64,000 nucleotides of DNA. Origin: an uncultured virus (IMG/VR IMGVR_UViG_3300028048_000084) (taxonomy: Duplodnaviria; Heunggongvirae; Uroviricota; Caudoviricetes). Below, piece after piece: positions 1-64,000 of this stretch. The number at the start of each line of letters is the position of its first letter. Positions within the stretch are counted from its first letter, which is position 1. The notes below the pieces were generated by a model, which saw only the letters and a list, made by a program, of their open reading frames with translations, ran no database searches and had not been told where the DNA came from. Where the stretch lies: the IMG/VR virus record IMGVR_UViG_3300028048_000084. The stretch is one strand, 5' to 3'. The translations under genes and the position numbers were made by a program.

Positions 1-109
1 CTTTTATTTTTTTCTGTTTTCACAACCATAATATTTTTGGTATAAAAGGCTTTAGGATTTAAAAGCATTTAACATAGAGTATATACTAATTTCTTAATAT
101 ACAGGGTGT
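1..109 (-). ncRNA. Probable group I intron (5' part; runs off the window) interrupting the terminase gene
   Basis: Terminase ORF stops just after Walker B. The following sequence has a GAAA-capped hairpin (TGTATATTAA-GAAA-TTAGTATATA, P2-like) and TTAAATGCTTTTAAATCCTAAAGCC...TACCA, which resembles the P3/P4/P5 region of phage group I introns. Splice site not resolved. Confidence 0.55.
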
Positions 110-775
110 TTAGTTTCCCATTGGAACAATTCTTTCTGAAAATGTATAATCTGATACTTTCTGCGCTTCGTCCAATACAATAACATCGAATGTTAAACCT
201 TCGATATTAGACTGGTCACTTGCTGATACCGCAGTCACATAAGATTTATTACTTAATTCAATTCTATCTTTTGTTAGTTTTACTATTTTATTATTTAATC
301 TATCTTCATTCATTTGGAAGAATGTAGATAAACGTCCGATAGATACTTCTGCCTGTTGTAAGCGTGGGGTAAATACACCTACTCGCATTTGGGGATAATT
401 ATCTATCAAAAATCCACAAAAAGAGCTAATAGACTCCGTCTTGCCCGATTGCCTAGACATCATTCCTGCTACCTGTTTCAATTTTGGATTACATACTGCA
501 CGAATTAAAGCAGTTTGATTTTCATGTAATTTCTGTCTGCTTTCAGGCAAATGGTGACGTAACACGTTTTCACAATATTCTACAGGGTCTAATCTATTTA
601 AAAAATGATGATAAATAAAATCATCTAATTCTTCACCATTAATAACATTTTCTTTACTTGACGCTACTATATCATCTTTTATAACAGATAAGTTGTTTTG
701 AATGTCTTTTGCTAACGCTTGTGTAGGCGTTTCTTCTTTATGCTTTATAGGCACTTTATATATCATTCCTTTCAT
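110..775 (-). CDS. terL: Terminase large subunit, N-terminal ATPase part (exon 1)
   Basis: Q-motif (LHENQ), Walker A SRQSGKTE, Walker B VIVLDEAQ; nuclease domain absent from this ORF. Confidence 0.9.
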   Translation of the reverse strand: MKGMIYKVPIKHKEETPTQALAKDIQNNLSVIKDDIVASSKENVINGEELDDFIYHHFLNRLDPVEYCENVLRHHLPESRQKLHENQTALIRAVCNPKLKQVAGMMSRQSGKTESISSFCGFLIDNYPQMRVGVFTPRLQQAEVSIGRLSTFFQMNEDRLNNKIVKLTKDRIELSNKSYVTAVSASDQSNIEGLTFDVIVLDEAQKVSDYTFSERIVPMGN

Positions 776-830
776 ATTCTGCTATATTAGTCTTTTTAAA
801 TAGTATATAAAATTCTTATGTAAATATAAC

Positions 831-865
831 AAAACGGGTATCTAATTTCAGATACCCGTTTTTTG
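831..865. terminator. Intrinsic terminator hairpin
   Basis: AAAACGGGTATCT-AATTTC-AGATACCCGTTTTTT. Confidence 0.8.
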
Positions 866-1073
866 TAATTATATGATTTTAAGTGGATAATTTCTTTTTA
901 ATTAATAAAAAATGCTCATAACCTATATCACTTACATCTGTTTGCCATTCCAATGCACGGAGCTTGTCATCTGAAGGATGGGCAATTAATTTTTTAATTT
1001 TAAATCACTTTCATAATTTTAAGGATTATCATATTCTTCATCATATGAAAAATCTTCTTCATTAAGTGCTTTT

Positions 1074-1496
1074 TTAGTAACTTTTTTCACCATCAATTAT
1101 AGTATCAATATAATTTTTATATTTATCTGATAAATCATCTATAAGCATATCATATGCGTTCCAAAAATCTTCTTCTCCAACTCTTGCAGTATCATTCCTA
1201 CTAAACAAATGCAATACATGATTATTATCCTTTAAATTTACAAGTGTATCATCAACAAATGAAATATCAATCATATCTGTAATTGCATCTGAAACGATAT
1301 TTTGTATATCTTCATAATTTAATGTTTTTTTATCACTATAAAAATTATTAACGACGTTATTAATATTTTTTTTAATTTCTGCATCGGATTTATTACAAAA
1401 ATCCATCATAATTTCAAAAAAATCATGTTCTGTTCTCGGAGTTCCATCACTATTGATATTTTTAATTTTAATATTGTTTGCAATCAATCTTTTCAT
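1074..1496 (-). CDS. Hypothetical protein with MKRLIA N-terminus (possible head-associated protein)
   Basis: ORF with RBS; an acidic coding tail continues in a shifted frame to about 1019. Confidence 0.7.
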   Translation of the reverse strand: MKRLIANNIKIKNINSDGTPRTEHDFFEIMMDFCNKSDAEIKKNINNVVNNFYSDKKTLNYEDIQNIVSDAITDMIDISFVDDTLVNLKDNNHVLHLFSRNDTARVGEEDFWNAYDMLIDDLSDKYKNYIDTIIDGEKSY

Positions 1497-1515
1497 TTCA
1501 ACACAACCTCAATCT

Positions 1516-2547
1516 TTATTCTATATTATTATTTTTAAATTCTACATCATAACCAATTTTAGCTTTATCTAAAAGTTGTTTTGTATTATTATCATACAAT
1601 GCAAGGTTCATTGTATGATTCCCATTATTATGGAATTTAAATGCGAACATTTCATAAAAACCGCTTTTATTTAATTCTAAATTGGTTATCTTAAATTCAT
1701 TTTCTTGATAGTGTGGCATATAATTGCTACTGAATATCGTAGTATCATCACAACGCACATATAAAGTACAATTTAAATTATTATTTAAGCTATCAAATGA
1801 TTTAATTTTAACTGCCACTTTAACGAAATCATCACAAGATTCCGTTACAATATTAACTGTATCTGCATTATAAACAAATTTATAATCTGTATGAGTGTTT
1901 TTGTTATCTTCTGATGGATTATCATTATAAGCATCTGCTCTAGTAAAATAAGGTGTTCCATCATCTTTAAAACGTATAATATACTCTATTCCACCATCAG
2001 ACAACACATGATATTCTTGTTTTGGATTGAACATTAATTTTAATTTATCTATTTCTGCGGATAATGCTTCATACTTATCATAAAATTCTTTTAATTGTTT
2101 TCTATCTTCTGATGTAAAAGAATAATCAGATTCTAATCCACATTTATATGTGCATTTCATTTCTTGTGTAGAACTGAAATTAAATACATTACGCAAATCA
2201 TAAATCATGTCTTGTGTAATCATTATTGTACTAGCATTTAATTCAATAATACACAAATGAAAACAATCTTCAGGAAGTTTAGGAATACGTTTTTCTTCTG
2301 TAGATTGAACACCATAAGTATAAACAATTTCACCCTTTGAATTAATAGATAAAACAACTAACCATGTACCAATGCGAGGTGCTTGTAATATTTCACTATC
2401 TTGTTCACTAAAATTAATCACTTGATTATTATAAATAATCGTTCCGCTATTGATATGAACACACATATCTGCAACGTCTAATTGTGTTACGCGAAACATA
2501 TCCATAATCTTTTTTGATTTAAAATATTTCTCAGAATTTAATATCAA
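1516..2547 (-). CDS. Hypothetical virion structural protein
   Basis: 343-aa ORF, GAGGTG RBS, located in the structural region. Confidence 0.6.
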   Translation of the reverse strand: MILNSEKYFKSKKIMDMFRVTQLDVADMCVHINSGTIIYNNQVINFSEQDSEILQAPRIGTWLVVLSINSKGEIVYTYGVQSTEEKRIPKLPEDCFHLCIIELNASTIMITQDMIYDLRNVFNFSSTQEMKCTYKCGLESDYSFTSEDRKQLKEFYDKYEALSAEIDKLKLMFNPKQEYHVLSDGGIEYIIRFKDDGTPYFTRADAYNDNPSEDNKNTHTDYKFVYNADTVNIVTESCDDFVKVAVKIKSFDSLNNNLNCTLYVRCDDTTIFSSNYMPHYQENEFKITNLELNKSGFYEMFAFKFHNNGNHTMNLALYDNNTKQLLDKAKIGYDVEFKNNNIE

Positions 2548-2553
2548 TTATTC

Positions 2554-4179
2554 TCACCTCACATCTATGATATTCTTTCTCATGTCTATGATATTGTTTT
2601 TAACGATATTCTTAACTTTATTACGTAAATCTATACATACTTTTCTTAAATCTTTTACTAAATGAAATTTGTTTGCTAAACGAACAAAATAGCTTTCTCC
2701 ATAATAAGGATTTGTATAAACCTTATTTATATTTGATTCGTTTTTTAATGCTTTTGCTACTTCTTCTTGTGAACAATTAAATGTATCGTCATCAACAAAA
2801 GCAATATCTCCAACTACATGACCAAATCCTACTTTTTCATCATTGATTTGATTTTGTACAGACCTTCTACTGCGACTTTTATTACTATCATCACCTGTTA
2901 TCATATTAACCAAATCTCTATGTGTAGCATTTGAATCTTTTCCAAAATAAATTTTTCCTTCATAATAAATAAAAGGTTTGTCACGATTAAAATCATTTAT
3001 ATGATTAATGTTTTTAACTGGTATTCTTCTACCAATCGCATCATCATTATTATCCAATTCTGTTGCCAAATCATTTGCTTGCGCATTTTTTATTTTAGAA
3101 AAAGCATTTCTATATTTAATAGCAGAAGAATCTTTATTTAAATAACAAAACCATTGGTTTTCTTCATCATCTGTGGAAATTTTATTTTGTTTTCTCAAAA
3201 AATCTATTACATCACTAGGATATTCAATGCCTAATTGGTCTAATGGCATATCAGCAAAATATTTTTTTATATCGTCGGAATCAAGCAATTCAGTATATTG
3301 CTTATCAAAATCTATATCTGCCGTTTTGCGAAGGTCTAAAATTTTATCTTTTTTTTTACTTCCATACACATATACTAATGGAAAATCTTTGTTAATAGGT
3401 TCATCACGCATATCTAACATTGGATATTCTTCTTTGTATTTTTTCAATTCTCTTAGCCAATGTGCATACTGTAAATAACGTTCTCCCCAATCATCACAAC
3501 CAGTTAAACTATTTAACTGTGCGTCTGCCATTTCATCACAATGTTCAATAGCTTCATCTAATGTTAATAATCCAGCTGCGGTTACTTTTTTTGCTACGCA
3601 TTTATTATTTTGATATGCTTTTAATTCTTCTAGCCAATCAGCTAATTGTATATATTTTTTTGCCGATTTTGTACGACCGTTAAAATCATCCAATTGCTTT
3701 TTTGCCATTTTTTTGCAACGAGCAATTTCTTCATCTAAAGACATTGAAATATTATTTTTACGCAAATCCATTACAATAGGTTTTCTTAAATCTAGCACTT
3801 TTGCTTGCAACTCCCTTTGTTGAAAAGAATTGTTGATTTTTGTGATACGATGAATCAAACGATTAGCATTATAATTTACACAATGATAAGCATCACTCTT
3901 ACGTTTAAGATTGAATTTACTTAAACGACCAAAATATTTATCTTTTACATTGTCTCCACGCAAATATACTTTTCCGTTGCAACAATCGACAATAACAGAA
4001 TCATATTTATCCATATATTTACCGCTTAGAGCTACTTTTACATAACTATTATTGCGTTTGCTATTTAAATTATTGTTTTTAAATTCTTTATTAAAATAAT
4101 CTACCAAAGCTAATGTAAAATCATCATTCTTACTTTCATTAGGCTTAACGGTAATTTTTGCTATTAAACGTTTTTTCAT
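2554..4179 (-). CDS. Hypothetical protein with MKKRLIA N-terminus and repeated (L/I/M)D(L/M)R(K) motifs
   Basis: 541-aa ORF; about 8 DLRK-like motifs; two copies of LDE.I..C......Q....WL.ELK.Y. Confidence 0.75.
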   Translation of the reverse strand: MKKRLIAKITVKPNESKNDDFTLALVDYFNKEFKNNNLNSKRNNSYVKVALSGKYMDKYDSVIVDCCNGKVYLRGDNVKDKYFGRLSKFNLKRKSDAYHCVNYNANRLIHRITKINNSFQQRELQAKVLDLRKPIVMDLRKNNISMSLDEEIARCKKMAKKQLDDFNGRTKSAKKYIQLADWLEELKAYQNNKCVAKKVTAAGLLTLDEAIEHCDEMADAQLNSLTGCDDWGERYLQYAHWLRELKKYKEEYPMLDMRDEPINKDFPLVYVYGSKKKDKILDLRKTADIDFDKQYTELLDSDDIKKYFADMPLDQLGIEYPSDVIDFLRKQNKISTDDEENQWFCYLNKDSSAIKYRNAFSKIKNAQANDLATELDNNDDAIGRRIPVKNINHINDFNRDKPFIYYEGKIYFGKDSNATHRDLVNMITGDDSNKSRSRRSVQNQINDEKVGFGHVVGDIAFVDDDTFNCSQEEVAKALKNESNINKVYTNPYYGESYFVRLANKFHLVKDLRKVCIDLRNKVKNIVKNNIIDMRKNIIDVR

Positions 4180-4291
4180 CGTTCAAAAATCCCCTTTACA
4201 AATAAGTTTCCGTTCCCATATTTTGTTCTAAATAATAAATAATATTTACATAAGAAAAAATAAGCTAGAGCAAAATATCCCTAGCTTATTT

Positions 4292-5077
4292 TTAATTTTG
4301 AATGAATTTAATAATTTCTTGTTCCACTTGTCTTTGAACTTCTTCTACTTTAATATCCCCATGACTCCAAGGCAATTTACTTTGAGAAAATATTTGATAT
4401 TTACTTTCTGCCAATTTATTGATTTCTTCTAAAGAATATTCACCACGTTTAATTTTTAGCAAATCTTCTTTTATATCCGAACAATTTAATGCGGTTTCCA
4501 ATGGATTTTTAACGCGATAATGTAAATTGATAATGTATCTAGTCATAACTACAATAGGATAAATGGCTTGAAAAGCACGCTTGCAATTATATCCAAACTG
4601 TTGATAACAAAATTCATCTGTTTTATATGTTTGTAGCCAACCCATATCTTTTTCAAATAAGTTTTTACTCCATGTAAACATAGCAGGAAGATTAACCTGT
4701 GAAATTTGTTCTCTGTTTTTGATTAAATAATCACATAAGGTTTTAAATTTTGGATTGGTATATAAATCTCTGCAAAACAATACCGCTATTTGTGAAATAT
4801 TGCCTAATTGTAGATTGTAAACAATTCTACGAACATCATCAAAATATATTTCCATATTATTCTTCATAAAAAAATTATGTCTACGTCTATTATATATTAA
4901 CTCATGAATTGTTGGCATAACATAAGTATGTATGTCTATATCACTAAAATCATCTTCTAAATGAAATCCTCTTGAACCCACAACACCACCAAAAACTACA
5001 TTATTTATATTTACATTAAATTCTTGTATTAATGATAAAACATCCATATCTACCATTACGCCTTTCATAATTCTCAT
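4292..5077 (-). CDS. Pol-beta superfamily nucleotidyltransferase (RlaP-like)
   Basis: GSRGFHL...SDIDI motif; C-terminal LLKIKRGEY. Confidence 0.8.
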   Translation of the reverse strand: MRIMKGVMVDMDVLSLIQEFNVNINNVVFGGVVGSRGFHLEDDFSDIDIHTYVMPTIHELIYNRRRHNFFMKNNMEIYFDDVRRIVYNLQLGNISQIAVLFCRDLYTNPKFKTLCDYLIKNREQISQVNLPAMFTWSKNLFEKDMGWLQTYKTDEFCYQQFGYNCKRAFQAIYPIVVMTRYIINLHYRVKNPLETALNCSDIKEDLLKIKRGEYSLEEINKLAESKYQIFSQSKLPWSHGDIKVEEVQRQVEQEIIKFIQN

Positions 5078-6012
5078 TTATTAATCATATCTATCATTGG
5101 TTTGTAAAACGCTTTACATACGTCACAATATAATTCTTTGTTTGTTTCGTCAATTAATGGGCAACCGCCTTTACACATTGATTCTACATAACATTGACCA
5201 CAACAAATATAATTATCCTTTGTTGTATCAAAATCAATAGCATTAATTAATACTTCAATTGGATTAGAAAAAATATTACCTACAATTTTATCTGATAAAT
5301 AACAGAAATATATGTTTCCCTGTAAATCAACGCACCATGATATTATACTGCTTGCACAAAAACAAAACTGCCTACTACTTGTAGAAATCAAATTATCTAT
5401 TTTATAAAAATTCTTACAAAACAAATCATTTGCTTCTGTGCCCCTATGAGAAATATTAATCATCTGATTATAAATTGTATCAGTATTTATATCTTTATCT
5501 AAATTACAAATAGATGGTGCATAATTATAATTCAAATTATATCCATGTCTATTAGAATAATCTTTGATAATAGGAAAAACACCTTGAATAAAATCATTTG
5601 GATAAGACATATGATTTAAAACACCGTTGATTATTAAATTATCTATATCTAAGATAAATGGATTTTCATCGAACACGTCATAACCAACAATATCTTTTTG
5701 ATTTAGTCCATAATATTTTATTGTAATTGATACTTTATAAGTATTTAAATAATCAATCTTTTCTGATATTAATAAACGTCCGTCTGTAATAATACCAAAA
5801 TTGGCATAATTATGATACATATTAATTATATTAACAACTAAATCCCAATGATTTGTTGGTTCATCACCACAAATTACAATTGTGACTCGTTTATTTTGTG
5901 TTTTGATAATATTGCTTATCCATTGGATAATATCTTCTGATAAATCTGTTGCATTTTTATCTAATCTCAAATAAATGTTTTTTAATGATAAAATCATATT
6001 TTTTATCCTCAT
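5074..6012 (-). CDS. Degenerate radical SAM/SPASM protein lacking CxxxCxxC
   Basis: GDEP (for GGEP), ITDGRLL, SPASM-type C...GNIYFC...CxxC.....CKGGCP. Confidence 0.75.
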   Translation of the reverse strand: MRIKNMILSLKNIYLRLDKNATDLSEDIIQWISNIIKTQNKRVTIVICGDEPTNHWDLVVNIINMYHNYANFGIITDGRLLISEKIDYLNTYKVSITIKYYGLNQKDIVGYDVFDENPFILDIDNLIINGVLNHMSYPNDFIQGVFPIIKDYSNRHGYNLNYNYAPSICNLDKDINTDTIYNQMINISHRGTEANDLFCKNFYKIDNLISTSSRQFCFCASSIISWCVDLQGNIYFCYLSDKIVGNIFSNPIEVLINAIDFDTTKDNYICCGQCYVESMCKGGCPLIDETNKELYCDVCKAFYKPMIDMINK

Positions 6013-6912
6013 TTAAGAACTTGTAATACCATTATTGCTATTGGAACCAGAACCTGTTTGACCTTCTCCGACAGTATATGTATCATTTTCATGATATTTC
6101 ATATTCAAATACTTAATTGTACTATAACCATCTACACCCTTTACTGGGAACCACGCTTTAATACTATTAAAAGCATCTTCTTCACTAAAATTATCATTGT
6201 CGTTTTTGTATGTATCAGTTATAAATACATATTTCTTTATTTTTTCATCATATTTCACTTGTTTTTTAGCAATATAACATATTCTACCTGTTTTGGATAT
6301 ATATTTAATTGGAAATTTGTTGACATTCTGAAAATAAAATTCAATATAATATTTTACATACTTATCTCCATTATCATTAACAGGAGTACCATAAATTGTA
6401 CCAGTAATAGAATATTGACTAATATTATCACTATACTTTACATCTGGATTTTGCACATACTTAACATTTTTATATTTCAAAACGCTATAATCATCTACAC
6501 CTGATTGTGGCAACCAAGATTGAACTACATTATGTGCATCCGATTCATTATAAGTTGTATTTGCTTTAGTATATGTTTTTGTTTTAAATAAATATTTCTT
6601 TTTACCTGCATCGTATTTTACCATGCTTTGTTTTAACGAAATAGTCTTATTATTTTCTGATTTATATTCAATTGGGAACCGATTAACACCTTGAATATAC
6701 ATATTCGCAGTATAAACAACAGATTTTGCATTAGTATCTTTATTAATATGATTTGTACCATATACTGTACTTGTAATAGTATATCCATCTATAGACGATG
6801 GTGTTTCTTGTTTTTCCCATACTAAAACATTATTATAATAAACCTTTTTTACGTCAACGCCATTATATGTTATTGCAGTTGGTATTTTATCTGCATAATG
6901 TAAGTTTTTCAA
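6013..6912 (-). CDS. Tail-associated hypothetical protein with two ~120-aa internal repeats
   Basis: N-terminal KKVYYNNVLVW shared with 7252-7446; repeats Y(T/S)IT.T.YGT...VN(R/K)FPI.Y...VKYD...GVD.YS. Confidence 0.7.
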   Translation of the reverse strand: MKNLHYADKIPTAITYNGVDVKKVYYNNVLVWEKQETPSSIDGYTITSTVYGTNHINKDTNAKSVVYTANMYIQGVNRFPIEYKSENNKTISLKQSMVKYDAGKKKYLFKTKTYTKANTTYNESDAHNVVQSWLPQSGVDDYSVLKYKNVKYVQNPDVKYSDNISQYSITGTIYGTPVNDNGDKYVKYYIEFYFQNVNKFPIKYISKTGRICYIAKKQVKYDEKIKKYVFITDTYKNDNDNFSEEDAFNSIKAWFPVKGVDGYSTIKYLNMKYHENDTYTVGEGQTGSGSNSNNGITSS

Positions 6913-6931
6913 TTATTCCACCCAATTTCTA

Positions 6932-7255
6932 TTAACTATAAAAAGTTACCCATTCATCATCAATTAAAGAACCATTTGTAATGATATTTAAACAAAATCT
7001 TTTTTTAAATGGTTGAAGATAATTAACTATATATCTTATAGCATCTTTGTATAACAAAGGTTCTCCACCAAAAAATGTAATGGTGATGCGTTTATTCGTA
7101 TTATTAGTATCTTCTGCTAAATTTTTTAAAAATTTTAGAACTTTTTCATCAACATGTACTTTGATTTGTTCACTCCTTGCGTCATGTTGTAAACAATACG
7201 TACATTGAAAATTACAAGCAGTACCTAATATTAAAAAAACTCTACTAATTTTCAT
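6932..7255 (-). CDS. Radical SAM protein, N-terminal fragment
   Basis: CNFQCTYC, FFGGEPLL, IITNGSL; stops at 107 aa. Confidence 0.85.
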   Translation of the reverse strand: MKISRVFLILGTACNFQCTYCLQHDARSEQIKVHVDEKVLKFLKNLAEDTNNTNKRITITFFGGEPLLYKDAIRYIVNYLQPFKKRFCLNIITNGSLIDDEWVTFYS

Positions 7256-7446
7256 TCACCATCACAAGAGTCATCACAATCATCATTATCATCGCAATCG
7301 TCATTAGGGTCAGGTTCAGGTGAAGGATTAACTTCTTCATATGACCAAACCAAAACATTATTATAATATACCTTTTTACAACCAATAGAATTATATATGA
7401 TTTGTTTCGACATTATGCCATCAAACAATAAAGACATATTACACAC
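7252..7446 (-). CDS. Small Cys/Asp-rich peptide (possible radical SAM substrate)
   Basis: C-terminus DPNDDCDDNDDCDDSCDGE; ATGA overlap with the radical SAM gene. Confidence 0.7.
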   Translation of the reverse strand: MCNMSLLFDGIMSKQIIYNSIGCKKVYYNNVLVWSYEEVNPSPEPDPNDDCDDNDDCDDSCDGE

Positions 7447-7452
7447 ACTTTC

Positions 7453-8985
7453 TTATACTGATTCTAAAATTAGAACACCATTTGTCGCATCCCAACTTTT
7501 TACTCGAATAACATTACTAGGCTTTCCTGTTACTTCTTGCCAACTAGGCCAGCGTGTAGCAGTAACAGGTTTGCCGCCTACCTGGTCCCATGAATGAGCA
7601 TGACTTGACGGAGTGAATGTAATAGGTTTTCCTGTAACACCTGACCATGCTACATTAGTAGCCGTCTTTGCATTTCCTGTTATATTAATACCCCATGTAC
7701 CACTAGCACCAGCACCGGTTTTTGTAGGGGCATAGTTATTATAGTTCCTGCTGTCGAGTACAACGTCGGTTGAACTATTATCGCTCCGCAAGTTAAGTAA
7801 GTCCTCGCCATTCGATAATCTCTTACCGACTGCGCCGAGGAACTTCGTTTTAGACGAGAAACGGATGCCGCTCATATTGTCGTCAGATGTCTTCTTGACT
7901 TCTGGAAGGGCGTTAAGGTTTGTTGACGCAAACGTAATTTTGCCTGTTGTCGTGTCTCCTGCTTTCTTAACATAAGTATTCGCGATATTTGTGCCGTTGC
8001 CGTCATTTACTGCTTTTGTAGCACTAGCCGCATTACCGCTGATATTAATGCCCCAAGTACCTGATGCGCGCGCACCAGTGACCGACGGATAGGCACTATC
8101 GTGATTATGCGCGCTCGGCGGATATGTTCCTGGCTTGCCTGTTACACCGCTCCATGCAACAGACGAAGCTGTATTTGCTGTTGTAGCTTTATCTGCTGCG
8201 CCGGCACTCTTTGCATAATTAACACTAAAATTAGATGGATTCCATACATACGCATTAACGCCATCATTAGACCCAAATAGCCATGTTGGTTGTCCACCTT
8301 GTCCGCTCCAATGAAACACCATATTTCCTGCGCCATTATTAACAATGGTACTAGCTTTTGTAGCAGAAGTAGCATTACCATTTAATGCGCCATTAAATGA
8401 CGTTGCATATACATTATGTGGAAAATGTGTATTACCGCTACCATCTAAAAGAGTGACTTGGTTTGCTATAGTTTTAAATGTCCCACCGCTTCCGCCATAT
8501 TGACGGAAATAAATACATTCATCGCCATTATCTGCCATGTCAAAAGAAACAAAACCATTATCCGTACCGTTTGTACCAACATTAATTCTAAATAAGTCTG
8601 TACCCATTTTTGTACGTATTATATCGACATTGTTTGAACCATCAGGAATTGATTTTGCCAAAGAATCCGCAACCACAGAATTATTAACAGAAAGCTCTAC
8701 ATAACCATTATTATTACTTAAATTATTTAAATCAGAAATGACATATGTTGATTTTGTACTTGATACTTTAATTATATCTCCCTCTGAAACTGTCGCTTTT
8801 GTTAATTTAAATCTAGCAGTATCATTAGAAACAACCAATATTTTATTTTTACTTCTATCAGGTAAATTATCTACACTAACTGTCCCTGATAATCTACTCG
8901 CAGGAATATGGTCATTTTCCAAATGCCATACACGAGAAAGTAAATCTTTGATTAAACCAGACAAAGAATATTTCATTATTTTCAC
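7453..8985 (-). CDS. Tail fibre protein
   Basis: FNGALNGNATSATKA, WSGVTGKP repeats, ASGTWGINI repeats, HNHD/HAH metal-binding motifs. Confidence 0.85.
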   Translation of the reverse strand: MKIMKYSLSGLIKDLLSRVWHLENDHIPASRLSGTVSVDNLPDRSKNKILVVSNDTARFKLTKATVSEGDIIKVSSTKSTYVISDLNNLSNNNGYVELSVNNSVVADSLAKSIPDGSNNVDIIRTKMGTDLFRINVGTNGTDNGFVSFDMADNGDECIYFRQYGGSGGTFKTIANQVTLLDGSGNTHFPHNVYATSFNGALNGNATSATKASTIVNNGAGNMVFHWSGQGGQPTWLFGSNDGVNAYVWNPSNFSVNYAKSAGAADKATTANTASSVAWSGVTGKPGTYPPSAHNHDSAYPSVTGARASGTWGINISGNAASATKAVNDGNGTNIANTYVKKAGDTTTGKITFASTNLNALPEVKKTSDDNMSGIRFSSKTKFLGAVGKRLSNGEDLLNLRSDNSSTDVVLDSRNYNNYAPTKTGAGASGTWGINITGNAKTATNVAWSGVTGKPITFTPSSHAHSWDQVGGKPVTATRWPSWQEVTGKPSNVIRVKSWDATNGVLILESV

Positions 8986-9056
8986 CTCATTAAAAATATT
9001 TTTCCTATATACAAAATAAAAAAGCTAATCACTTTTAGAAGTGACTAGCTTTTATT

Positions 9057-9632
9057 TTAAAGTTCTACTGCATCGGATTCCATACAAAGGTCATCATATT
9101 TTTGTTGTGCTCCATCTGGACCAGCTTTAACAATTTGATTAAATACATTTTTTAAGTATTTTGTAAGTTTAGAACCAAGGCTACTTTCTGTAACAAAATC
9201 TGTTTTCTTAACTGATTCTGCAACCAATTCAACGACTTTTTTCTGTTCATTTTCATCTAACTTTTTAATATCTTGGTAAAGAGTATTATTAACTTTTTCA
9301 CTTAATGTAACTTGAAAAAAGAAATTAAGTTCATCAACGCACTCACGTACAATTTCATTCACAGGAAACTCTGAAAATTCAGGCTTATCACCATTTGTAA
9401 CTTGATTAATTACATCTTCAAAAGTTTCTTTAACAAAAGAATAATATCCTTTTAAATATTTGTCTGCACCTGCATCAATGCTATCTGTTAAACCAAATGC
9501 AAAATCTTTATATTCCTCTGAATTTTTAAACTCTGTCTTGACTTTCATCCAAATTTTTGTAGCCATTTTGGATAAATCCATAGGAACAACATCAGACTTA
9601 ATCAGACGTTGCTTTACAATATTCATATGCAA
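9057..9632 (-). CDS. Hypothetical protein
   Basis: 191-aa ORF followed by terminator hairpin at about 9020-9055. Confidence 0.7.
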   Translation of the reverse strand: MHMNIVKQRLIKSDVVPMDLSKMATKIWMKVKTEFKNSEEYKDFAFGLTDSIDAGADKYLKGYYSFVKETFEDVINQVTNGDKPEFSEFPVNEIVRECVDELNFFFQVTLSEKVNNTLYQDIKKLDENEQKKVVELVAESVKKTDFVTESSLGSKLTKYLKNVFNQIVKAGPDGAQQKYDDLCMESDAVEL

Positions 9633-9640
9633 ATCTTCCT

Positions 9641-10246
9641 TTACTTAACAATATTTTTTTTAATAATATTTTTTATATCTTGTACACAATCAGGAATACT
9701 ATGGTTTTCCACTCGAATATCATGGATGCCCAAACGATTAAAATTCTGTACACTAAAATCTTTACTATCAGAAATAAATCTACGACACATTTCTGTATAA
9801 TCTTCATTACCGCTCATTTCACGAGAAAGATTTCTTAACAATCTTTCTCTATCATTAACAACCAAATGAATAACAATAACATCTTTGCCATAGATTTTCT
9901 GTAACTTACTAACTCCTTCAAGAGAATTAATCATAATATACTTATTGTTTGATTTCATATCAAATTGTCCATCATTTACAGTAAAATATGTCCAATCTCC
10001 ATGAACTGTTTTATAAGTACGATATTCAATGACTTTTCCTTGATGTTTTAGTTTAGAAAAAATTCGTCTATCAACAAAATAATATTCTTTTCCATTGTTT
10101 TCATTTGCTCTAATCGGTCTAGTTGTATAAGTAATTATTGGAGTTAAACCTAAATCCATATTCAATAGGTTTTTGAATATAGTATCTTTTCCGCTACAAC
10201 TAGCTCCAACAATACAATATATTTTTGCCATTACATTACTATCCAC
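9641..10246 (-). CDS. gmk: Guanylate kinase
   Basis: GASCSGKDT P-loop, TYTTRPIR.NE.NGKEYYFV. Confidence 0.9.
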   Translation of the reverse strand: MDSNVMAKIYCIVGASCSGKDTIFKNLLNMDLGLTPIITYTTRPIRANENNGKEYYFVDRRIFSKLKHQGKVIEYRTYKTVHGDWTYFTVNDGQFDMKSNNKYIMINSLEGVSKLQKIYGKDVIVIHLVVNDRERLLRNLSREMSGNEDYTEMCRRFISDSKDFSVQNFNRLGIHDIRVENHSIPDCVQDIKNIIKKNIVK

Positions 10247-10248
10247 CT

Positions 10249-11040
10249 TTAATAATTTAAATACAATGATTCATATACATCTTCAATTGTACCATGTAAT
10301 TTTTTAAATGAACTTAATCCTGATTTTATATATTCATGTCTAATATACAAGTCTTTTGGTAATTCAACTGTTCTGTCTATGTCTCCACGTTTACCATCAT
10401 AAGATAATGCAAATTTAACTTTTTTATTCTTTAATTCTTTCAAAAAATTAATAAATTCATCAAAATCTATTGTACCGTAATACATACCTTTTGTATTAAA
10501 ATATGGAGGGTCTAAATATACAAAATCATTACTTGTAACCATATTTAATATTTGTTCATAACTTTGATGTACAAATATTACGTCTTGTATTTTATTGCTC
10601 CAATCCATCATAATTTTATGTAATTTATCAGGTCTAATTCCATTTCTACCATGATGAAATGAATTATTAAATTCACCTTTTTTATTAAAACGAATTAATC
10701 CATTTGTACAAGTTCTTGATAGAAATAAAAAATAAGCAGGATTTTTTGTCTGATTAAATTTATCTCTCATAGAATAATAAAAATCTTGTCCTTGTTCTTG
10801 CAATTCATTCCACAAGTTTTCATATTCTTTCATTAAATCCAATGGATTATTCTGTATCATTTGCCACAAATCAATTAATGGTTTACATATATCACTACAT
10901 ACTCGTTTTCCCTCTATATGATACATAACACTTCCACCACCCACAAATGGTTCATAATATGTATTATAATCAGGGAAATACGATATAATTTTGTCTGCTT
11001 GTGACCGTTTGCTCCCACTCCATTTAATTACAGGTTGCAT
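10249..11040 (-). CDS. D12-class N6-adenine DNA methyltransferase (Dam-like)
   Basis: IKWSGSK, YYEPFVGGGSV, VYLDPPY. Confidence 0.93.
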   Translation of the reverse strand: MQPVIKWSGSKRSQADKIISYFPDYNTYYEPFVGGGSVMYHIEGKRVCSDICKPLIDLWQMIQNNPLDLMKEYENLWNELQEQGQDFYYSMRDKFNQTKNPAYFLFLSRTCTNGLIRFNKKGEFNNSFHHGRNGIRPDKLHKIMMDWSNKIQDVIFVHQSYEQILNMVTSNDFVYLDPPYFNTKGMYYGTIDFDEFINFLKELKNKKVKFALSYDGKRGDIDRTVELPKDLYIRHEYIKSGLSSFKKLHGTIEDVYESLYLNY

Positions 11041-11258
11041 TATTTATCTCCATTACTCCCAATTCCTAACAAAACTTTCACAACATACATGGCAATCGCA
11101 ATAATAAATGATTGACCCCATGTTAATTGAGTTAATCCAAAACCACAATTTAATAAATATCCAACAAAATATACTAGTACTGTACATACACCTAAATAAG
11201 TTAAAATTAATCCAATTGTAATAGTTACAAACATACATAATAATATAAACTTTTCCAT
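11040..11258 (-). CDS. Small membrane protein
   Basis: 72 aa with two hydrophobic segments; overlaps both neighbours. Confidence 0.65.
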   Translation of the reverse strand: MEKFILLCMFVTITIGLILTYLGVCTVLVYFVGYLLNCGFGLTQLTWGQSFIIAIAMYVVKVLLGIGSNGDK

Positions 11259-11761
11259 TATTTCTTTTTACCTTTCCATTTCAAAAAATCTACAAAATCA
11301 TTTATTTTCAAATATTTATAAATCAAATCATTTGTAATACTTCTACAAGAATTTTTCAATGTAGTATCAAATCTCGTTTTTAACTTTGTATTTCTAGTAG
11401 GCTTTTGAACTATCTCTATTTTATTATTTTCGTCCACATATAACAAACCAATTTCTTTTAAAACCAATTCTTTTGGTATTACATCTTTTGGACACATAAT
11501 ATAAAAATAATTACAATGTGGATAATACGATTTATCCAATTGAAACAATTTTTTATCTCTTTTGTAGTCTTTTAATGAAGCCTTTACTTCCACTATACGA
11601 ACTTCTTTTCTTTTTAAATTCATACCGCAAACATCTGCTACACTACGAAGGTTTCTAAATTTCGTTTCTACTGATACAATATCTGTACAACACTTTTTTA
11701 AAAACCCACAAGCTACAATTTTTAATCTTTTATGTGTTTCACTCTCTGCCATTATTATCAC
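11258..11761 (-). CDS. PD-(D/E)xK nuclease-like protein (MmcB-like)
   Basis: ADVCG...IVEVKAS..DY.RD.K...CNYFY. Confidence 0.7.
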   Translation of the reverse strand: MIIMAESETHKRLKIVACGFLKKCCTDIVSVETKFRNLRSVADVCGMNLKRKEVRIVEVKASLKDYKRDKKLFQLDKSYYPHCNYFYIMCPKDVIPKELVLKEIGLLYVDENNKIEIVQKPTRNTKLKTRFDTTLKNSCRSITNDLIYKYLKINDFVDFLKWKGKKK

Positions 11762-11785
11762 CCGATAAAAAAAAAGGATAAATAT

Positions 11786-12226
11786 TTATCCTTTTTGCTT
11801 TTCTTTATTATATTTATCATTGAGAAATTGAATTTTTTTCTGCATTTCTCTTATATCTTTTGCTAGATTTTTAATCGTCATTTCATAGCGTTTACGCTCA
11901 TCGTTACTTCCACCATTATTATATAAATAATGATATAAGTCCAGTTCCACTTCTTTACTGATTAGTTGTTCATTATAACGATTGAGCATATCTACTATAA
12001 TTTCTAATTTAGATTTTGGTTGAATAATTTTCTTTTCTACCTTTTGAACAGGTATTTTTTTCTTTGTTGGGTTTTTAACAACAGACTTCTTCTCTGTTAT
12101 TTCTTCTTCAACAATCTCATTACCATCTATTTCATCATTATCCATGCCCAAATCTATATCTTCTTCTACAGGAGTATTTTCTTTTTTAATTATATTATCT
12201 TCATCTAAAAATTTATTCATATTCAA
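11786..12226 (-). CDS. Hypothetical coiled-coil protein
   Basis: 146-aa ORF with RBS. Confidence 0.65.
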   Translation of the reverse strand: MNMNKFLDEDNIIKKENTPVEEDIDLGMDNDEIDGNEIVEEEITEKKSVVKNPTKKKIPVQKVEKKIIQPKSKLEIIVDMLNRYNEQLISKEVELDLYHYLYNNGGSNDERKRYEMTIKNLAKDIREMQKKIQFLNDKYNKEKQKG

Positions 12227-12244
12227 AAATACCCCTCTCTATGA

Positions 12245-12448
12245 TTAACAATTAACTAAGATGACACCACTTTCTTCGATAGTATTATAATTATCATCAA
12301 AGCAATCATCTAATACGTTAAATATATCCTTTTTATCCCCTATTAACGATACTCTTTGTCCGTTTTGAGTACAAAGTACATCATTTTCCTTACTTTTATC
12401 TTCAATACGTTTTATATCGCAATATTCAAATAAATTAGTTCTATACAT
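12245..12448 (-). CDS. Hypothetical protein
   Basis: 67-aa ORF with GGTG RBS, in operon. Confidence 0.55.
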   Translation of the reverse strand: MYRTNLFEYCDIKRIEDKSKENDVLCTQNGQRVSLIGDKKDIFNVLDDCFDDNYNTIEESGVILVNC

Positions 12449-12459
12449 TCACATCACCA

Positions 12460-13257
12460 TTAATCACTTGTATTAATTGTATATTCCCATACAATCGTTA
12501 ATGGTGCTATATAAGTTGTATATGTCACATCAAAATTATCTTTATCTAATGTTATTTTATTTAAATTTAACATTTGACCAACAGTAGAACTACTAGACGA
12601 ACTACTACTTGAACCACTTCCACTAGAAGAACTACTCGTGAGACTACTTATATTAGTGCTTAGTACTTTCTCATATTGTTCTTCTAATTTACTCGCATTA
12701 TTAGCATTATTATTAGATAGACGATGAATTGTTAATTTTCCATTAACATAATTCACATTCCCCCATACATTTATTCCATTATCATTCCCTAAAAAAGAAC
12801 CTTTTTCTTCATCATCTGCGGAATCAGTATAACTATTTTTACTATCTTTTAACGTAACACTTTTTTCTTTGATGGCATATTTCCAACTAATATATCCACC
12901 CATCGGGTCTTTTAACAGTTTTTTAGAAAATAATTCTTTCTCTGCTAAAAATTTCACGTCATTAATTGTGACATGATTTTGACCCTCACTTATTTTATAC
13001 AAATATACCTTATTTTTATTTACTGTATCTATTCCAAGTACATTGATTCCCATCATACTTTGATTTTTATCAAACATACTAACAAATCGTTGTTTGACAG
13101 TAGCGTCAAATAAAACTCCACCTTCATCATCTAAATGTTTTTTAAATTGTGCTTGCGCATTACTACCTAGCTTCCATCCATATCTACCATTATCTTTGAT
13201 TTCATTACTACTTTTCCAATTATCAAACTCCATAACAAACGAACTATATGCACTCAC
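12460..13257 (-). CDS. Hypothetical protein with poly-Ser linker (possibly structural)
   Basis: 265-aa ORF adjacent to the upstream kinase gene. Confidence 0.65.
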   Translation of the reverse strand: MSAYSSFVMEFDNWKSSNEIKDNGRYGWKLGSNAQAQFKKHLDDEGGVLFDATVKQRFVSMFDKNQSMMGINVLGIDTVNKNKVYLYKISEGQNHVTINDVKFLAEKELFSKKLLKDPMGGYISWKYAIKEKSVTLKDSKNSYTDSADDEEKGSFLGNDNGINVWGNVNYVNGKLTIHRLSNNNANNASKLEEQYEKVLSTNISSLTSSSSSGSGSSSSSSSSSTVGQMLNLNKITLDKDNFDVTYTTYIAPLTIVWEYTINTSD

Positions 13258-13767
13258 TTATTTTTTCTTCCTTTCAGTTATATCTCTTATAACAAAATCT
13301 CCATTAAAAGGCGATAAAGAAATATAATTAATATTTTTTAATAATTTGATTAAATCTTTATCTACTTTTCTAGCTATCTTTTCGTCTCCAACTCTACCAT
13401 CTGTCTGCCAAAAACCATCTATTCTATCTAACAAATAATTCATATTATCATACTTGTTAAACTCATGCCATACTAATTCTTCAAAAATTTTTCCTTCATT
13501 ACCATAAATCAGATTTAATGGTAATGGACTATCGGAAACGGCTATATCTACTCCACTTTTTTCTAACCCACGCAATCTGTGAACCTGCGTAGCAAATAAA
13601 TATAATTGGTCTTTTAACATTTCAAAATTTTTTTGTAAAATACATTCCTTTGCAAATTCTCCAACCAATTCTGTTTTATATCCTAATTTCTTTAATTTAC
13701 TAAATACTTCTGCTGAAATTGTAGATTTTCCTGCACCAGCACCAGCAAAAAAATTAACCACTATCAT
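13258..13767 (-). CDS. P-loop nucleotide kinase (AAA_28/NadR-like)
   Basis: VNFFAGAGAGKST, EFAKE, SDSPL. Confidence 0.8.
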   Translation of the reverse strand: MIVVNFFAGAGAGKSTISAEVFSKLKKLGYKTELVGEFAKECILQKNFEMLKDQLYLFATQVHRLRGLEKSGVDIAVSDSPLPLNLIYGNEGKIFEELVWHEFNKYDNMNYLLDRIDGFWQTDGRVGDEKIARKVDKDLIKLLKNINYISLSPFNGDFVIRDITERKKK

Positions 13768-13851
13768 TCAATCACATCCTATATAGATATTATATAGAAC
13801 AATGACTTTTTGATAGTGATTAAAATTAATTTAGATTATATATTTTTATTT

Positions 13852-14058
13852 TTATAAAATTCTTTCTAATGCTAACGCAAATGTTTTCATTATATCATGA
13901 GAATTAACTAGTTTTTCATATTTTTTTAACATTCTTGTCCAAATTGTTTTTTTAAATATGCCTGTGGTTATGATAGACTCATAATATGAGTCTATCATAT
14001 CTTTATAATCTTTATCGGCTTTATTGATAATAGTTTGTTCGTCATCTGCATATCTCAT
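13852..14058 (-). CDS. Hypothetical protein
   Basis: 68-aa ORF, weak RBS. Confidence 0.35.
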   Translation of the reverse strand: MRYADDEQTIINKADKDYKDMIDSYYESIITTGIFKKTIWTRMLKKYEKLVNSHDIMKTFALALERIL

Positions 14059-14090
14059 TATATATTTTTTTTATAATATTCATTTTTTAT

Positions 14091-14435
14091 TTAACTAGCA
14101 AATTTATATGGACTACCTTTAATTATTACTCCACTATATGCAAGTGGACATAATCGACAAGTGCCTGTTACTTGGTCTGTAACTCTAGCAATTTTCAAAT
14201 CTTCCGCATAACTATATTCACTACCAGTAATAATTTGTCCTTTTCCACCACAAGTTGTACAAACTACAGTATCAGTAAGTCTTGCCACAGGTTTATCATC
14301 ACTAAACGTATGAGAACTTCCGCTAGTAATAATACCAACGTGTGTACCAAAAGGGCAAGTTATTTTTACTGTATCTCCCAATCTTGCTACAGGTTGATTA
14401 CTCATAATTTTTCTTGCTACAGGTTGATTACTCAT
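14091..14435 (-). CDS. PAAR-repeat tail spike tip protein
   Basis: PVARLGD, PVARLTD, KIARVTD repeats; GIITSGS; Cys/His zinc ligands. Confidence 0.9.
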   Translation of the reverse strand: MSNQPVARKIMSNQPVARLGDTVKITCPFGTHVGIITSGSSHTFSDDKPVARLTDTVVCTTCGGKGQIITGSEYSYAEDLKIARVTDQVTGTCRLCPLAYSGVIIKGSPYKFAS

Positions 14436-14441
14436 AATTTT
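14382..14441. repeat. 30-bp tandem duplication covering the PAAR start
   Basis: TCTTGCTACAGGTTGATTACTCATAATTTT x2, giving MSNQPVAR twice. Confidence 0.95.
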
Positions 14442-14639
14442 TCTACTGCCTCACTTACTAATTTAGCATATTCATTGCAAATATCATTTTCAATTTGTGT
14501 ATCTTCTGTATCCATCATTTCAGAAATCTTATATGTTATATCATCCAATGTACCATCAATCGTTAAAATTCCTTCAATTGTTCCTAAATCTGCCGTTTCA
14601 TCTTCAGACATATCTTCTTTAATTTGTTTGCATAACGTA

Positions 14640-15236
14640 TCAAATAAAATTAATTACTATTTTACTATGATTTCTCTCTGCTTTTTCTATTCCTAATAAC
14701 AAAGTATCAATCACATTATTAATCTTAATTTTTTCCATATGATAAGAATTTAAATCTTCTTGTATTACGCACGTAATACTATTTTTTTGTCTTTTTTCTT
14801 TATCAATTTGCTTTTCTTTTCTCTTATCTATATAAAATATCCTTGAATTTTTATCTTGAAATAGTTCATCTTTCCCACTTAATTGAACTAAATAGCAAGT
14901 ATTTTTATTTAGTTTTTTCTTTATATCTTCCAAGTTGCTTTTTACATTACTTATATCTTCATATTTTAATTCATCACTATCATCAAATGCAGTCATAAAA
15001 CTAGGATATAATCTTCCTATATCTTGAAGTGTTGTGGTATCTTTTCGTTCAAAATTATACCATACTATATCCTGCAACAAATTAAAATATTGTTCTTCTA
15101 TTTCTATATCTACTTCAAAATGTTCTTCTATATCTCTCTGTATATTATTAATTACTGTCAAAATTTCATCTTCTTTAACCCCTTTTGACAATAACAAATT
15201 ATATACATCAATACTTATAGGCATCAAATTTTTCAT
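14640..15236 (-). CDS. Hypothetical protein, probably frameshifted (continues to about 14432)
   Basis: Open acidic frame from about 14650 to 14432 whose TGA overlaps the PAAR ATG. Confidence 0.65.
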   Translation of the reverse strand: MKNLMPISIDVYNLLLSKGVKEDEILTVINNIQRDIEEHFEVDIEIEEQYFNLLQDIVWYNFERKDTTTLQDIGRLYPSFMTAFDDSDELKYEDISNVKSNLEDIKKKLNKNTCYLVQLSGKDELFQDKNSRIFYIDKRKEKQIDKEKRQKNSITCVIQEDLNSYHMEKIKINNVIDTLLLGIEKAERNHSKIVINFI

Positions 15237-15603
15237 TTGTACTCATTTCCTCTATCGTTGGCATTTTGACACCATTCAGCAAGAATGTCCTAAAACCATA
15301 AATTAAACAAGGTTTGCAAATATAATGTTCATTATCCATTGTAAATAAAGGTTTTGTTTCCGTTCCTGTGTGACCACAAAAAACACAACGATTGATATTC
15401 ATATTAATTTCTGATGGTGTTCCATTCAAATTAATATTCTGATTTTTCGTTTTAATCGTTGTTGTATTGCCTTTTACATCTATATCTTCTAAATTATCTT
15501 CTAAATCTTTTTCTAAATTCTTTATTCTTTTTTCTTCTTCTATTTTATTTTCTTCTTCTGCTTTTTTCGTTTTATTCTTTAAATCGTCTATATTAATACT
15601 CAC
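15208..15603 (-). CDS. Protein with ClpX-type C4 zinc finger
   Basis: CVFCG(x17)YICKPC resembles ClpX CSFCG...YICDEC. Confidence 0.65.
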   Translation of the reverse strand: MSINIDDLKNKTKKAEEENKIEEEKRIKNLEKDLEDNLEDIDVKGNTTTIKTKNQNINLNGTPSEINMNINRCVFCGHTGTETKPLFTMDNEHYICKPCLIYGFRTFLLNGVKMPTIEEMSTNEKFDAYKY

Positions 15604-15678
15604 AATATAATATCTCCTTTCATATTATTTTATATATATTATATAAAAAAGACGTTGCATATTACAACGCCTTTAATT

Positions 15679-16839
15679 TTATTTTTGTGTATACTTTAAA
15701 TGAACCAAATCATAATAATTGTATAATTTTCTGGAATGATTATAATTCAGCCATATATTTCTCATATCTTGCATATCAGAATAATATGGGCTTTCTATAT
15801 CATTCGCATTAACAACAAATCCGGTTTCTATATCACACGTACAATAACTACTCGTATCTATTAATTTTTGATATGAACCGCTTTCTTCTTTTAGATTTTC
15901 TATATCCCTACCGAATATAAAACAACCTCGTACAGATTCCATATCTGTATATGATACACCATTATGATTATTGAAAAATTCTATTTTATATTTTTTTCTC
16001 GGTTCAAATTTAACTAGCATCGCATCTGCTTTATGTTTATTATCACCTTGATAAGATGTATCATTTAAACCATCATTGAATGTAGTCAATGTAATACTAT
16101 TTGTAAAATCATCCGAATCATTATCATTCCATGATATACGTAAATCTAAACCTATCATAAATATTTTCGTAATTCCACAATCATTCTGCGGAGTTTTTAA
16201 AATAATATAATTATCTTTTAATTGAACTCGACCACCGAAAATGGCTTTAAATGCTTTATACATATATTCACAACTAATTGTATTAACAAAATAATTATCT
16301 TGTACAAAATATTCGTCAATCAAATTATAAATTACATTTGTACATATCTGCCATACTTTACCACTATCTTCCGTGTATCTCATTCCACTATCATATTCAG
16401 AACCAATAGGAGCTAATGGCAAATAACCAAATTCTCCATTATCATCTAATTGTACTTTTACGTATTTATCAGGATATGGAAAATAATGCGTATTATGGAA
16501 AATAACACATTCAATCGGTCTACCTGTTTTAGAATGTACAAAGAAAGAATGGTCATACACAGGAACATTAGAATGTACTTCTCTATATGTATCATTATAT
16601 ACAGATTCGTTACGGTTAATTTTACGTACAGTATCAAAACAAATATTATTCATGTTATGCACATGACGTGCTGTATCATTTTTAAAACTATCTGTTCGAT
16701 AAATCTCTCTTAACGTATCGTTTCTATCACTTGTACTTCTTCCGACCTCTCTCAAAGTACATAGTGATTGCGTAACGCGCTTACCTTCTACAACACCTTT
16801 TACAATAAAGACTTTAGGATTTTCAATTTTTTGTATCAT
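15679..16839 (-). CDS. Tail-associated protein, paralog of 20162-21529
   Basis: Shared DSG.R...QIC, GIT..F..GL..RI, LTT...GL..TS..GD, YNYYDL. Confidence 0.75.
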   Translation of the reverse strand: MIQKIENPKVFIVKGVVEGKRVTQSLCTLREVGRSTSDRNDTLREIYRTDSFKNDTARHVHNMNNICFDTVRKINRNESVYNDTYREVHSNVPVYDHSFFVHSKTGRPIECVIFHNTHYFPYPDKYVKVQLDDNGEFGYLPLAPIGSEYDSGMRYTEDSGKVWQICTNVIYNLIDEYFVQDNYFVNTISCEYMYKAFKAIFGGRVQLKDNYIILKTPQNDCGITKIFMIGLDLRISWNDNDSDDFTNSITLTTFNDGLNDTSYQGDNKHKADAMLVKFEPRKKYKIEFFNNHNGVSYTDMESVRGCFIFGRDIENLKEESGSYQKLIDTSSYCTCDIETGFVVNANDIESPYYSDMQDMRNIWLNYNHSRKLYNYYDLVHLKYTQK

Positions 16840-17807
16840 TCGCCTACACCACTTTTCATCTTAAAATCTCTTTGTATTGTGTTATAATCCCAAAATACGC
16901 CTTCAATGGGGTCTACTTCTAATACTTCTGATTGTATACCTTTTTTCGGCTCATTATGCGGTAATGTTTTAATCGAATCAGTATAATTATTTACATTAAA
17001 TTTAATAAAGTTACCTATATCTGTATCACAATCCGCTTTTAATGCAGATATTGATACTGCATAGATTGCTTTTTTATCCGATTTTATATCGTTTATATCG
17101 TCCACTTTGGATAAATCTTTTATATTTTGTGTTATCTCTTTTCCTACACTATTCGTTTGATATACATTACCGTTTTGATTCCAGTCTGTTTTAATCTTTG
17201 TATCTAATATATCACAGGTTAAATTACCTAATCTAGTATCACCAATAATAATATTAGAAATAGCCGTACCAAATTGTGCGTAATAATCTACATCATCTGT
17301 TAAAATAGGAATAATATTTTTTACTTGTACTCGCATCGGTTGCTCTCTATCAAACCATTTAATTACTTTTCCCTTTGAAGTATATAATAATTTATTTCCT
17401 TCCCACAAATCTATCTGTTCTTCTTTTGCATTACTGTGTAAATGCAATTCATAAGAATGAATGGTATCAAAATCCATTTGACCTTCATATAATTGAGAAT
17501 CATTTGTGGTAAGAATAATATTATTATGAGAGCCTATATTAACTGTTAAATCGTGATTATCACTTAATAATCGAATGAAACCTTTCTTATCATTTGTATT
17601 CTCATTAGACAAATTGGTATATACATCAAAACGTATATACCAATCAAAAATTTTGTTATTGCTATATACATCATACCAATAAATATTGCTAAATGGAATA
17701 ATGTATTGTTTACAACGTGTATATTTTTTATTTTGTCCTTCTTGATAAGAAAAATTACTTTCTTGAAATAGTGACCCAAAACCAGGGTTTATATATACAA
17801 TACTCAC
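16836..17807 (-). CDS. Putative receptor-binding/beta-sandwich tail protein (YxNPGF family)
   Basis: N-terminal YINPGF, ISNII motif; GTG start after GGAGG. Confidence 0.7.
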   Translation of the reverse strand: MSIVYINPGFGSLFQESNFSYQEGQNKKYTRCKQYIIPFSNIYWYDVYSNNKIFDWYIRFDVYTNLSNENTNDKKGFIRLLSDNHDLTVNIGSHNNIILTTNDSQLYEGQMDFDTIHSYELHLHSNAKEEQIDLWEGNKLLYTSKGKVIKWFDREQPMRVQVKNIIPILTDDVDYYAQFGTAISNIIIGDTRLGNLTCDILDTKIKTDWNQNGNVYQTNSVGKEITQNIKDLSKVDDINDIKSDKKAIYAVSISALKADCDTDIGNFIKFNVNNYTDSIKTLPHNEPKKGIQSEVLEVDPIEGVFWDYNTIQRDFKMKSGVGE

Positions 17808-17823
17808 AATTTTTCCCTCCACA

Positions 17824-18252
17824 TTAAACAGTAACAATATATGTATCTAGTCTGATTGATACCGTCATATCTTTTCTAGGTCTTTCATCAGAAGAAGAAG
17901 AAACCTTAAACCAAATTATCGTATTGGTTGAATTAATTGTATCAGTAATTACTAAACTATTTCTAAACAAACCCTTTGTTTTTGCGTCATTCGCATTTGC
18001 GAAATCTTCATCTTTTGCTACTTGCCATTTCTCTCTAGTCAATCCAACAAAGGAAATTGCCGTTCTATTGGATTTATAACCAGGTTGTGTTCTAATGGCG
18101 CATTTAATATATTTCACTTCATTATTTGTAGCATCAAGTGAAACAGATACAGGGTCAGTCTGTAAATCGTTTTGTGATACCAAAGAACCATCTGTACCAC
18201 CTTTTGTTACATTTCCTGTATATATATTGATATATTCATTTGGCGTTGCCAA
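17824..18252 (-). CDS. Tail-associated protein
   Basis: YINIYTGNVTKGGTDG N-terminus; follows the tail fibre gene. Confidence 0.65.
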   Translation of the reverse strand: MATPNEYINIYTGNVTKGGTDGSLVSQNDLQTDPVSVSLDATNNEVKYIKCAIRTQPGYKSNRTAISFVGLTREKWQVAKDEDFANANDAKTKGLFRNSLVITDTINSTNTIIWFKVSSSSDERPRKDMTVSIRLDTYIVTV

Positions 18253-18266
18253 TTCCCATCACACCT

Positions 18267-20120
18267 TTAATTATTCATTATTGCCGTTGATGTTCCATTG
18301 AACATAAAAGTATTACCTTCCATGAAACCTAATTCTCTTATTATTTCCCCTCTAGCACTTGGCATAGTATAAGTCGTTTTTCCGTTCTTACCCAAATAAA
18401 CAACATATCCATTATGTGAATTATCTGTCGTTGCCAATGCATAAGATTGAGAAACTAATGTATATCTCGTAGAATCACTATCCGTTAAAGCAAGAACAAT
18501 TTTTGTTGCCGTAGTACTACTGCTATTATCTGCCAATTTATAACCGCCTGATGAATAATATAGTATATCACCTTTTTTACAAGAACTACCTACTGCCATT
18601 CTTGCTTTATGAGCACCAATCGCATTAACTGCTTTTAACTGTTTTATGTCTTGTTGCATTTGTGCTATTTCTGCTAATGTTTGAGGATTGAACGTAGAGC
18701 CGTCTACGGCGTTCACAGACGTGTCTATCCATACTCTACCACCTGGTATATGCATCATGTCCGTAGCGTGGATTACAGGCGCACACAGGTCGTTTTTTTG
18801 TATATACGCATAACTATTGTATTCTAATTTTCCGTTTTTACCCTGATTAATGGTTAAATAACGCTTATCTGTATCGTTTTTATAAATCTTAACAGTATAA
18901 GCATCACCACCTGATTTGTCTGACCCTGCATAATTGTGTGTATGATTATATAAAGCATTACTTGTAACTAATTTATTGCTACCATTCACACCTTGTATAT
19001 TCGTTTCTACATCACGTGAACAGGCTTCGTGTAAAACATATCCCTCATATGTTTTATTTGTTAATGCTTGACTATCAGAAGTATTAATAACAGGTTTATC
19101 ATTAGAATATAATTTACCATCTATCATATATGCTTTACTATTGGAATATGTATACTCTTTCGGATTTTGATGTTCACCACCGATTAAATACATTTTTCCA
19201 TTCTTCTGCGTAGCATTTGTTGTTCCACTTACTGCTTCATCAGGTAGCGTAAGTGTTCTGTTTTCTATTCCTGTAACTAATCCTTTATTATTAACAATTA
19301 ATCTAGGAACAAGAAAACTTTCATTCATTTTTAATTGTCTGGATTTGTTATCACCATATGTACCTGCTACAACGCCATTTGTATTTAATGATAAATGGAC
19401 AGAATAGTTGTTATCTGTTCCATCAAACATATATGAACCGATAACATCACCGTAGTAAGAAATCTGTGATTTTTTACTTAATTTATCTGCTTTTGTTGCA
19501 GTACCATCTAAATCACCATGAAACTTCTTGGCAGTTATATCATCGCCCTGCATAAATACATTTGATGTGCGATACATTTTGTTTGGATTGCCTGATGTAA
19601 CACCTGATAATAAAATCTTGTTCGCATTATCTACTAATACTTTAATAGTATTAGCATCACCACCTACGGTATCTGAACCTGCGTATTTATGTGTATGATG
19701 TGTCATATCATACATTAATTGATTTACATCTTTGCGTAAATCATCTATCAATTTTTTATTCGCAGAATCCTGTGTATTAACGTGTCTAGCTAAATTATCC
19801 AAATCTAAACGAATATTTGAAGCTATATTACGTATATCTAAAAATTCTTGTGCATTTTTACCATCTTGTGCTTTTACCGCATTTTGAAAAGCGGTTAAAT
19901 CCGTTCTTAATTTTTCACAAGTGGTTTTTAAAAATTTTGTTCGATTTGCTAATTGTTGGTGAGGTATATTATCATATCCATCAACGCCACCATGTACATA
20001 ATCCTGTTCATCTATCAGATATATGGTATTTTCCCATATATCTTTTTCTATTACAACAGAATTTTCTGTCAATACATCTTTTTGTTGTGGTATGCCCTCT
20101 TTATGTGTTATCTTAGCCAA
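18267..20120 (-). CDS. Tail fibre protein, paralog of 24496-26241
   Basis: GG.DG..N....QLANRT.FLK baseplate-attachment motif, HTHKYAGS, FHGDLDGTA. Confidence 0.85.
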   Translation of the reverse strand: MAKITHKEGIPQQKDVLTENSVVIEKDIWENTIYLIDEQDYVHGGVDGYDNIPHQQLANRTKFLKTTCEKLRTDLTAFQNAVKAQDGKNAQEFLDIRNIASNIRLDLDNLARHVNTQDSANKKLIDDLRKDVNQLMYDMTHHTHKYAGSDTVGGDANTIKVLVDNANKILLSGVTSGNPNKMYRTSNVFMQGDDITAKKFHGDLDGTATKADKLSKKSQISYYGDVIGSYMFDGTDNNYSVHLSLNTNGVVAGTYGDNKSRQLKMNESFLVPRLIVNNKGLVTGIENRTLTLPDEAVSGTTNATQKNGKMYLIGGEHQNPKEYTYSNSKAYMIDGKLYSNDKPVINTSDSQALTNKTYEGYVLHEACSRDVETNIQGVNGSNKLVTSNALYNHTHNYAGSDKSGGDAYTVKIYKNDTDKRYLTINQGKNGKLEYNSYAYIQKNDLCAPVIHATDMMHIPGGRVWIDTSVNAVDGSTFNPQTLAEIAQMQQDIKQLKAVNAIGAHKARMAVGSSCKKGDILYYSSGGYKLADNSSSTTATKIVLALTDSDSTRYTLVSQSYALATTDNSHNGYVVYLGKNGKTTYTMPSARGEIIRELGFMEGNTFMFNGTSTAIMNN

Positions 20121-20161
20121 ATCTTTCCACCACCTTTTTATTCTCTAATTAAAATATAAAA

Positions 20162-21529
20162 TTACACATCCGTTTGATACTTTAATTTGGATAAATCATA
20201 ATAATTATATGTATGTCTTGAATTTGTATAATCTAAATACTGTCTCCTGAAATAATTAATATATGTATTGGTTAATTCCACACAATGAATATAATTCGTT
20301 TTTACATCATATAAAAACCATTTATATGTTCTGAATAATTGTTCAAAAGAATAACTTTGTTTTGGCAAAGATTCTGTTACCGTACCAAATACAAGTGCAT
20401 TTTTTACTACTGCACTCGAATCATATGATGTACCATGATAATCATTAGCAAATTCTATTTTGAATTTTTCTCTATTATTAAATTTAATTAACATAGCATT
20501 GGCTAACCAATTTTTATCCCCACCAAATGAAGTGGTTTGTAAACCGTTATCATATGTCGTTAATTCTACACCATACATATTTGTAATTCTTATATTCAAT
20601 CCCATTACAAACATTTGTGTAATCCCTGCCGTTGGATTCGGCGGTGAAAAATATAGTCCGCTACCATCATCAGCCATTGTTACATGTGCTTTACCAAAAA
20701 TACCACACATAATAGCATATAAATCATTGTACGTAGTTAATGGAATTAGAATATCTCCAAATGGGAAATATTTATTGATAATGTTTTCTTGTCTAGCTAC
20801 ACAAATTTGGAAGTCATTACCAAAATTATCTTTCGCTCTCAATCCACTATCAAAATCTCTATCTAATCTATCCATTGGTACATATCTCGTTTTTCCATCC
20901 GAACAATAACAGGATAAATGTACATTCTTTAACGGAAATCCTTCTGTATTATCATACATCTTACATTTTACCGTTTTATCCCATTTGTCTATATGGAAAT
21001 TTAAATACCATTGTCTCTTTGTTTTCCCACCTAAACCAAATTCACTATCATGATATGTAATGTAAGGATATTGATTTACTCCTAATCCATTTATTTGATT
21101 ATAGGTAATATATGGATATTGATATATTTGTTCTTGATTGTTGAAATGATAAGTAAGATACGGAGCTATATTTACTTCTTTTTCTATCTCGTGTACATCA
21201 AAATTGATATTAATCCCACGATTGACAACATTATTTCTCGATATTACATCTACAAATGCACCTAATTGTGTATGCGTTTGTGGTGTTTTCGGTATCGTCA
21301 TTACACCAAAAATTTTCGGAACAGAACAATAAGAATTTTTTGCTTTAACAATACCAAACGCTTTTTCATCTTTGATATTGCTATTCTTATTTAACATAAC
21401 ACCAAATGCTTTTGCATTATAATAGGAATTTTTACTCGTAAATATTCCTACCATTTTTGTGTCTTTTATCGCACTCTTTAAATAAGAAACAATTGCATAT
21501 AATTGTGGTTGTATATAAATTTTATCCAT
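20162..21529 (-). CDS. Tail-associated protein, paralog of 15679-16839
   Basis: Shared C-terminal ~280 aa motifs. Confidence 0.75.
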   Translation of the reverse strand: MDKIYIQPQLYAIVSYLKSAIKDTKMVGIFTSKNSYYNAKAFGVMLNKNSNIKDEKAFGIVKAKNSYCSVPKIFGVMTIPKTPQTHTQLGAFVDVISRNNVVNRGININFDVHEIEKEVNIAPYLTYHFNNQEQIYQYPYITYNQINGLGVNQYPYITYHDSEFGLGGKTKRQWYLNFHIDKWDKTVKCKMYDNTEGFPLKNVHLSCYCSDGKTRYVPMDRLDRDFDSGLRAKDNFGNDFQICVARQENIINKYFPFGDILIPLTTYNDLYAIMCGIFGKAHVTMADDGSGLYFSPPNPTAGITQMFVMGLNIRITNMYGVELTTYDNGLQTTSFGGDKNWLANAMLIKFNNREKFKIEFANDYHGTSYDSSAVVKNALVFGTVTESLPKQSYSFEQLFRTYKWFLYDVKTNYIHCVELTNTYINYFRRQYLDYTNSRHTYNYYDLSKLKYQTDV

Positions 21530-21548
21530 TTATCTCCCCACCTGCTTC

Positions 21549-22553
21549 TTACTTGATTTTATTCGTAATCGTGAAAATTGCTTTTGATAATTCTTCTTCT
21601 GTCCAATCAGAATTTTTACTAGGATTATTTAACATTATTTTACTCGCATTACCATAATAATCTTGATTTGCTAATGCTTCTTCATCATACTGCGTATCAT
21701 TTACAGAATATGCAACAGAATTATCTCCATAAGAATACGCTTGCAAACTGCCTAACATGATTGCATCAATAGATGTGTTATCATACCAATCTACCATCGT
21801 TTTTAATTTATCCATATCTATCTGATATTTTATAGTATCTCCATTTTTATCACTAACATATGTTCCATCTGTTTTTTTCTTCCACGTAGTATCATTTGCC
21901 ATTAGCTTAATCGGAAATTCAACACATTGTTTATCCGTTAAATCCGTTGTACTAAGTATGATGTTTGATATATTCCTTTGCCACACGGTATCGTATTTAC
22001 ACACACAAACATTCGTTATATACGAATCAGATGTTTTATATATTAAATATTCTCTTGTACTCACATCTATATATTTCGTCTTATCATTATTTAATAATAC
22101 AGTAATGTGCGTGGACAAATCATTACTATCGTAATATATATGAATTTTTACATTGTACAAATAACCAAAACAGAATAGTACATTTTCTATTTTTCCTATT
22201 CTCGTTGTCGTATTATCTTTTTTTGCTACATCTATATAAAAACTTCTATCATCTTTATTTAATCCAAATGATATATTCACACACTTATCATTTTTTACAT
22301 TACAACGAATGTGCGCAATACCCTTAGTATAGTTATCTTCAAATATATCATAGTTGATATATAATTCATGAATATTTGTTAATGCATTATTTTCATCATT
22401 ATTAAATATCCATCTATCAAATGATGAATTGTATAAGTTAATACTCGACTGCACAAATTTATTATGACGATTCTCTGAATTGGAAAAATTTATCCTATGC
22501 GGAAATAAGAAATCATACCCAGGATTAAAATATAAAATATTATCTTTACTCAT
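21549..22553 (-). CDS. Putative receptor-binding tail protein (YxNPGY family)
   Basis: YFNPGY, ISNII, NPS....W. Confidence 0.7.
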   Translation of the reverse strand: MSKDNILYFNPGYDFLFPHRINFSNSENRHNKFVQSSINLYNSSFDRWIFNNDENNALTNIHELYINYDIFEDNYTKGIAHIRCNVKNDKCVNISFGLNKDDRSFYIDVAKKDNTTTRIGKIENVLFCFGYLYNVKIHIYYDSNDLSTHITVLLNNDKTKYIDVSTREYLIYKTSDSYITNVCVCKYDTVWQRNISNIILSTTDLTDKQCVEFPIKLMANDTTWKKKTDGTYVSDKNGDTIKYQIDMDKLKTMVDWYDNTSIDAIMLGSLQAYSYGDNSVAYSVNDTQYDEEALANQDYYGNASKIMLNNPSKNSDWTEEELSKAIFTITNKIK

Positions 22554-22570
22554 TCATTTATCCTCCTTTT

Positions 22571-23542
22571 TTATTCACTCTGTATTGTAAAATCGGCTTG
22601 CGATAAACTATTGATATTCCATGTAAAATCGTTTGATGGATTCTTTTCTATGATATTCGTTATAATTCCTTTTTTGTCCTTGTTCAAGGTAATTGTATTT
22701 AATAATACATTATCTATTAACATTTTTACATTTCCGTTCCCATCTGTATAGGCTTTCTCGCTACCCATAGCTATACCGTATATATTCGTTTCATTGTCTA
22801 TATAATAATTCTTATTATTGAAATCAGATACATTAGCAGAATAGTTTATCTTTTGATTTGGTGAATCTGCATAGTATATATCTTTATTTTTTGTCCATGA
22901 TGTACTATCTATTTGTATAGGTACTACTATACATTTTTTGCTCTTATCTAATTCATTACTTGTAACAATATTGGAAAAATAATACGATGAATCTTTTGAA
23001 TTATTCCCTATGTATGTATTAATGATATTATTTTCTGTATAGTAAGTGCTTAAATCTACTGTATATACTTCTATATTGTTGAATTTAATCTCTATATATG
23101 GATTTTTACCGTCTTTTGTTTTTAATAATACATGCATAGATATATTCGTTAATTTATCTAAACAAAACAAATGTTCTGCCGTTAATACAGTTTTTCTATT
23201 ATCTATACTTAATACATCGTTTGAATTGGATAGATATATAGACATAGAATAGTCATCATTGTTTAATACTAAATCTATGTATTTGTAGGTTGTATTATCT
23301 GTTACCAATCTTACTATCGGTAGATATGTTTTGTTTCCATCTTTGTTTCTGTAAAAATCAAATGACATGGAATATCTATATGTGCTAAATATATTTTCAC
23401 TTTCATATAGTGGATATTGTTCATGTGGTCTTAGTTGTATGTTTGTACCTGTGATAGTATTATTAACCCCTGCTTCTTCCGAAGTATTATATGGATAGTT
23501 CTTTAATAAACTGTTGTAACCAGGGTTTGCATATAAAATCAT
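22571..23542 (-). CDS. Putative receptor-binding tail protein (YxNPGY family)
   Basis: YANPGY, FSNIV, NPS....W. Confidence 0.7.
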   Translation of the reverse strand: MILYANPGYNSLLKNYPYNTSEEAGVNNTITGTNIQLRPHEQYPLYESENIFSTYRYSMSFDFYRNKDGNKTYLPIVRLVTDNTTYKYIDLVLNNDDYSMSIYLSNSNDVLSIDNRKTVLTAEHLFCLDKLTNISMHVLLKTKDGKNPYIEIKFNNIEVYTVDLSTYYTENNIINTYIGNNSKDSSYYFSNIVTSNELDKSKKCIVVPIQIDSTSWTKNKDIYYADSPNQKINYSANVSDFNNKNYYIDNETNIYGIAMGSEKAYTDGNGNVKMLIDNVLLNTITLNKDKKGIITNIIEKNPSNDFTWNINSLSQADFTIQSE

Positions 23543-23546
23543 ACTA

Positions 23547-24479
23547 TCACTTCCTGCTTAATTCAACATAGATTTTCTTATTAGAAAATTCATTAGAAAC
23601 AAATGGTTGATTTGTACTACTATTTTTAGATACATACGTATTATTATAATTTGTTTTATTTGCTTCAGTCATAAAACTGCCTAAATTTTGTTTATCCAAA
23701 TATTGTGTTGTCTTTGTTTTATATAAATCTTCATTTTCAAGTTTTGTAATTAAGCCAAAACCTGTAATATCATTGTACATGGATTTATCCAATATTTCAT
23801 TGATTGTAAATTCTCCTGATGTATTATTGGCAATCGTTTTATGTGTATAATCGGTTGATAACATATGAATACGTTCATTGCCAATTTTAGTAGAATCATT
23901 ATAAATAATATTAGATATACAAGCATTGACATCTAAAACATAATTACAATAGAAATTAAAACGGTTTAATTTATTTACTGCACCGTTTTTCCAAAGACTA
24001 GTATCTAATAAATTTCTAGTTAAACGACCATTTACATATACTTCCATCGTAGTTGTATTACTCCACATAACATGTAATTCAAATGTATTAATTTCATTTC
24101 TCTTTACATAAATTGGGTCTGTAGCTAATGGAATTTTACCATTAGTTAAAATGTTGACTTCGTATGTATCATTCGTATATTGTTTAAAACACATTTGTAA
24201 ATTTTTATTCTGGTCTGAATCGTGATAAAAATCGAATACTTTTACCCAATCATTAATAAAAGAAGATGAACCTGTTTTTTGTGTTATAGCCATATCAAAT
24301 AAGATATAAAAATCATTTGCTAAATCAACTGTTTTATAAAATACACAATTATCACAATCATTTAAATTAAGATAATAACCTGTTGTTGATTTTTCATGGT
24401 TTATATCTATACCTATTACGTTATCATTAAAAATTTGATATTCAAATATTTGTGGAAACCCAGGGTTCGTATATTTCAT
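23547..24479 (-). CDS. Putative receptor-binding tail protein (YxNPGF family)
   Basis: YTNPGF, TFELHV, ISNII. Confidence 0.7.
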   Translation of the reverse strand: MKYTNPGFPQIFEYQIFNDNVIGIDINHEKSTTGYYLNLNDCDNCVFYKTVDLANDFYILFDMAITQKTGSSSFINDWVKVFDFYHDSDQNKNLQMCFKQYTNDTYEVNILTNGKIPLATDPIYVKRNEINTFELHVMWSNTTTMEVYVNGRLTRNLLDTSLWKNGAVNKLNRFNFYCNYVLDVNACISNIIYNDSTKIGNERIHMLSTDYTHKTIANNTSGEFTINEILDKSMYNDITGFGLITKLENEDLYKTKTTQYLDKQNLGSFMTEANKTNYNNTYVSKNSSTNQPFVSNEFSNKKIYVELSRK

Positions 24480-24495
24480 TGATATTCCTCCTTTC

Positions 24496-26241
24496 TTAAA
24501 TATTTTCTATTGCTACTGTATTCGGATTAAAAATTAACATATTACCTTCAACAAAACCAATCTTTTTACGTACACGACCTTTTGTTGTAATAGGAACAAA
24601 GGAAATTTTTCCATTATCGCCAACGTAACAATTTTTACCGTTGTAAGAAGATGTACCCAAATCAAATCTGCCACTATACATAATCGCTATATCTTGTGAT
24701 ATGCCATCTGTAGTAGCCAATACAACATTATCGCAATTAGCTATAGATTTATTATTAGCTGGTTCATATCCTGACGTTTTATAAACGAGCAAATCACCTG
24801 CATGAATTTTAATATCTGTAGTATTTGTTCCTTTATATGCAGGATTTAATTTAACCTGTTGTGTGGTTCTAGCAATTCCTGTTTTATCTTCTGCTATATC
24901 AGCATTACCTGCCCATGCATCTTCATCAACAGGTACTTTATTAGAATCAATCCAAATTTTACCACCAGGAATGTACATATTATCTGTAGCGTATAAATCT
25001 TTAGAATACAAACCTGTTCCACGAGCATAAACGTTTGTATTCTTTTTTAATTCACCTTTTTTATCATTATTTCCTACAAAGTAATTTGTATTATCATTAT
25101 CTATATCAATCTTACTATATAAACTTCTACCATCTACGCTATCTGCTAAAGCATAATTATGTTTATGTCTGTATAAAGCATTACTTGTAACTAATCTATT
25201 ATCATCAGGAGAACCGCCAATGGTTTCATCCACTCCACGAGCACAAGCATCTGCTAAAACATATCCTTCATATGTTTTATTCTTTAATCCTTGATAATCG
25301 GTTAAATTGACAACTTCTTTACCATTAGAAAATAAATGATGTTCGTCTATATAAACTAAATCCTGTGTATAAGTGGACGCTTTTGTAGCTTGTTCACTTG
25401 TACCTAGAATATATAGTTTTTTCTTTGTTGGCAAAGAACTTGTAATACCATTAATTCCCAAATTGTTTGGTAAAGAAATTGTTCTATTATGAATTTCTGT
25501 TACTAAGCCTAAACTGTTTACTGTAATATCAGGAACAGTAAATGAACCTGTTGTACCTAATGTGAAGTCACCAATTGTACCGTATTCACCTTCATTAACA
25601 GATTGTGTACGCATAGCAGTTGTGATAACTACATCATCTGCACCATCTATTTTAGCAGAACCTACAATATCACCTGTTAAGGTAACGGTAATAGGATTAT
25701 GGAATTTCTTTGCTTCATCTGCCGTACCTGTTAAATCACCAACAAATTTTGGTGCTTTCAATGTATCGTTTTCCAAACTAATTTTAGAACTTCTTCTTAA
25801 TTTGTTTGGCATAGCATCCATTGAACCAATTAATCCATATTCTGTTAAATTATCTGTAATAACATCTACAGAATTTGCATCCCCACCAGGTTTTTTACTA
25901 CCTGCATACATATGGGTATGAGATTTCATTTCCTTCTGTAAAACAGTTACATCATTTGTAATAGATTTTAATTGTGCTAGGATAGATTTTTCATCCATAG
26001 CAGAAGATGTATTTGATAAAGTGGTTAAATTATTATCTAATTTATCTACTTTTGATTTTAACGTATCATATTCTTTTGAGTGGTCAGTTTTATATGTAGC
26101 CACATAATTTTTTAATGCTTCTAAACTGGTTTTTAAATAGAATGTTCTATTTGCCAATTCTTGATTAGGAACATCATTATTTATATCAACAGAATCTATA
26201 CTAGGAGAATATATATTCTGTTCAGTTAAAATTTTTGACAC
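24496..26241 (-). CDS. Tail fibre protein, paralog of 18267-20120
   Basis: QELANRTFYLK, HTHMYAGS, NKTYEGYVL..AC.R.V, LVTSNALY, IPGG..WID. Confidence 0.85.
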   Translation of the reverse strand: MSKILTEQNIYSPSIDSVDINNDVPNQELANRTFYLKTSLEALKNYVATYKTDHSKEYDTLKSKVDKLDNNLTTLSNTSSAMDEKSILAQLKSITNDVTVLQKEMKSHTHMYAGSKKPGGDANSVDVITDNLTEYGLIGSMDAMPNKLRRSSKISLENDTLKAPKFVGDLTGTADEAKKFHNPITVTLTGDIVGSAKIDGADDVVITTAMRTQSVNEGEYGTIGDFTLGTTGSFTVPDITVNSLGLVTEIHNRTISLPNNLGINGITSSLPTKKKLYILGTSEQATKASTYTQDLVYIDEHHLFSNGKEVVNLTDYQGLKNKTYEGYVLADACARGVDETIGGSPDDNRLVTSNALYRHKHNYALADSVDGRSLYSKIDIDNDNTNYFVGNNDKKGELKKNTNVYARGTGLYSKDLYATDNMYIPGGKIWIDSNKVPVDEDAWAGNADIAEDKTGIARTTQQVKLNPAYKGTNTTDIKIHAGDLLVYKTSGYEPANNKSIANCDNVVLATTDGISQDIAIMYSGRFDLGTSSYNGKNCYVGDNGKISFVPITTKGRVRKKIGFVEGNMLIFNPNTVAIENI

Positions 26242-26888
26242 AAGTGTTCAACTCCTTTTTTATAAAATTTATCTAATAAAAAAATAAAAAAAGAGTGTAT
26301 TTTTACTACACTCCTTTTATTTAGTAAAATTTGAATTAATGGTTAATGATACTATACTTTATTTAATGATAATGATACTATACTCTATTTATACATAAAT
26401 CAATATTCACATTATTTCTCTAAAATAACAGATAACAGACAACTTACTAACATAATATACTTTACAATTTATATACAACCAATTATATATTTCCATATAT
26501 AAAAACAGATAGTTAATAGTTATATCATTAATCAATACATACATACTTTAACACAATGCAAATCTATTTCAATATCTCTATCACATATTTAAATAAACAA
26601 CGATAAACGAATTTGTTAATTCTAATTCTACTACACACAACATATACACTCTCATATAATTCACTATATATAATCTTATTTATTCATACACACAATTAAA
26701 TTATTAATATATATCAAAACAAACAGGGGTTAATTCTAATTCTACTATAGATAGTAGATACATATGCATTAATTTAACCAACGACTATTCATTATTACAA
26801 CATCATACACGTATAAAAAAGAGATAGAATGTATAATTTTCTATCTCTTTATATTCCATATACACGCACATATTCATATATTTATCAT

Positions 26889-29123
26889 TTAAGGCATCCA
26901 GTCAAAGTTTTCATTAGGTTTACCGATAGTTTCAAATTCATCAATATCATCAATACCGTTATGATTCATATCAATATAATCTTTATTATAAGGATTAATT
27001 TGAATATCAACGCCATAGAATTTATCAGGAGTATGTAAATACAGATTATTATGTTTAATAGTTCTGTTGTAATAATGATAATTTGTGTATTTCAATTCAT
27101 CTTTTCTTGTGAAATTATTTGTTTCTTTATCTATAACGGTAAAATTATGGATATGAATATTATCAACGAAAGAGCAAGTCCACGGAGAATCAGACATTTT
27201 CATTTGTTCCCAACGATGAATAGCGTAAGGCAAATTATAGAAATATTCTTTATAATATAACCATTTACCTTCTGTATCGACTATTTTCAGTTGCATTTTA
27301 TCATTAATGTAATAATGATACCTATCCAAATCTGTTTTAGTAACTGCTTTGTAATTAAATTCGATATAGAAATATTCAGGAACATATTCTCTTAAAATGA
27401 CCAATGGGGCAACGTCTTTCTTTTGTTGTTTATCTACCATCCAAACTTCTTTATCTAATGAATTAGCATTAACTACGTGAGTTAGAGAAGGTAATGCGTA
27501 TTCATTGAAATCATGGTCTAAATACCATTTACCAATATAAGTAAAATCTAATGCATCTGAAAAATATTCATCGTCAACGAACCACGGTTTAATTTTAACA
27601 ATAGTTTGATATTCTGTACGAATATCGGCATCGGTGTCGGTATAAACAGGGAATACACCAAAAACCCAAAATGTATTAGAAGCCAAACCTGTGATATTAA
27701 TTTCGTAATGATAAGTAGCATGAGTAGCAGGGACATCAACGACTTTATAAGTACCGTCATCATCATCAGTAATGTATTTATTATCCTGTTTAAACATAAT
27801 ACGTACATGGTCGATATGGTTTCTCATTTTCAAATCATAAGAAATTTTCATCGAACGAATACCATCCTCGAATTTCAGATTATACATTTCATCGTAATAA
27901 GGTTTGTAATGAATAATTTCTGCTTGTGAGTCTGTATTATAGAAATACAAATCAGGGTAAATCTGATGGTCATTATCCCAATCTTTTTTAAACTGTTTTG
28001 ATTTTATATATGGTTTAATAAAATAAGAAGTATTATTGTCAGGCAAATGAAATTTTTCATGATTTTTGAATTGATAATCAGTAATAAAGAAATCTTTTGA
28101 AGGAACGTGGTCAGAATTTAATTTGAAAATGACTTCACCAAAATCTATATCCTGATTATCTTCATAGTAAGCGTAGATAAAATCATCCGTTACCAATTGA
28201 CCTTTGTCATTTTTAATCAAATGACGATGTTGTTTATATTTGAGATTTTTCAATAATTTAGGGATATGATTAAACCATACTTTGTTATAAGTGTGAGCAG
28301 TTAGTGTGTGGAAAATCATATCATCTATGTCATGGTATTCTAAAACGTAATAATAGGCTCTACCGTCAGCGATTTGGTTATCTTGATAGGAAGTAGTGTC
28401 ATTAGCTTTAAAAGCTGATACAAAGCGATACCATGAGTTATTGATGAATTTACCTTTAGTAGTATCAGGGATGTCATTGTTATCTTTATCCTTGATAGTA
28501 TCTATAGGAGTATTATCTGCACGTTTGTATAGTTTAACAGTAAAATCATATGGATAATTAATAGGAATCCATGAAACAGTAATAGAATGTAAATCAGGAT
28601 TTGTTGTAGCGGTTAATTTATAATCGAAATCATCTAATTGATGGGTATCGACAATATCAGGTTTTCTAGCACCACAATCTTTACAGAAACGAGAAAACAG
28701 GACACTAGGATAACGTAGATTATCTTTATTGTATTTTTGTTTCTTATTACCGCAAGTATCTATAATCAAGTTTTTTGTATCTTCATTATAAAATGTCATA
28801 TCGTTCAGTAGGTTGTTATAGAATTTATGTACTCTAGCATTAGCTTCTAGTGTATGTACTTCTCCATAACCATTTACCAACATATCTTCTAATACATTCC
28901 ATTGTTGTTGAAGGTAATCTTTATCATAATTGGTCTGTTTTAAAATTTCTTCTATATAATTGTATTGATTATCTATAGCAGAACATAAAGAACAATTATC
29001 TGAATGTTCCCATATAGGTTTTGTTTCATCAACAATATATTTAGGCACGAAAAATACCCTCCTTTTCGTAAAACTTTCTAAAAATAAAATAAGCGTATGA
29101 ACTATTTTCATACGCTTAATCAA
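26889..29123 (-). CDS. Large virion protein with fibronectin-III-like segments
   Basis: 744 aa; SITVSW...YYYVL and INITGLASNTFWVFGV FN3-like patterns. Confidence 0.65.
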   Translation of the reverse strand: MIKRMKIVHTLILFLESFTKRRVFFVPKYIVDETKPIWEHSDNCSLCSAIDNQYNYIEEILKQTNYDKDYLQQQWNVLEDMLVNGYGEVHTLEANARVHKFYNNLLNDMTFYNEDTKNLIIDTCGNKKQKYNKDNLRYPSVLFSRFCKDCGARKPDIVDTHQLDDFDYKLTATTNPDLHSITVSWIPINYPYDFTVKLYKRADNTPIDTIKDKDNNDIPDTTKGKFINNSWYRFVSAFKANDTTSYQDNQIADGRAYYYVLEYHDIDDMIFHTLTAHTYNKVWFNHIPKLLKNLKYKQHRHLIKNDKGQLVTDDFIYAYYEDNQDIDFGEVIFKLNSDHVPSKDFFITDYQFKNHEKFHLPDNNTSYFIKPYIKSKQFKKDWDNDHQIYPDLYFYNTDSQAEIIHYKPYYDEMYNLKFEDGIRSMKISYDLKMRNHIDHVRIMFKQDNKYITDDDDGTYKVVDVPATHATYHYEINITGLASNTFWVFGVFPVYTDTDADIRTEYQTIVKIKPWFVDDEYFSDALDFTYIGKWYLDHDFNEYALPSLTHVVNANSLDKEVWMVDKQQKKDVAPLVILREYVPEYFYIEFNYKAVTKTDLDRYHYYINDKMQLKIVDTEGKWLYYKEYFYNLPYAIHRWEQMKMSDSPWTCSFVDNIHIHNFTVIDKETNNFTRKDELKYTNYHYYNRTIKHNNLYLHTPDKFYGVDIQINPYNKDYIDMNHNGIDDIDEFETIGKPNENFDWMP

Positions 29124-29513
29124 TTAAATGCCGTAAAATTTAATAAATTCTTTTTCAAAATCTGTTTGGAAGTTATCGAACAAGTCTCTAAACATTTTGA
29201 ATAGAATGCCACTCGAAATGCAATACCAATTATTTATAATATAGTGAAATGGATTGCATTTCAGATTACTCAATTCAAAGAAATGAGAGTGGGAACATAG
29301 AATTTTTGATGTAATCAAATCATAACAAACATTATGTATATCAATCCCATTACGATTGAAGAATAGATAAACTAGATATTTATTATGTTTTGTTTTTTGT
29401 TGATAAGAATAAAAATAATCTATATCTATATCTTCAAAATAATATTTAAATGGTTTTAATAGTTCATAGCCATCATCAGTTAAATATAAATGACTTAATT
29501 TAATCATCGACAC
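29124..29513 (-). CDS. G-(L/I/V)-COOH family protein
   Basis: Ends FIKFYGI*. Confidence 0.75.
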   Translation of the reverse strand: MSMIKLSHLYLTDDGYELLKPFKYYFEDIDIDYFYSYQQKTKHNKYLVYLFFNRNGIDIHNVCYDLITSKILCSHSHFFELSNLKCNPFHYIINNWYCISSGILFKMFRDLFDNFQTDFEKEFIKFYGI

Positions 29514-31002
29514 CGAAAATCACTTCTTTCTTAGAACGTTTTGTGAGTTGCATCAGAACTTTGATTTTTGTAAGGTATTTGTTATATTCATCAAGTAATA
29601 GGTTAAAAGTGTGTTTAACTTTTTTATATCCGTTATATCCGTCACTAGGATTGTCTTTCCAATCGTAGTTAGCTTTGGACAAACCATAAGGAGTTTTGAT
29701 GAAATAGATGTCATTTTTCATATCTTCTTCATTCAAATAATATCCGGTTTTCTGTTTATCCAATACTACATAACCGTGTTCAAATTCAAGAATTTTAAAA
29801 TCGTCGAATTTATCATAATCCTCTACATGGAAATTAGAACCTGTAGCATAATTAAAGGCAGAGAACAAAGAAGTCTGGTCATATGGTTTACTAGAAATTA
29901 TTTTAAAACTGTTATGAATATAATCAGAAGGATTATGATACGCAAAATTGAAAGCCATATTATAACGGATACTGCTATTATAGTGTTTGCTATAGGCAAG
30001 TGGAGCAGTCATTTTAACTGTTACGTCATTGGTTTTAATAACAGGTTTACTCATACGAGAATACTGACTACCAAGCATTTTCTTTACTAAAGATTGTTGA
30101 TGTGTAGACATTTTGTCAAAATCGGTAAAAAGGGCAAGTATAGTATCGTAAATGATTTTAGTTTCTTTACTATAATCTTTAATACGTTTTACGATATTAA
30201 ACAAATCCCATGCCGTATAAATGAAGAAAAATTCTTCACCTAATTTAATGCGCCCATAGATACCAGGGATATTGAACAAATGTTTTTGACGGATTTTCAC
30301 AATCTGTTTCTGCTTTTTTGTGGTTTTATTATATCCATTATAACGACCGTTCAAATTATCGGAAACATGGTCACGGAGAATACGGTTGAATAAGGACAAT
30401 ACAATGCCATTATTTTTCATTACATCTGTGTTTTCGTCAAAGTAATAAAGAGAATTAAAAACATCTTCTTTATTTAAATCCAAGTCTGTTTTTTTATAAC
30501 CAAACTGTTTTTTCTCTTTATTAATCATACTAAAAGCATAACGGCAATTATTATCAGCAAACTGTTTTTTGAAACCGTATTTCAGATATACTTTTTTACC
30601 AAAGAAATTTTTGATACATACCAAAGTATAGCTAGAATTAGATTTGGTCATAAATGGAGTGAGAATGAGAACATCATAAATCTCCAAGTCTTTATTGTTA
30701 GGGGATTCCATATCCATATCACGCATATCATACGTGCTATTATACAAATTAGTATTCATACTATAGCTATAGTAATACGTGCTAACATAAGAACCAAAAC
30801 GGCTAACATTGTTTTCCGACTGTCTTTCAATAATATTGCGATACATAACATTATCGTTATTATTCAATTTATTGCCATGAAATTTGACAATAATAGAACT
30901 GTCTTTAAACTGTTCCATAATAGTGGTAATACGATTTTTTGTGAAACTGTTGTTCAAAATTTTTTCATTCAAATCAATCAGATATTTACGAAAGGTTTTC
31001 AT
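29500..31002 (-). CDS. Hypothetical protein, paralog of 31123-32451
   Basis: ATG at 31002 after GGAGG and promoter; shared IL.NSFT, F.DFDKMS, EY.KY. Confidence 0.8.
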   Translation of the reverse strand: MKTFRKYLIDLNEKILNNSFTKNRITTIMEQFKDSSIIVKFHGNKLNNNDNVMYRNIIERQSENNVSRFGSYVSTYYYSYSMNTNLYNSTYDMRDMDMESPNNKDLEIYDVLILTPFMTKSNSSYTLVCIKNFFGKKVYLKYGFKKQFADNNCRYAFSMINKEKKQFGYKKTDLDLNKEDVFNSLYYFDENTDVMKNNGIVLSLFNRILRDHVSDNLNGRYNGYNKTTKKQKQIVKIRQKHLFNIPGIYGRIKLGEEFFFIYTAWDLFNIVKRIKDYSKETKIIYDTILALFTDFDKMSTHQQSLVKKMLGSQYSRMSKPVIKTNDVTVKMTAPLAYSKHYNSSIRYNMAFNFAYHNPSDYIHNSFKIISSKPYDQTSLFSAFNYATGSNFHVEDYDKFDDFKILEFEHGYVVLDKQKTGYYLNEEDMKNDIYFIKTPYGLSKANYDWKDNPSDGYNGYKKVKHTFNLLLDEYNKYLTKIKVLMQLTKRSKKEVIFGVDD

Positions 31003-31042
31003 TTTGTTTATCCTCCTATTTATCTCTCTTTTCTTTATACTT

Positions 31043-31071
31043 ATATTACCACATTTTTTATAATTTGTCAA
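31043..31071 (-). promoter_or_regulatory. Sigma-A/sigma70-type promoter
   Basis: TTGACA-17-TAATAT with TG extension. Confidence 0.8.
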
Positions 31072-31122
31072 CAGTTTATAAAAAAATACCACCCTCTTTA
31101 AATAGAGAGTGGTATGATTGAT

Positions 31123-32451
31123 TTAATTAGCAGAACTGTTTAGCAGGTTCTTAACGAAGGTTTTTTTGTCCATTCCACGGAGTTTAGCCATTGTTGAAAC
31201 GTATTTAGTATATTCGTTGTGCAAAGCCACGGTACGTCCATAGAACGTATTTTTGTTTTTGCGAGGATGGTCTTTAAGTCTATACTGTGCGGAACTAAGG
31301 TCGATTTCTGTATATCCAACAATAGTAGGGATAAAGTAGTCATTTTTACTATCTGTTTCGCTTTTAATAACTACTTTGCCACTATTCAAATCAACGATAT
31401 GATAACCTTTGTTCTTATAATCATCAATCGTTGGATAGTTAGAAATCAAAGATTCAATGAACATATCAACGATTTTCTTATCTTCTTCAGATATATCACC
31501 TGTAACAGAAAATCCTGCAAAAAGCGTATATACGTCACTAGAATCACGACTGAAATTATGGAAATAGTTTTTATCACGACTATAATATTCCATATCGCTA
31601 TTATCGAAATAATTCAGATTAAACGCAACGGAGTTCTTCAAACGAACACGAATATTACCATTGTTGAATAAATCATTGTGAATCTTATTGTAATAATTGC
31701 CAAGGAATGTTTTAATAATATCCAATTCATTATCAGACATTTTATCGAAATCCTTGAAAAACAGTTCAAAATATTTTTTGAGTGTCTGAAAGTTTTCATC
31801 ATCTTTCATATTATCAAAAATGGTTTCTACCTGTTCAAAAGAAAACAGTTCAAAAGGCATACCATTAATGATAATAATTGCATAGGCAGAAGGAACGATA
31901 AAATGATTATTAATTACATCATCAATAATACAATCATCATCATCATTCATAGAATAATAATATAGCTCATTTTTAGGCATAGACAAACCTACGATAAATG
32001 CATCATTACCTTTTTTATAGATGGCACTATTATAAAACGGAAATGTATTATTGATTGTCGTAGGAACAAAAGAAATTGTGTTGTTTTTTGCAAGCGAAAA
32101 CATTTCCATATATCTATATTTATCATCCACATACAGTTTTTTGAATGATGTAAGCAGACTTACTTTATGCCCCATGAAGTCATTAAAACAATAAATAGAA
32201 TGGCTCATTCCATTATTGTTAGTCATGTGGTTAGTGTTAATAACAATCATGTCATAGCGTTCTGTGTTCTTAATTTTTTCGATAACATCATCATCCATAT
32301 ACAAATCCTGATTACGATATGTTCCTGTGAATTTACTTTCGATAATATCGTAACCATTTTCACTATTATCAATGATTTTATGAATAAGTGGATGGTCAGT
32401 AAAAGAGTTCTCCAGAATTTCCTTTTCCAAAGTAGAAAATACGTTTGTCAT
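31123..32451 (-). CDS. Hypothetical protein, paralog of 29500-31002
   Basis: 442 aa; own promoter, GGAGG RBS and terminator. Confidence 0.8.
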   Translation of the reverse strand: MTNVFSTLEKEILENSFTDHPLIHKIIDNSENGYDIIESKFTGTYRNQDLYMDDDVIEKIKNTERYDMIVINTNHMTNNNGMSHSIYCFNDFMGHKVSLLTSFKKLYVDDKYRYMEMFSLAKNNTISFVPTTINNTFPFYNSAIYKKGNDAFIVGLSMPKNELYYYSMNDDDDCIIDDVINNHFIVPSAYAIIIINGMPFELFSFEQVETIFDNMKDDENFQTLKKYFELFFKDFDKMSDNELDIIKTFLGNYYNKIHNDLFNNGNIRVRLKNSVAFNLNYFDNSDMEYYSRDKNYFHNFSRDSSDVYTLFAGFSVTGDISEEDKKIVDMFIESLISNYPTIDDYKNKGYHIVDLNSGKVVIKSETDSKNDYFIPTIVGYTEIDLSSAQYRLKDHPRKNKNTFYGRTVALHNEYTKYVSTMAKLRGMDKKTFVKNLLNSSAN

Positions 32452-32491
32452 GATTCATTCCTCCAATATTTTGTATCTCTCATTTCGTTAT

Positions 32492-32794
32492 CTATATATT
32501 ACCACAACAAAAAAGATTTGTCAATAGTTTTAAAAAAAAATTATAAAAATAGATGATATGATTTACATACCATCTTGAAGAATGAATAAATTGATTAATA
32601 TACATGTCAACATTAACAGTTTTAGAGTGTTTTGGATTTACATTATTTTTAATACGATATTTGAAATGAATAGATTGAATCCATTGAATTGTATTGCGAA
32701 TGTAATCATCTATATGAACGATAATAAAATTTACAGGGACAAATAAAATCATCAGGAAATTAAAAATCTGTTTTATATATACATCATAATCCAT
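32492..32794 (-). pseudogene. Probably truncated ORF running into the downstream promoter
   Basis: 3' end is promoter sequence; coupled to the G-(L/I/V) operon. Confidence 0.4.
32496..32524 (-). promoter_or_regulatory. Sigma-A-type promoter
   Basis: TTGACA-17-TAATAT with TG extension. Confidence 0.8.
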
Positions 32795-33197
32795 TCATAA
32801 TAGAAAATCTATATTTTAAATCTTTTTTATTTAAATTTTTTAAACAATATGTTGGAAATGTTTGATTTATCATAGTATAAAATATTGAACCATAAGAATT
32901 AACTAAAAAAAATGCACTCAATTCTTGTGTAGCTTTTTCTACTGTTTTTTTATTGATAAAATCAGGATAATAAAATGCGGTACGAGAACGTGCAATTGTT
33001 TTTGTAGATTTTCCTTCACCCGTTGTTATAAATAAAGTTACACGAATTTTATGTGCCGAACTAAAATGATAATAATAATGAAATGCATAACAAACATTAT
33101 CATCATATATATGATACATTTCATACATCTGATTGTCTAATATGCTTGCTTTTATTGGAATATCATTGAAATGTTTGAATTTTTTTATTGTATACAT
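32784..33197 (-). CDS. G-(L/I/V)-COOH family protein
   Basis: Ends FSIMNGL*. Confidence 0.75.
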   Translation of the reverse strand: MYTIKKFKHFNDIPIKASILDNQMYEMYHIYDDNVCYAFHYYYHFSSAHKIRVTLFITTGEGKSTKTIARSRTAFYYPDFINKKTVEKATQELSAFFLVNSYGSIFYTMINQTFPTYCLKNLNKKDLKYRFSIMNGL

Positions 33198-33199
33198 TT

Positions 33200-33916
33200 T
33201 TATAACCCCAATTTAAAAATAGTGGCTTGAATGAATTTTGGATATTCTTTTTCAATATAATGATGATAAGTGTATTGAATTAAAAGATACAACATGATTT
33301 TATAATAACATTCATCTTCATTATTGTAAATGCAAATACTATACTGATTTGCGTTCCAAAAGGTATTAAAATCTTTCCATGCAGTTTTATTATTATATTC
33401 ATATCTTTGTATAAAACTATTTTTCATAGACACCTCTCCAAATGCATTAACAAACTCATGTAGTTTATAAATAGTTAAGCAAATAGATGGTGTATGGATG
33501 AAATCAATTTTGCTTTTTTTAGGAATATAATTTTTAATGGAAAATTTTATTGTAATATCTTTATATCTGGTTTTAAAAAACCAAACCATAAGATTGTTTA
33601 AATGGTCATATTTGCCTGTGTAATTAAAATAATCTAACTCAAATTTATCAGTTAGATTATTTAATGCTTGTTTACTAAGTCCATATTTGTCATTAAAAAA
33701 GAAAAGTTTATCTTCTTCATCTAATGAAACATGTAATGGTATAAAAAATTTGTGGTATATGTAAAAGAAACAACAAATAATCCAAGTCCACACATTATAA
33801 CTACATAACATAATTCTGTTGAATATATTTTGAATAAAATGAATCATAATCCAAGTCCAAACATTATAACTACATAACATAATTCTGTTGAATATATTTT
33901 GAATAAAATGAATCAT
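33200..33916 (-). CDS. G-(L/I/V)-COOH family protein with duplicated N-terminus
   Basis: Ends TIFKLGL*; 69-bp tandem duplication at the 5' end. Confidence 0.75.
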   Translation of the reverse strand: MIHFIQNIFNRIMLCSYNVWTWIMIHFIQNIFNRIMLCSYNVWTWIICCFFYIYHKFFIPLHVSLDEEDKLFFFNDKYGLSKQALNNLTDKFELDYFNYTGKYDHLNNLMVWFFKTRYKDITIKFSIKNYIPKKSKIDFIHTPSICLTIYKLHEFVNAFGEVSMKNSFIQRYEYNNKTAWKDFNTFWNANQYSICIYNNEDECYYKIMLYLLIQYTYHHYIEKEYPKFIQATIFKLGL

Positions 33917-34299
33917 AATCCAAATCCTCTAGCAATATCATTTAGAGTAATATTCGGAAACTCTTTTAATCCGTTTGCCTTTATTTTATACCAATTATCA
34001 TGATTTATTGTATCTAATAGAATGTTTCTTAGTTTTTTAGAAAGGACATTCTGATTTTTTTCTGTTATATAATATTTTCTAGTTATTTCGGTAGAAAAAT
34101 CACCAGAATGATAAATAATATATAATGCATGACTATTTTGAGAATAATTGATAGTGTATTCTAATGTTTCTGCATAGAAATTATTATAACAACCTTTTTG
34201 TAAATTGAGTTGTTCTTGTTTATAGAAAAGAACTTGACTATTATATCTTTCTAAATCTTCATTTGAAACATTAACAAAACAATTATAAAATTCTATCAT
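33913..34299 (-). CDS. G-(L/I/V)-COOH family protein
   Basis: Ends IARGFGL*; similar to 34316-34684. Confidence 0.75.
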   Translation of the reverse strand: MIEFYNCFVNVSNEDLERYNSQVLFYKQEQLNLQKGCYNNFYAETLEYTINYSQNSHALYIIYHSGDFSTEITRKYYITEKNQNVLSKKLRNILLDTINHDNWYKIKANGLKEFPNITLNDIARGFGL

Positions 34300-34315
34300 A
34301 TGTCACACCATCCAT

Positions 34316-34684
34316 TTATATACCAAAATTTTGAATAATAGTTTCTTTTGTTATCGTGGGAATATTAGTAATTTTATAATCAAGAGAAAGAATATAATGA
34401 GATTTGTTTCTAAATTCTTTATACAATCCATTTAAAATATCTTCATTGATATGTTCTGTAATTGGAACATTAAATGTGCTAAATCCACATTCATCAATTG
34501 CACAAACAACATAAACCATATTATTGTGTGTGTTATAGTTAATATAAAATTCCAATTTTGTTTCTGCTTCTCTATAATTGATTTTTGCAGGAACATTATC
34601 CAATACAATATGAAATATTTGCTCATTCATCCATCTGTCATATTCTTTTTCAGAAACATAGGTGTTGTGAATAAACATAATCAT
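34316..34684 (-). CDS. G-(L/I/V)-COOH family protein
   Basis: Ends IIQNFGI*; promoter at 34724-34751. Confidence 0.75.
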   Translation of the reverse strand: MIMFIHNTYVSEKEYDRWMNEQIFHIVLDNVPAKINYREAETKLEFYINYNTHNNMVYVVCAIDECGFSTFNVPITEHINEDILNGLYKEFRNKSHYILSLDYKITNIPTITKETIIQNFGI

Positions 34685-34772
34685 TTTTATATATCCCCTT
34701 TACGTTATATTTTCTATATGTTTATTATACCACATTTTTGTATTTTGTCAACACTTTAAAATATTTTTACAA

Positions 34773-34803
34773 AAAAAGACCTACTATTTAGTAGGTCTTT
34801 TTT
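34773..34803. terminator. Intrinsic terminator
   Basis: AAAAAAGACCTACT-ATTT-AGTAGGTCTTTTTT. Confidence 0.85.
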
Positions 34804-34804
34804 G

Positions 34805-35116
34805 TTATTGTGGGGTAACATTGATTCGTACTCCATGAACGATTTCTTTTAGATTGCGTGATGGAATACTTTTATCTTTTAATGGTTCTTGTTCTTTGAC
34901 TAGAAAATCTTGTGCAGTAGTTGGTTTTGAAACTGTTTTTGGCATAGATAAACGATTTAGTTCAGAACAGATATTATCAATGTAATCTATTTTTTCTTGT
35001 AATCTTTGTTGCAATACTTCTTTTTCTCTTTTAATTAAAAGGTATTCTTGCTGTAAACGCTCATATTTGCCTTTTAATTCAATGTATTTATCATTAATAT
35101 CATAAATGCTAGACAT
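34805..35116 (-). CDS. Hypothetical coiled-coil protein
   Basis: 103-aa ORF downstream of the ligase. Confidence 0.65.
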   Translation of the reverse strand: MSSIYDINDKYIELKGKYERLQQEYLLIKREKEVLQQRLQEKIDYIDNICSELNRLSMPKTVSKPTTAQDFLVKEQEPLKDKSIPSRNLKEIVHGVRINVTPQ

Positions 35117-35135
35117 AATGTTTTATAAACGCTCC

Positions 35136-36995
35136 TTATTCTAATAGTTCATTTAATTCTTCTTCTGTAATAATGGGAATATTTAACTCACGAGCTTTGT
35201 TGGCTTTCGTAGATGTAGAATTTTTATCATTCATAACTAGATAATTCGTCTTTTTGGTCACAGAACCAGCTACTTTATATCCTTTACTTTCTATTAAAGC
35301 AACGATTTGATTACGTGGTTTAGATAATGTACCTGTAATTACAAAAGTAAGATTTTTTGATTCTATCTGATTATCTATTGGTTTAATATATTTTCTTAGT
35401 GTTTCCATTTCTGAAATAAATTTGTCGGAAATTAATTTTTTTGCCGTTTTCTCTCCAATACCATCAATAAATGTTAAATCAGATTTTGTAGATAGAATAG
35501 CATACAAATTGTCGTATGTATGAAAAGTTTTTGCTAGAATTTTACTTACATTACTACCAATGTTTGTAAAACCAATAGATGAAATAAACACTTCTAACGG
35601 TAGTGCTTTTACTGATTGAATAGCATCAAATAAATTTTCAGCAGACTTTGTAGCAAATCCATCTAGTTGTTCAATCTGCGCTAGTGTCAGATTAAATACA
35701 TCTGTTGGTTCAGATACAAATCCTTTAGCAATTAGTTTTTCAAGAGTTTGCTTAGATAAACCTTTGATGTTCATATTTTTCTTGGAAAACATATATCCCA
35801 TGCGACTAAGCAATTTACCTTGACATGTATCATTTGTACAGATTAAATTATATGAATTTGTATTCGTTGGTTGCTTTGTAAGTACTTGTCCACAAACAGG
35901 ACAAACAGTAGGAATATTCAATTTTGTTCCATTAGATGATTGAATTTTTTGTGTAATTTTAGGAATGATTTTATTCGATTTGATTACCATAATCGTATCG
36001 CCTACATGGAAATTAAATGACTCTGCGATACCTGCATTTGATAATGTAGCTTGTGATACAGTTGTACCTTCTAATTGAATGGGGTCAAAAATAGCAATAG
36101 GAGTTACACATTCTTTTCCTACTTGCCATTTTATATCACGGATATATGTCGTTTTAGCTTCATCTTCTGCTTTATAAGCGAAAGCATTAAGCGGATGATG
36201 CACAGTAGAACCAAATTTTTCTAAACTGTGTTCAATATTTGATTTAATTACAATACCGTCTATAGGAATATTTTTGTTAATATTATCTTGATACATTTGT
36301 TCGATGTATGTAATTACACGGTCAGAAGAACAATTTGGTTGAATATAAGAAACAGTTTTAAATGATGTGTTATCTTCAATATATTTCAATTTGTCTAATT
36401 CTGTTTCATCGTAGCCAATGACATCATAAGCAAGGAATTTGATTTTGTCTAAATAAGGAGATTTATCTAGTCTACGCAAAATGCCTGCTGCTGCATTTCT
36501 TGCATTAGCAAATAATGGTTTATTTTGTTTGTCTTGTTCCTTATTAATTTCTTCAAAATCCGATTGCGTTAAAAACGCTTCTCCACGAATAGGATAATCA
36601 GAATGGTTTGGTTCATAAGGGAAGTTATTTAAAATTTCACCTTCAGAACCATTTCCTCTAGTAACAAATTTACCATCAGGATAGGCAACAATAGTTAATC
36701 CATCCAATTTTAATTCAAGTACAACAGGGTACAGTTTTTTAATTCGGTCATTTAATTTTTTCTTTTCATAGAATTTAATTTTATCTAATGAATTAATATT
36801 AGTTGGATGTGTGAAAGGTTTTAATCCTTTTTTAATATCACCAGAAATATAATTTAATTCATCTGTACCAAAATGAGTGATGAACTCATTACGGATATTA
36901 TCGTAATCTTCATCACTCATAATTGGACTATCTTCATTGTAATAAGCATTGTCCGCTTGTTTTATCTTTTGAAGTAGTGTGTCGTGTAAATTCAT
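35136..36995 (-). CDS. ligA: NAD-dependent DNA ligase
   Basis: ELKLDG, TRGNG, RGE, RNAAAG, DGIVIK, Zn finger, HhH repeats, BRCT (FVITGTLS). Confidence 0.97.
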   Translation of the reverse strand: MNLHDTLLQKIKQADNAYYNEDSPIMSDEDYDNIRNEFITHFGTDELNYISGDIKKGLKPFTHPTNINSLDKIKFYEKKKLNDRIKKLYPVVLELKLDGLTIVAYPDGKFVTRGNGSEGEILNNFPYEPNHSDYPIRGEAFLTQSDFEEINKEQDKQNKPLFANARNAAAGILRRLDKSPYLDKIKFLAYDVIGYDETELDKLKYIEDNTSFKTVSYIQPNCSSDRVITYIEQMYQDNINKNIPIDGIVIKSNIEHSLEKFGSTVHHPLNAFAYKAEDEAKTTYIRDIKWQVGKECVTPIAIFDPIQLEGTTVSQATLSNAGIAESFNFHVGDTIMVIKSNKIIPKITQKIQSSNGTKLNIPTVCPVCGQVLTKQPTNTNSYNLICTNDTCQGKLLSRMGYMFSKKNMNIKGLSKQTLEKLIAKGFVSEPTDVFNLTLAQIEQLDGFATKSAENLFDAIQSVKALPLEVFISSIGFTNIGSNVSKILAKTFHTYDNLYAILSTKSDLTFIDGIGEKTAKKLISDKFISEMETLRKYIKPIDNQIESKNLTFVITGTLSKPRNQIVALIESKGYKVAGSVTKKTNYLVMNDKNSTSTKANKARELNIPIITEEELNELLE

Positions 36996-36997
36996 TT

Positions 36998-37378
36998 TTA
37001 TTCTTCTCCAATTAATTCACCATGATTTGAAAGATATGCAACGCATTTATCAAGTGCTTCAGCAAAACACATTTTTTTACTATCAGAACAATGTGATGTA
37101 ATATAAGAACGATATTTACTAAGTTTTTTTGGAATGTCTTTCATTGAGACAAACGGTTCAGAAATCATTGTATTATCATTTGATTTAATGTAATTCTGAT
37201 GTGGCTCTCCAAAATCATCTACTCGATAATTGATATTCAGTTTCCCATCTTTATGAAAAATATCAATAACATACTGATATTTAAAAGCATCAGATGAGAA
37301 GAAAAACATTTGACGAATTAGCTCATTATTCATATTCTTACTATTACATTTATGACGATATACAGGCTTATAATTCAT
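36998..37378 (-). CDS. Hypothetical protein
   Basis: 126-aa ORF with RBS. Confidence 0.65.
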   Translation of the reverse strand: MNYKPVYRHKCNSKNMNNELIRQMFFFSSDAFKYQYVIDIFHKDGKLNINYRVDDFGEPHQNYIKSNDNTMISEPFVSMKDIPKKLSKYRSYITSHCSDSKKMCFAEALDKCVAYLSNHGELIGEE

Positions 37379-37393
37379 AATAATACATTCCCT

Positions 37394-37765
37394 TCAAACA
37401 TCAAGTTCATTATACATGGCTAGTGTTTTCGTGTTCAAATAAATATATTCACAAGAATTGTTGTGTTGTGATTGTGGATTATTATCATTGATACAATTTA
37501 TGTTAATTCCATTTTCCAAAGCAGTTGAAACACTAAAGTATTCTGATTCATTCATATAAGAAATATATGGTTCATGCATGGACTGAAATTTAATGTGGTT
37601 TGCAATTACAACCATAATTAAATTTCGTTTGAACAAATGAATAGTGTGATTGAGAAAATATTTATTCCAATCATTAGAATCTTTCAAAGTGCTAACAAAC
37701 TCTTTCAATGCTTGTTTAAATACTCCACCATACATTTTATCTTTAATTGCAATTTCGATAACCAT
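37394..37765 (-). CDS. Hypothetical protein
   Basis: 123-aa ORF with AGGAG RBS. Confidence 0.7.
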   Translation of the reverse strand: MVIEIAIKDKMYGGVFKQALKEFVSTLKDSNDWNKYFLNHTIHLFKRNLIMVVIANHIKFQSMHEPYISYMNESEYFSVSTALENGININCINDNNPQSQHNNSCEYIYLNTKTLAMYNELDV

Positions 37766-37776
37766 ATTATTCTCCT

Positions 37777-37820
37777 GTCAACTACCCGTGGTTAAAATCA
37801 CGGGATTTCTTGTCGCAACC
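37777..37820. mobile_element. Miniature IS200/IS605-family end (IscB-type GTCAACTACCC hairpin)
   Basis: GTCAACTACCCGTGGTTAAAATCACGGGATTTCTTG between two genes. Confidence 0.55.
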
Positions 37821-37824
37821 TTAA

Positions 37825-39363
37825 TTAACAAATAATCGTTTCTTCAATATCACGTGTATAATCTTTATTATAAGGAATGTACGCACGTAATTTGTTCATA
37901 CGGTCAAGATAAAAGCAAACTTTACCATTTTTGTAGTCAGATACATTATACACCAAACCATCATTTGTTTCAATGATATTTGTATTAAGATGAAAATTAT
38001 CAAGAGGTTCACGTAAATCTTCATCAGGGATTTTAGAAATAATATCATTCGTTAAATATTTTTCCAAATCTTCTTTGCCAAATTTACGTGCATGACGCAA
38101 ATCGTAAATCTCGAAATCCTCTTTTTCTTCTTCAATGCGGATAAATACATCTTCATTAACATGATTAATGTCAATATAAGGGGTTTTGTACTTATCTTCA
38201 ATCAAATGTCCCTGATAAAAAGCATTATCTTTGTATGGAATTGTATATTGTGGCTTATTATCCTTATTTAAATATACAAACACGTAGAAGTCATGATAAC
38301 CATCAATATGGCATTTTACTTTATAAAAGTATACGTGCTCATACTGAACATTTTCTTCACCATATTCTGCCATTTTGGTATCATCAATTTTTGTTTCAAA
38401 TGTAATGGGAAGATGAACTTTGGCTTCCAATTCTTTTTTAAGCCAATTCAAATCCAAAGCCTTTTTAATTTCATCATGAGAACTTTCTTTTGCTTCTACC
38501 TTTTTTTCATCAATTTTTTCCAAAGGAACGCCATTAAGTTTAAACAAATTTACACGAGAGAATTTGTTTTTGCAAATACCTCTACGAATAATTCCTTTGC
38601 GAAAGTCCTTATCCATTTTGTTAAAATCTGCATAATCAATTTCTTTATCACTTTTCGGTTCGATAGTAAATCTGTCCAAATTATTACCGATAACAGGGAT
38701 ATATAATCTCAAAGCGTTTTTGTTGTCAAGAAAAATATATCCAAAGAAATCCAAGTTTTTCTTAGAAGAAAAACGCATAACCAAATGTGGAATAATATTC
38801 TTTGAAAAATGGTCAACCGTTACATTGATAATATCATCATAGTCAATGGAAACAATGCAATCTTTATAGACAAAATCCAAAATGTTTGCATCTACATCTT
38901 CTGCATATACGTGTTCCAAATATTTGTCGAACTGTTTCTCGCTAATAGTAGCATAGCTAACCATTTGTTTACGAGAACGACCAGGGCAAACATTATTATG
39001 GAAATCTTCATACATTTTATGAATCTTATCCTTATCAGAAAACCATTCTGTGAGTTTTACCGAATCAAGAGGAATAGCATGACGAATATTGTTGTTATCT
39101 GCTTTTGACAAGAGATTGTGTTTCGGAATATAGGCACGCAGTTTATCGTTTGTATCATAATACAAGACGAAAAATACAGGCATTTCATCATCCTTGTGTG
39201 CGCTACAAAGATATGTATATGTACCCTTTGCATAAAATGTGAAATTATCAAAAGTCATGTCAACTTTGGAAAAATCAGACTTAACATTTTTATACAGTTT
39301 GTCCAAATTTTCCATTTCCTTTAGAACATCTTTACTGGTTTTGTCCATTGTCATGCGTTTCAT
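37825..39363 (-). CDS. Hypothetical protein with four internal repeats
   Basis: Y.D....LRAYIP / LRLYIP / PQYTIP / LRAYIP. Confidence 0.8.
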   Translation of the reverse strand: MKRMTMDKTSKDVLKEMENLDKLYKNVKSDFSKVDMTFDNFTFYAKGTYTYLCSAHKDDEMPVFFVLYYDTNDKLRAYIPKHNLLSKADNNNIRHAIPLDSVKLTEWFSDKDKIHKMYEDFHNNVCPGRSRKQMVSYATISEKQFDKYLEHVYAEDVDANILDFVYKDCIVSIDYDDIINVTVDHFSKNIIPHLVMRFSSKKNLDFFGYIFLDNKNALRLYIPVIGNNLDRFTIEPKSDKEIDYADFNKMDKDFRKGIIRRGICKNKFSRVNLFKLNGVPLEKIDEKKVEAKESSHDEIKKALDLNWLKKELEAKVHLPITFETKIDDTKMAEYGEENVQYEHVYFYKVKCHIDGYHDFYVFVYLNKDNKPQYTIPYKDNAFYQGHLIEDKYKTPYIDINHVNEDVFIRIEEEKEDFEIYDLRHARKFGKEDLEKYLTNDIISKIPDEDLREPLDNFHLNTNIIETNDGLVYNVSDYKNGKVCFYLDRMNKLRAYIPYNKDYTRDIEETIIC

Positions 39364-39492
39364 TGTTGTTTTCTCCCTTTCTGTTTGATTTATATTGACA
39401 AATTTCACTAGTAACCTTAATTACCATATTACAAAACAAAGCTACTATGAAAAACGTTAAAATTGGGCAGAAACTCATAAATTCAAATATAT

Positions 39493-39951
39493 TTATTTAT
39501 TTTCCTTTCTCTGTTTTAACCAAATTAAGGTTTCCAAACGGTTTTGAATAACATCTGTTTTACGCTTACAATCCATAATATCAATTATACCATTTTTATA
39601 TAGCATTTCGATTTGATATAAAAGGTTTCTTTGATATTCAATTTCATCATCCAAATTAATGTCATTGTCTTTATTTTTTAAAGCCAATATTTTATCTTTA
39701 ATGTCTAAGTCTGACATTTTAATATTAATATTCTTTACATTATGAAAGAACTTGAGATAAATTGTTACTCCAAATGATACCAACGATATAATTAATGAAA
39801 CAAATCCAATTATCATCATATAGCACATACTATTCAAAACAATGCTATCTGTACTATGTGGCATTGGAAAAACAGTATAACAAAATAATGGAATAAATAC
39901 TAAAACAATGCCGATAATAAAGGAAGCCTCTGTAAACTTTTTTAAACTCAT
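39493..39951 (-). CDS. Membrane protein
   Basis: Two N-terminal transmembrane helices; promoter TTGACA-17-TATACT at 39972-40000. Confidence 0.7.
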   Translation of the reverse strand: MSLKKFTEASFIIGIVLVFIPLFCYTVFPMPHSTDSIVLNSMCYMMIIGFVSLIISLVSFGVTIYLKFFHNVKNINIKMSDLDIKDKILALKNKDNDINLDDEIEYQRNLLYQIEMLYKNGIIDIMDCKRKTDVIQNRLETLIWLKQRKENK

Positions 39952-40082
39952 TTTGCTCACCCTCTTTGTATAGTATAACAAATTTGAAGGAATTTGTCAA
40001 CACTTTGAAACACTTCTTTTTAAATAAATAAGGCGGTATGAAAAACATACCACCTGTTATAGTCCGAATAATAATATGTATT

Positions 40083-40304
40083 TTATAGTCCGAATAATAA
40101 TATGTATTTTTTCTGAAATTCTTGTTCTGATATTTTATCTTTGCAATTGCCTAATTGTACATTCATATGGTTTACTTTACAACTCCATACACCATCATTT
40201 ATATGGTAAACCATTCCGTCGATGTCATACAAATCATATTCACCATTTTTCAAAATTATTTTTATTTGTTGCTTATCAATTGCTGTATTCATTGTTATCA
40301 CCAT
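40083..40304 (-). CDS. G-(L/I/V)-COOH family protein
   Basis: Ends YILLFGL*; last 26 bp duplicated at 40057-40082. Confidence 0.7.
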   Translation of the reverse strand: MVITMNTAIDKQQIKIILKNGEYDLYDIDGMVYHINDGVWSCKVNHMNVQLGNCKDKISEQEFQKKYILLFGL

Positions 40305-40307
40305 CTT

Positions 40308-40691
40308 TTACAATCCATAACTAATAACGGCGATTTTATTAAGTAAAGATACATTGGTAAAATGTTTTTTTATCTCAATCATAAGTTGTTTTGCATAGCT
40401 TTCACAAAAACCGTATATTGTATTTTTACGAATATAAACGTGAAAATTTTTATCATTGTATGCAAGATATACTGTAAAAGAAAATAATGTTGCTTTATTA
40501 TATTCGCCACTTATTTTATACTGATATTTGTGTTTTTGTTTTGAACCAGATAAACAAAGCGTATCAACAACTAAATCTATATGACTATTGCCAAAATTAC
40601 AAAAATTATAGAACGTATTAATAACAGAATATGAAAAACAACTATCATCTGCTTGTGTATTTCTAAAACTATAACCATAAGAATGTTTCAT
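40308..40691 (-). CDS. G-(L/I/V)-COOH family protein
   Basis: Ends AVISYGL*. Confidence 0.75.
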   Translation of the reverse strand: MKHSYGYSFRNTQADDSCFSYSVINTFYNFCNFGNSHIDLVVDTLCLSGSKQKHKYQYKISGEYNKATLFSFTVYLAYNDKNFHVYIRKNTIYGFCESYAKQLMIEIKKHFTNVSLLNKIAVISYGL

Positions 40692-40890
40692 TTATAGTCC
40701 CTCGCTATATGTTAATAGATGACTGAGCAAATTACTTGATAACGGAATTTTATTTGATTTTTTCTGTAACAAAGATTTTTTGAACAAAGATATATAAGTA
40801 AATGGAAATAATTACTTCTACAAATTTATTATCAGATACAATAGAAATATTATTACGTTCTATATCATAAAATATTTTTGTTTGTTTCAT
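40692..40890 (-). pseudogene. Broken G-(L/I/V)-COOH family gene
   Basis: ATG coupled to the upstream TGA; shifted frame ends LLTYSEGL*. Confidence 0.6.
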
Positions 40891-41384
40891 AATCCAAATC
40901 CTTTTATAATTCTGGAACGATAATATTTATTAAAAATGTATGCTCTATGTCTATACATAGATTTACAAATTTTTTGAAATGTATCTGTTTGAATTTTCAT
41001 TAAATATTTATCTATTTTTGCAATTCGTTTATCACTAAGATTAAAAAAATCTTTTGGTAAAGGGATTACTTTATCTCTGCTATTTAGTTTTTGCGAAAAA
41101 CTTTCCATAACAAATCCGTGATTTGTTTTTGTTATATCAAGTGAAAATGATGTTTTAAAAATATACCCTCTACCATTTTTCATTCTGATTGAAGTATATA
41201 GTGGTGTTTCTTTTGTTAGTTGTGATAAGTGATATACTGATGGAAATGAACGAAAAGGACATATAGTTAAATATATATAAATTGGTTTGCTTTCATCATA
41301 TATTTCCCATGATGATGTTTTAAATTGACCTAAAAATGGGGAATCAGATAAAACACTTTTTGCAAAAATATATGTATCTTTCAT
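40887..41384 (-). CDS. G-(L/I/V)-COOH family protein
   Basis: Ends IIKGFGL*. Confidence 0.75.
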   Translation of the reverse strand: MKDTYIFAKSVLSDSPFLGQFKTSSWEIYDESKPIYIYLTICPFRSFPSVYHLSQLTKETPLYTSIRMKNGRGYIFKTSFSLDITKTNHGFVMESFSQKLNSRDKVIPLPKDFFNLSDKRIAKIDKYLMKIQTDTFQKICKSMYRHRAYIFNKYYRSRIIKGFGL

Positions 41385-41827
41385 AGTCCAATCCTCAATG
41401 TCAAATTTTTCATTACATTTCCAAAATCCAAAGTCCCACTTTTGATGATAAAATGTTTTATTTTTTCGTTTTTGTTAATTGTTGATTGCGGAAAGGAAAA
41501 ATCATCTAACCCATCAAAGAGTGGAAAATTATCAATATAAAAATGTGTAAGGAACTGTTTTCTATCTTTTTGATAAGGTTGAAGTTCATTATTGTAAGAA
41601 TAACAAAGTTGACCAACAACATTTTCTGTACTTATAATTTCGTATTGTTGAATGGTGTCAATCATAATATATATACTTGTAGACAACTGCTCCTTTACTC
41701 TAGTAAAGTTTTCCCACAAGAAATTAAGATTTTCATTAGGGAACTTAACGTAAATTCTTTTATCCTGATATGGTTTCATAAATGTATATGTATCAGGATT
41801 TCTTGCTCCAATATAATATTCCCACAT
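41381..41827 (-). CDS. G-(L/I/V)-COOH family protein
   Basis: Ends LTLRIGL*. Confidence 0.75.
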   Translation of the reverse strand: MWEYYIGARNPDTYTFMKPYQDKRIYVKFPNENLNFLWENFTRVKEQLSTSIYIMIDTIQQYEIISTENVVGQLCYSYNNELQPYQKDRKQFLTHFYIDNFPLFDGLDDFSFPQSTINKNEKIKHFIIKSGTLDFGNVMKNLTLRIGL

Positions 41828-41908
41828 TATTTTTCATCTTCCTTCCTTATATAATTTTATCAAAAAAATGGTGTTTTGTCAACACCATTTTAAATTTGCA
41901 TACTATTT

Positions 41909-42436
41909 TTAAATCCCATGATTAATAGCAAAAAGACTGATTACTTTCTTTATAGAAAAATCATTTTTTAAAAATTTTTCTATTCTATCTACATCTTTTG
42001 TATCAAACCATGATTGTCCAAATTGACAGTCTTTGTCTCGCAAACTATCTATGTAGTCACTCATAGTTTGAAACCTGGTTTCTCCTTCATCATTTACATA
42101 TATGCAATAATTATTTCGTTTTAATGGGCTACACAACATCCTATACTGATGATTATAATATTCAATATGGACACATGTATTTAGATATTCATTATAATTT
42201 GTATTGTCTTTATATGGACATTCTACTTCATAATCTATTTTAATTTTAATATATCTTTTATTTTTCTTATGCTGAAAAACAAATTCAGAATAAATGTGAC
42301 CAATTTTTTGTTGAACATATTTTAAATGTCCATTACATTCAACGTATTTTGTTGAATGGAGATAAGAGGGTTGATATGATTTACATACTACTAATGAATA
42401 TTGTTCGTTAAACTCTTTTATATCCATATTAATCAC
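41909..42436 (-). CDS. G-(L/I/V)-COOH family protein
   Basis: Ends FAINHGI*. Confidence 0.75.
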   Translation of the reverse strand: MINMDIKEFNEQYSLVVCKSYQPSYLHSTKYVECNGHLKYVQQKIGHIYSEFVFQHKKNKRYIKIKIDYEVECPYKDNTNYNEYLNTCVHIEYYNHQYRMLCSPLKRNNYCIYVNDEGETRFQTMSDYIDSLRDKDCQFGQSWFDTKDVDRIEKFLKNDFSIKKVISLFAINHGI

Positions 42437-42508
42437 ATCCCATTTAACATAACATACATCTTTTTATGCAAATTAGTTGGTACTGTGTGCATCCACTCAT
42501 ATCAACTA

Positions 42509-42564
42509 TTGACATCATCACCCCCCGCCTAAAGGCGGTGGTTTTACGACGCTCTCCGATAAAA
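42509..42564 (-). mobile_element. Miniature IS200/IS605 element (PATE-like)
   Basis: Minus strand GTAAAACCACCGCCTTTAGGCGGGGGGTGATGATGTCAA: hairpin plus TCAA right end. Confidence 0.7.
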
Positions 42565-42567
42565 TAC

Positions 42568-42942
42568 TCATTTGGAATATTTGTTTTTGTCAGCAACAGC
42601 GACCATGTTCCGGTTTTTCAAATCCTCAAAAAACTTTGCGTTCGGATTTCTCGCACAATATGCCAACTTATTTCCAAAGAACACGCAATAAACTCGCGCT
42701 TCTTCGGACGTATCGGAATACACCCATCGCAATTCAAAAACAGAAGTGTATTCCTCCGTCAGCATCTGTCCCGCGAAAGAAAAACCTGTACTTAGCCCAC
42801 AAGAGGTGTCAGGCCACGTCTGAAGGAAAAGGTCAACGGACGTATGGGCTGCCCATATTTTTTGCTTTTGCTCGCTTAGAATCCTTTCAGTCTCTGCCCA
42901 AGCAAGATGCTCCAAATGTCTTAAATCAGGAATTTCTGCCAT
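42568..42942 (-). CDS. Hypothetical protein (GC-rich, probably recently acquired)
   Basis: GGAAGGAG RBS; F.QTWP.TS.G motif; GC content well above surroundings. Confidence 0.75.
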   Translation of the reverse strand: MAEIPDLRHLEHLAWAETERILSEQKQKIWAAHTSVDLFLQTWPDTSCGLSTGFSFAGQMLTEEYTSVFELRWVYSDTSEEARVYCVFFGNKLAYCARNPNAKFFEDLKNRNMVAVADKNKYSK

Positions 42943-43018
42943 GACGATTAACTCCTTCCGAAACTAAAAATGTAGCTATATCTCTCATGGCTAAATTATA
43001 TCGCAACAAAATAGCCTC

Positions 43019-43140
43019 TTGACATACTCCCACGAATTTATTCGTGGGATTCTGGGATGCGAACGAGAACCACGAGAACCGTGCATCTCGCGATGGTCTT
43101 ATGTATTCTCCTCCAACGGACAATGCCTTGCCCAAGTTTT
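43019..43140 (-). ncRNA. Orphan TnpB omegaRNA / IS605 right end
   Basis: GGGCAAGGCATTGTCC...TAAGAC...GAATCCCACGA-TCGTGGGAGTATGTCAA, closely matching the scaffold downstream of tnpB at 58157-58274. Confidence 0.75.
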
Positions 43141-43188
43141 TGCTCTATACATTTTTCTATCTCCTTTTGTTTATCATACAAAAGGCTC

Positions 43189-43360
43189 TTGACACTCCCC
43201 ATGGCTAAAGCCGGGGGATTCTTGGTTCAACAACCACCGCATTCCATCCGTAGACGGAACGTCTTACACGATTTCCCCAAGCGTAGATTCCCGTGTGCCC
43301 CACGGTATTTGCTATCCGCCTTGTATCCCCATAGCTGAAGCTAGTGGTTTTACACTGCTT
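43189..43360 (-). mobile_element. Non-autonomous IS605 element: left-end hairpin plus omegaRNA scaffold, no ORF
   Basis: AAAACCACTAGCTTCAGCTATGGGG...ACCGTGGGGCACACGGGAATCTACGCTTGGGGA...GAATCCCCCGGCTTTAGCCATGGGGAGTGTCAA. Confidence 0.8.
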
Positions 43361-43702
43361 TTAATAATCTAAAGGCTCATAATCTAATGGGAAGTTCTCA
43401 CCCTTACCCAAATAAGTATAAGTTCTTTCACCAGCATAATATTTATTTAAGGAATCTCTTACTTTTTTACTATGCTCTAACATTTGTTTATTTTTCTCAA
43501 TCTTACGCTTACGTGATTCTGTCATGGATTTAGGTTCATGTTTAGGAATTTCATGTTTTTCTAACTCACTATTAATAAGCTCTTTCATTCTATTATCTGT
43601 AGAATTTTGACAACCGATATAAACACCATTTATAAACATCTTAACTCCATAAGAACTATTGACCAGCTTACAGTCAAACTCGGCCTTATATTGAACTTCC
43701 AT
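43361..43702 (-). CDS. Hypothetical protein
   Basis: 113-aa ORF with AAGGAG RBS. Confidence 0.7.
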   Translation of the reverse strand: MEVQYKAEFDCKLVNSSYGVKMFINGVYIGCQNSTDNRMKELINSELEKHEIPKHEPKSMTESRKRKIEKNKQMLEHSKKVRDSLNKYYAGERTYTYLGKGENFPLDYEPLDY

Positions 43703-43830
43703 TTTTATCTATCTCCTTTTTTTCCCAATAGTTCATATGCTTCTGATATAGAAACAATATGCTATTGTAAATAATAATGTTTTGAAAAAAAAGTATATGT
43801 TGGATTAATATTAAAAGACTTAATCATCAT

Positions 43831-44208
43831 TTATACTCCTATAGATATAATAATCAATTTTTGTATTAAACTTGAAGGAATAGAAGAAAGCAATTTTAAT
43901 ATTCTATGACTATGTTTCATAACATATGGACTATAAAAATATTCCATTTGAATTCCTAACTCATCATCTGCAAAGTTTTTATCTGTTCTCTGCCGATTAA
44001 AAATAAAAACTCTTTTTTCCAATTCTTTAATTGCAGTTCGTCCGCTATCATATTCTGCATTAAAACGGATTTGATTTGTTTGAATAAAAATGTCTATATT
44101 TAATTTTCTTTCATTATCTCGAATCGTATGTAACATACCACCATATACTAGCTTACCAGTATTAAACTCATGTCTCATTAATGTTTTCGTTCCAACATAA
44201 GTAAACAT
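43831..44208 (-). CDS. G-(L/I/V)-COOH family protein
   Basis: Ends IIISIGV*; GGAGG RBS and promoter. Confidence 0.75.
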   Translation of the reverse strand: MFTYVGTKTLMRHEFNTGKLVYGGMLHTIRDNERKLNIDIFIQTNQIRFNAEYDSGRTAIKELEKRVFIFNRQRTDKNFADDELGIQMEYFYSPYVMKHSHRILKLLSSIPSSLIQKLIIISIGV

Positions 44209-44300
44209 TCTTATTCCTCCAACACTTTGTTTTTATTATCATACCATATTTTCTAAAATTTGTCAACAGTTAAAAAAAAGAATAGCTAAGTTGCTATTCT

Positions 44301-44651
44301 TTATAGTCCATTTGAAATTGCAAGCATTTTGGCCCATAAATATTGTGGAACTGCATAGATAATTTTTTCTTCTCGATTGTACCAATTATCAATATAGTTC
44401 TCATCTTTATTATTAAAATCAACAGTACGTGGATTGTGATAAAAATAGATGTTACCATTATTGCGGATTTTATACTTATATTCTACGTATTGCATACCTG
44501 CAACACATATTCTTTTTGTATCAATTTTCTTAGCAGAAATGTAGATTTTTTTATTGTTATTGATTTCTATCCGATATTTGTTTTTATTTTTTTTATCAAT
44601 CAAATAAAAAAATCTGCACCACCAAGCATAATACGTATTTGTAATGTACAT
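44301..44651 (-). CDS. G-(L/I/V)-COOH family protein
   Basis: Ends LAISNGL*. Confidence 0.75.
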   Translation of the reverse strand: MYITNTYYAWWCRFFYLIDKKNKNKYRIEINNNKKIYISAKKIDTKRICVAGMQYVEYKYKIRNNGNIYFYHNPRTVDFNNKDENYIDNWYNREEKIIYAVPQYLWAKMLAISNGL

Positions 44652-44663
44652 AATTATTTCCCC

Positions 44664-44903
44664 TCACAATCCATTAGACATAATAATAGTTTTTTGAAGC
44701 AAGTCTTGTGGAACAATATTAATTAGTTTAAATGTTCGTTCAAACCAACGCTTTTTAAATTTTCTAAAAGAACACATGGTTGTATTTTGACCATAAAACA
44801 TACCATTTTTGTCAAAATAAATTTTAATTTCTTCGTTAAAATATCTATAACGAAATTTTGTTACCCATAAATTATTTACACATTGTCTACCAGTATTAAT
44901 CAT
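44664..44903 (-). CDS. G-(L/I/V)-COOH family protein (5' part from about 45040 is broken)
   Basis: Ends IIMSNGL*; VPQ.L..K tail shared with 44301-44651. Confidence 0.6.
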   Translation of the reverse strand: MINTGRQCVNNLWVTKFRYRYFNEEIKIYFDKNGMFYGQNTTMCSFRKFKKRWFERTFKLINIVPQDLLQKTIIMSNGL

Positions 44904-45215
44904 GGTTACATTAAACTTGAGCTAAGTATGAGCATCGTTTGTTGTTATTGTGTAATGATATATACGTTTTCATCGTATATTTCAAAAACTGAACTATAAT
45001 ATCTATTGTTGCAATGACCGCTAATAGAATCAAACTACATTGTATTACACCTCCATTTTTTATTCTCTATAAATAATCATAACATATTTTATTCTTTTTG
45101 TCAATAGTTTGAAATAAAGATTTAAAAAGCGATATAGAAATATTATCTATACCACTTTATAAACCGCATGTCATTATATAAAATTGTTTTGTATTCATTT
45201 ATTTTACCCATTCAT

Positions 45216-45560
45216 TTATAATCCTTCCAATTGACAAATCATTTCTTTGATTTGACTTTCATATGTCTTAATTGTTTCACGAACTTTTTTCTTGAAATTC
45301 TTTTCTTGTACTGTTTTATCTTGAATTAAACGAAAAATTCTACAATGTCTAAATTTGTTGAATTGTAGATACGTACCATAAATTTTGTGATGGTGTAATT
45401 TAACAGCAACACTATAAATGCCGTAATATTTATTTATTTTTTCATTAGCACAACCACAAAGAGGTGTTACTGAAATATATTCATCTTTGTTAAAATAGAA
45501 TATACATGTATCAAAATCTTCTTTTTCCATATATTTAGGTTTAAAACGATGATATTTCAT
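45216..45560 (-). CDS. G-(L/I/V)-COOH family protein
   Basis: Ends ICQLEGL*. Confidence 0.75.
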   Translation of the reverse strand: MKYHRFKPKYMEKEDFDTCIFYFNKDEYISVTPLCGCANEKINKYYGIYSVAVKLHHHKIYGTYLQFNKFRHCRIFRLIQDKTVQEKNFKKKVRETIKTYESQIKEMICQLEGL

Positions 45561-46045
45561 TATATTCCCTCCGTAAAAACAATTACATCCTTAATGAAAC
45601 CTTCACCATAATTAACAATGAATTTGTCAAACCATGCACAAATAGATTTGTATTTATTAATGTTGTTTTTATTTTTATTGTTCCTTCTTTCATATCGTTG
45701 CTTTTTATAATTCGTAATACTAAAGTTTCCTTTGCGATAAGGAATTTCTATTTTTTGAGATATGAATTTAAATTTATTATTGATTTTTATATCATATGCC
45801 TTATGTGTGTAGTGAATGTCTTTATCAACAATGGACAAAACCAAAGTCTTATGATTGTTATGAATCATTTCTCCATAACTGTTCATTATAAAGTCATTTG
45901 CTATTGTTATATCTATATTCGCTTTCATATCTTTATGTATTATATCAAAACGGTAATGATATGTACCATGATAGTTTTGCGACCATCTATCTCTATAAAT
46001 AATTTTAACACCTTGTTCTTCATATGTCCATTGTTTTTTCATCAA
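45560..46045 (-). CDS. G-(L/I/V)-COOH family protein
   Basis: Ends IVFTEGI*. Confidence 0.75.
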   Translation of the reverse strand: MMKKQWTYEEQGVKIIYRDRWSQNYHGTYHYRFDIIHKDMKANIDITIANDFIMNSYGEMIHNNHKTLVLSIVDKDIHYTHKAYDIKINNKFKFISQKIEIPYRKGNFSITNYKKQRYERRNNKNKNNINKYKSICAWFDKFIVNYGEGFIKDVIVFTEGI

Positions 46046-46121
46046 ATTTTCACCACACTTTATATTTTATTCTTTCACATTCTAAATATAATAAAAAACA
46101 GTTTATAATTTATTTTATAAA

Positions 46122-46610
46122 TTACAAACCAAATAGTAAGGCGTATTCTTTTTTAAAAAAGTCTCTACAATGAAAAATTACACTAGTATATTTTTTATCT
46201 AAATCCATTAATAATCCTTCATCTATCATTTTGGTGCGTTTTTTAATCATTTTATACTGTTGCTTTTTTAATTTTTCACTCGTCATATTAGATAAATAAA
46301 CATTACCATTATAATACTGAATGTAATATGTGTGACTGCAATAAGCGATTTTATAATCCGAACTGCTATATAACTGAAACGTAACAGTATCATTAATTTT
46401 AGTATGCTGAATAACCAAATCAATGAAATATTTTCTTGTATATCCTAAATTCGTATTGCCATAAATATAATATTCGTTTTCATAGGCATCAAATGCAACA
46501 TATTTCATATATTTTAAAAGCACATTTCCATTGATTTTATCAGTAGATGGAATGTGCTTTTTTACTTGATAAATGTCTAATACATCATCAGAAAATATTA
46601 GGCTATACAT
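46122..46610 (-). CDS. G-(L/I/V)-COOH family protein
   Basis: Ends YALLFGL*. Confidence 0.75.
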   Translation of the reverse strand: MYSLIFSDDVLDIYQVKKHIPSTDKINGNVLLKYMKYVAFDAYENEYYIYGNTNLGYTRKYFIDLVIQHTKINDTVTFQLYSSSDYKIAYCSHTYYIQYYNGNVYLSNMTSEKLKKQQYKMIKKRTKMIDEGLLMDLDKKYTSVIFHCRDFFKKEYALLFGL

Positions 46611-46843
46611 ATTTAACTAACCCCTATCTTTAATGTAATAGTTTCTTGTTTCTTTTTTTTGTGTTTTTTTAAAAATTTCGCTAGATTATCTAAAAAACGA
46701 AATTCAACATCTTCTTTTCGTGACATATAAGGTACTGTATCAAATTTTTTAACATACCATGAAAAGTGATTAATAATTACTTCGTTAATATCATCTACAT
46801 GGTATGCGATTTGTGTTTTATCTGTTTTTAATACAATAATCTC

Positions 46844-46895
46844 TTGACATCCTCCCCCACCTCTTTAGGTGGGGGAATTCCTACTTCGTCGCCTG
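46844..46895 (-). mobile_element. IS605-type right-end fragment
   Basis: GGAATTCCCCCACCTAAAGAGGTGGGGGAGGATGTCAA. Confidence 0.7.
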
Positions 46896-47222
46896 TCAAA
46901 TAGAATTTAATTTCCATTTCTCAACTACCTCTCTAAACTCATTCTCTTTCATTACAATATCTCTATCTTCGCCAATTTTACCAATAATTACAAAATGCTT
47001 AAACGCATTAATAAAATAGCCACCAAAAGGATAGAAGTTATCATAAGCTGATTTCTCATGAATAGCTTTTCCTTTTACAATATTGTATCTAAATTTGCTA
47101 TATCCACGATTAAGTTCTTTTAAAATGTCGATTAAAATTGTCAATTTCTTATCGCTAAAAAAGACTAAAGATTTATTTTTCCTTTCTACTCTCATTTTCA
47201 TCACCAATATCCTTTGCAACAT
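46896..47222 (-). CDS. Hypothetical protein (true start probably near 47262, frameshifted)
   Basis: RBS and ATG upstream lie in a different frame. Confidence 0.5.
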   Translation of the reverse strand: MLQRILVMKMRVERKNKSLVFFSDKKLTILIDILKELNRGYSKFRYNIVKGKAIHEKSAYDNFYPFGGYFINAFKHFVIIGKIGEDRDIVMKENEFREVVEKWKLNSI

Positions 47223-47375
47223 CTTGAATAAACTTTACTGTGTTGTCTTTCATATACTCCATATTATCCCCCCTTTTCATTTACATTGTACCATATATTT
47301 TATAATTTGTCAACAGTTTTAAAAAACGACTATGAATCAAACCATAGCCGTTTTTACTTTTCATTATTCATATTT

Positions 47376-47706
47376 TCAAATCCCTATATTGTATATCAAA
47401 AATTTATTTACTACTTTTTGTATAATTTTCTCGTTTTTGTAAAAATCTGTCATAATAACTTTTACTACAGGTTTTGCTCTGTTGTCTAAATCATCATGCT
47501 CCATATGCCCATTATTTTGGACAAAGAATGTTATGAAATATTCACTATTACTTGTATAAAAGTTCATTTCACATTTCGTTTGTATCAAATTCCTGTCAAT
47601 ATACGTTAAGTATAATTGTATATTGTCATTTACATGTACTCTGTCAATTTTACTGTAAAATATGCAGTCTACTTTGGTTAAATTATATATGGTTTTCTAT
47701 ATACAT
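47376..47706 (-). pseudogene. Frameshifted G-(L/I/V)-COOH family gene
   Basis: Ends LIYNIGI*; ATG at 47706 is out of frame across an AT dinucleotide run. Confidence 0.6.
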
Positions 47707-47783
47707 AAGATAATTCACTAACCTTTTAATAATACAAATTATCTATATATATAAATACGCACAATACTCATTTGTATTGTGTT

Positions 47784-48143
47784 TTATATTCCTTCACCGA
47801 TAATCAAAATCTTATTCAATTCTTTAATAAACCAATCTTTATATAATTTAATAATTCTTTTTGTCGCTCGTTCTATACAATCACCATGTAAACCTTTTGT
47901 TCGATTAAATGTAAATTGATTTTTATCATTGAAAATATATTCAACGCCACGTTTACTGTGTATAACACTATCTCTATGTATATTTATAGTAACACTTACG
48001 CAAGATACATTTTTATACATAATATGAAATAATGGAGAATATGAGAAACATATAAAAATATTTCGATGTATAAACCATCGTTGAATATCATTTTTGTGGT
48101 TATAACAATTTAATTTTTCCTTATCTATTTGAAATCCATGCAT
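47784..48143 (-). CDS. G-(L/I/V)-COOH family protein
   Basis: Ends LIIGEGI*. Confidence 0.75.
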   Translation of the reverse strand: MHGFQIDKEKLNCYNHKNDIQRWFIHRNIFICFSYSPLFHIMYKNVSCVSVTINIHRDSVIHSKRGVEYIFNDKNQFTFNRTKGLHGDCIERATKRIIKLYKDWFIKELNKILIIGEGI

Positions 48144-48157
48144 GAATCATCACCAGT

Positions 48158-48445
48158 TTAATAACCTTCACAAATAGCATAATATTGAAAAAGTAACGGT
48201 TCTATATCGTATTTTAAAATGATACTATTTGTAGCATACCTGCATTTTGTCTTGCCTGTCAAGATGGAATGTAATATAAATGTCAACTGTTGCTTCATAA
48301 CCATTAATAAAAAATCAATTGTGGATTGAGAAATAATAAACTAATTCCTATCTAAAAAAATTGTATTTTTAGATAATAGTATGTCCCATATGAACTTTTT
48401 TCTGTCACTATCTTTTTTAAATAAATTCGTCTCTTTAAATTGCAT
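48158..48445 (-). pseudogene. Family-like gene with an in-frame TAG
   Basis: 96 codons, TAG at 48341-48343, ends YAICEGY*. Confidence 0.55.
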
Positions 48446-48447
48446 CT

Positions 48448-48753
48448 TCATAGTCCATTTGCTATCCCAAAATTTTTCATAATACAATCAATTGTATGAA
48501 TAATAATTTCCTTTGAAGTTCTCTTACCTTTCATTATACGCAATATTTCATCTTTTGTGTAATAAAGGTTTCTTTCTTTGTTTTGTCCTATATACATTAG
48601 TTTATTAAAATTCTTTCTCATTTTTGTATCTACTACACTAATAACAAATACTCCACTAAGTTCAATAGGTATGATTTGTACCATATATTTTCCATCATCT
48701 GTTACATAGCGAAAACTAACATTATTAATTATTTCCATTAATTTCCATTTCAT
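48448..48753 (-). CDS. G-(L/I/V)-COOH family protein
   Basis: Ends FGIANGL*. Confidence 0.75.
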   Translation of the reverse strand: MKWKLMEIINNVSFRYVTDDGKYMVQIIPIELSGVFVISVVDTKMRKNFNKLMYIGQNKERNLYYTKDEILRIMKGKRTSKEIIIHTIDCIMKNFGIANGL

Positions 48754-48763
48754 AATTCATTCC

Positions 48764-49105
48764 TCATAAACCATGTGACATTGTATAAATGATTTTACAT
48801 CTTTTTTGAATCCACATTTTGTTATTGGACATGATTTGTTGTAATTCAATGTCTCCTTTACATCTTACCTTATTCGACCGCCTAGACATGATTGTATTCG
48901 ATTCTGTATAATCTACAATATAGCCAAAACCTTCAAAAAGGTCAATGCTATTTATTGCTATATCTATATAATTGTTCCACAAAATTTTCTTCGGAAACAC
49001 AAAACCAAAATGAATTAGTTGAATAGTAAATCCTTTATATATATACAATTCTTCAATTCTATCTCTTGTATATAACGATGTCTTTAATTTGAATTTGCCC
49101 ATCAT
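48764..49105 (-). CDS. G-(L/I/V)-COOH family protein
   Basis: Ends YTMSHGL*. Confidence 0.75.
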   Translation of the reverse strand: MMGKFKLKTSLYTRDRIEELYIYKGFTIQLIHFGFVFPKKILWNNYIDIAINSIDLFEGFGYIVDYTESNTIMSRRSNKVRCKGDIELQQIMSNNKMWIQKRCKIIYTMSHGL

Positions 49106-49435
49106 TTATACACCATTCGTCATAACGATAAAAATTTTTGACATATGAATAATGTTATTATATGTAGTTTCTTTAATAATTGAAATTATATCTCCTACAC
49201 AAACATTTTTTATTTTACCATTATCTGTAGTTAGCCATTCATTATCTGCATAATACCAATAATAATAATGTATTTGCTCACCACATTTTATGGTTATATT
49301 GATATAAGATAAATCCCCATGTATAATATTCCCTGCTTTATATGATAATTCAATTAAATAATTATTATCTTGAATTAATAAATTGCCATAATAACCATGG
49401 ATATAATCTATTACTATATTTGCTTCTTTAATCAT
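49106..49435 (-). CDS. G-(L/I/V)-COOH family protein
   Basis: Ends IVMTNGV*. Confidence 0.75.
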   Translation of the reverse strand: MIKEANIVIDYIHGYYGNLLIQDNNYLIELSYKAGNIIHGDLSYINITIKCGEQIHYYYWYYADNEWLTTDNGKIKNVCVGDIISIIKETTYNNIIHMSKIFIVMTNGV

Positions 49436-49437
49436 AA

Positions 49438-49755
49438 TTATATCCCATTTATCATTACAAATACTTTTCTACATTCATCTATATACTTCTCACAAATTTC
49501 TGTTTCAATTTGTTTTAAAAATACTCTCGTTTGAGCATCGTTTCTAAATGTTTCAAATCCCATTAAAGTCATTTCAATATTATGACAATAATCTTTCGTT
49601 ACCAAAGTAATGGTTAATGGATAACCATTAAAATCTTGAAAAAAATTGCTTAAATGAAATATGTATTCTTTATCTATTTTCCGTAAAGCAATAAACCCAT
49701 AACTTATACAATAATGATTTGTATCAGAATATTTCGCTATATTGCTACTTAACAT
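49438..49755 (-). CDS. G-(L/I/V)-COOH family protein
   Basis: Ends FVMINGI*. Confidence 0.75.
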   Translation of the reverse strand: MLSSNIAKYSDTNHYCISYGFIALRKIDKEYIFHLSNFFQDFNGYPLTITLVTKDYCHNIEMTLMGFETFRNDAQTRVFLKQIETEICEKYIDECRKVFVMINGI

Positions 49756-49759
49756 ATCA

Positions 49760-50117
49760 TCACACCCCAACTATATATCTTATCTCTAATATCTTAATGA
49801 TTCTATCTAATTCTTTTTCTATTTTTTTATAATATTCTTTATAATATTTTAGTTCTTTCATTAATTTATTGTTTTCTGTCATATTGTATTGATAGATTTT
49901 ATTCCCCTTTGTCATCTATAATGCGAGACAAATGACCAGTAAATTGACTAGAATGTCCAACAATTAATTTATTGTTAATCATTATGTTCGCATGTATTGT
50001 TGATTTAGTATATGACCTAATAATGCTTATCTCGATGTCATATTTATATTTTAGTTTTACATAAATTAATTCTCTCTTTTGAAATAATGCAATACTTTTT
50101 ATGTGTTGTACTTTCAT
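49760..50117 (-). pseudogene. Frameshifted G-(L/I/V)-COOH family gene
   Basis: Shift at a GGGG run near 49905; downstream frame ends IRYIVGV*. Confidence 0.65.
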
Positions 50118-50120
50118 TTT

Positions 50121-50459
50121 TTATATCCCATTAGCTATTACAAGCAATTGATTTATATGACCTAAAATTTCTTTTTTATAATTTTTAAAAACATCAGAAT
50201 ATCTGCTTCTTTTATATAAAATTGCCATTCCACTCGGCGTTGGTAAAAAATATTGATATTTTCTTCTCCGATTGAATTTGTTTATAACAAAATGTATTTT
50301 TAATAATTTTCCAAAAGCTATTTCAACATTCGTTTGTTTTAAAAAACACCGCATTAATATGGTTATATCTGTTCCATCTACTAATTGAACGTCAGATACC
50401 AATTCTATATGCGGTGCAATAGGTTTATGTAAATTGTTTACTACTTGTAAATTAATCAT
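50121..50459 (-). CDS. G-(L/I/V)-COOH family protein
   Basis: Ends LVIANGI*. Confidence 0.75.
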   Translation of the reverse strand: MINLQVVNNLHKPIAPHIELVSDVQLVDGTDITILMRCFLKQTNVEIAFGKLLKIHFVINKFNRRRKYQYFLPTPSGMAILYKRSRYSDVFKNYKKEILGHINQLLVIANGI

Positions 50460-50475
50460 CAATAGCACTTCCTTA

Positions 50476-50825
50476 TTATAACCCATTTAGTAATGTACAT
50501 TCTTTTCTGTCTACCCTTATTAATTCATTCCTCGCTTGTAAAAAACTTACTAACGCTTTGTTTCTTTGCTTATTTGATAATTTCCTGTAATTCTTAACTA
50601 GTGTAAAACGACATCCATTATCTGATGTGTATATACTTCAGAAAAATATTTGTTTACTCGATACTTTAAATATAATGTCTTTAAGCGATATATTCCAAAT
50701 TTTCGTGTTATTGTATCGTAATAATACATGGCAGGTTTATAATAAGAGTTATATAATCTGATTTCATAATCATCATCAAATAAATTCTTTGTCATATTGT
50801 ACTGTATATATATCCATTTTTGCAT
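50476..50825 (-). pseudogene. Frameshifted G-(L/I/V)-COOH family gene
   Basis: Shift near a T run at about 50645; downstream frame ends CTLLNGL*. Confidence 0.65.
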
Positions 50826-50831
50826 TATCCT

Positions 50832-51230
50832 TTATATTCCATTTATCATTACTGTCCATATTCTACAATATTTTGTGATTTCATTAAAATGTTTGTATAA
50901 TATCATTATACTTAAATTTCTGTTTATATCATCCCCGTAATGATATTTTTTTTCTGGTTCTATACAAATACCATTGTCTCTCGTTACCATATAAAATGTA
51001 TACCTGCTAATTTTGATGAAATACTTGATATATCCATGACGTATTGGCTTATATCTCGATATTTTATTTAAATGATTCGGGAATTGCATATTTTCATTAC
51101 ACATTAGTCTTTCATCTGTTACAAAATCATATAATCTAATCCTTACTTTTTTGTGCGCATCGATATATGATTTTATAACGTCTCTTAAATCTTCTTCATT
51201 ATATTCTGCCCTATATATAAGTTTTTCCAT
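50832..51230 (-). CDS. G-(L/I/V)-COOH family protein
   Basis: Ends TVMINGI*. Confidence 0.75.
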   Translation of the reverse strand: MEKLIYRAEYNEEDLRDVIKSYIDAHKKVRIRLYDFVTDERLMCNENMQFPNHLNKISRYKPIRHGYIKYFIKISRYTFYMVTRDNGICIEPEKKYHYGDDINRNLSIMILYKHFNEITKYCRIWTVMINGI

Positions 51231-51554
51231 TTTTTATTCCTTTCTTATGTGTCAAATATGGAATTTTTATCCCCTATATATGTATGTTTTTATCGAAAAA
51301 TGAAAAATCCGTCGCTCATTCTTATTACCTGTCAATTTCCTACAATTCCAACATCTAAATATTTTTCGGATGTATTGCGATTGTATTTCTTTGTCTTACA
51401 AATTGTAATTTTTATTTGTTCCTGTAATGCGAACAAAATGGCTCTTTGAAAATATAGCTTTTTTCTATACCTAAATTATATCATTGATAGATATTCTTGT
51501 CAATGGTTTGAATAAAATATTAAAAAGGCTACCTAATATACAGGTAGCCTTTTT

Positions 51555-51932
51555 TTATATTCCTATTTCTCTGATATATGTTCTCTTTATTTCTCGTTCA
51601 CTAAAATATTGTAAAATGTTTTGTATATCTACTTGTATATTCTGCTCTTTCTCTCCATAAATTGCTTTATCATATAATTGTAGATTTATATGCTCTTTAT
51701 TATTACAGTTATATATATAACGTATGGAACTAGGTACATATTTTTTCGTCCCATCTATCTGAATGATTATATATACTGCATTACAACATCTGAATGTGGT
51801 TAGTATAATACTATAAAAATGCGTCTCCGTTTCATATTCGTATTTTTTATGTATTGTCTCATTTTCTTTATTTAATTTGGTATATCCAATTGTATTCTTA
51901 TATACAATTTTCGGTTCTGCTTTGATTTCCAT
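51555..51932 (-). CDS. G-(L/I/V)-COOH family protein
   Basis: Ends YIREIGI*; followed by a terminator. Confidence 0.75.
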   Translation of the reverse strand: MEIKAEPKIVYKNTIGYTKLNKENETIHKKYEYETETHFYSIILTTFRCCNAVYIIIQIDGTKKYVPSSIRYIYNCNNKEHINLQLYDKAIYGEKEQNIQVDIQNILQYFSEREIKRTYIREIGI

Positions 51933-52359
51933 TTCGGATTTTCTTCCTTTTATATATAATTATTTATCTTGTAAAATTTCTTATATATATTAATTGTTCT
52001 TTATATGAATGTTATTATTCGATTTTTTTTGTAAAATGTCTTATATGTTGTTTTATTATGTATATTTATTTAATTTCGATGAATAAATATAATTTTTTGT
52101 CGGTATAAAAAATAAAATTCTGCATTTTTATACAATAAATGGACAAAACTCTTATTTTTCGGTCATTTTTGCATTTAAATTGGTTTTTGTATATATAGAA
52201 ATAAAAAGTTTTGTGTGACTATGATGTGAATAAAATAAAAATGTGATTTTTTATGCGAAAATTCATAGATTTTTGTGATACGTTTGTGTTTATATATAAA
52301 TATATGGATTTTGTCGCGGTTAGTCCGGTTCAGTTTTATTTTTTATCCGTCTATAGTTT

Positions 52360-52780
52360 ATTTATTAAATAAATTGGCTTATTTATTAAATAAATTGGCT
52401 CGGATAGGGCGTTGGTTCAGTAATTTGATTTAATTTGATTTTGTTTTTGTGAAAAAATAAAGTGTAAATTTTTTGGTGAATAAAAAATTTGCGGACGTTG
52501 CGCGAGATATGATTTATTTCATATAATCTTGTTTTATTCATTGTTATCTAATTTACTTCATATAATTTTTGTTTAATTCATTGTATATATCTGATTTACT
52601 TCATATAATTTTTGTTTACTTCATTATATTTATCTAATTATCTAATTTGCTTCATTATATTTATCTAATTATCTGATTTACTTCATATAATTTTTGTTTA
52701 ATTCTTATATATAAATCTAGTCATCTGATTTAATCCATATAGTTTTATAATTCAATACTAAGTTTAATTCTTATATATAT
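52360..52780. repeat. AT-rich direct repeats in a 1.7-kb non-coding region
   Basis: ATTTATTAAATAAATTGGCT x2; ATCT(A/G)ATTTACTTCATATAATTTTTGTTTA x3 plus variants. Confidence 0.8.
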
Positions 52781-53506
52781 AACTTAATTCATCAGATTGA
52801 ACCGAACCATTTATCCCATATATATTTTATTCAATTTATTCATTATATTTAACTGATTAAAATTCATTCATATATATTTCTTTGATTTAATTCTTATATA
52901 TTTTCACTACGGATTTAATTCATATCTTTACTTAATTTTATTTCTCGTTCATAGATATATCATTTATTATATATACTGCTCCCCTGCCTTTGTATATTAT
53001 ATCCTATAACAGAATTGAATTTTATTATAATAGATAATTGAATTTTATTATAGCATTTATATTTCTTCATTTCATTTATATATCCCTGCTCCGCTTAAAA
53101 AATTTATCTATCTAAGTTTACTTCTTGATGGGAAAATATTTTATATTTGTCATTGAATAAAATAAGATAAATGATTTTTGACAAATAAATTTTTTAGTTG
53201 TGTATTTTCTGTCATTTACACTTTTTTATGATGCGAAATTGATAAGGGTTAAAATTTGTATTATGTATGCTTTTTTGATATAAAATATCATATTTTACAT
53301 TACACTTTGTTATAGATTACGTTTACCGTGCCGAAATTATTGACCCATTTTTACAAGAACTTTTTCTTTAAGATTTTTATCCCTATAGATGGATGGCAGG
53401 ATATTTTAAGAAAAATAAAAAGACACGTTTCTAAAACGTGTAATAAATAGCATAAATAAAAGTGTCAAGTATAATTATATATATTTATTTATATGAATGT
53501 GTAGAA

Positions 53507-53570
53507 AATTAAATAAATTTTTGTGTAAAATTAAATAAATTTTTGTGTAAAATTAAATAAATTTTTGTGT
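53507..53570. repeat. 21-bp tandem repeat x3
   Basis: AAATTAAATAAATTTTTGTGT. Confidence 0.9.
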
Positions 53571-53610
53571 TTATTATCCATTGTTTCATAATCCATTAAT
53601 GTATAGATAT

Positions 53611-54111
53611 TTACAATCCATTTTTAGATAAAACGATTTGACATTTATGATGTACTAATTGAATTGTTTCTTGCGCGTAATTTTTATATTCATCTGATTT
53701 AAAGTATTTTTCTCGTCTATATTTTGTTGGAATAGTACTAAACAGATAATATTGTAAACTATCCATAATAGAAGTAAGTGTATCATAAGGATAATAATTT
53801 TTACTTTGAACAGTAAATCTTACAGATGAACATAAAGAGCCTTGTTGTTTGATATATTCTGCCACATTAAAATCTTTAGATTTGTATGATTTATCTAAAG
53901 AAGTAATAGTAGATTTTGGGGGAATATGATGTGTTTTATCCTTAAAGAAAAATCGTTTGATATTGATATTAAATAATGGTTTGTTTTTTGGTTTACCGTG
54001 AACATTGACTTGATTTAATGTAATTTTATCTGTAATTAATTCTACTTGAATATAAAAGCAGTCGAAAAACACATCAAGAATGTAATTAGGTGATGGATAA
54101 TATGAAACCAT
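53611..54111 (-). CDS. G-(L/I/V)-COOH family protein
   Basis: Ends VLSKNGL*. Confidence 0.75.
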   Translation of the reverse strand: MVSYYPSPNYILDVFFDCFYIQVELITDKITLNQVNVHGKPKNKPLFNINIKRFFFKDKTHHIPPKSTITSLDKSYKSKDFNVAEYIKQQGSLCSSVRFTVQSKNYYPYDTLTSIMDSLQYYLFSTIPTKYRREKYFKSDEYKNYAQETIQLVHHKCQIVLSKNGL

Positions 54112-54179
54112 GATATATATTTTCCTTTCTACGTATATCTACGTATATTTATGTATATCTATGTATATCTATTTTTTAA

Positions 54180-54629
54180 TTAAATCCCATACGCACGGAT
54201 TAATCTACTTCTAGTTTGTTGGAAGATAACAGGAAGTGTATCTAACAGATTTTGTTTCAGATTGGTATAAACGAAATTATCTGTTATAATAGAAAGAATA
54301 TTTTTTGCTAAATGATTAAAATTATGATTGATAGCCACGCTTAAATAATCAATGAATACTAATTGATTACATTCATTTAAGTGTTGAATATAAACGTCTT
54401 TATTCTGATTATTAATAGATAATGTAATATAAAAATCTGTTTTATCCATATTCACATTGACGATTTTTTTTGTAGGAGAAAAGGAAATACTTGTACCATT
54501 AAAATTATAATCAATGGAAGTAAAACAAAAGTTATAAGATAGCAGGTAAGAGTTTTCTTTTGTCTTATTTGATGTGAGTGGATAAGAGAAAGAGAATGTA
54601 TAATCATAACAATTATCTACTACGGTCAT
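54180..54629 (-). CDS. G-(L/I/V)-COOH family protein
   Basis: Ends LIRAYGI*. Confidence 0.75.
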   Translation of the reverse strand: MTVVDNCYDYTFSFSYPLTSNKTKENSYLLSYNFCFTSIDYNFNGTSISFSPTKKIVNVNMDKTDFYITLSINNQNKDVYIQHLNECNQLVFIDYLSVAINHNFNHLAKNILSIITDNFVYTNLKQNLLDTLPVIFQQTRSRLIRAYGI

Positions 54630-54691
54630 TTGCCCACCTTCTTTTATTTATAGTTTACATACCACATATTAAAGTATGGTTATATTTTATT

Positions 54692-55282
54692 TTATATTCC
54701 ATAAAAATATATACACTCCTTATAGGTAAGCGGTAATATATATTGATTCATTATCTTATTTACCTTTTTTTCTAATTTATTAAATTTCTTGCGGTTAAAT
54801 TGTAATTTAGCCATATGTTCTTTATCTGCATTATACCAATATTTGAAACAATCATTATAACATTTATTCATATTATGAATAAAATAATGATGGAGGTTTG
54901 TATACGATTGATGAAAAGACTTCTTATCTATGGGTTGAATAATATGAAAAAAGTTCATATTGACATTTTCACTTGACCGTTGTAATGAACATTCATCATC
55001 TTGATAACGAAAGGAAGAACTAATAAAAGTTTTGCTACCATTCGTAATTTCAAATTCTAATTGAAACTGAAACGTGTGATATTGAAAATTGATTTTGCAT
55101 GATAAACGATTTATCATATTAGCAAAAATAACTATTTTTTTCATGTGTTCATCTATGGGAATATCGTATTTAATAGACACATTAGATAATCCATAAGCGT
55201 CATTTATGTTATAAACTCGTTGTATAAAACTTTTATTGGCATAAACCGTTTTTGCTTGTGGCAGGATTGCGCCTTTTGTCAT
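54692..55282 (-). CDS. G-(L/I/V)-COOH family protein
   Basis: Ends CIYFYGI*. Confidence 0.75.
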   Translation of the reverse strand: MTKGAILPQAKTVYANKSFIQRVYNINDAYGLSNVSIKYDIPIDEHMKKIVIFANMINRLSCKINFQYHTFQFQLEFEITNGSKTFISSSFRYQDDECSLQRSSENVNMNFFHIIQPIDKKSFHQSYTNLHHYFIHNMNKCYNDCFKYWYNADKEHMAKLQFNRKKFNKLEKKVNKIMNQYILPLTYKECIYFYGI

Positions 55283-55420
55283 GATATTTCACCTCTTTTT
55301 TATAAGAGGACATACCTCTTTTGTGTAAGAGGACATACCTCTTTTTATAAGATTTGTATTTTTATTAAAACATAGTTTTTAATTAAAAAGCACCTTCGTT
55401 TGTATGGAAGGTGCTTCTGT

Positions 55421-55783
55421 TTAATCTCCGTCCCATACTCCATCGGGGCGCATTTCTGCCATTGTTTTCAGTTGGATAAGTGCGCGTTTTGCGTTCCCTT
55501 CTGTAGCATCCCAATAATTATTAGATACATCATCTTTCAGATTGCTAATAGCTTTTTCCAAAATCGGAATAGACTGTGCTCCTGTCTTTCCATAAATAGA
55601 ACGAATACCTTTTTCACCTAGTACATTATCCTTGTAATAATGCTTACTGTAATTGTATGTTACATTTAGGTACAATTCTGTCGTTCCATTGATTGCATAC
55701 ATCCCCCCACGCATAAAGTGAGGATGGTCTACATTCAATACTTCATGCGTAATCGGGTCTTGCAGTTCAATATCGTAACTCAT
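55421..55783 (-). CDS. Conserved-looking phage hypothetical protein
   Basis: MSYDI...NVTYNY...YWDATEGNA...RPDGVW; own promoter and terminator. Confidence 0.8.
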   Translation of the reverse strand: MSYDIELQDPITHEVLNVDHPHFMRGGMYAINGTTELYLNVTYNYSKHYYKDNVLGEKGIRSIYGKTGAQSIPILEKAISNLKDDVSNNYWDATEGNAKRALIQLKTMAEMRPDGVWDGD

Positions 55784-56286
55784 GCCAATCTCTCCCTTCT
55801 TTTTATTTATAATATAGCACAAATACATTGTTTTGTCAACAGTTTAAGTACTGTCTATCAACAGTTTTAATATACTGTCTATCAACAGTTTTAATTAAAA
55901 ATTAAAGTGATATATTTTTGTATTTCATAAATAGAAAAACATATAATCAGAACTATTCTTATAAGGTTGTTTTCTTATCCTTTCTATTAAAACCTGCTTT
56001 TCATCTAAGAATAAAATGTACTGACTTGTTTTTAAGCAGATATATTTCTCGTTCCTATGTGTTTTTCTTCGTATACACGGTTTTCGTGTACCTATCCTCC
56101 TAATCCTAATACTATATATTATTTTGCTTTAAGCTATCATTTCGATGATAGCTTTTTATTTAACTGTTTATAATCCTAGTTGTTTCACTAAACTTTTCTT
56201 TGTGTTATTTACGAAACTTTTCTTCGTTCTAATTATAGCAGGATATTTCTATTCGATTGTTCATTTTTGTTGCTACTTCCTTATCA

Positions 56287-56700
56287 TTATAATCCCACTT
56301 CTTGTACTAAACTTTTCTTTATTCTATCCTTGTTTCTGTCAAACATTTTTATACATAATTGTTCCAACTTTTTACCTAAATAATAATCATTTTTATTCCT
56401 ATAATAGCTTACATCTTTATTTAAGTAAGAATGAAAATCATCATATAACGCATTTAATCCATTGTTTATGTGTTGAAATAAAACGGATATATTTTGATAT
56501 ATAATCAATATTTCTTTATCGTTTTTATTATAAGAACGCTTTATGGATAAAGAATTGTGATAAACACATACCATTGAACCTATAAATATTATCTTTTCCA
56601 TCGTTGTTTTTGGGTAGATTTTAATCTGTACGTGCGTTATATTATATTTATCTTTGGACTTGTTATAAATGATTTCTATCTTATCATTCATTTTAATCAC
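56287..56700 (-). CDS. G-(L/I/V)-COOH family protein
   Basis: Ends LVQEVGL*. Confidence 0.75.
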   Translation of the reverse strand: MIKMNDKIEIIYNKSKDKYNITHVQIKIYPKTTMEKIIFIGSMVCVYHNSLSIKRSYNKNDKEILIIYQNISVLFQHINNGLNALYDDFHSYLNKDVSYYRNKNDYYLGKKLEQLCIKMFDRNKDRIKKSLVQEVGL

Positions 56701-56705
56701 TACCT

Positions 56706-56948
56706 TTATAATCCGAATGTTATAACTGTTTTTTTACGAATATTTTTAATGTTTTCATTATAAATCTTTTCATATACACCTGCAAATTTTTTCAATGCTT
56801 TTTTTGTTGTCGTTACAACACTTGAAAGTTCTAATTTATCAGATAACGGTGACATAAGTTCATCTATCGTAGCATCAATGTGCAAGGCAGGATATTTATC
56901 CAATGTTTCATCAAAATTATAAGTACATTCATCCATATTCAAAAACAA
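56706..56948 (-). CDS. G-(L/I/V)-COOH family protein (5' part from about 57127 is broken)
   Basis: Ends TVITFGL*. Confidence 0.6.
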   Translation of the reverse strand: MFLNMDECTYNFDETLDKYPALHIDATIDELMSPLSDKLELSSVVTTTKKALKKFAGVYEKIYNENIKNIRKKTVITFGL

Positions 56949-57257
56949 ATCATAATTAATAGATATATCATATATAATTACATCTGCTATTACGTGATTT
57001 CCCGCACAATCTTTCGTTGATAACTATTTTGAATTATTAACCTGTACCAAATTATAATCGTTATCATACTATTGTTCACGTTCGCTTGACACAAAACTTT
57101 TATTTCGTTCTTTATTTTTACTTCCATTCTTTCTGTTCTTTTTTTTTAATTATATTCTACATCTTTTTGATATACTTGTCAACAGTTTAAATTAAAATTT
57201 ATAAACATTTTTTGTTTATGTATTATTTCTGTTAATGGTCGTTCTATTATTAATGTT

Positions 57258-57656
57258 TCAAAAAAAGGTCTAAAATTTTTTATATAAAATTTTTTAAATG
57301 AGATTTTTTCATTTCCATTTTTGATTTTCACCTATAGAAATATTTGCTTTTATATGTAATGGAATAATCTTCTAAAAAACAGCTAAAAAATTTTTTTGAA
57401 AAATTTTCGATTTGAGATTTTTTCATTTCCATTTTTGATTTTCGCCTATAGAAATTTTTCGCCTATATACCTGTACTTATGTATTTGTCAAAAAAGGTCT
57501 AAAATTTTTTATATAAAATTTTTTAAATGAGATTTTTTCATTTCGGTTTTTGATTTTTGATGTTGCGCGGAGGTTGTTTTAGTTCATTATTATGTGTATA
57601 TCGTTGGTACTGTAGGAGATTATCAAAAAAAGGGTAAAATTTTTTATATAAAATTT
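57258..57656. repeat. Degenerate direct repeats with ~115-bp period (3-4 copies)
   Basis: TCAAAAAAGGTCTAAAATTTTTTATATAAAATTTTTTAAATGAGATTTTTTCATTTC at about 57258 and 57488, with partial copies between and after. Confidence 0.85.
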
Positions 57657-58156
57657 AAGCGATGGGTTCAACATTAAAACCCACTTAAAATACCTTAAAA
57701 ATCACATTAAAAATTGCACGGTTTTAGAATATGTTTTATTAAAAAATACTAAGAAAAATAATTGTTTCTCACATAAAACTCTAATAAACTAACTCAAAAA
57801 TAATCAATATTTAACTTGACAGAGCCATTCTATGCAAATTGTAAAATGTTTTATGAAACATACACAATATTTTATCCACGAACCGTCCTAAATTAAAGAA
57901 AAACTATAGTTATATTAAATTTCATTAAAAAACACATAAAAAGCAGTTAAATTATCACAAAAACGCAAAAATTAGAAAAATTAAAACATTAAAAACGAGA
58001 ATAAGTACTAATTGGCTTAACAAAAACAATAAAGTTTATAATAAAAAAAGTTCTTGACAAAACAGACCAGATACAGACTCAATATAGTATGCTAATACCA
58101 TAAGGTAAAGATAAAAAACTTAGATAAAACATTTTACAAAATTTGTTTTGCTAACT

Positions 58157-58274
58157 TTGACATCCTCCAACGACTTCAGTCGTTGGATTCCTAAGTGACT
58201 AACGTTTCTTGCTACCTCATGGCAGTCTTACAAAAACTCCTATAGATGGACAATGCCCTGCCCATGTTTATATA
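58157..58274 (-). ncRNA. TnpB omegaRNA scaffold
   Basis: Lies between the tnpB stop and the TCAA right end; GGGCAGGGCATTGTCC and CCAACGACTGAAGTCGTTGG hairpins. Confidence 0.75.
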
Positions 58275-59384
58275 TTATGAAATAATCTTTAAACCTTCTA
58301 CATGAATATTTCTAGCGGCATTTCTGTCTCTATCATGATGTGCACCACATTTAGGACAAGTCCACTCACGAATACTAAGATTTTTTACCTCTTTATTTTG
58401 ATAACCACAATCAGAACAAAGTTGACTAGAAGGAAAAAATCTATCTACTTTAATAACTTGTGTTCCACTTTGTTTAGATAAATACTCTAGTATATTTATA
58501 AATTCTGAAAATCCATAATCCATTACTTTTTTACCATGCTTTTTCTGCATTTGCTTCATATTTATATTTTCTAAACAAATAATAGAATACTTGTTACAAA
58601 GATACTTTGCCAGTTTCCAATGATAGTCGTTTCTTTTATTTGTTACTTTACGATATAATCTTGCTAGTTCTAATCTTGCTTTTTTCTGGTTATTTGATTT
58701 TAATCTTTTACCAGATAAATTACGACTAGCTTTTGCAATTTTGGTTTTCATTTTTTTAAAGAAACTAGGTGTTTTTATGTCATCTTCTTTATTTTCTGCT
58801 ACTAGCATATTTTCTTTAAATCCAAAATCAAATCCGACACTTTTACCTGTTCGTGACTTAATTTCTTTATCTGATAGTTCACATACAAAATAGATATATA
58901 AATCACCTAATGTATCTCTTTTTATAGTTACAGTTTTTATTTTACCATCAATATTTCTACTATTTGAATATCTATATTTTTGTTTTTGAATATAAATTGT
59001 GCTGTGTTCTTCATCTAATTTCCAACCAGTTTGTTTAAATGTAATTGATTTGTATTTTTTTATTTTACGAAACTTCGGAGGTGTAGTTTTCTTCTTATTT
59101 TTTAAATTTTTCCAAAATAATTTATATCCACGGTCAATACGTTCAGTAATATCCTGTACGGTTTGTGAATTTAATTCTTTTAGATAATTAAATCGTTTAA
59201 TTTTCTTTAATTTAGTTATATGTTTTTGTAAAACATATAAATTTAAAGACTTATGATACAAATGCCAGTATCTTTTATGAAGTGCAATACAATGATTATA
59301 AATTAATCCTGCTATATTAATTTTATTATGCAATTTTTTATTTCGTTTTGCATGATATAACTTAAACTTAAAGGTCTTAATCAT
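58275..59384 (-). CDS. tnpB: TnpB RNA-guided nuclease
   Basis: RuvC D (GFDFG), E (CLENI), D (DRDRNAA); zinc ribbon CSDCG/CPKCG. Confidence 0.96.
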   Translation of the reverse strand: MIKTFKFKLYHAKRNKKLHNKINIAGLIYNHCIALHKRYWHLYHKSLNLYVLQKHITKLKKIKRFNYLKELNSQTVQDITERIDRGYKLFWKNLKNKKKTTPPKFRKIKKYKSITFKQTGWKLDEEHSTIYIQKQKYRYSNSRNIDGKIKTVTIKRDTLGDLYIYFVCELSDKEIKSRTGKSVGFDFGFKENMLVAENKEDDIKTPSFFKKMKTKIAKASRNLSGKRLKSNNQKKARLELARLYRKVTNKRNDYHWKLAKYLCNKYSIICLENINMKQMQKKHGKKVMDYGFSEFINILEYLSKQSGTQVIKVDRFFPSSQLCSDCGYQNKEVKNLSIREWTCPKCGAHHDRDRNAARNIHVEGLKIIS

Positions 59385-59711
59385 TCTACATCACCTCCGA
59401 TACTTCAATTATACACTATATCACGATATATTTTACTACATTTCTGAAAATATATTTATGAAGGACACTGTAGTTTTTGTCCTGAAATATATCGTTTCCA
59501 TGTTTTTATTATAGCATGTATGTAGATAAAAATCAATGTTTTATCTGCACATATGTGGCATTCATCCCACGGTTTTAACCGTGGGCTTTCTGCCTAAAAA
59601 TGCTGTAAAATGTTTTAAGTATAAACCTGTTTTACTGGATAGTGTGTTTTTATGATGTACATTTTCACATAAAAGTTTTTAATGTATGCAGAGAAAAATA
59701 TAAAAAACATA

Positions 59712-59740
59712 TTGACAAATGAAACAAGGTATGGTAATAT
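59712..59740 (+). promoter_or_regulatory. Strong sigma-A-type promoter
   Basis: TTGACA-17-TAATAT with TG extension. Confidence 0.85.
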
Positions 59741-59802
59741 ATACTTGTAAGGTTGATAGAGAGCCTTACAGGAACGGTTCAAAATATTAGGAGGTAATTA
59801 TC

Positions 59803-60084
59803 ATGGAGACGAACAACACGGAACTGAAAGCAAACATTGTTAAAGCAATCGACACACTTGAAGGTGTAGAGGGAATTTCCCTTGAAATATGCGGGTCTTG
59901 GTTGTGGATTGACGGAGATACCAAACCTGTCAAAGAACTTATCAAATCCGTAGGTGGGCGTTTTGCAGGCAAAAAGAAAAAATGGTACGTTCGTCCCGAT
60001 GGAGCAAAATGGTTTCATCGCAAAGAGCAGGACATGGAGCGTATTCGTGAAGGGTACGGTTCTGTCATGGTGAAAGAGGTATGA
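59803..60084 (+). CDS. Putative early protein (EICGSWLWIDG...KKKKWY domain)
   Basis: AGGAGG RBS; own promoter; terminator at 60097-60125. Confidence 0.85.
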   Translation: METNNTELKANIVKAIDTLEGVEGISLEICGSWLWIDGDTKPVKELIKSVGGRFAGKKKKWYVRPDGAKWFHRKEQDMERIREGYGSVMVKEV

Positions 60085-60289
60085 TATAGTCAAACGGAGC
60101 AGGAGATAAAATCTCCTGCTTTTTTATTTGCTAAAAAACTTGTTGTGCATTTTAATTTAATTTTAAGATTGATTGATAAAACATTTTACAGTACAGTTTT
60201 TGAAACATACTTTGTAAAATGTTTTAAGTAAACATATTTTTCAGTTGACCGAGCGAAAAAATTTTAATGGAACTATTATATAAAACTTA

Positions 60290-60318
60290 TTGACAAAACC
60301 AGCAATATAGCATATACT
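60290..60318 (+). promoter_or_regulatory. Strong sigma-A-type promoter
   Basis: TTGACA-17-TATACT; leader ACTTGTAAGGTTGATAGAGA shared with the previous cassette. Confidence 0.85.
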
Positions 60319-60365
60319 ATACTTGTAAGGTTGATAGAGATATAGAAATACAGGAGGCAATCAAA

Positions 60366-60563
60366 ATGAAGTACTTAGTGATTGATTTTAAGGATATGAA
60401 AAAAATTTTGAAGCGGAATAGCTATAAGCTAGACCATGTGAATGGAGACCACTTCATTTTCAAAAAAGAAGGTTGTAATCACATTACAATCACAAAAGAC
60501 TTAAATCCGATGGTAGCACGGAGGTTGATTAAACAAAATCACCTTGTTATCGAAAAAAAATAA
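60366..60563 (+). CDS. hicA: HicA-family toxin-like protein
   Basis: 65 aa; ILKRNSYKLDHVNGDHFIFKK (GxH motif); no hicB beside it. Confidence 0.75.
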   Translation: MKYLVIDFKDMKKILKRNSYKLDHVNGDHFIFKKEGCNHITITKDLNPMVARRLIKQNHLVIEKK

Positions 60564-60722
60564 AAACTGTTTAGAGGATTGAAAAATCCTCTTTTTATTT
60601 TGTCTAAAACCGTTTTTATCTAATTCTAAGATTGATTGATTTTACGTAACTACGTGTTTTGTAAAATGTTTTATTCTTTGCAAGGTAGCAAAAAATTTTC
60701 AAAAAAAAATATAAAAAATGTG

Positions 60723-60751
60723 TTGACAAAACCATTAATGTTTAGTATAAT
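60723..60751 (+). promoter_or_regulatory. Consensus sigma-A promoter
   Basis: TTGACA-17-TATAAT. Confidence 0.9.
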
Positions 60752-60815
60752 AAAATCATCGAAAGGCGATACGAGAGGTAATCGTCAATGTGGTTCAAAC
60801 GTGGAGGTAATTATC

Positions 60816-61502
60816 ATGTTCAACGTCAACAATGTTCTTACGGTCGCGTTCAATCAGATTTCTGCTAACGGTTATGTGAAAAAGACCGTTGTGAATGGTG
60901 AAGTGTGGCGTACTGTTTACGGTCGCAAACGTCTTGTCCCGAACTACGTAGAGCAGGAAGGAAATACCTGCCGTGCGACTTTGAACGCACTCAAAGCAGG
61001 TGATGTCTCTTGTGACGAGACGCTTGCACAGGAGTGTGTCGATACCTATCGTGCTTTTGTTGAAAAGGATGGTAGCGATTTTGGCCGTAAAGTACTTTCC
61101 ACGCTTGCCAAAATCGAACTTGACGAAGCAGATGTAATGCAGGTAGCTTTTGTACCTGTATTCTACTTCAACAAGCGCAAGCATGATATTGCTAAACAGG
61201 CGCGTGAGCAGGAGCGTATGACGTTTAATAATTCACTTGCGGAAGGTTTCTATGGTGAAGTAGGTGAACGTGTCAACACGAAAGCTACGCTTATTAAGCA
61301 GAGCGGTTTTGATGGTGCGTATGGTTTCACAAACATTTATACGTTCCTGTCGGATGACAAACACGTGCTTGTGTGGTTTACCACGACAGAACTTGACCTT
61401 AGTGAAGGTGAAATTATCACCTTACAGGGCAAGGTCAAAGGCCATAAAGAGTACAATGGAACGAAGCAGACCATTGTCACCCGTTGCAAGGTACTTGCTT
61501 AA
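60816..61502 (+). CDS. Protein with C-terminal OB-fold-like domain
   Basis: GEVGER...YG...LVWFT...GKVKGHKEYNGTKQT; GGAGG RBS at about 60803. Confidence 0.8.
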   Translation: MFNVNNVLTVAFNQISANGYVKKTVVNGEVWRTVYGRKRLVPNYVEQEGNTCRATLNALKAGDVSCDETLAQECVDTYRAFVEKDGSDFGRKVLSTLAKIELDEADVMQVAFVPVFYFNKRKHDIAKQAREQERMTFNNSLAEGFYGEVGERVNTKATLIKQSGFDGAYGFTNIYTFLSDDKHVLVWFTTTELDLSEGEIITLQGKVKGHKEYNGTKQTIVTRCKVLA

Positions 61503-61845
61503 TCAACGGATAGAGGGTGTAAAAACCCTCTTTTTTTTTGTGTCTAAAACCGTTTCTAAGCGCGTTTGATAGATAGATAGGTATAGTTATACTCATTTTG
61601 ATTTTCAGACCGTCAGAAACGATTTTAGAGCGTGTGAGCGTAATATATAGCACGTAGTTTATCCACTATAAAACACGATGAATTGATTCGATAAAACATT
61701 ATGTATATTTACTTAAAACATTTTACAATTTGCATAAAACAGTTTTTTGTAAAATGTTTTATTTACGATAACTGCTACGGTTTGTAAAATGTTTTATCTA
61801 TTCACACCTGCCAAAAAAAATTTTCAATTTTTTATAAAAAACCTA

Positions 61846-61873
61846 TTGACAAAAGCCTGTAAAAGAGTATAAT
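61846..61873 (+). promoter_or_regulatory. Sigma-A-type promoter
   Basis: TTGACA-16-TATAAT. Confidence 0.8.
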
Positions 61874-61941
61874 AATAAGTGTCAAGGGGATAGAGAAACC
61901 CAAGATAACAGGTTCAAGTAGTTGAAAGGATTGTGATTACA

Positions 61942-62673
61942 ATGGCACTTCCACGTTTCCGTTATGAAAACAAAGTTATGACAAAAATGCTTCATGAAGT
62001 CCTTGCGGACGCGAAAAGCGTAGGTATTGACTTCATAGCGTTGGCAAAATTGCCAATTGATACCAAGGTGTATCGTTCTTCATGCGGTGGCAGGTCGTTG
62101 GCTATGACGTTCATCACGTCAAATAACGGCTACTATAATGAAGGGTGGGCAAACCGCAAATACAAAATTGTTTTTTCTGATAAATATGCGAAAAAGTTGA
62201 CAGGGCAACACGGCAAAACAATTCTCATGCATGAACTTGTGCATACGTTGCCAAAATGCTTTAATCACGGCATGGAATTTAAAGCATGGGCAATAAAAAT
62301 CAATCGTCTCCTGCCAGGCTACTGTGTAGATACATGTTGCCGTGGTGAAGAGTGGGAAGCGGTTTGTGAAATCATGGATGGAAAGAGAAAAGACGAACCG
62401 AGAAAAGTTATCAATCGTAATCCCATTAAAACGATTGACAAGTCTACTGTAATTGTGAGCAAGGAAATCAAACTTTTTGTTAATTCCATTACGATGAAAA
62501 ACAGGAACGTTAAAGTAGTAGCATTGAAAAACGCTCTCATTAAATGGATTGATGAAAAAGACTTTGAAAAAGTCTCACAGGTAAAAGCCTATATCCCAAA
62601 GAGCTTTGAAAAAGCGATGGGAATGGCAGGTATGAAGAAACGTGCTAAAGCGTTTGCAAACTACAAGGGATAA
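61942..62673 (+). CDS. SprT-like zinc metalloprotease
   Basis: ILMHELVH...NHG.EFK. Confidence 0.8.
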   Translation: MALPRFRYENKVMTKMLHEVLADAKSVGIDFIALAKLPIDTKVYRSSCGGRSLAMTFITSNNGYYNEGWANRKYKIVFSDKYAKKLTGQHGKTILMHELVHTLPKCFNHGMEFKAWAIKINRLLPGYCVDTCCRGEEWEAVCEIMDGKRKDEPRKVINRNPIKTIDKSTVIVSKEIKLFVNSITMKNRNVKVVALKNALIKWIDEKDFEKVSQVKAYIPKSFEKAMGMAGMKKRAKAFANYKG

Positions 62674-62848
62674 CAAGATATGCAGGAAGTAAAATTCCTG
62701 CCTTTTTTATTTCCCTAATCACATAAAACATTTTACAAATAACCGCCCACATGTTATCTGAAATTGTAAAATGTTTTATGCGTTCTGCTTGTACGCTTAT
62801 GGTGTACAATATAGGAAAAAGTTTTTTCTTGTATACATAAAAAACCTA

Positions 62849-62975
62849 TTGACAAAGTAAGCAAGATAGTCTATACTAATAAGTGTCAAGGGCAAGGGAA
62901 ACAAAAAATCTCAAGCAAAAAAATCCAGAGATTAATAAAAAAAGTCTTGACAAACGGTTCAATCGGTGGTACAAT
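62849..62975 (+). promoter_or_regulatory. Two tandem sigma-A-type promoters
   Basis: TTGACA-17-TATACT (62849) and TTGACA-17-TACAAT (62947). Confidence 0.8.
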
Positions 62976-63033
62976 GTAATTGAAGATAAGGAAAGGGCAA
63001 AAGCCCAAAGGTTCAAAACAGGAGGAATTAATC

Positions 63034-63456
63034 ATGGAAAACGTCGCAATCAACAACAACACGGTCAATGTCAACGCAGTCGCAGACGAGCTTGCAATTG
63101 AGCTTGACAAGGTTCGTAGTGCAAAGAAGGAACTTGCCCGCCGTGAAAAGGAAATCACGGCAAAACTTTACAAGGCAGGTATTCTGCATGAGAACTACGA
63201 GCAGGAAGAAGTCACGACGGATAACGTCGTTATCCGCAAAATCCCTGCTTTGTCGGGCAAACGCTATGACGTAGACAAGGCGCGTGCTCTTGCAGATAGC
63301 CTGTCTATCAGTCGCAAGGAACTTGTAAATCGTGAGTGGAAATTCACGGTGAACGAGGATAAGTTAAAGGAACTTGTCGAAAGTGGCAAGGTTTCACAGG
63401 AGATTGTCGATAGCATGTCAATCAAAACAAACCGCATTAAGGTGGACGTGAAATAA
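63034..63456 (+). CDS. Hypothetical putative early protein
   Basis: AGGAGG RBS; terminator at about 63467-63500. Confidence 0.8.
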   Translation: MENVAINNNTVNVNAVADELAIELDKVRSAKKELARREKEITAKLYKAGILHENYEQEEVTTDNVVIRKIPALSGKRYDVDKARALADSLSISRKELVNREWKFTVNEDKLKELVESGKVSQEIVDSMSIKTNRIKVDVK

Positions 63457-63665
63457 ACCTAATGCACGGGTGGTAGAAAAAATCTACCGCCTTTTTTTTT
63501 GTTGTCTAATTTTCTTAATTATTTTTTAATCTAGGTTGATTGACTTTAATTTTTTTCTAATCAACGCATATGGAACATTGTAAAATGTTTTATGCACTAA
63601 CATGTTTTCAAACAATAAAACATTTTACATTCCACCGTGCGGACAAAACTTTTATAAAAAAGTTC

Positions 63666-63694
63666 TTGACAAAGCGATATATGTATGCTATACT
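63666..63694 (+). promoter_or_regulatory. Sigma-A-type promoter
   Basis: TTGACA-17-TATACT with TG extension. Confidence 0.85.
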
Positions 63695-63742
63695 ATAATC
63701 AAGAAATGAGAAGTGGTTCAACCGTTACAGGAGGTACTTATC

Positions 63743-63982
63743 ATGGATAACGCAATCAAGGTTCTTAATGGTTTGTTCAAAGAGTATATGACAGACACAT
63801 ATTTTTTCCGTGTCTGCCTTGTGAACGGCAAGTATCAACTTGTTACGTTTGAAGCAGGTAAAGACGAAGAAACCTGCTTTATTAGCGAAGCAAACAAAGA
63901 TGAATTTGAAAAACGTCTGTGGACGTTTATTGCAGGTGTACAGGTAGCACGCGATGCTAATAAAGAAGGGTTTTTGGAATAA
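63743..63982 (+). CDS. Hypothetical putative early protein
   Basis: AGGAGG RBS, 79 aa. Confidence 0.8.
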   Translation: MDNAIKVLNGLFKEYMTDTYFFRVCLVNGKYQLVTFEAGKDEETCFISEANKDEFEKRLWTFIAGVQVARDANKEGFLE

Positions 63983-64000
63983 CAAAAAGGGCAGGAATAA

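Follow-up and report, generated by a model that had tools for sequence, protein, structure and literature searches.

A conserved glycine-hydrophobic chain end in a block of small, rapidly diverging phage proteins

Thirty-one ORFs of at least 40 aa in a 64,000-nucleotide window, the whole stretch of uncultured phage DNA that was analyzed, end in Gly-[Leu/Ile/Val] directly before the stop codon (G-[LIV]-stop). They occupy the minus strand within 29124-56948 and encode products of 51-238 aa with a median of ~121 aa. The ending is constrained at the protein level and is retained by orthologs in related phages. We place slightly above even the reading that these GL proteins form a single hyper-divergent family restricted to this clade, made up of basic early proteins that probably act as binders in host interaction. 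No description of the GL family was found in family libraries or in literature searches, which agrees with the view of the initial annotation that the system is undescribed.

Distribution and enrichment of the G-[LIV] ending

A greedy, non-overlapping set of ORFs of at least 45 aa (n = 105) was used to measure C-terminal dipeptide enrichment. G-[LIV] ends 28 of the 105 ORFs compared with 1.06 expected if G[LIV] were as frequent at chain ends as internally (binomial P = 1.3e-31). The ending occurs in 28 of 48 minus-strand ORFs inside 29124-56948 and in 0 of 57 ORFs elsewhere in the window (Fisher P = 7e-13). Members 40083-40304, 44301-44651 and 44664-44903 are outside the 28 because the greedy step preferred overlapping plus-strand ORFs. 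A position-specific scoring matrix (PSSM) of the last 12 residues gives at least 10 bits for 72 of 570 C-termini and for 10 of 100,557 internal windows, which makes the motif >1000-fold commoner at termini than internally; the matrix was trained on termini, so internal windows served as the background. The initial annotation had claimed about 30 small ORFs with this ending and its absence from the structural, enzyme and plus-strand cassette genes, and the observation is real (P ~ 1e-31 for 28 of the 105 ORFs).

The lowest-numbered ORF, 29124..29513 (129 aa), ends FIKFYGI and has a terminator-like hairpin downstream; its orthologs in two related uncultured phage contigs (G001 and L019) end KFFGI. 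It is followed by 32784..33197 (137 aa, SIMNGL; orthologs end MFHGI) and by 33200..33916 (238 aa, IFKLGL; orthologs end KVGM and KVGL), which has a 69-nt tandem duplication (33777-33927) at its 5' end. ORFs 33913..34299 (128 aa, ARGFGL) and 34316..34684 (122 aa, IQNFGI) are paralogs. A terminator follows 40083..40304 (73 aa, ILLFGL), the final 26 nt of which, including the stop, lie in a tandem duplicate (40057-40110). ORF 40308..40691 (127 aa, VISYGL) is related (E = 5.7e-5) to 47784..48143 (119 aa, IIGEGI), which has a terminator downstream. Next are 40887..41384 (165 aa, IKGFGL), 41381..41827 (148 aa, TLRIGL; the orthologs end RRCGF in G001 and RRCGL in L019) and 41909..42436 (175 aa, AINHGI), with a hairpin and T-run downstream of the last.

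The series continues with 43831..44208 (125 aa, IISIGV), 44301..44651 (116 aa, AISNGL; terminator downstream), 44664..44903 (79 aa, IMSNGL), 45216..45560 (114 aa, CQLEGL), 45560..46045 (161 aa, VFTEGI), 46122..46610 (162 aa, ALLFGL) and 47376..47588 (70 aa, IYNIGI). The G001 ortholog of 45560..46045 is 74% identical in its body and ends YTEGL. No relative was found in G001 or L019 for 48448..48753 (101 aa, GIANGL), 48764..49105 (113 aa, TMSHGL), 49106..49435 (109 aa, VMTNGV) or 49438..49770 (110 aa, VMINGI). The short ORF 49760..49915 (51 aa, RYIVGV) is a weak member with a tail PSSM score of 3.1 bits. The remaining ORFs are 50121..50486 (121 aa, VIANGI), 50832..51230 (132 aa, VMINGI), 51555..51932 (125 aa, IREIGI; strong terminator downstream), 53611..54111 (166 aa, LSKNGL), 54180..54629 (149 aa, IRAYGI), 54692..55282 (196 aa, IYFYGI), 56287..56700 (137 aa, VQEVGL) and 56706..56948 (80 aa, VITFGL).

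A protein-level constraint in early-type operons

The conserved tail pattern is longer than first described and reaches 11 residues upstream as amino acid classes. Gly is at position -2 in all 31 tails by selection of the set. A Lys or Arg is present somewhere in -11..-8 in 27 of the 31, and every tail has at least two hydrophobic residues among positions -7..-5. Position -6 is hydrophobic in 26/31 window tails and is Ile or Val in 33 of 53 family representatives. Position -3 is most often Asn (9 of 31), Phe (6), Tyr (4) or Ile (4), and position -1 is Leu, Ile, Val, Met or Phe across families. Gly is scarce further upstream, where it occupies 0.7% of positions -22..-10.

At the DNA level, the GGN-NTN-stop string could instead result from a recombination site, from chance or from a signal (Shine-Dalgarno or coupling) that serves the following gene. 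Consistent with such an origin, the next ORF starts within 15 nt for 16 of the 31 genes, and GGA is somewhat overused, with 54 of 94 tail Gly codons in three genomes compared with 112 of 277 in gene bodies. However, the next ORF is >60 nt away for 14/31 genes, and several of these have a terminator hairpin. The other tail Gly codons are GGT (23), GGG (13) and GGC (4), the last residue is specified by 12 different codons, and the stop is TAA in 66 tails, TGA in 26 and TAG in 2. In the DNA, the tails are invariant only in the GG, in the T at the second position of the last codon and in the stop. Almost no information resides in third codon positions or in the 12 nt downstream. The upstream pattern is likewise one of residues and not bases, and the probability of chance is ~1e-31. 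A DNA-level or translational artifact, to which we assign a negligible probability, is refuted by the enrichment, the codon diversity and the distance to the next ORF. These results establish that the constraint acts on the protein and not on DNA or translational coupling. Codon diversity and the persistence of the motif ahead of terminators had been cited for this conclusion from the window, and the diversity is borne out over the 94 tails.

In a single block of the genome, the GL genes, which are similar in size, are arrayed in tandem on the same strand. Eight sigma-70/sigma-A-type promoter-like sites, all consensus matches only with scores of 11-12 of 12, are on the minus strand at 39972..57182 ahead of gene groups; their first hexamers start at 57182, 55839, 51503, 47313, 45104, 44266, 41882 and 40000. 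They are of the TTGACA-17-TATAAT type, and 7/8 have an extended -10 TG. Promoter-like sites total 141 compared with 161.6 expected from shuffles, and are not in excess. Intrinsic-terminator-like sites number 17 in 39-58 kb compared with 3.6 expected, and such hairpins are found directly 3' of GL genes on the minus strand at 51554-51522, 47781-47760, 44302-44277 and 40055-40031. The proposal of operons behind sigma-A promoters is supported as regards early-type operons, with the promoters as consensus matches whose count is not above shuffles.

Other large phages also group their small early or host-takeover genes into clusters, such as the SPO1 host-takeover module and the T4 early genes. These clusters resemble the GL genes in their tandem operons, their many small genes of unknown function and their strong host-type promoters, but no invariant C-terminal motif unites them.

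Turnover in related phages and predicted fold

G001 and L019 have the same trait, and the orthologs keep the exact C-terminal ending. The terminus is kept in 14 of 15 window-G001 ortholog pairs despite ~32% identity in the GL bodies, whereas the ligase is 84% identical to that of the relative and neighboring proteins are 78-84% identical. All 53 families (107 proteins) have Gly at -2 and an unchanged chain end. In a 281-kb relative, 39 of 393 ORFs end in G-[LIVMF], and 32 of the 39 are located at 130-170 kb. The same slot in different phages is filled by different, mutually unalignable GL genes, all with the tail. The tail is missing or extended only in fragments, single-member variants, one shortened ortholog (the G001 relative of 51555..51932) and one possible stop-loss (50598-50825). 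The GL set turns over very fast between related phages, faster than its surroundings. The C-terminal constraint that was noticed in the window survives in relatives, and the rapid turnover is as expected of a host-interaction arsenal; the initial annotation had suggested an anti-defense arsenal.

The bodies proved as difficult to align as had been claimed. Searches with phmmer among the 31 window proteins gave only two pairs at E < 1e-3, hhalign with the tails removed placed 0 of 210 family pairs above 8% probability, and iterated HMM searches left the families unmerged. Representatives of two of the 53 families were folded with AF2, both with moderate confidence. The GL0 model (43831-44208; pLDDT 75.9, pTM 0.71) has strands at 2-13, 20-31, 36-43 and 46-53 and helices at 97-109 and 112-123, followed by G124 and V125 (DSSP). 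The GL1 model (33913-34299; pLDDT 74.8, pTM 0.72) has strands at 22-35, 41-53, 58-65 and 71-77 and helices at 80-100 and 119-126, followed by G127 and L128 (DSSP). The two models share the order of elements, a four-stranded beta-meander and then helices, with similar strand lengths. In both, the last helix ends at -3 and the tail is modeled as confidently as the core. Their PDB match lists differ. The best five VIA-align matches of the GL0 model all belong to the Mam33/p32 (gC1qR) family, with 94-99 of 125 residues aligned; the matched structures have seven antiparallel strands and two helices at the C-terminus.

The sequences of the wider set have a matching profile. Over the last ~27 residues of 47 family representatives, the alpha-minus-beta amphipathicity moment is 0.16-0.19 compared with 0.04-0.08 in 161 decoys, and alpha periodicity extends over -24..-12 in the 47 families. 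Residues 10-65 have a beta-leaning periodicity (-0.02 to -0.075, compared with +0.03 to +0.07 in decoys). GL proteins are basic (median pI 9.0 compared with 7.1 in the comparison set) and rich in aromatic residues (16% compared with 11.7%), and a TM-like segment is present in 5 of 94 compared with 52 of 277. The shared layout of the two models, the beta-then-helix periodicity and the composition make it doubtful that the proteins are unrelated, as the initial annotation had stated. They go part of the way toward one fold in which the ending is merely structural, the outcome named at the outset as counting against a docking tag. The earlier interpretation is partly supported: the ending, its protein-level nature and the arsenal-like turnover stand, and the lack of relationship does not stand securely.

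A proposed glycine helix cap and alternative roles for the tail

The tail has features of a Schellman loop. As Aurora, Srinivasan and Rose reportedly described in 1994, this glycine helix C-cap carries a hydrophobic triangle. A Schellman loop also has 6-to-1 and 5-to-2 hydrogen bonds along the backbone and a Gly in left-handed conformation. A helix immediately precedes the Gly in both AF2 models, and Gly at C' is accompanied by hydrophobic C3 and C'' residues (Gly by selection of the set; C3, position -6, in the proportion given above). The GL tail resembles the loop in a modeled helix that runs to -3, Gly at C' (-2), and hydrophobic residues at C3 (-6), C'' (-1) and often Ccap (-3). It differs in that the chain ends exactly at C'' in >100 GL proteins and no other residue takes the place of the Gly, whereas ordinary cap motifs are not tied to the chain end and can vary. 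The h-x-x-[cap]-G-h spacing of the GL tails is that of Schellman loops in which the residues at C3, Ccap and C'' form a hydrophobic triangle, and it is the same as the X-A-A-X-G-X spacing of the model peptide of Mi, Nguyen and Burgess 2023 (PMC9951308).

In the family that we favor, members would be small (median ~125 aa), soluble, basic, aromatic-rich proteins of a low-GC jumbo phage lineage that descend from a common ancestor and have massively expanded. In each, an antiparallel beta-meander would form the N-terminal part and amphipathic helices would come after it. A Schellman-type Gly C-cap would close the final helix, with a hydrophobic C3, an often Asn or aromatic cap residue at -3, Gly at C' and a hydrophobic C'', and the chain would stop right there. 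Expression would be from early-type operons behind host sigma-70/sigma-A-like promoters. Binding may reside in the variable sheet and loops, with the conserved C-terminal helix as the element that keeps the scaffold intact, and the proteins may act as host takeover or counter-defense binders.

An invariant Gly and chain end on bodies that have diverged past profile detection are also the expectation for a universal plug. A shared docking or degron tail of some kind is rather unlikely in our estimate. The docking form, in which helix-Gly-hydrophobic-COOH would be a common plug for one conserved phage or host partner whatever the ancestry of the bodies, is fairly unlikely; the stricter form, in which each phage would have a set of ~30-40 rapidly evolving early proteins that all dock on one conserved host or phage hub, is a little less likely still. 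The plug is favored by the presence of Gly at -2 and the chain end in all 53 families, the retention of the terminus by orthologs at ~30% body identity, the tail on all alternative cassettes at one locus, the restriction of exceptions to the fragments and variants listed above, and the >1000-fold enrichment at termini. However, Pfam searches of 207 G001 and 40 window proteins revealed no candidate hub, although much of the genome is unannotatable. The tail is modeled as an integral helix with core-like confidence and not as a peptide on a linker, the region before it is nearly free of Gly, and beyond the Gly and hydrophobic pattern it is almost as variable as the body (38% identity compared with 32% in orthologs).

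Poxvirus ankyrin-repeat proteins plug into one host hub through a C-terminal PRANC/F-box. They resemble the GL proteins under the docking explanation only, as a multigene family of a large virus with variable bodies and a conserved extreme C-terminus. The two have no sequence or fold relation, and the GL tail is 12-14 residues and not a domain. Encapsulin cargo-loading peptides are short C-terminal Gly/hydrophobic signals of unrelated cargos that bind an HK97-fold shell, and are on flexible Gly/Ser-rich linkers at no fixed distance from the chain end, with a shell gene nearby. The GL tail is instead a predicted structured helix from early-type genes. An encapsulin-type peptide was rejected based on the predicted helical preceding region, its low Gly content and the location of the genes in an early-type block.

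Other uses of a C-terminus were also considered. Pfam searches of 207 G001 and 40 window proteins found no PDZ, TPR, Clp, Lon, S41/tail-specific protease, sliding-clamp, E1/E2 or JAB domain. ssrA and MuA-type C-terminal signals are degradation tags for ClpXP or FtsH, and a GL degron would let a host or phage protease recognize early proteins by their non-polar end and destroy them at a set time. The early-type location of the genes behind sigma-70-like promoters, the strict need for a free, non-polar C-terminus and the upstream Lys/Arg (-11..-8) suit this role, but the models predict a structured tail, and to our knowledge the motif is unlike known bacterial C-terminal degrons. Nor was a protease or adaptor gene recognized; there is just a match to a ClpX-type zinc finger, below the Pfam cut-off (E = 8.5e-6), in 15208-15603 and in the G001 ortholog of that ORF. 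We consider a degron very unlikely. Ubiquitin-like or Atg8-like precursors, with the last residue trimmed to expose Gly for conjugation, are scarcely credible. The aromatic-Gly-X-COOH ends of some members (FYGI, SYGL, TFGL) resemble those of Atg8/GABARAP precursors, but the models are four-stranded meanders plus helices with Gly capping a helix and not a beta-grasp with an extended tail, and the Pfam scans found no ThiF/E1, E2 or JAB domain. We also know of no precedent for a single phage with 30 or more distinct modifiers. A PDZ ligand would be an extended, accessible C-terminal strand with a PDZ-domain partner; the GL tail is modeled as a helix, and no PDZ domain was found among the scanned G001 and window proteins. 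The bacterial sliding-clamp-binding consensus, QL[SD]LF or QLxLxL, has Gln five to six residues from a hydrophobic end; this motif was rejected, as Gln is at -6 in 0/31 tails and at -5 in 3/31.

GL genes make up roughly a tenth of the ORFs in this phage clade (39/393 in the 281-kb relative, 28/105 in the window), and although the set outpaces its surroundings in evolution, its C-terminal ending stays exact. Should the ending serve solely as a helix cap, the family would be a clear example from nature of a fold in which nearly any sequence is tolerated outside the last turn, and the ending could be used to find members that alignment misses. Recognition by a partner would make the ending the defining feature of a new modular system of host interaction in jumbo phages. 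With a universal plug, the set would amount to a library of interchangeable adaptors or inhibitors that share one platform, the bacterial-virus equivalent of poxvirus ankyrin/F-box families. In both cases, such genes can be flagged cheaply in metagenomes by the G-hydrophobic-stop signature.

Gly-hydrophobic termini in a minus-strand gene block

Analysis of ORF termini in the window bore out the proposal that about 30 small ORFs end in G-[LIV]-stop. The ending occurs in 31 ORFs (>=40 aa), which all lie on the minus strand within 29124-56948 (GL genes). A test of C-terminal dipeptides using a non-overlapping ORF set found 28 of 105 ORFs ending in G-[LIV] against 1.06 expected (P 1.3e-31). These account for 28 of the 48 minus-strand ORFs within 29124-56948 and for 0 of the 57 ORFs elsewhere. 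The motif reaches about 11 residues upstream. Counting the last residue as -1, position -11 is hydrophobic, -10/-9 are K/R, and -7 to -5 are hydrophobic with mostly Ile and Val at -6; N/F/Y/I at -3 is followed by Gly and then L/I/V. Scored with a PSSM built on the final 12 residues, 72 of 570 termini reach 10 bits or more, compared to just 10 of 100,557 internal windows.

The constraint on the ending acts at the protein level. Across 94 tails from three genomes the bases vary except for GG, the T in the middle of the final codon, and the stop. Codon usage at third positions in the tail is ordinary, and no information resides in the 12 nt 3' of the stop. An origin of the motif in a ribosome-binding site or translational coupling is ruled out because the next ORF lies >60 nt away for 14 of the 31 GL genes and terminator hairpins sit directly 3' of several. 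The base and codon analysis and this spacing disfavor or refute a DNA-level explanation, and the initial annotation was right that the protein is constrained and that the motif persists where a terminator follows.

Tail-coding sequence is rearranged at one GL gene (40083-40304), where a perfect 26-nt tandem duplication (40057-40110) spans the last codons and stop, leaving the tail-coding end in two copies, the second untranslated. In the 75-aa ORF 50598-50825, an internal ...RKFGI precedes TAT at the point where neighboring genes have TAA, and the frame stays open for another 30 codons; this ORF may have arisen by stop loss from a short GL gene.

Genome context and conservation in related phages

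The window has a G+C content of 25-38%, mostly ~27%, and its long ORFs are nearly all on the minus strand. No tRNA genes and no Rfam matches were found in it. Pfam matches comprise a terminase fragment, a guanylate kinase, a Dam-type methylase, a SprT-like protein, an NAD-dependent DNA ligase (35136-36995) and a TnpB/IS605 gene (58275-59384) with OrfB_IS605 and Cas12f1-like TNB domains. Copies in Megasphaera and Selenomonas share 65-71% identity with the TnpB gene, a weak hint of a Negativicutes host. Blastn with 18267-26241 and tblastn with a 744-aa protein were both empty, yielding no close cultured phage. Tail-fiber repeats are common to one large window protein and cultured phages, and for 7453-8985 these are the sole matches. 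Two sets of large paralogs with similar C-terminal ends (386 and 455 aa; 617 and 581 aa) lie at 15679-26241. They may represent two alternative cassettes for fibers or receptor binding, and PHROGs links the 581-aa protein weakly to head decoration.

Viral-contig scans with the ligase and with the query A1 had a single match, the 281,186-bp IMG/VR contig G001 (28.1% G+C, CheckV completeness 98%), and a scan with 50832-51230 had none. The two ligases are 84% identical. A metagenome scan added one further relative, the 29.8-kb contig L019. The gene content of G001 identifies the source as an uncultured jumbo phage with an anaerobic host: it includes an anaerobic ribonucleotide reductase with an intein, many radical-SAM enzymes, PARG, NADAR, an M16 peptidase and a sigma-70 region-4 protein. 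Inteins of this relative map to G001 220-223 kb (piece L014) and to L008:3846-8555. The ribonucleotide reductase is split, with a LAGLIDADG domain in its intein, and two additional intein/Hint modules sit in a 1569-aa protein; several HNH and GIY-YIG genes lie near the intein genes.

G001 stood in for the window's own phage in the genome-wide test of the ending. G-[LIVMF] ends 39 of its 393 ORFs (>=50 aa), 32 of them at 130-170 kb, and GL, GI, GM and GV are among its commonest C-terminal dipeptides. L019 has the Gly-hydrophobic ending in 26 of 42 ORFs. The terminus is retained in 14 of 15 window-G001 ortholog pairs, the exception being a shorter G001 protein. Body identity of these orthologs is ~32%, compared to 78-84% for the ligase and neighboring large proteins. 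Profile searches for two GL families retrieved 14 (profile A3) and 10 (profile A7) hits from 5.8 billion proteins and 9 representatives (profile A6) from 1.84 billion. All matches are confined to this phage clade, none is informatively named, and all end in G-hydrophobic barring obvious fragments or frameshifted single-member variants. The persistence of the ending thus extends to relatives. Synteny of the three contigs reveals a conserved backbone with slots whose content can be exchanged. For eight window genes (48448-51230), neither G001 nor L019 has a relative; there, other GL genes fill the same place.

Several other features lie in or beside the GL block. A 527-aa protein (37825-39408) midway through the block, with no family match, is 78-80% identical in both relatives and has four internal repeats, each with a ...LRAYIP-like end (judged by eye from the alignment consensus). 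Paralogous 530-aa and 442-aa proteins (29500-32451) are kept in both relatives; the former ends ...KKEVIFGVDD, the tail pattern plus two residues, an ending absent from its orthologs. A 1.7-kb AT-rich gap (51933-53610; ~22% G+C) without a long ORF contains a 43-nt unit repeated ~5 times (52510-52713), a perfect 21-nt repeat in two copies (52358-52400) and a perfect 22-nt repeat in three (53505-53570), and could be a replication origin or regulatory array. A 114-nt unit recurs in 2.6 copies (57256-57557; 78% matches) on the upstream side of the first GL operon.

Relatedness and predicted fold of the GL proteins

The GL proteins had been described as unrelated, and by sequence this holds. Only 2 pairs among the 31 window proteins reach phmmer E<1e-3. 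Clustering of 107 G-enders from all sources gave 53 families, none of which merged in iterated HMM searches. Once the final 14 residues were trimmed off, hhalign put none of 210 family pairs above 8% probability. Scores for GL-GL pairs were barely above GL-decoy pairs (12.1 versus 11.1), and two decoy pairs outscored every GL pair. On inspection, matches between GL families and decoys at 22-24% probability proved spurious.

Structure and composition suggest otherwise. AlphaFold2 was used to model members of the two families with the deepest alignments (43831-44208 and 33913-34299), giving moderate confidence (pLDDT 75.9 and 74.8; pTM 0.71 and 0.72). Both models have four antiparallel strands (12-14, 12-13, 8 and 7-8 residues), a helix, and a final helix that ends at -3, leaving Gly and the last residue outside. 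Alpha-type amphipathic periodicity in the last ~27 residues of 47 family representatives is well above that of 161 decoys, and residues 10-65 tend toward beta periodicity, the reverse of the decoys. The GL proteins are also basic (median pI 9.0 versus 7.1), rich in aromatics (16% versus 11.7%) and soluble. These properties indicate that the GL proteins are probably related. The longest member (33200-33916; 238 aa) owes its length to a 69-nt tandem duplication (33777-33927; 2.2 copies, 97% identical) that repeats its first ~22 codons.

Searches agree with the initial annotation that this is not a described system. Pfam and PHROGs gave no family above noise for 30 members, PDB sequence profiles for two families retrieved nothing but one designed scaffold, and Foldseek found no match at E<=0.001 in PDB or BFVD. 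ESM Atlas leads were inconsistent: 50832-51230 led to HATPase_c_2 at 0.89 and 43831-44208 only to unnamed phage clusters. Literature searches found no description of a paralogous jumbo-phage or megaphage family with such a C-terminal motif. Large phages are already known to carry expanded families of small early genes; the novel aspect here is that the sole common feature is a probable helix cap, invariant and placed exactly at the terminus.

Proposed function of the terminus and of the family

In the tail, the predicted helix extends as far as -3 and Gly follows at -2; positions -6 and -1, and often -3, are hydrophobic. The commonest residue at -3 is Asn, a usual helix cap residue. A Schellman loop carries a 'hydrophobic triangle' at C3, Ccap and C'', as outlined in PMC9951308, and the GL tail resembles it in the spacing of helix end, Gly and hydrophobic positions.

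A plain cap leaves unexplained why Gly is never replaced, why the chain is seldom extended, and why the tail alone survives divergence. A terminus that is recognized, either for docking or as a degron, is a serious rival reading, though less likely than the cap. The absence of a hub from Pfam scans argues against docking: no PDZ, TPR, Clp, Lon, S41, clamp, E1/E2 or JAB domain was found in 207 G001 and 40 window proteins, in a genome that is mostly unannotatable. The 207 come from 234 G001 ORFs (>=110 aa) not ending in G-hydrophobic; of the other 27, 9 span piece boundaries and 18 lie in pieces L009/L010, syntenic with Pfam-scanned window genes. Trimming to expose Gly for ubiquitin-like conjugation, a candidate in the initial annotation, is disfavored by the AlphaFold2 models.

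We lean toward the GL genes being one clade-specific, hyper-divergent protein family. The variable sheet and loops would form the working surface, on a scaffold held by the capped C-terminal helix. Transcription would be as operons from host-type promoters. Eight predicted promoter sites (11-12 of 12; seven with extended -10) precede gene groups on the minus strand, in keeping with the proposed operons behind sigma-type promoters, and terminators close several groups. We infer early timing of the GL genes. Their rapid sequence and cassette turnover points to a possible role in host interaction, takeover or counter-defense.
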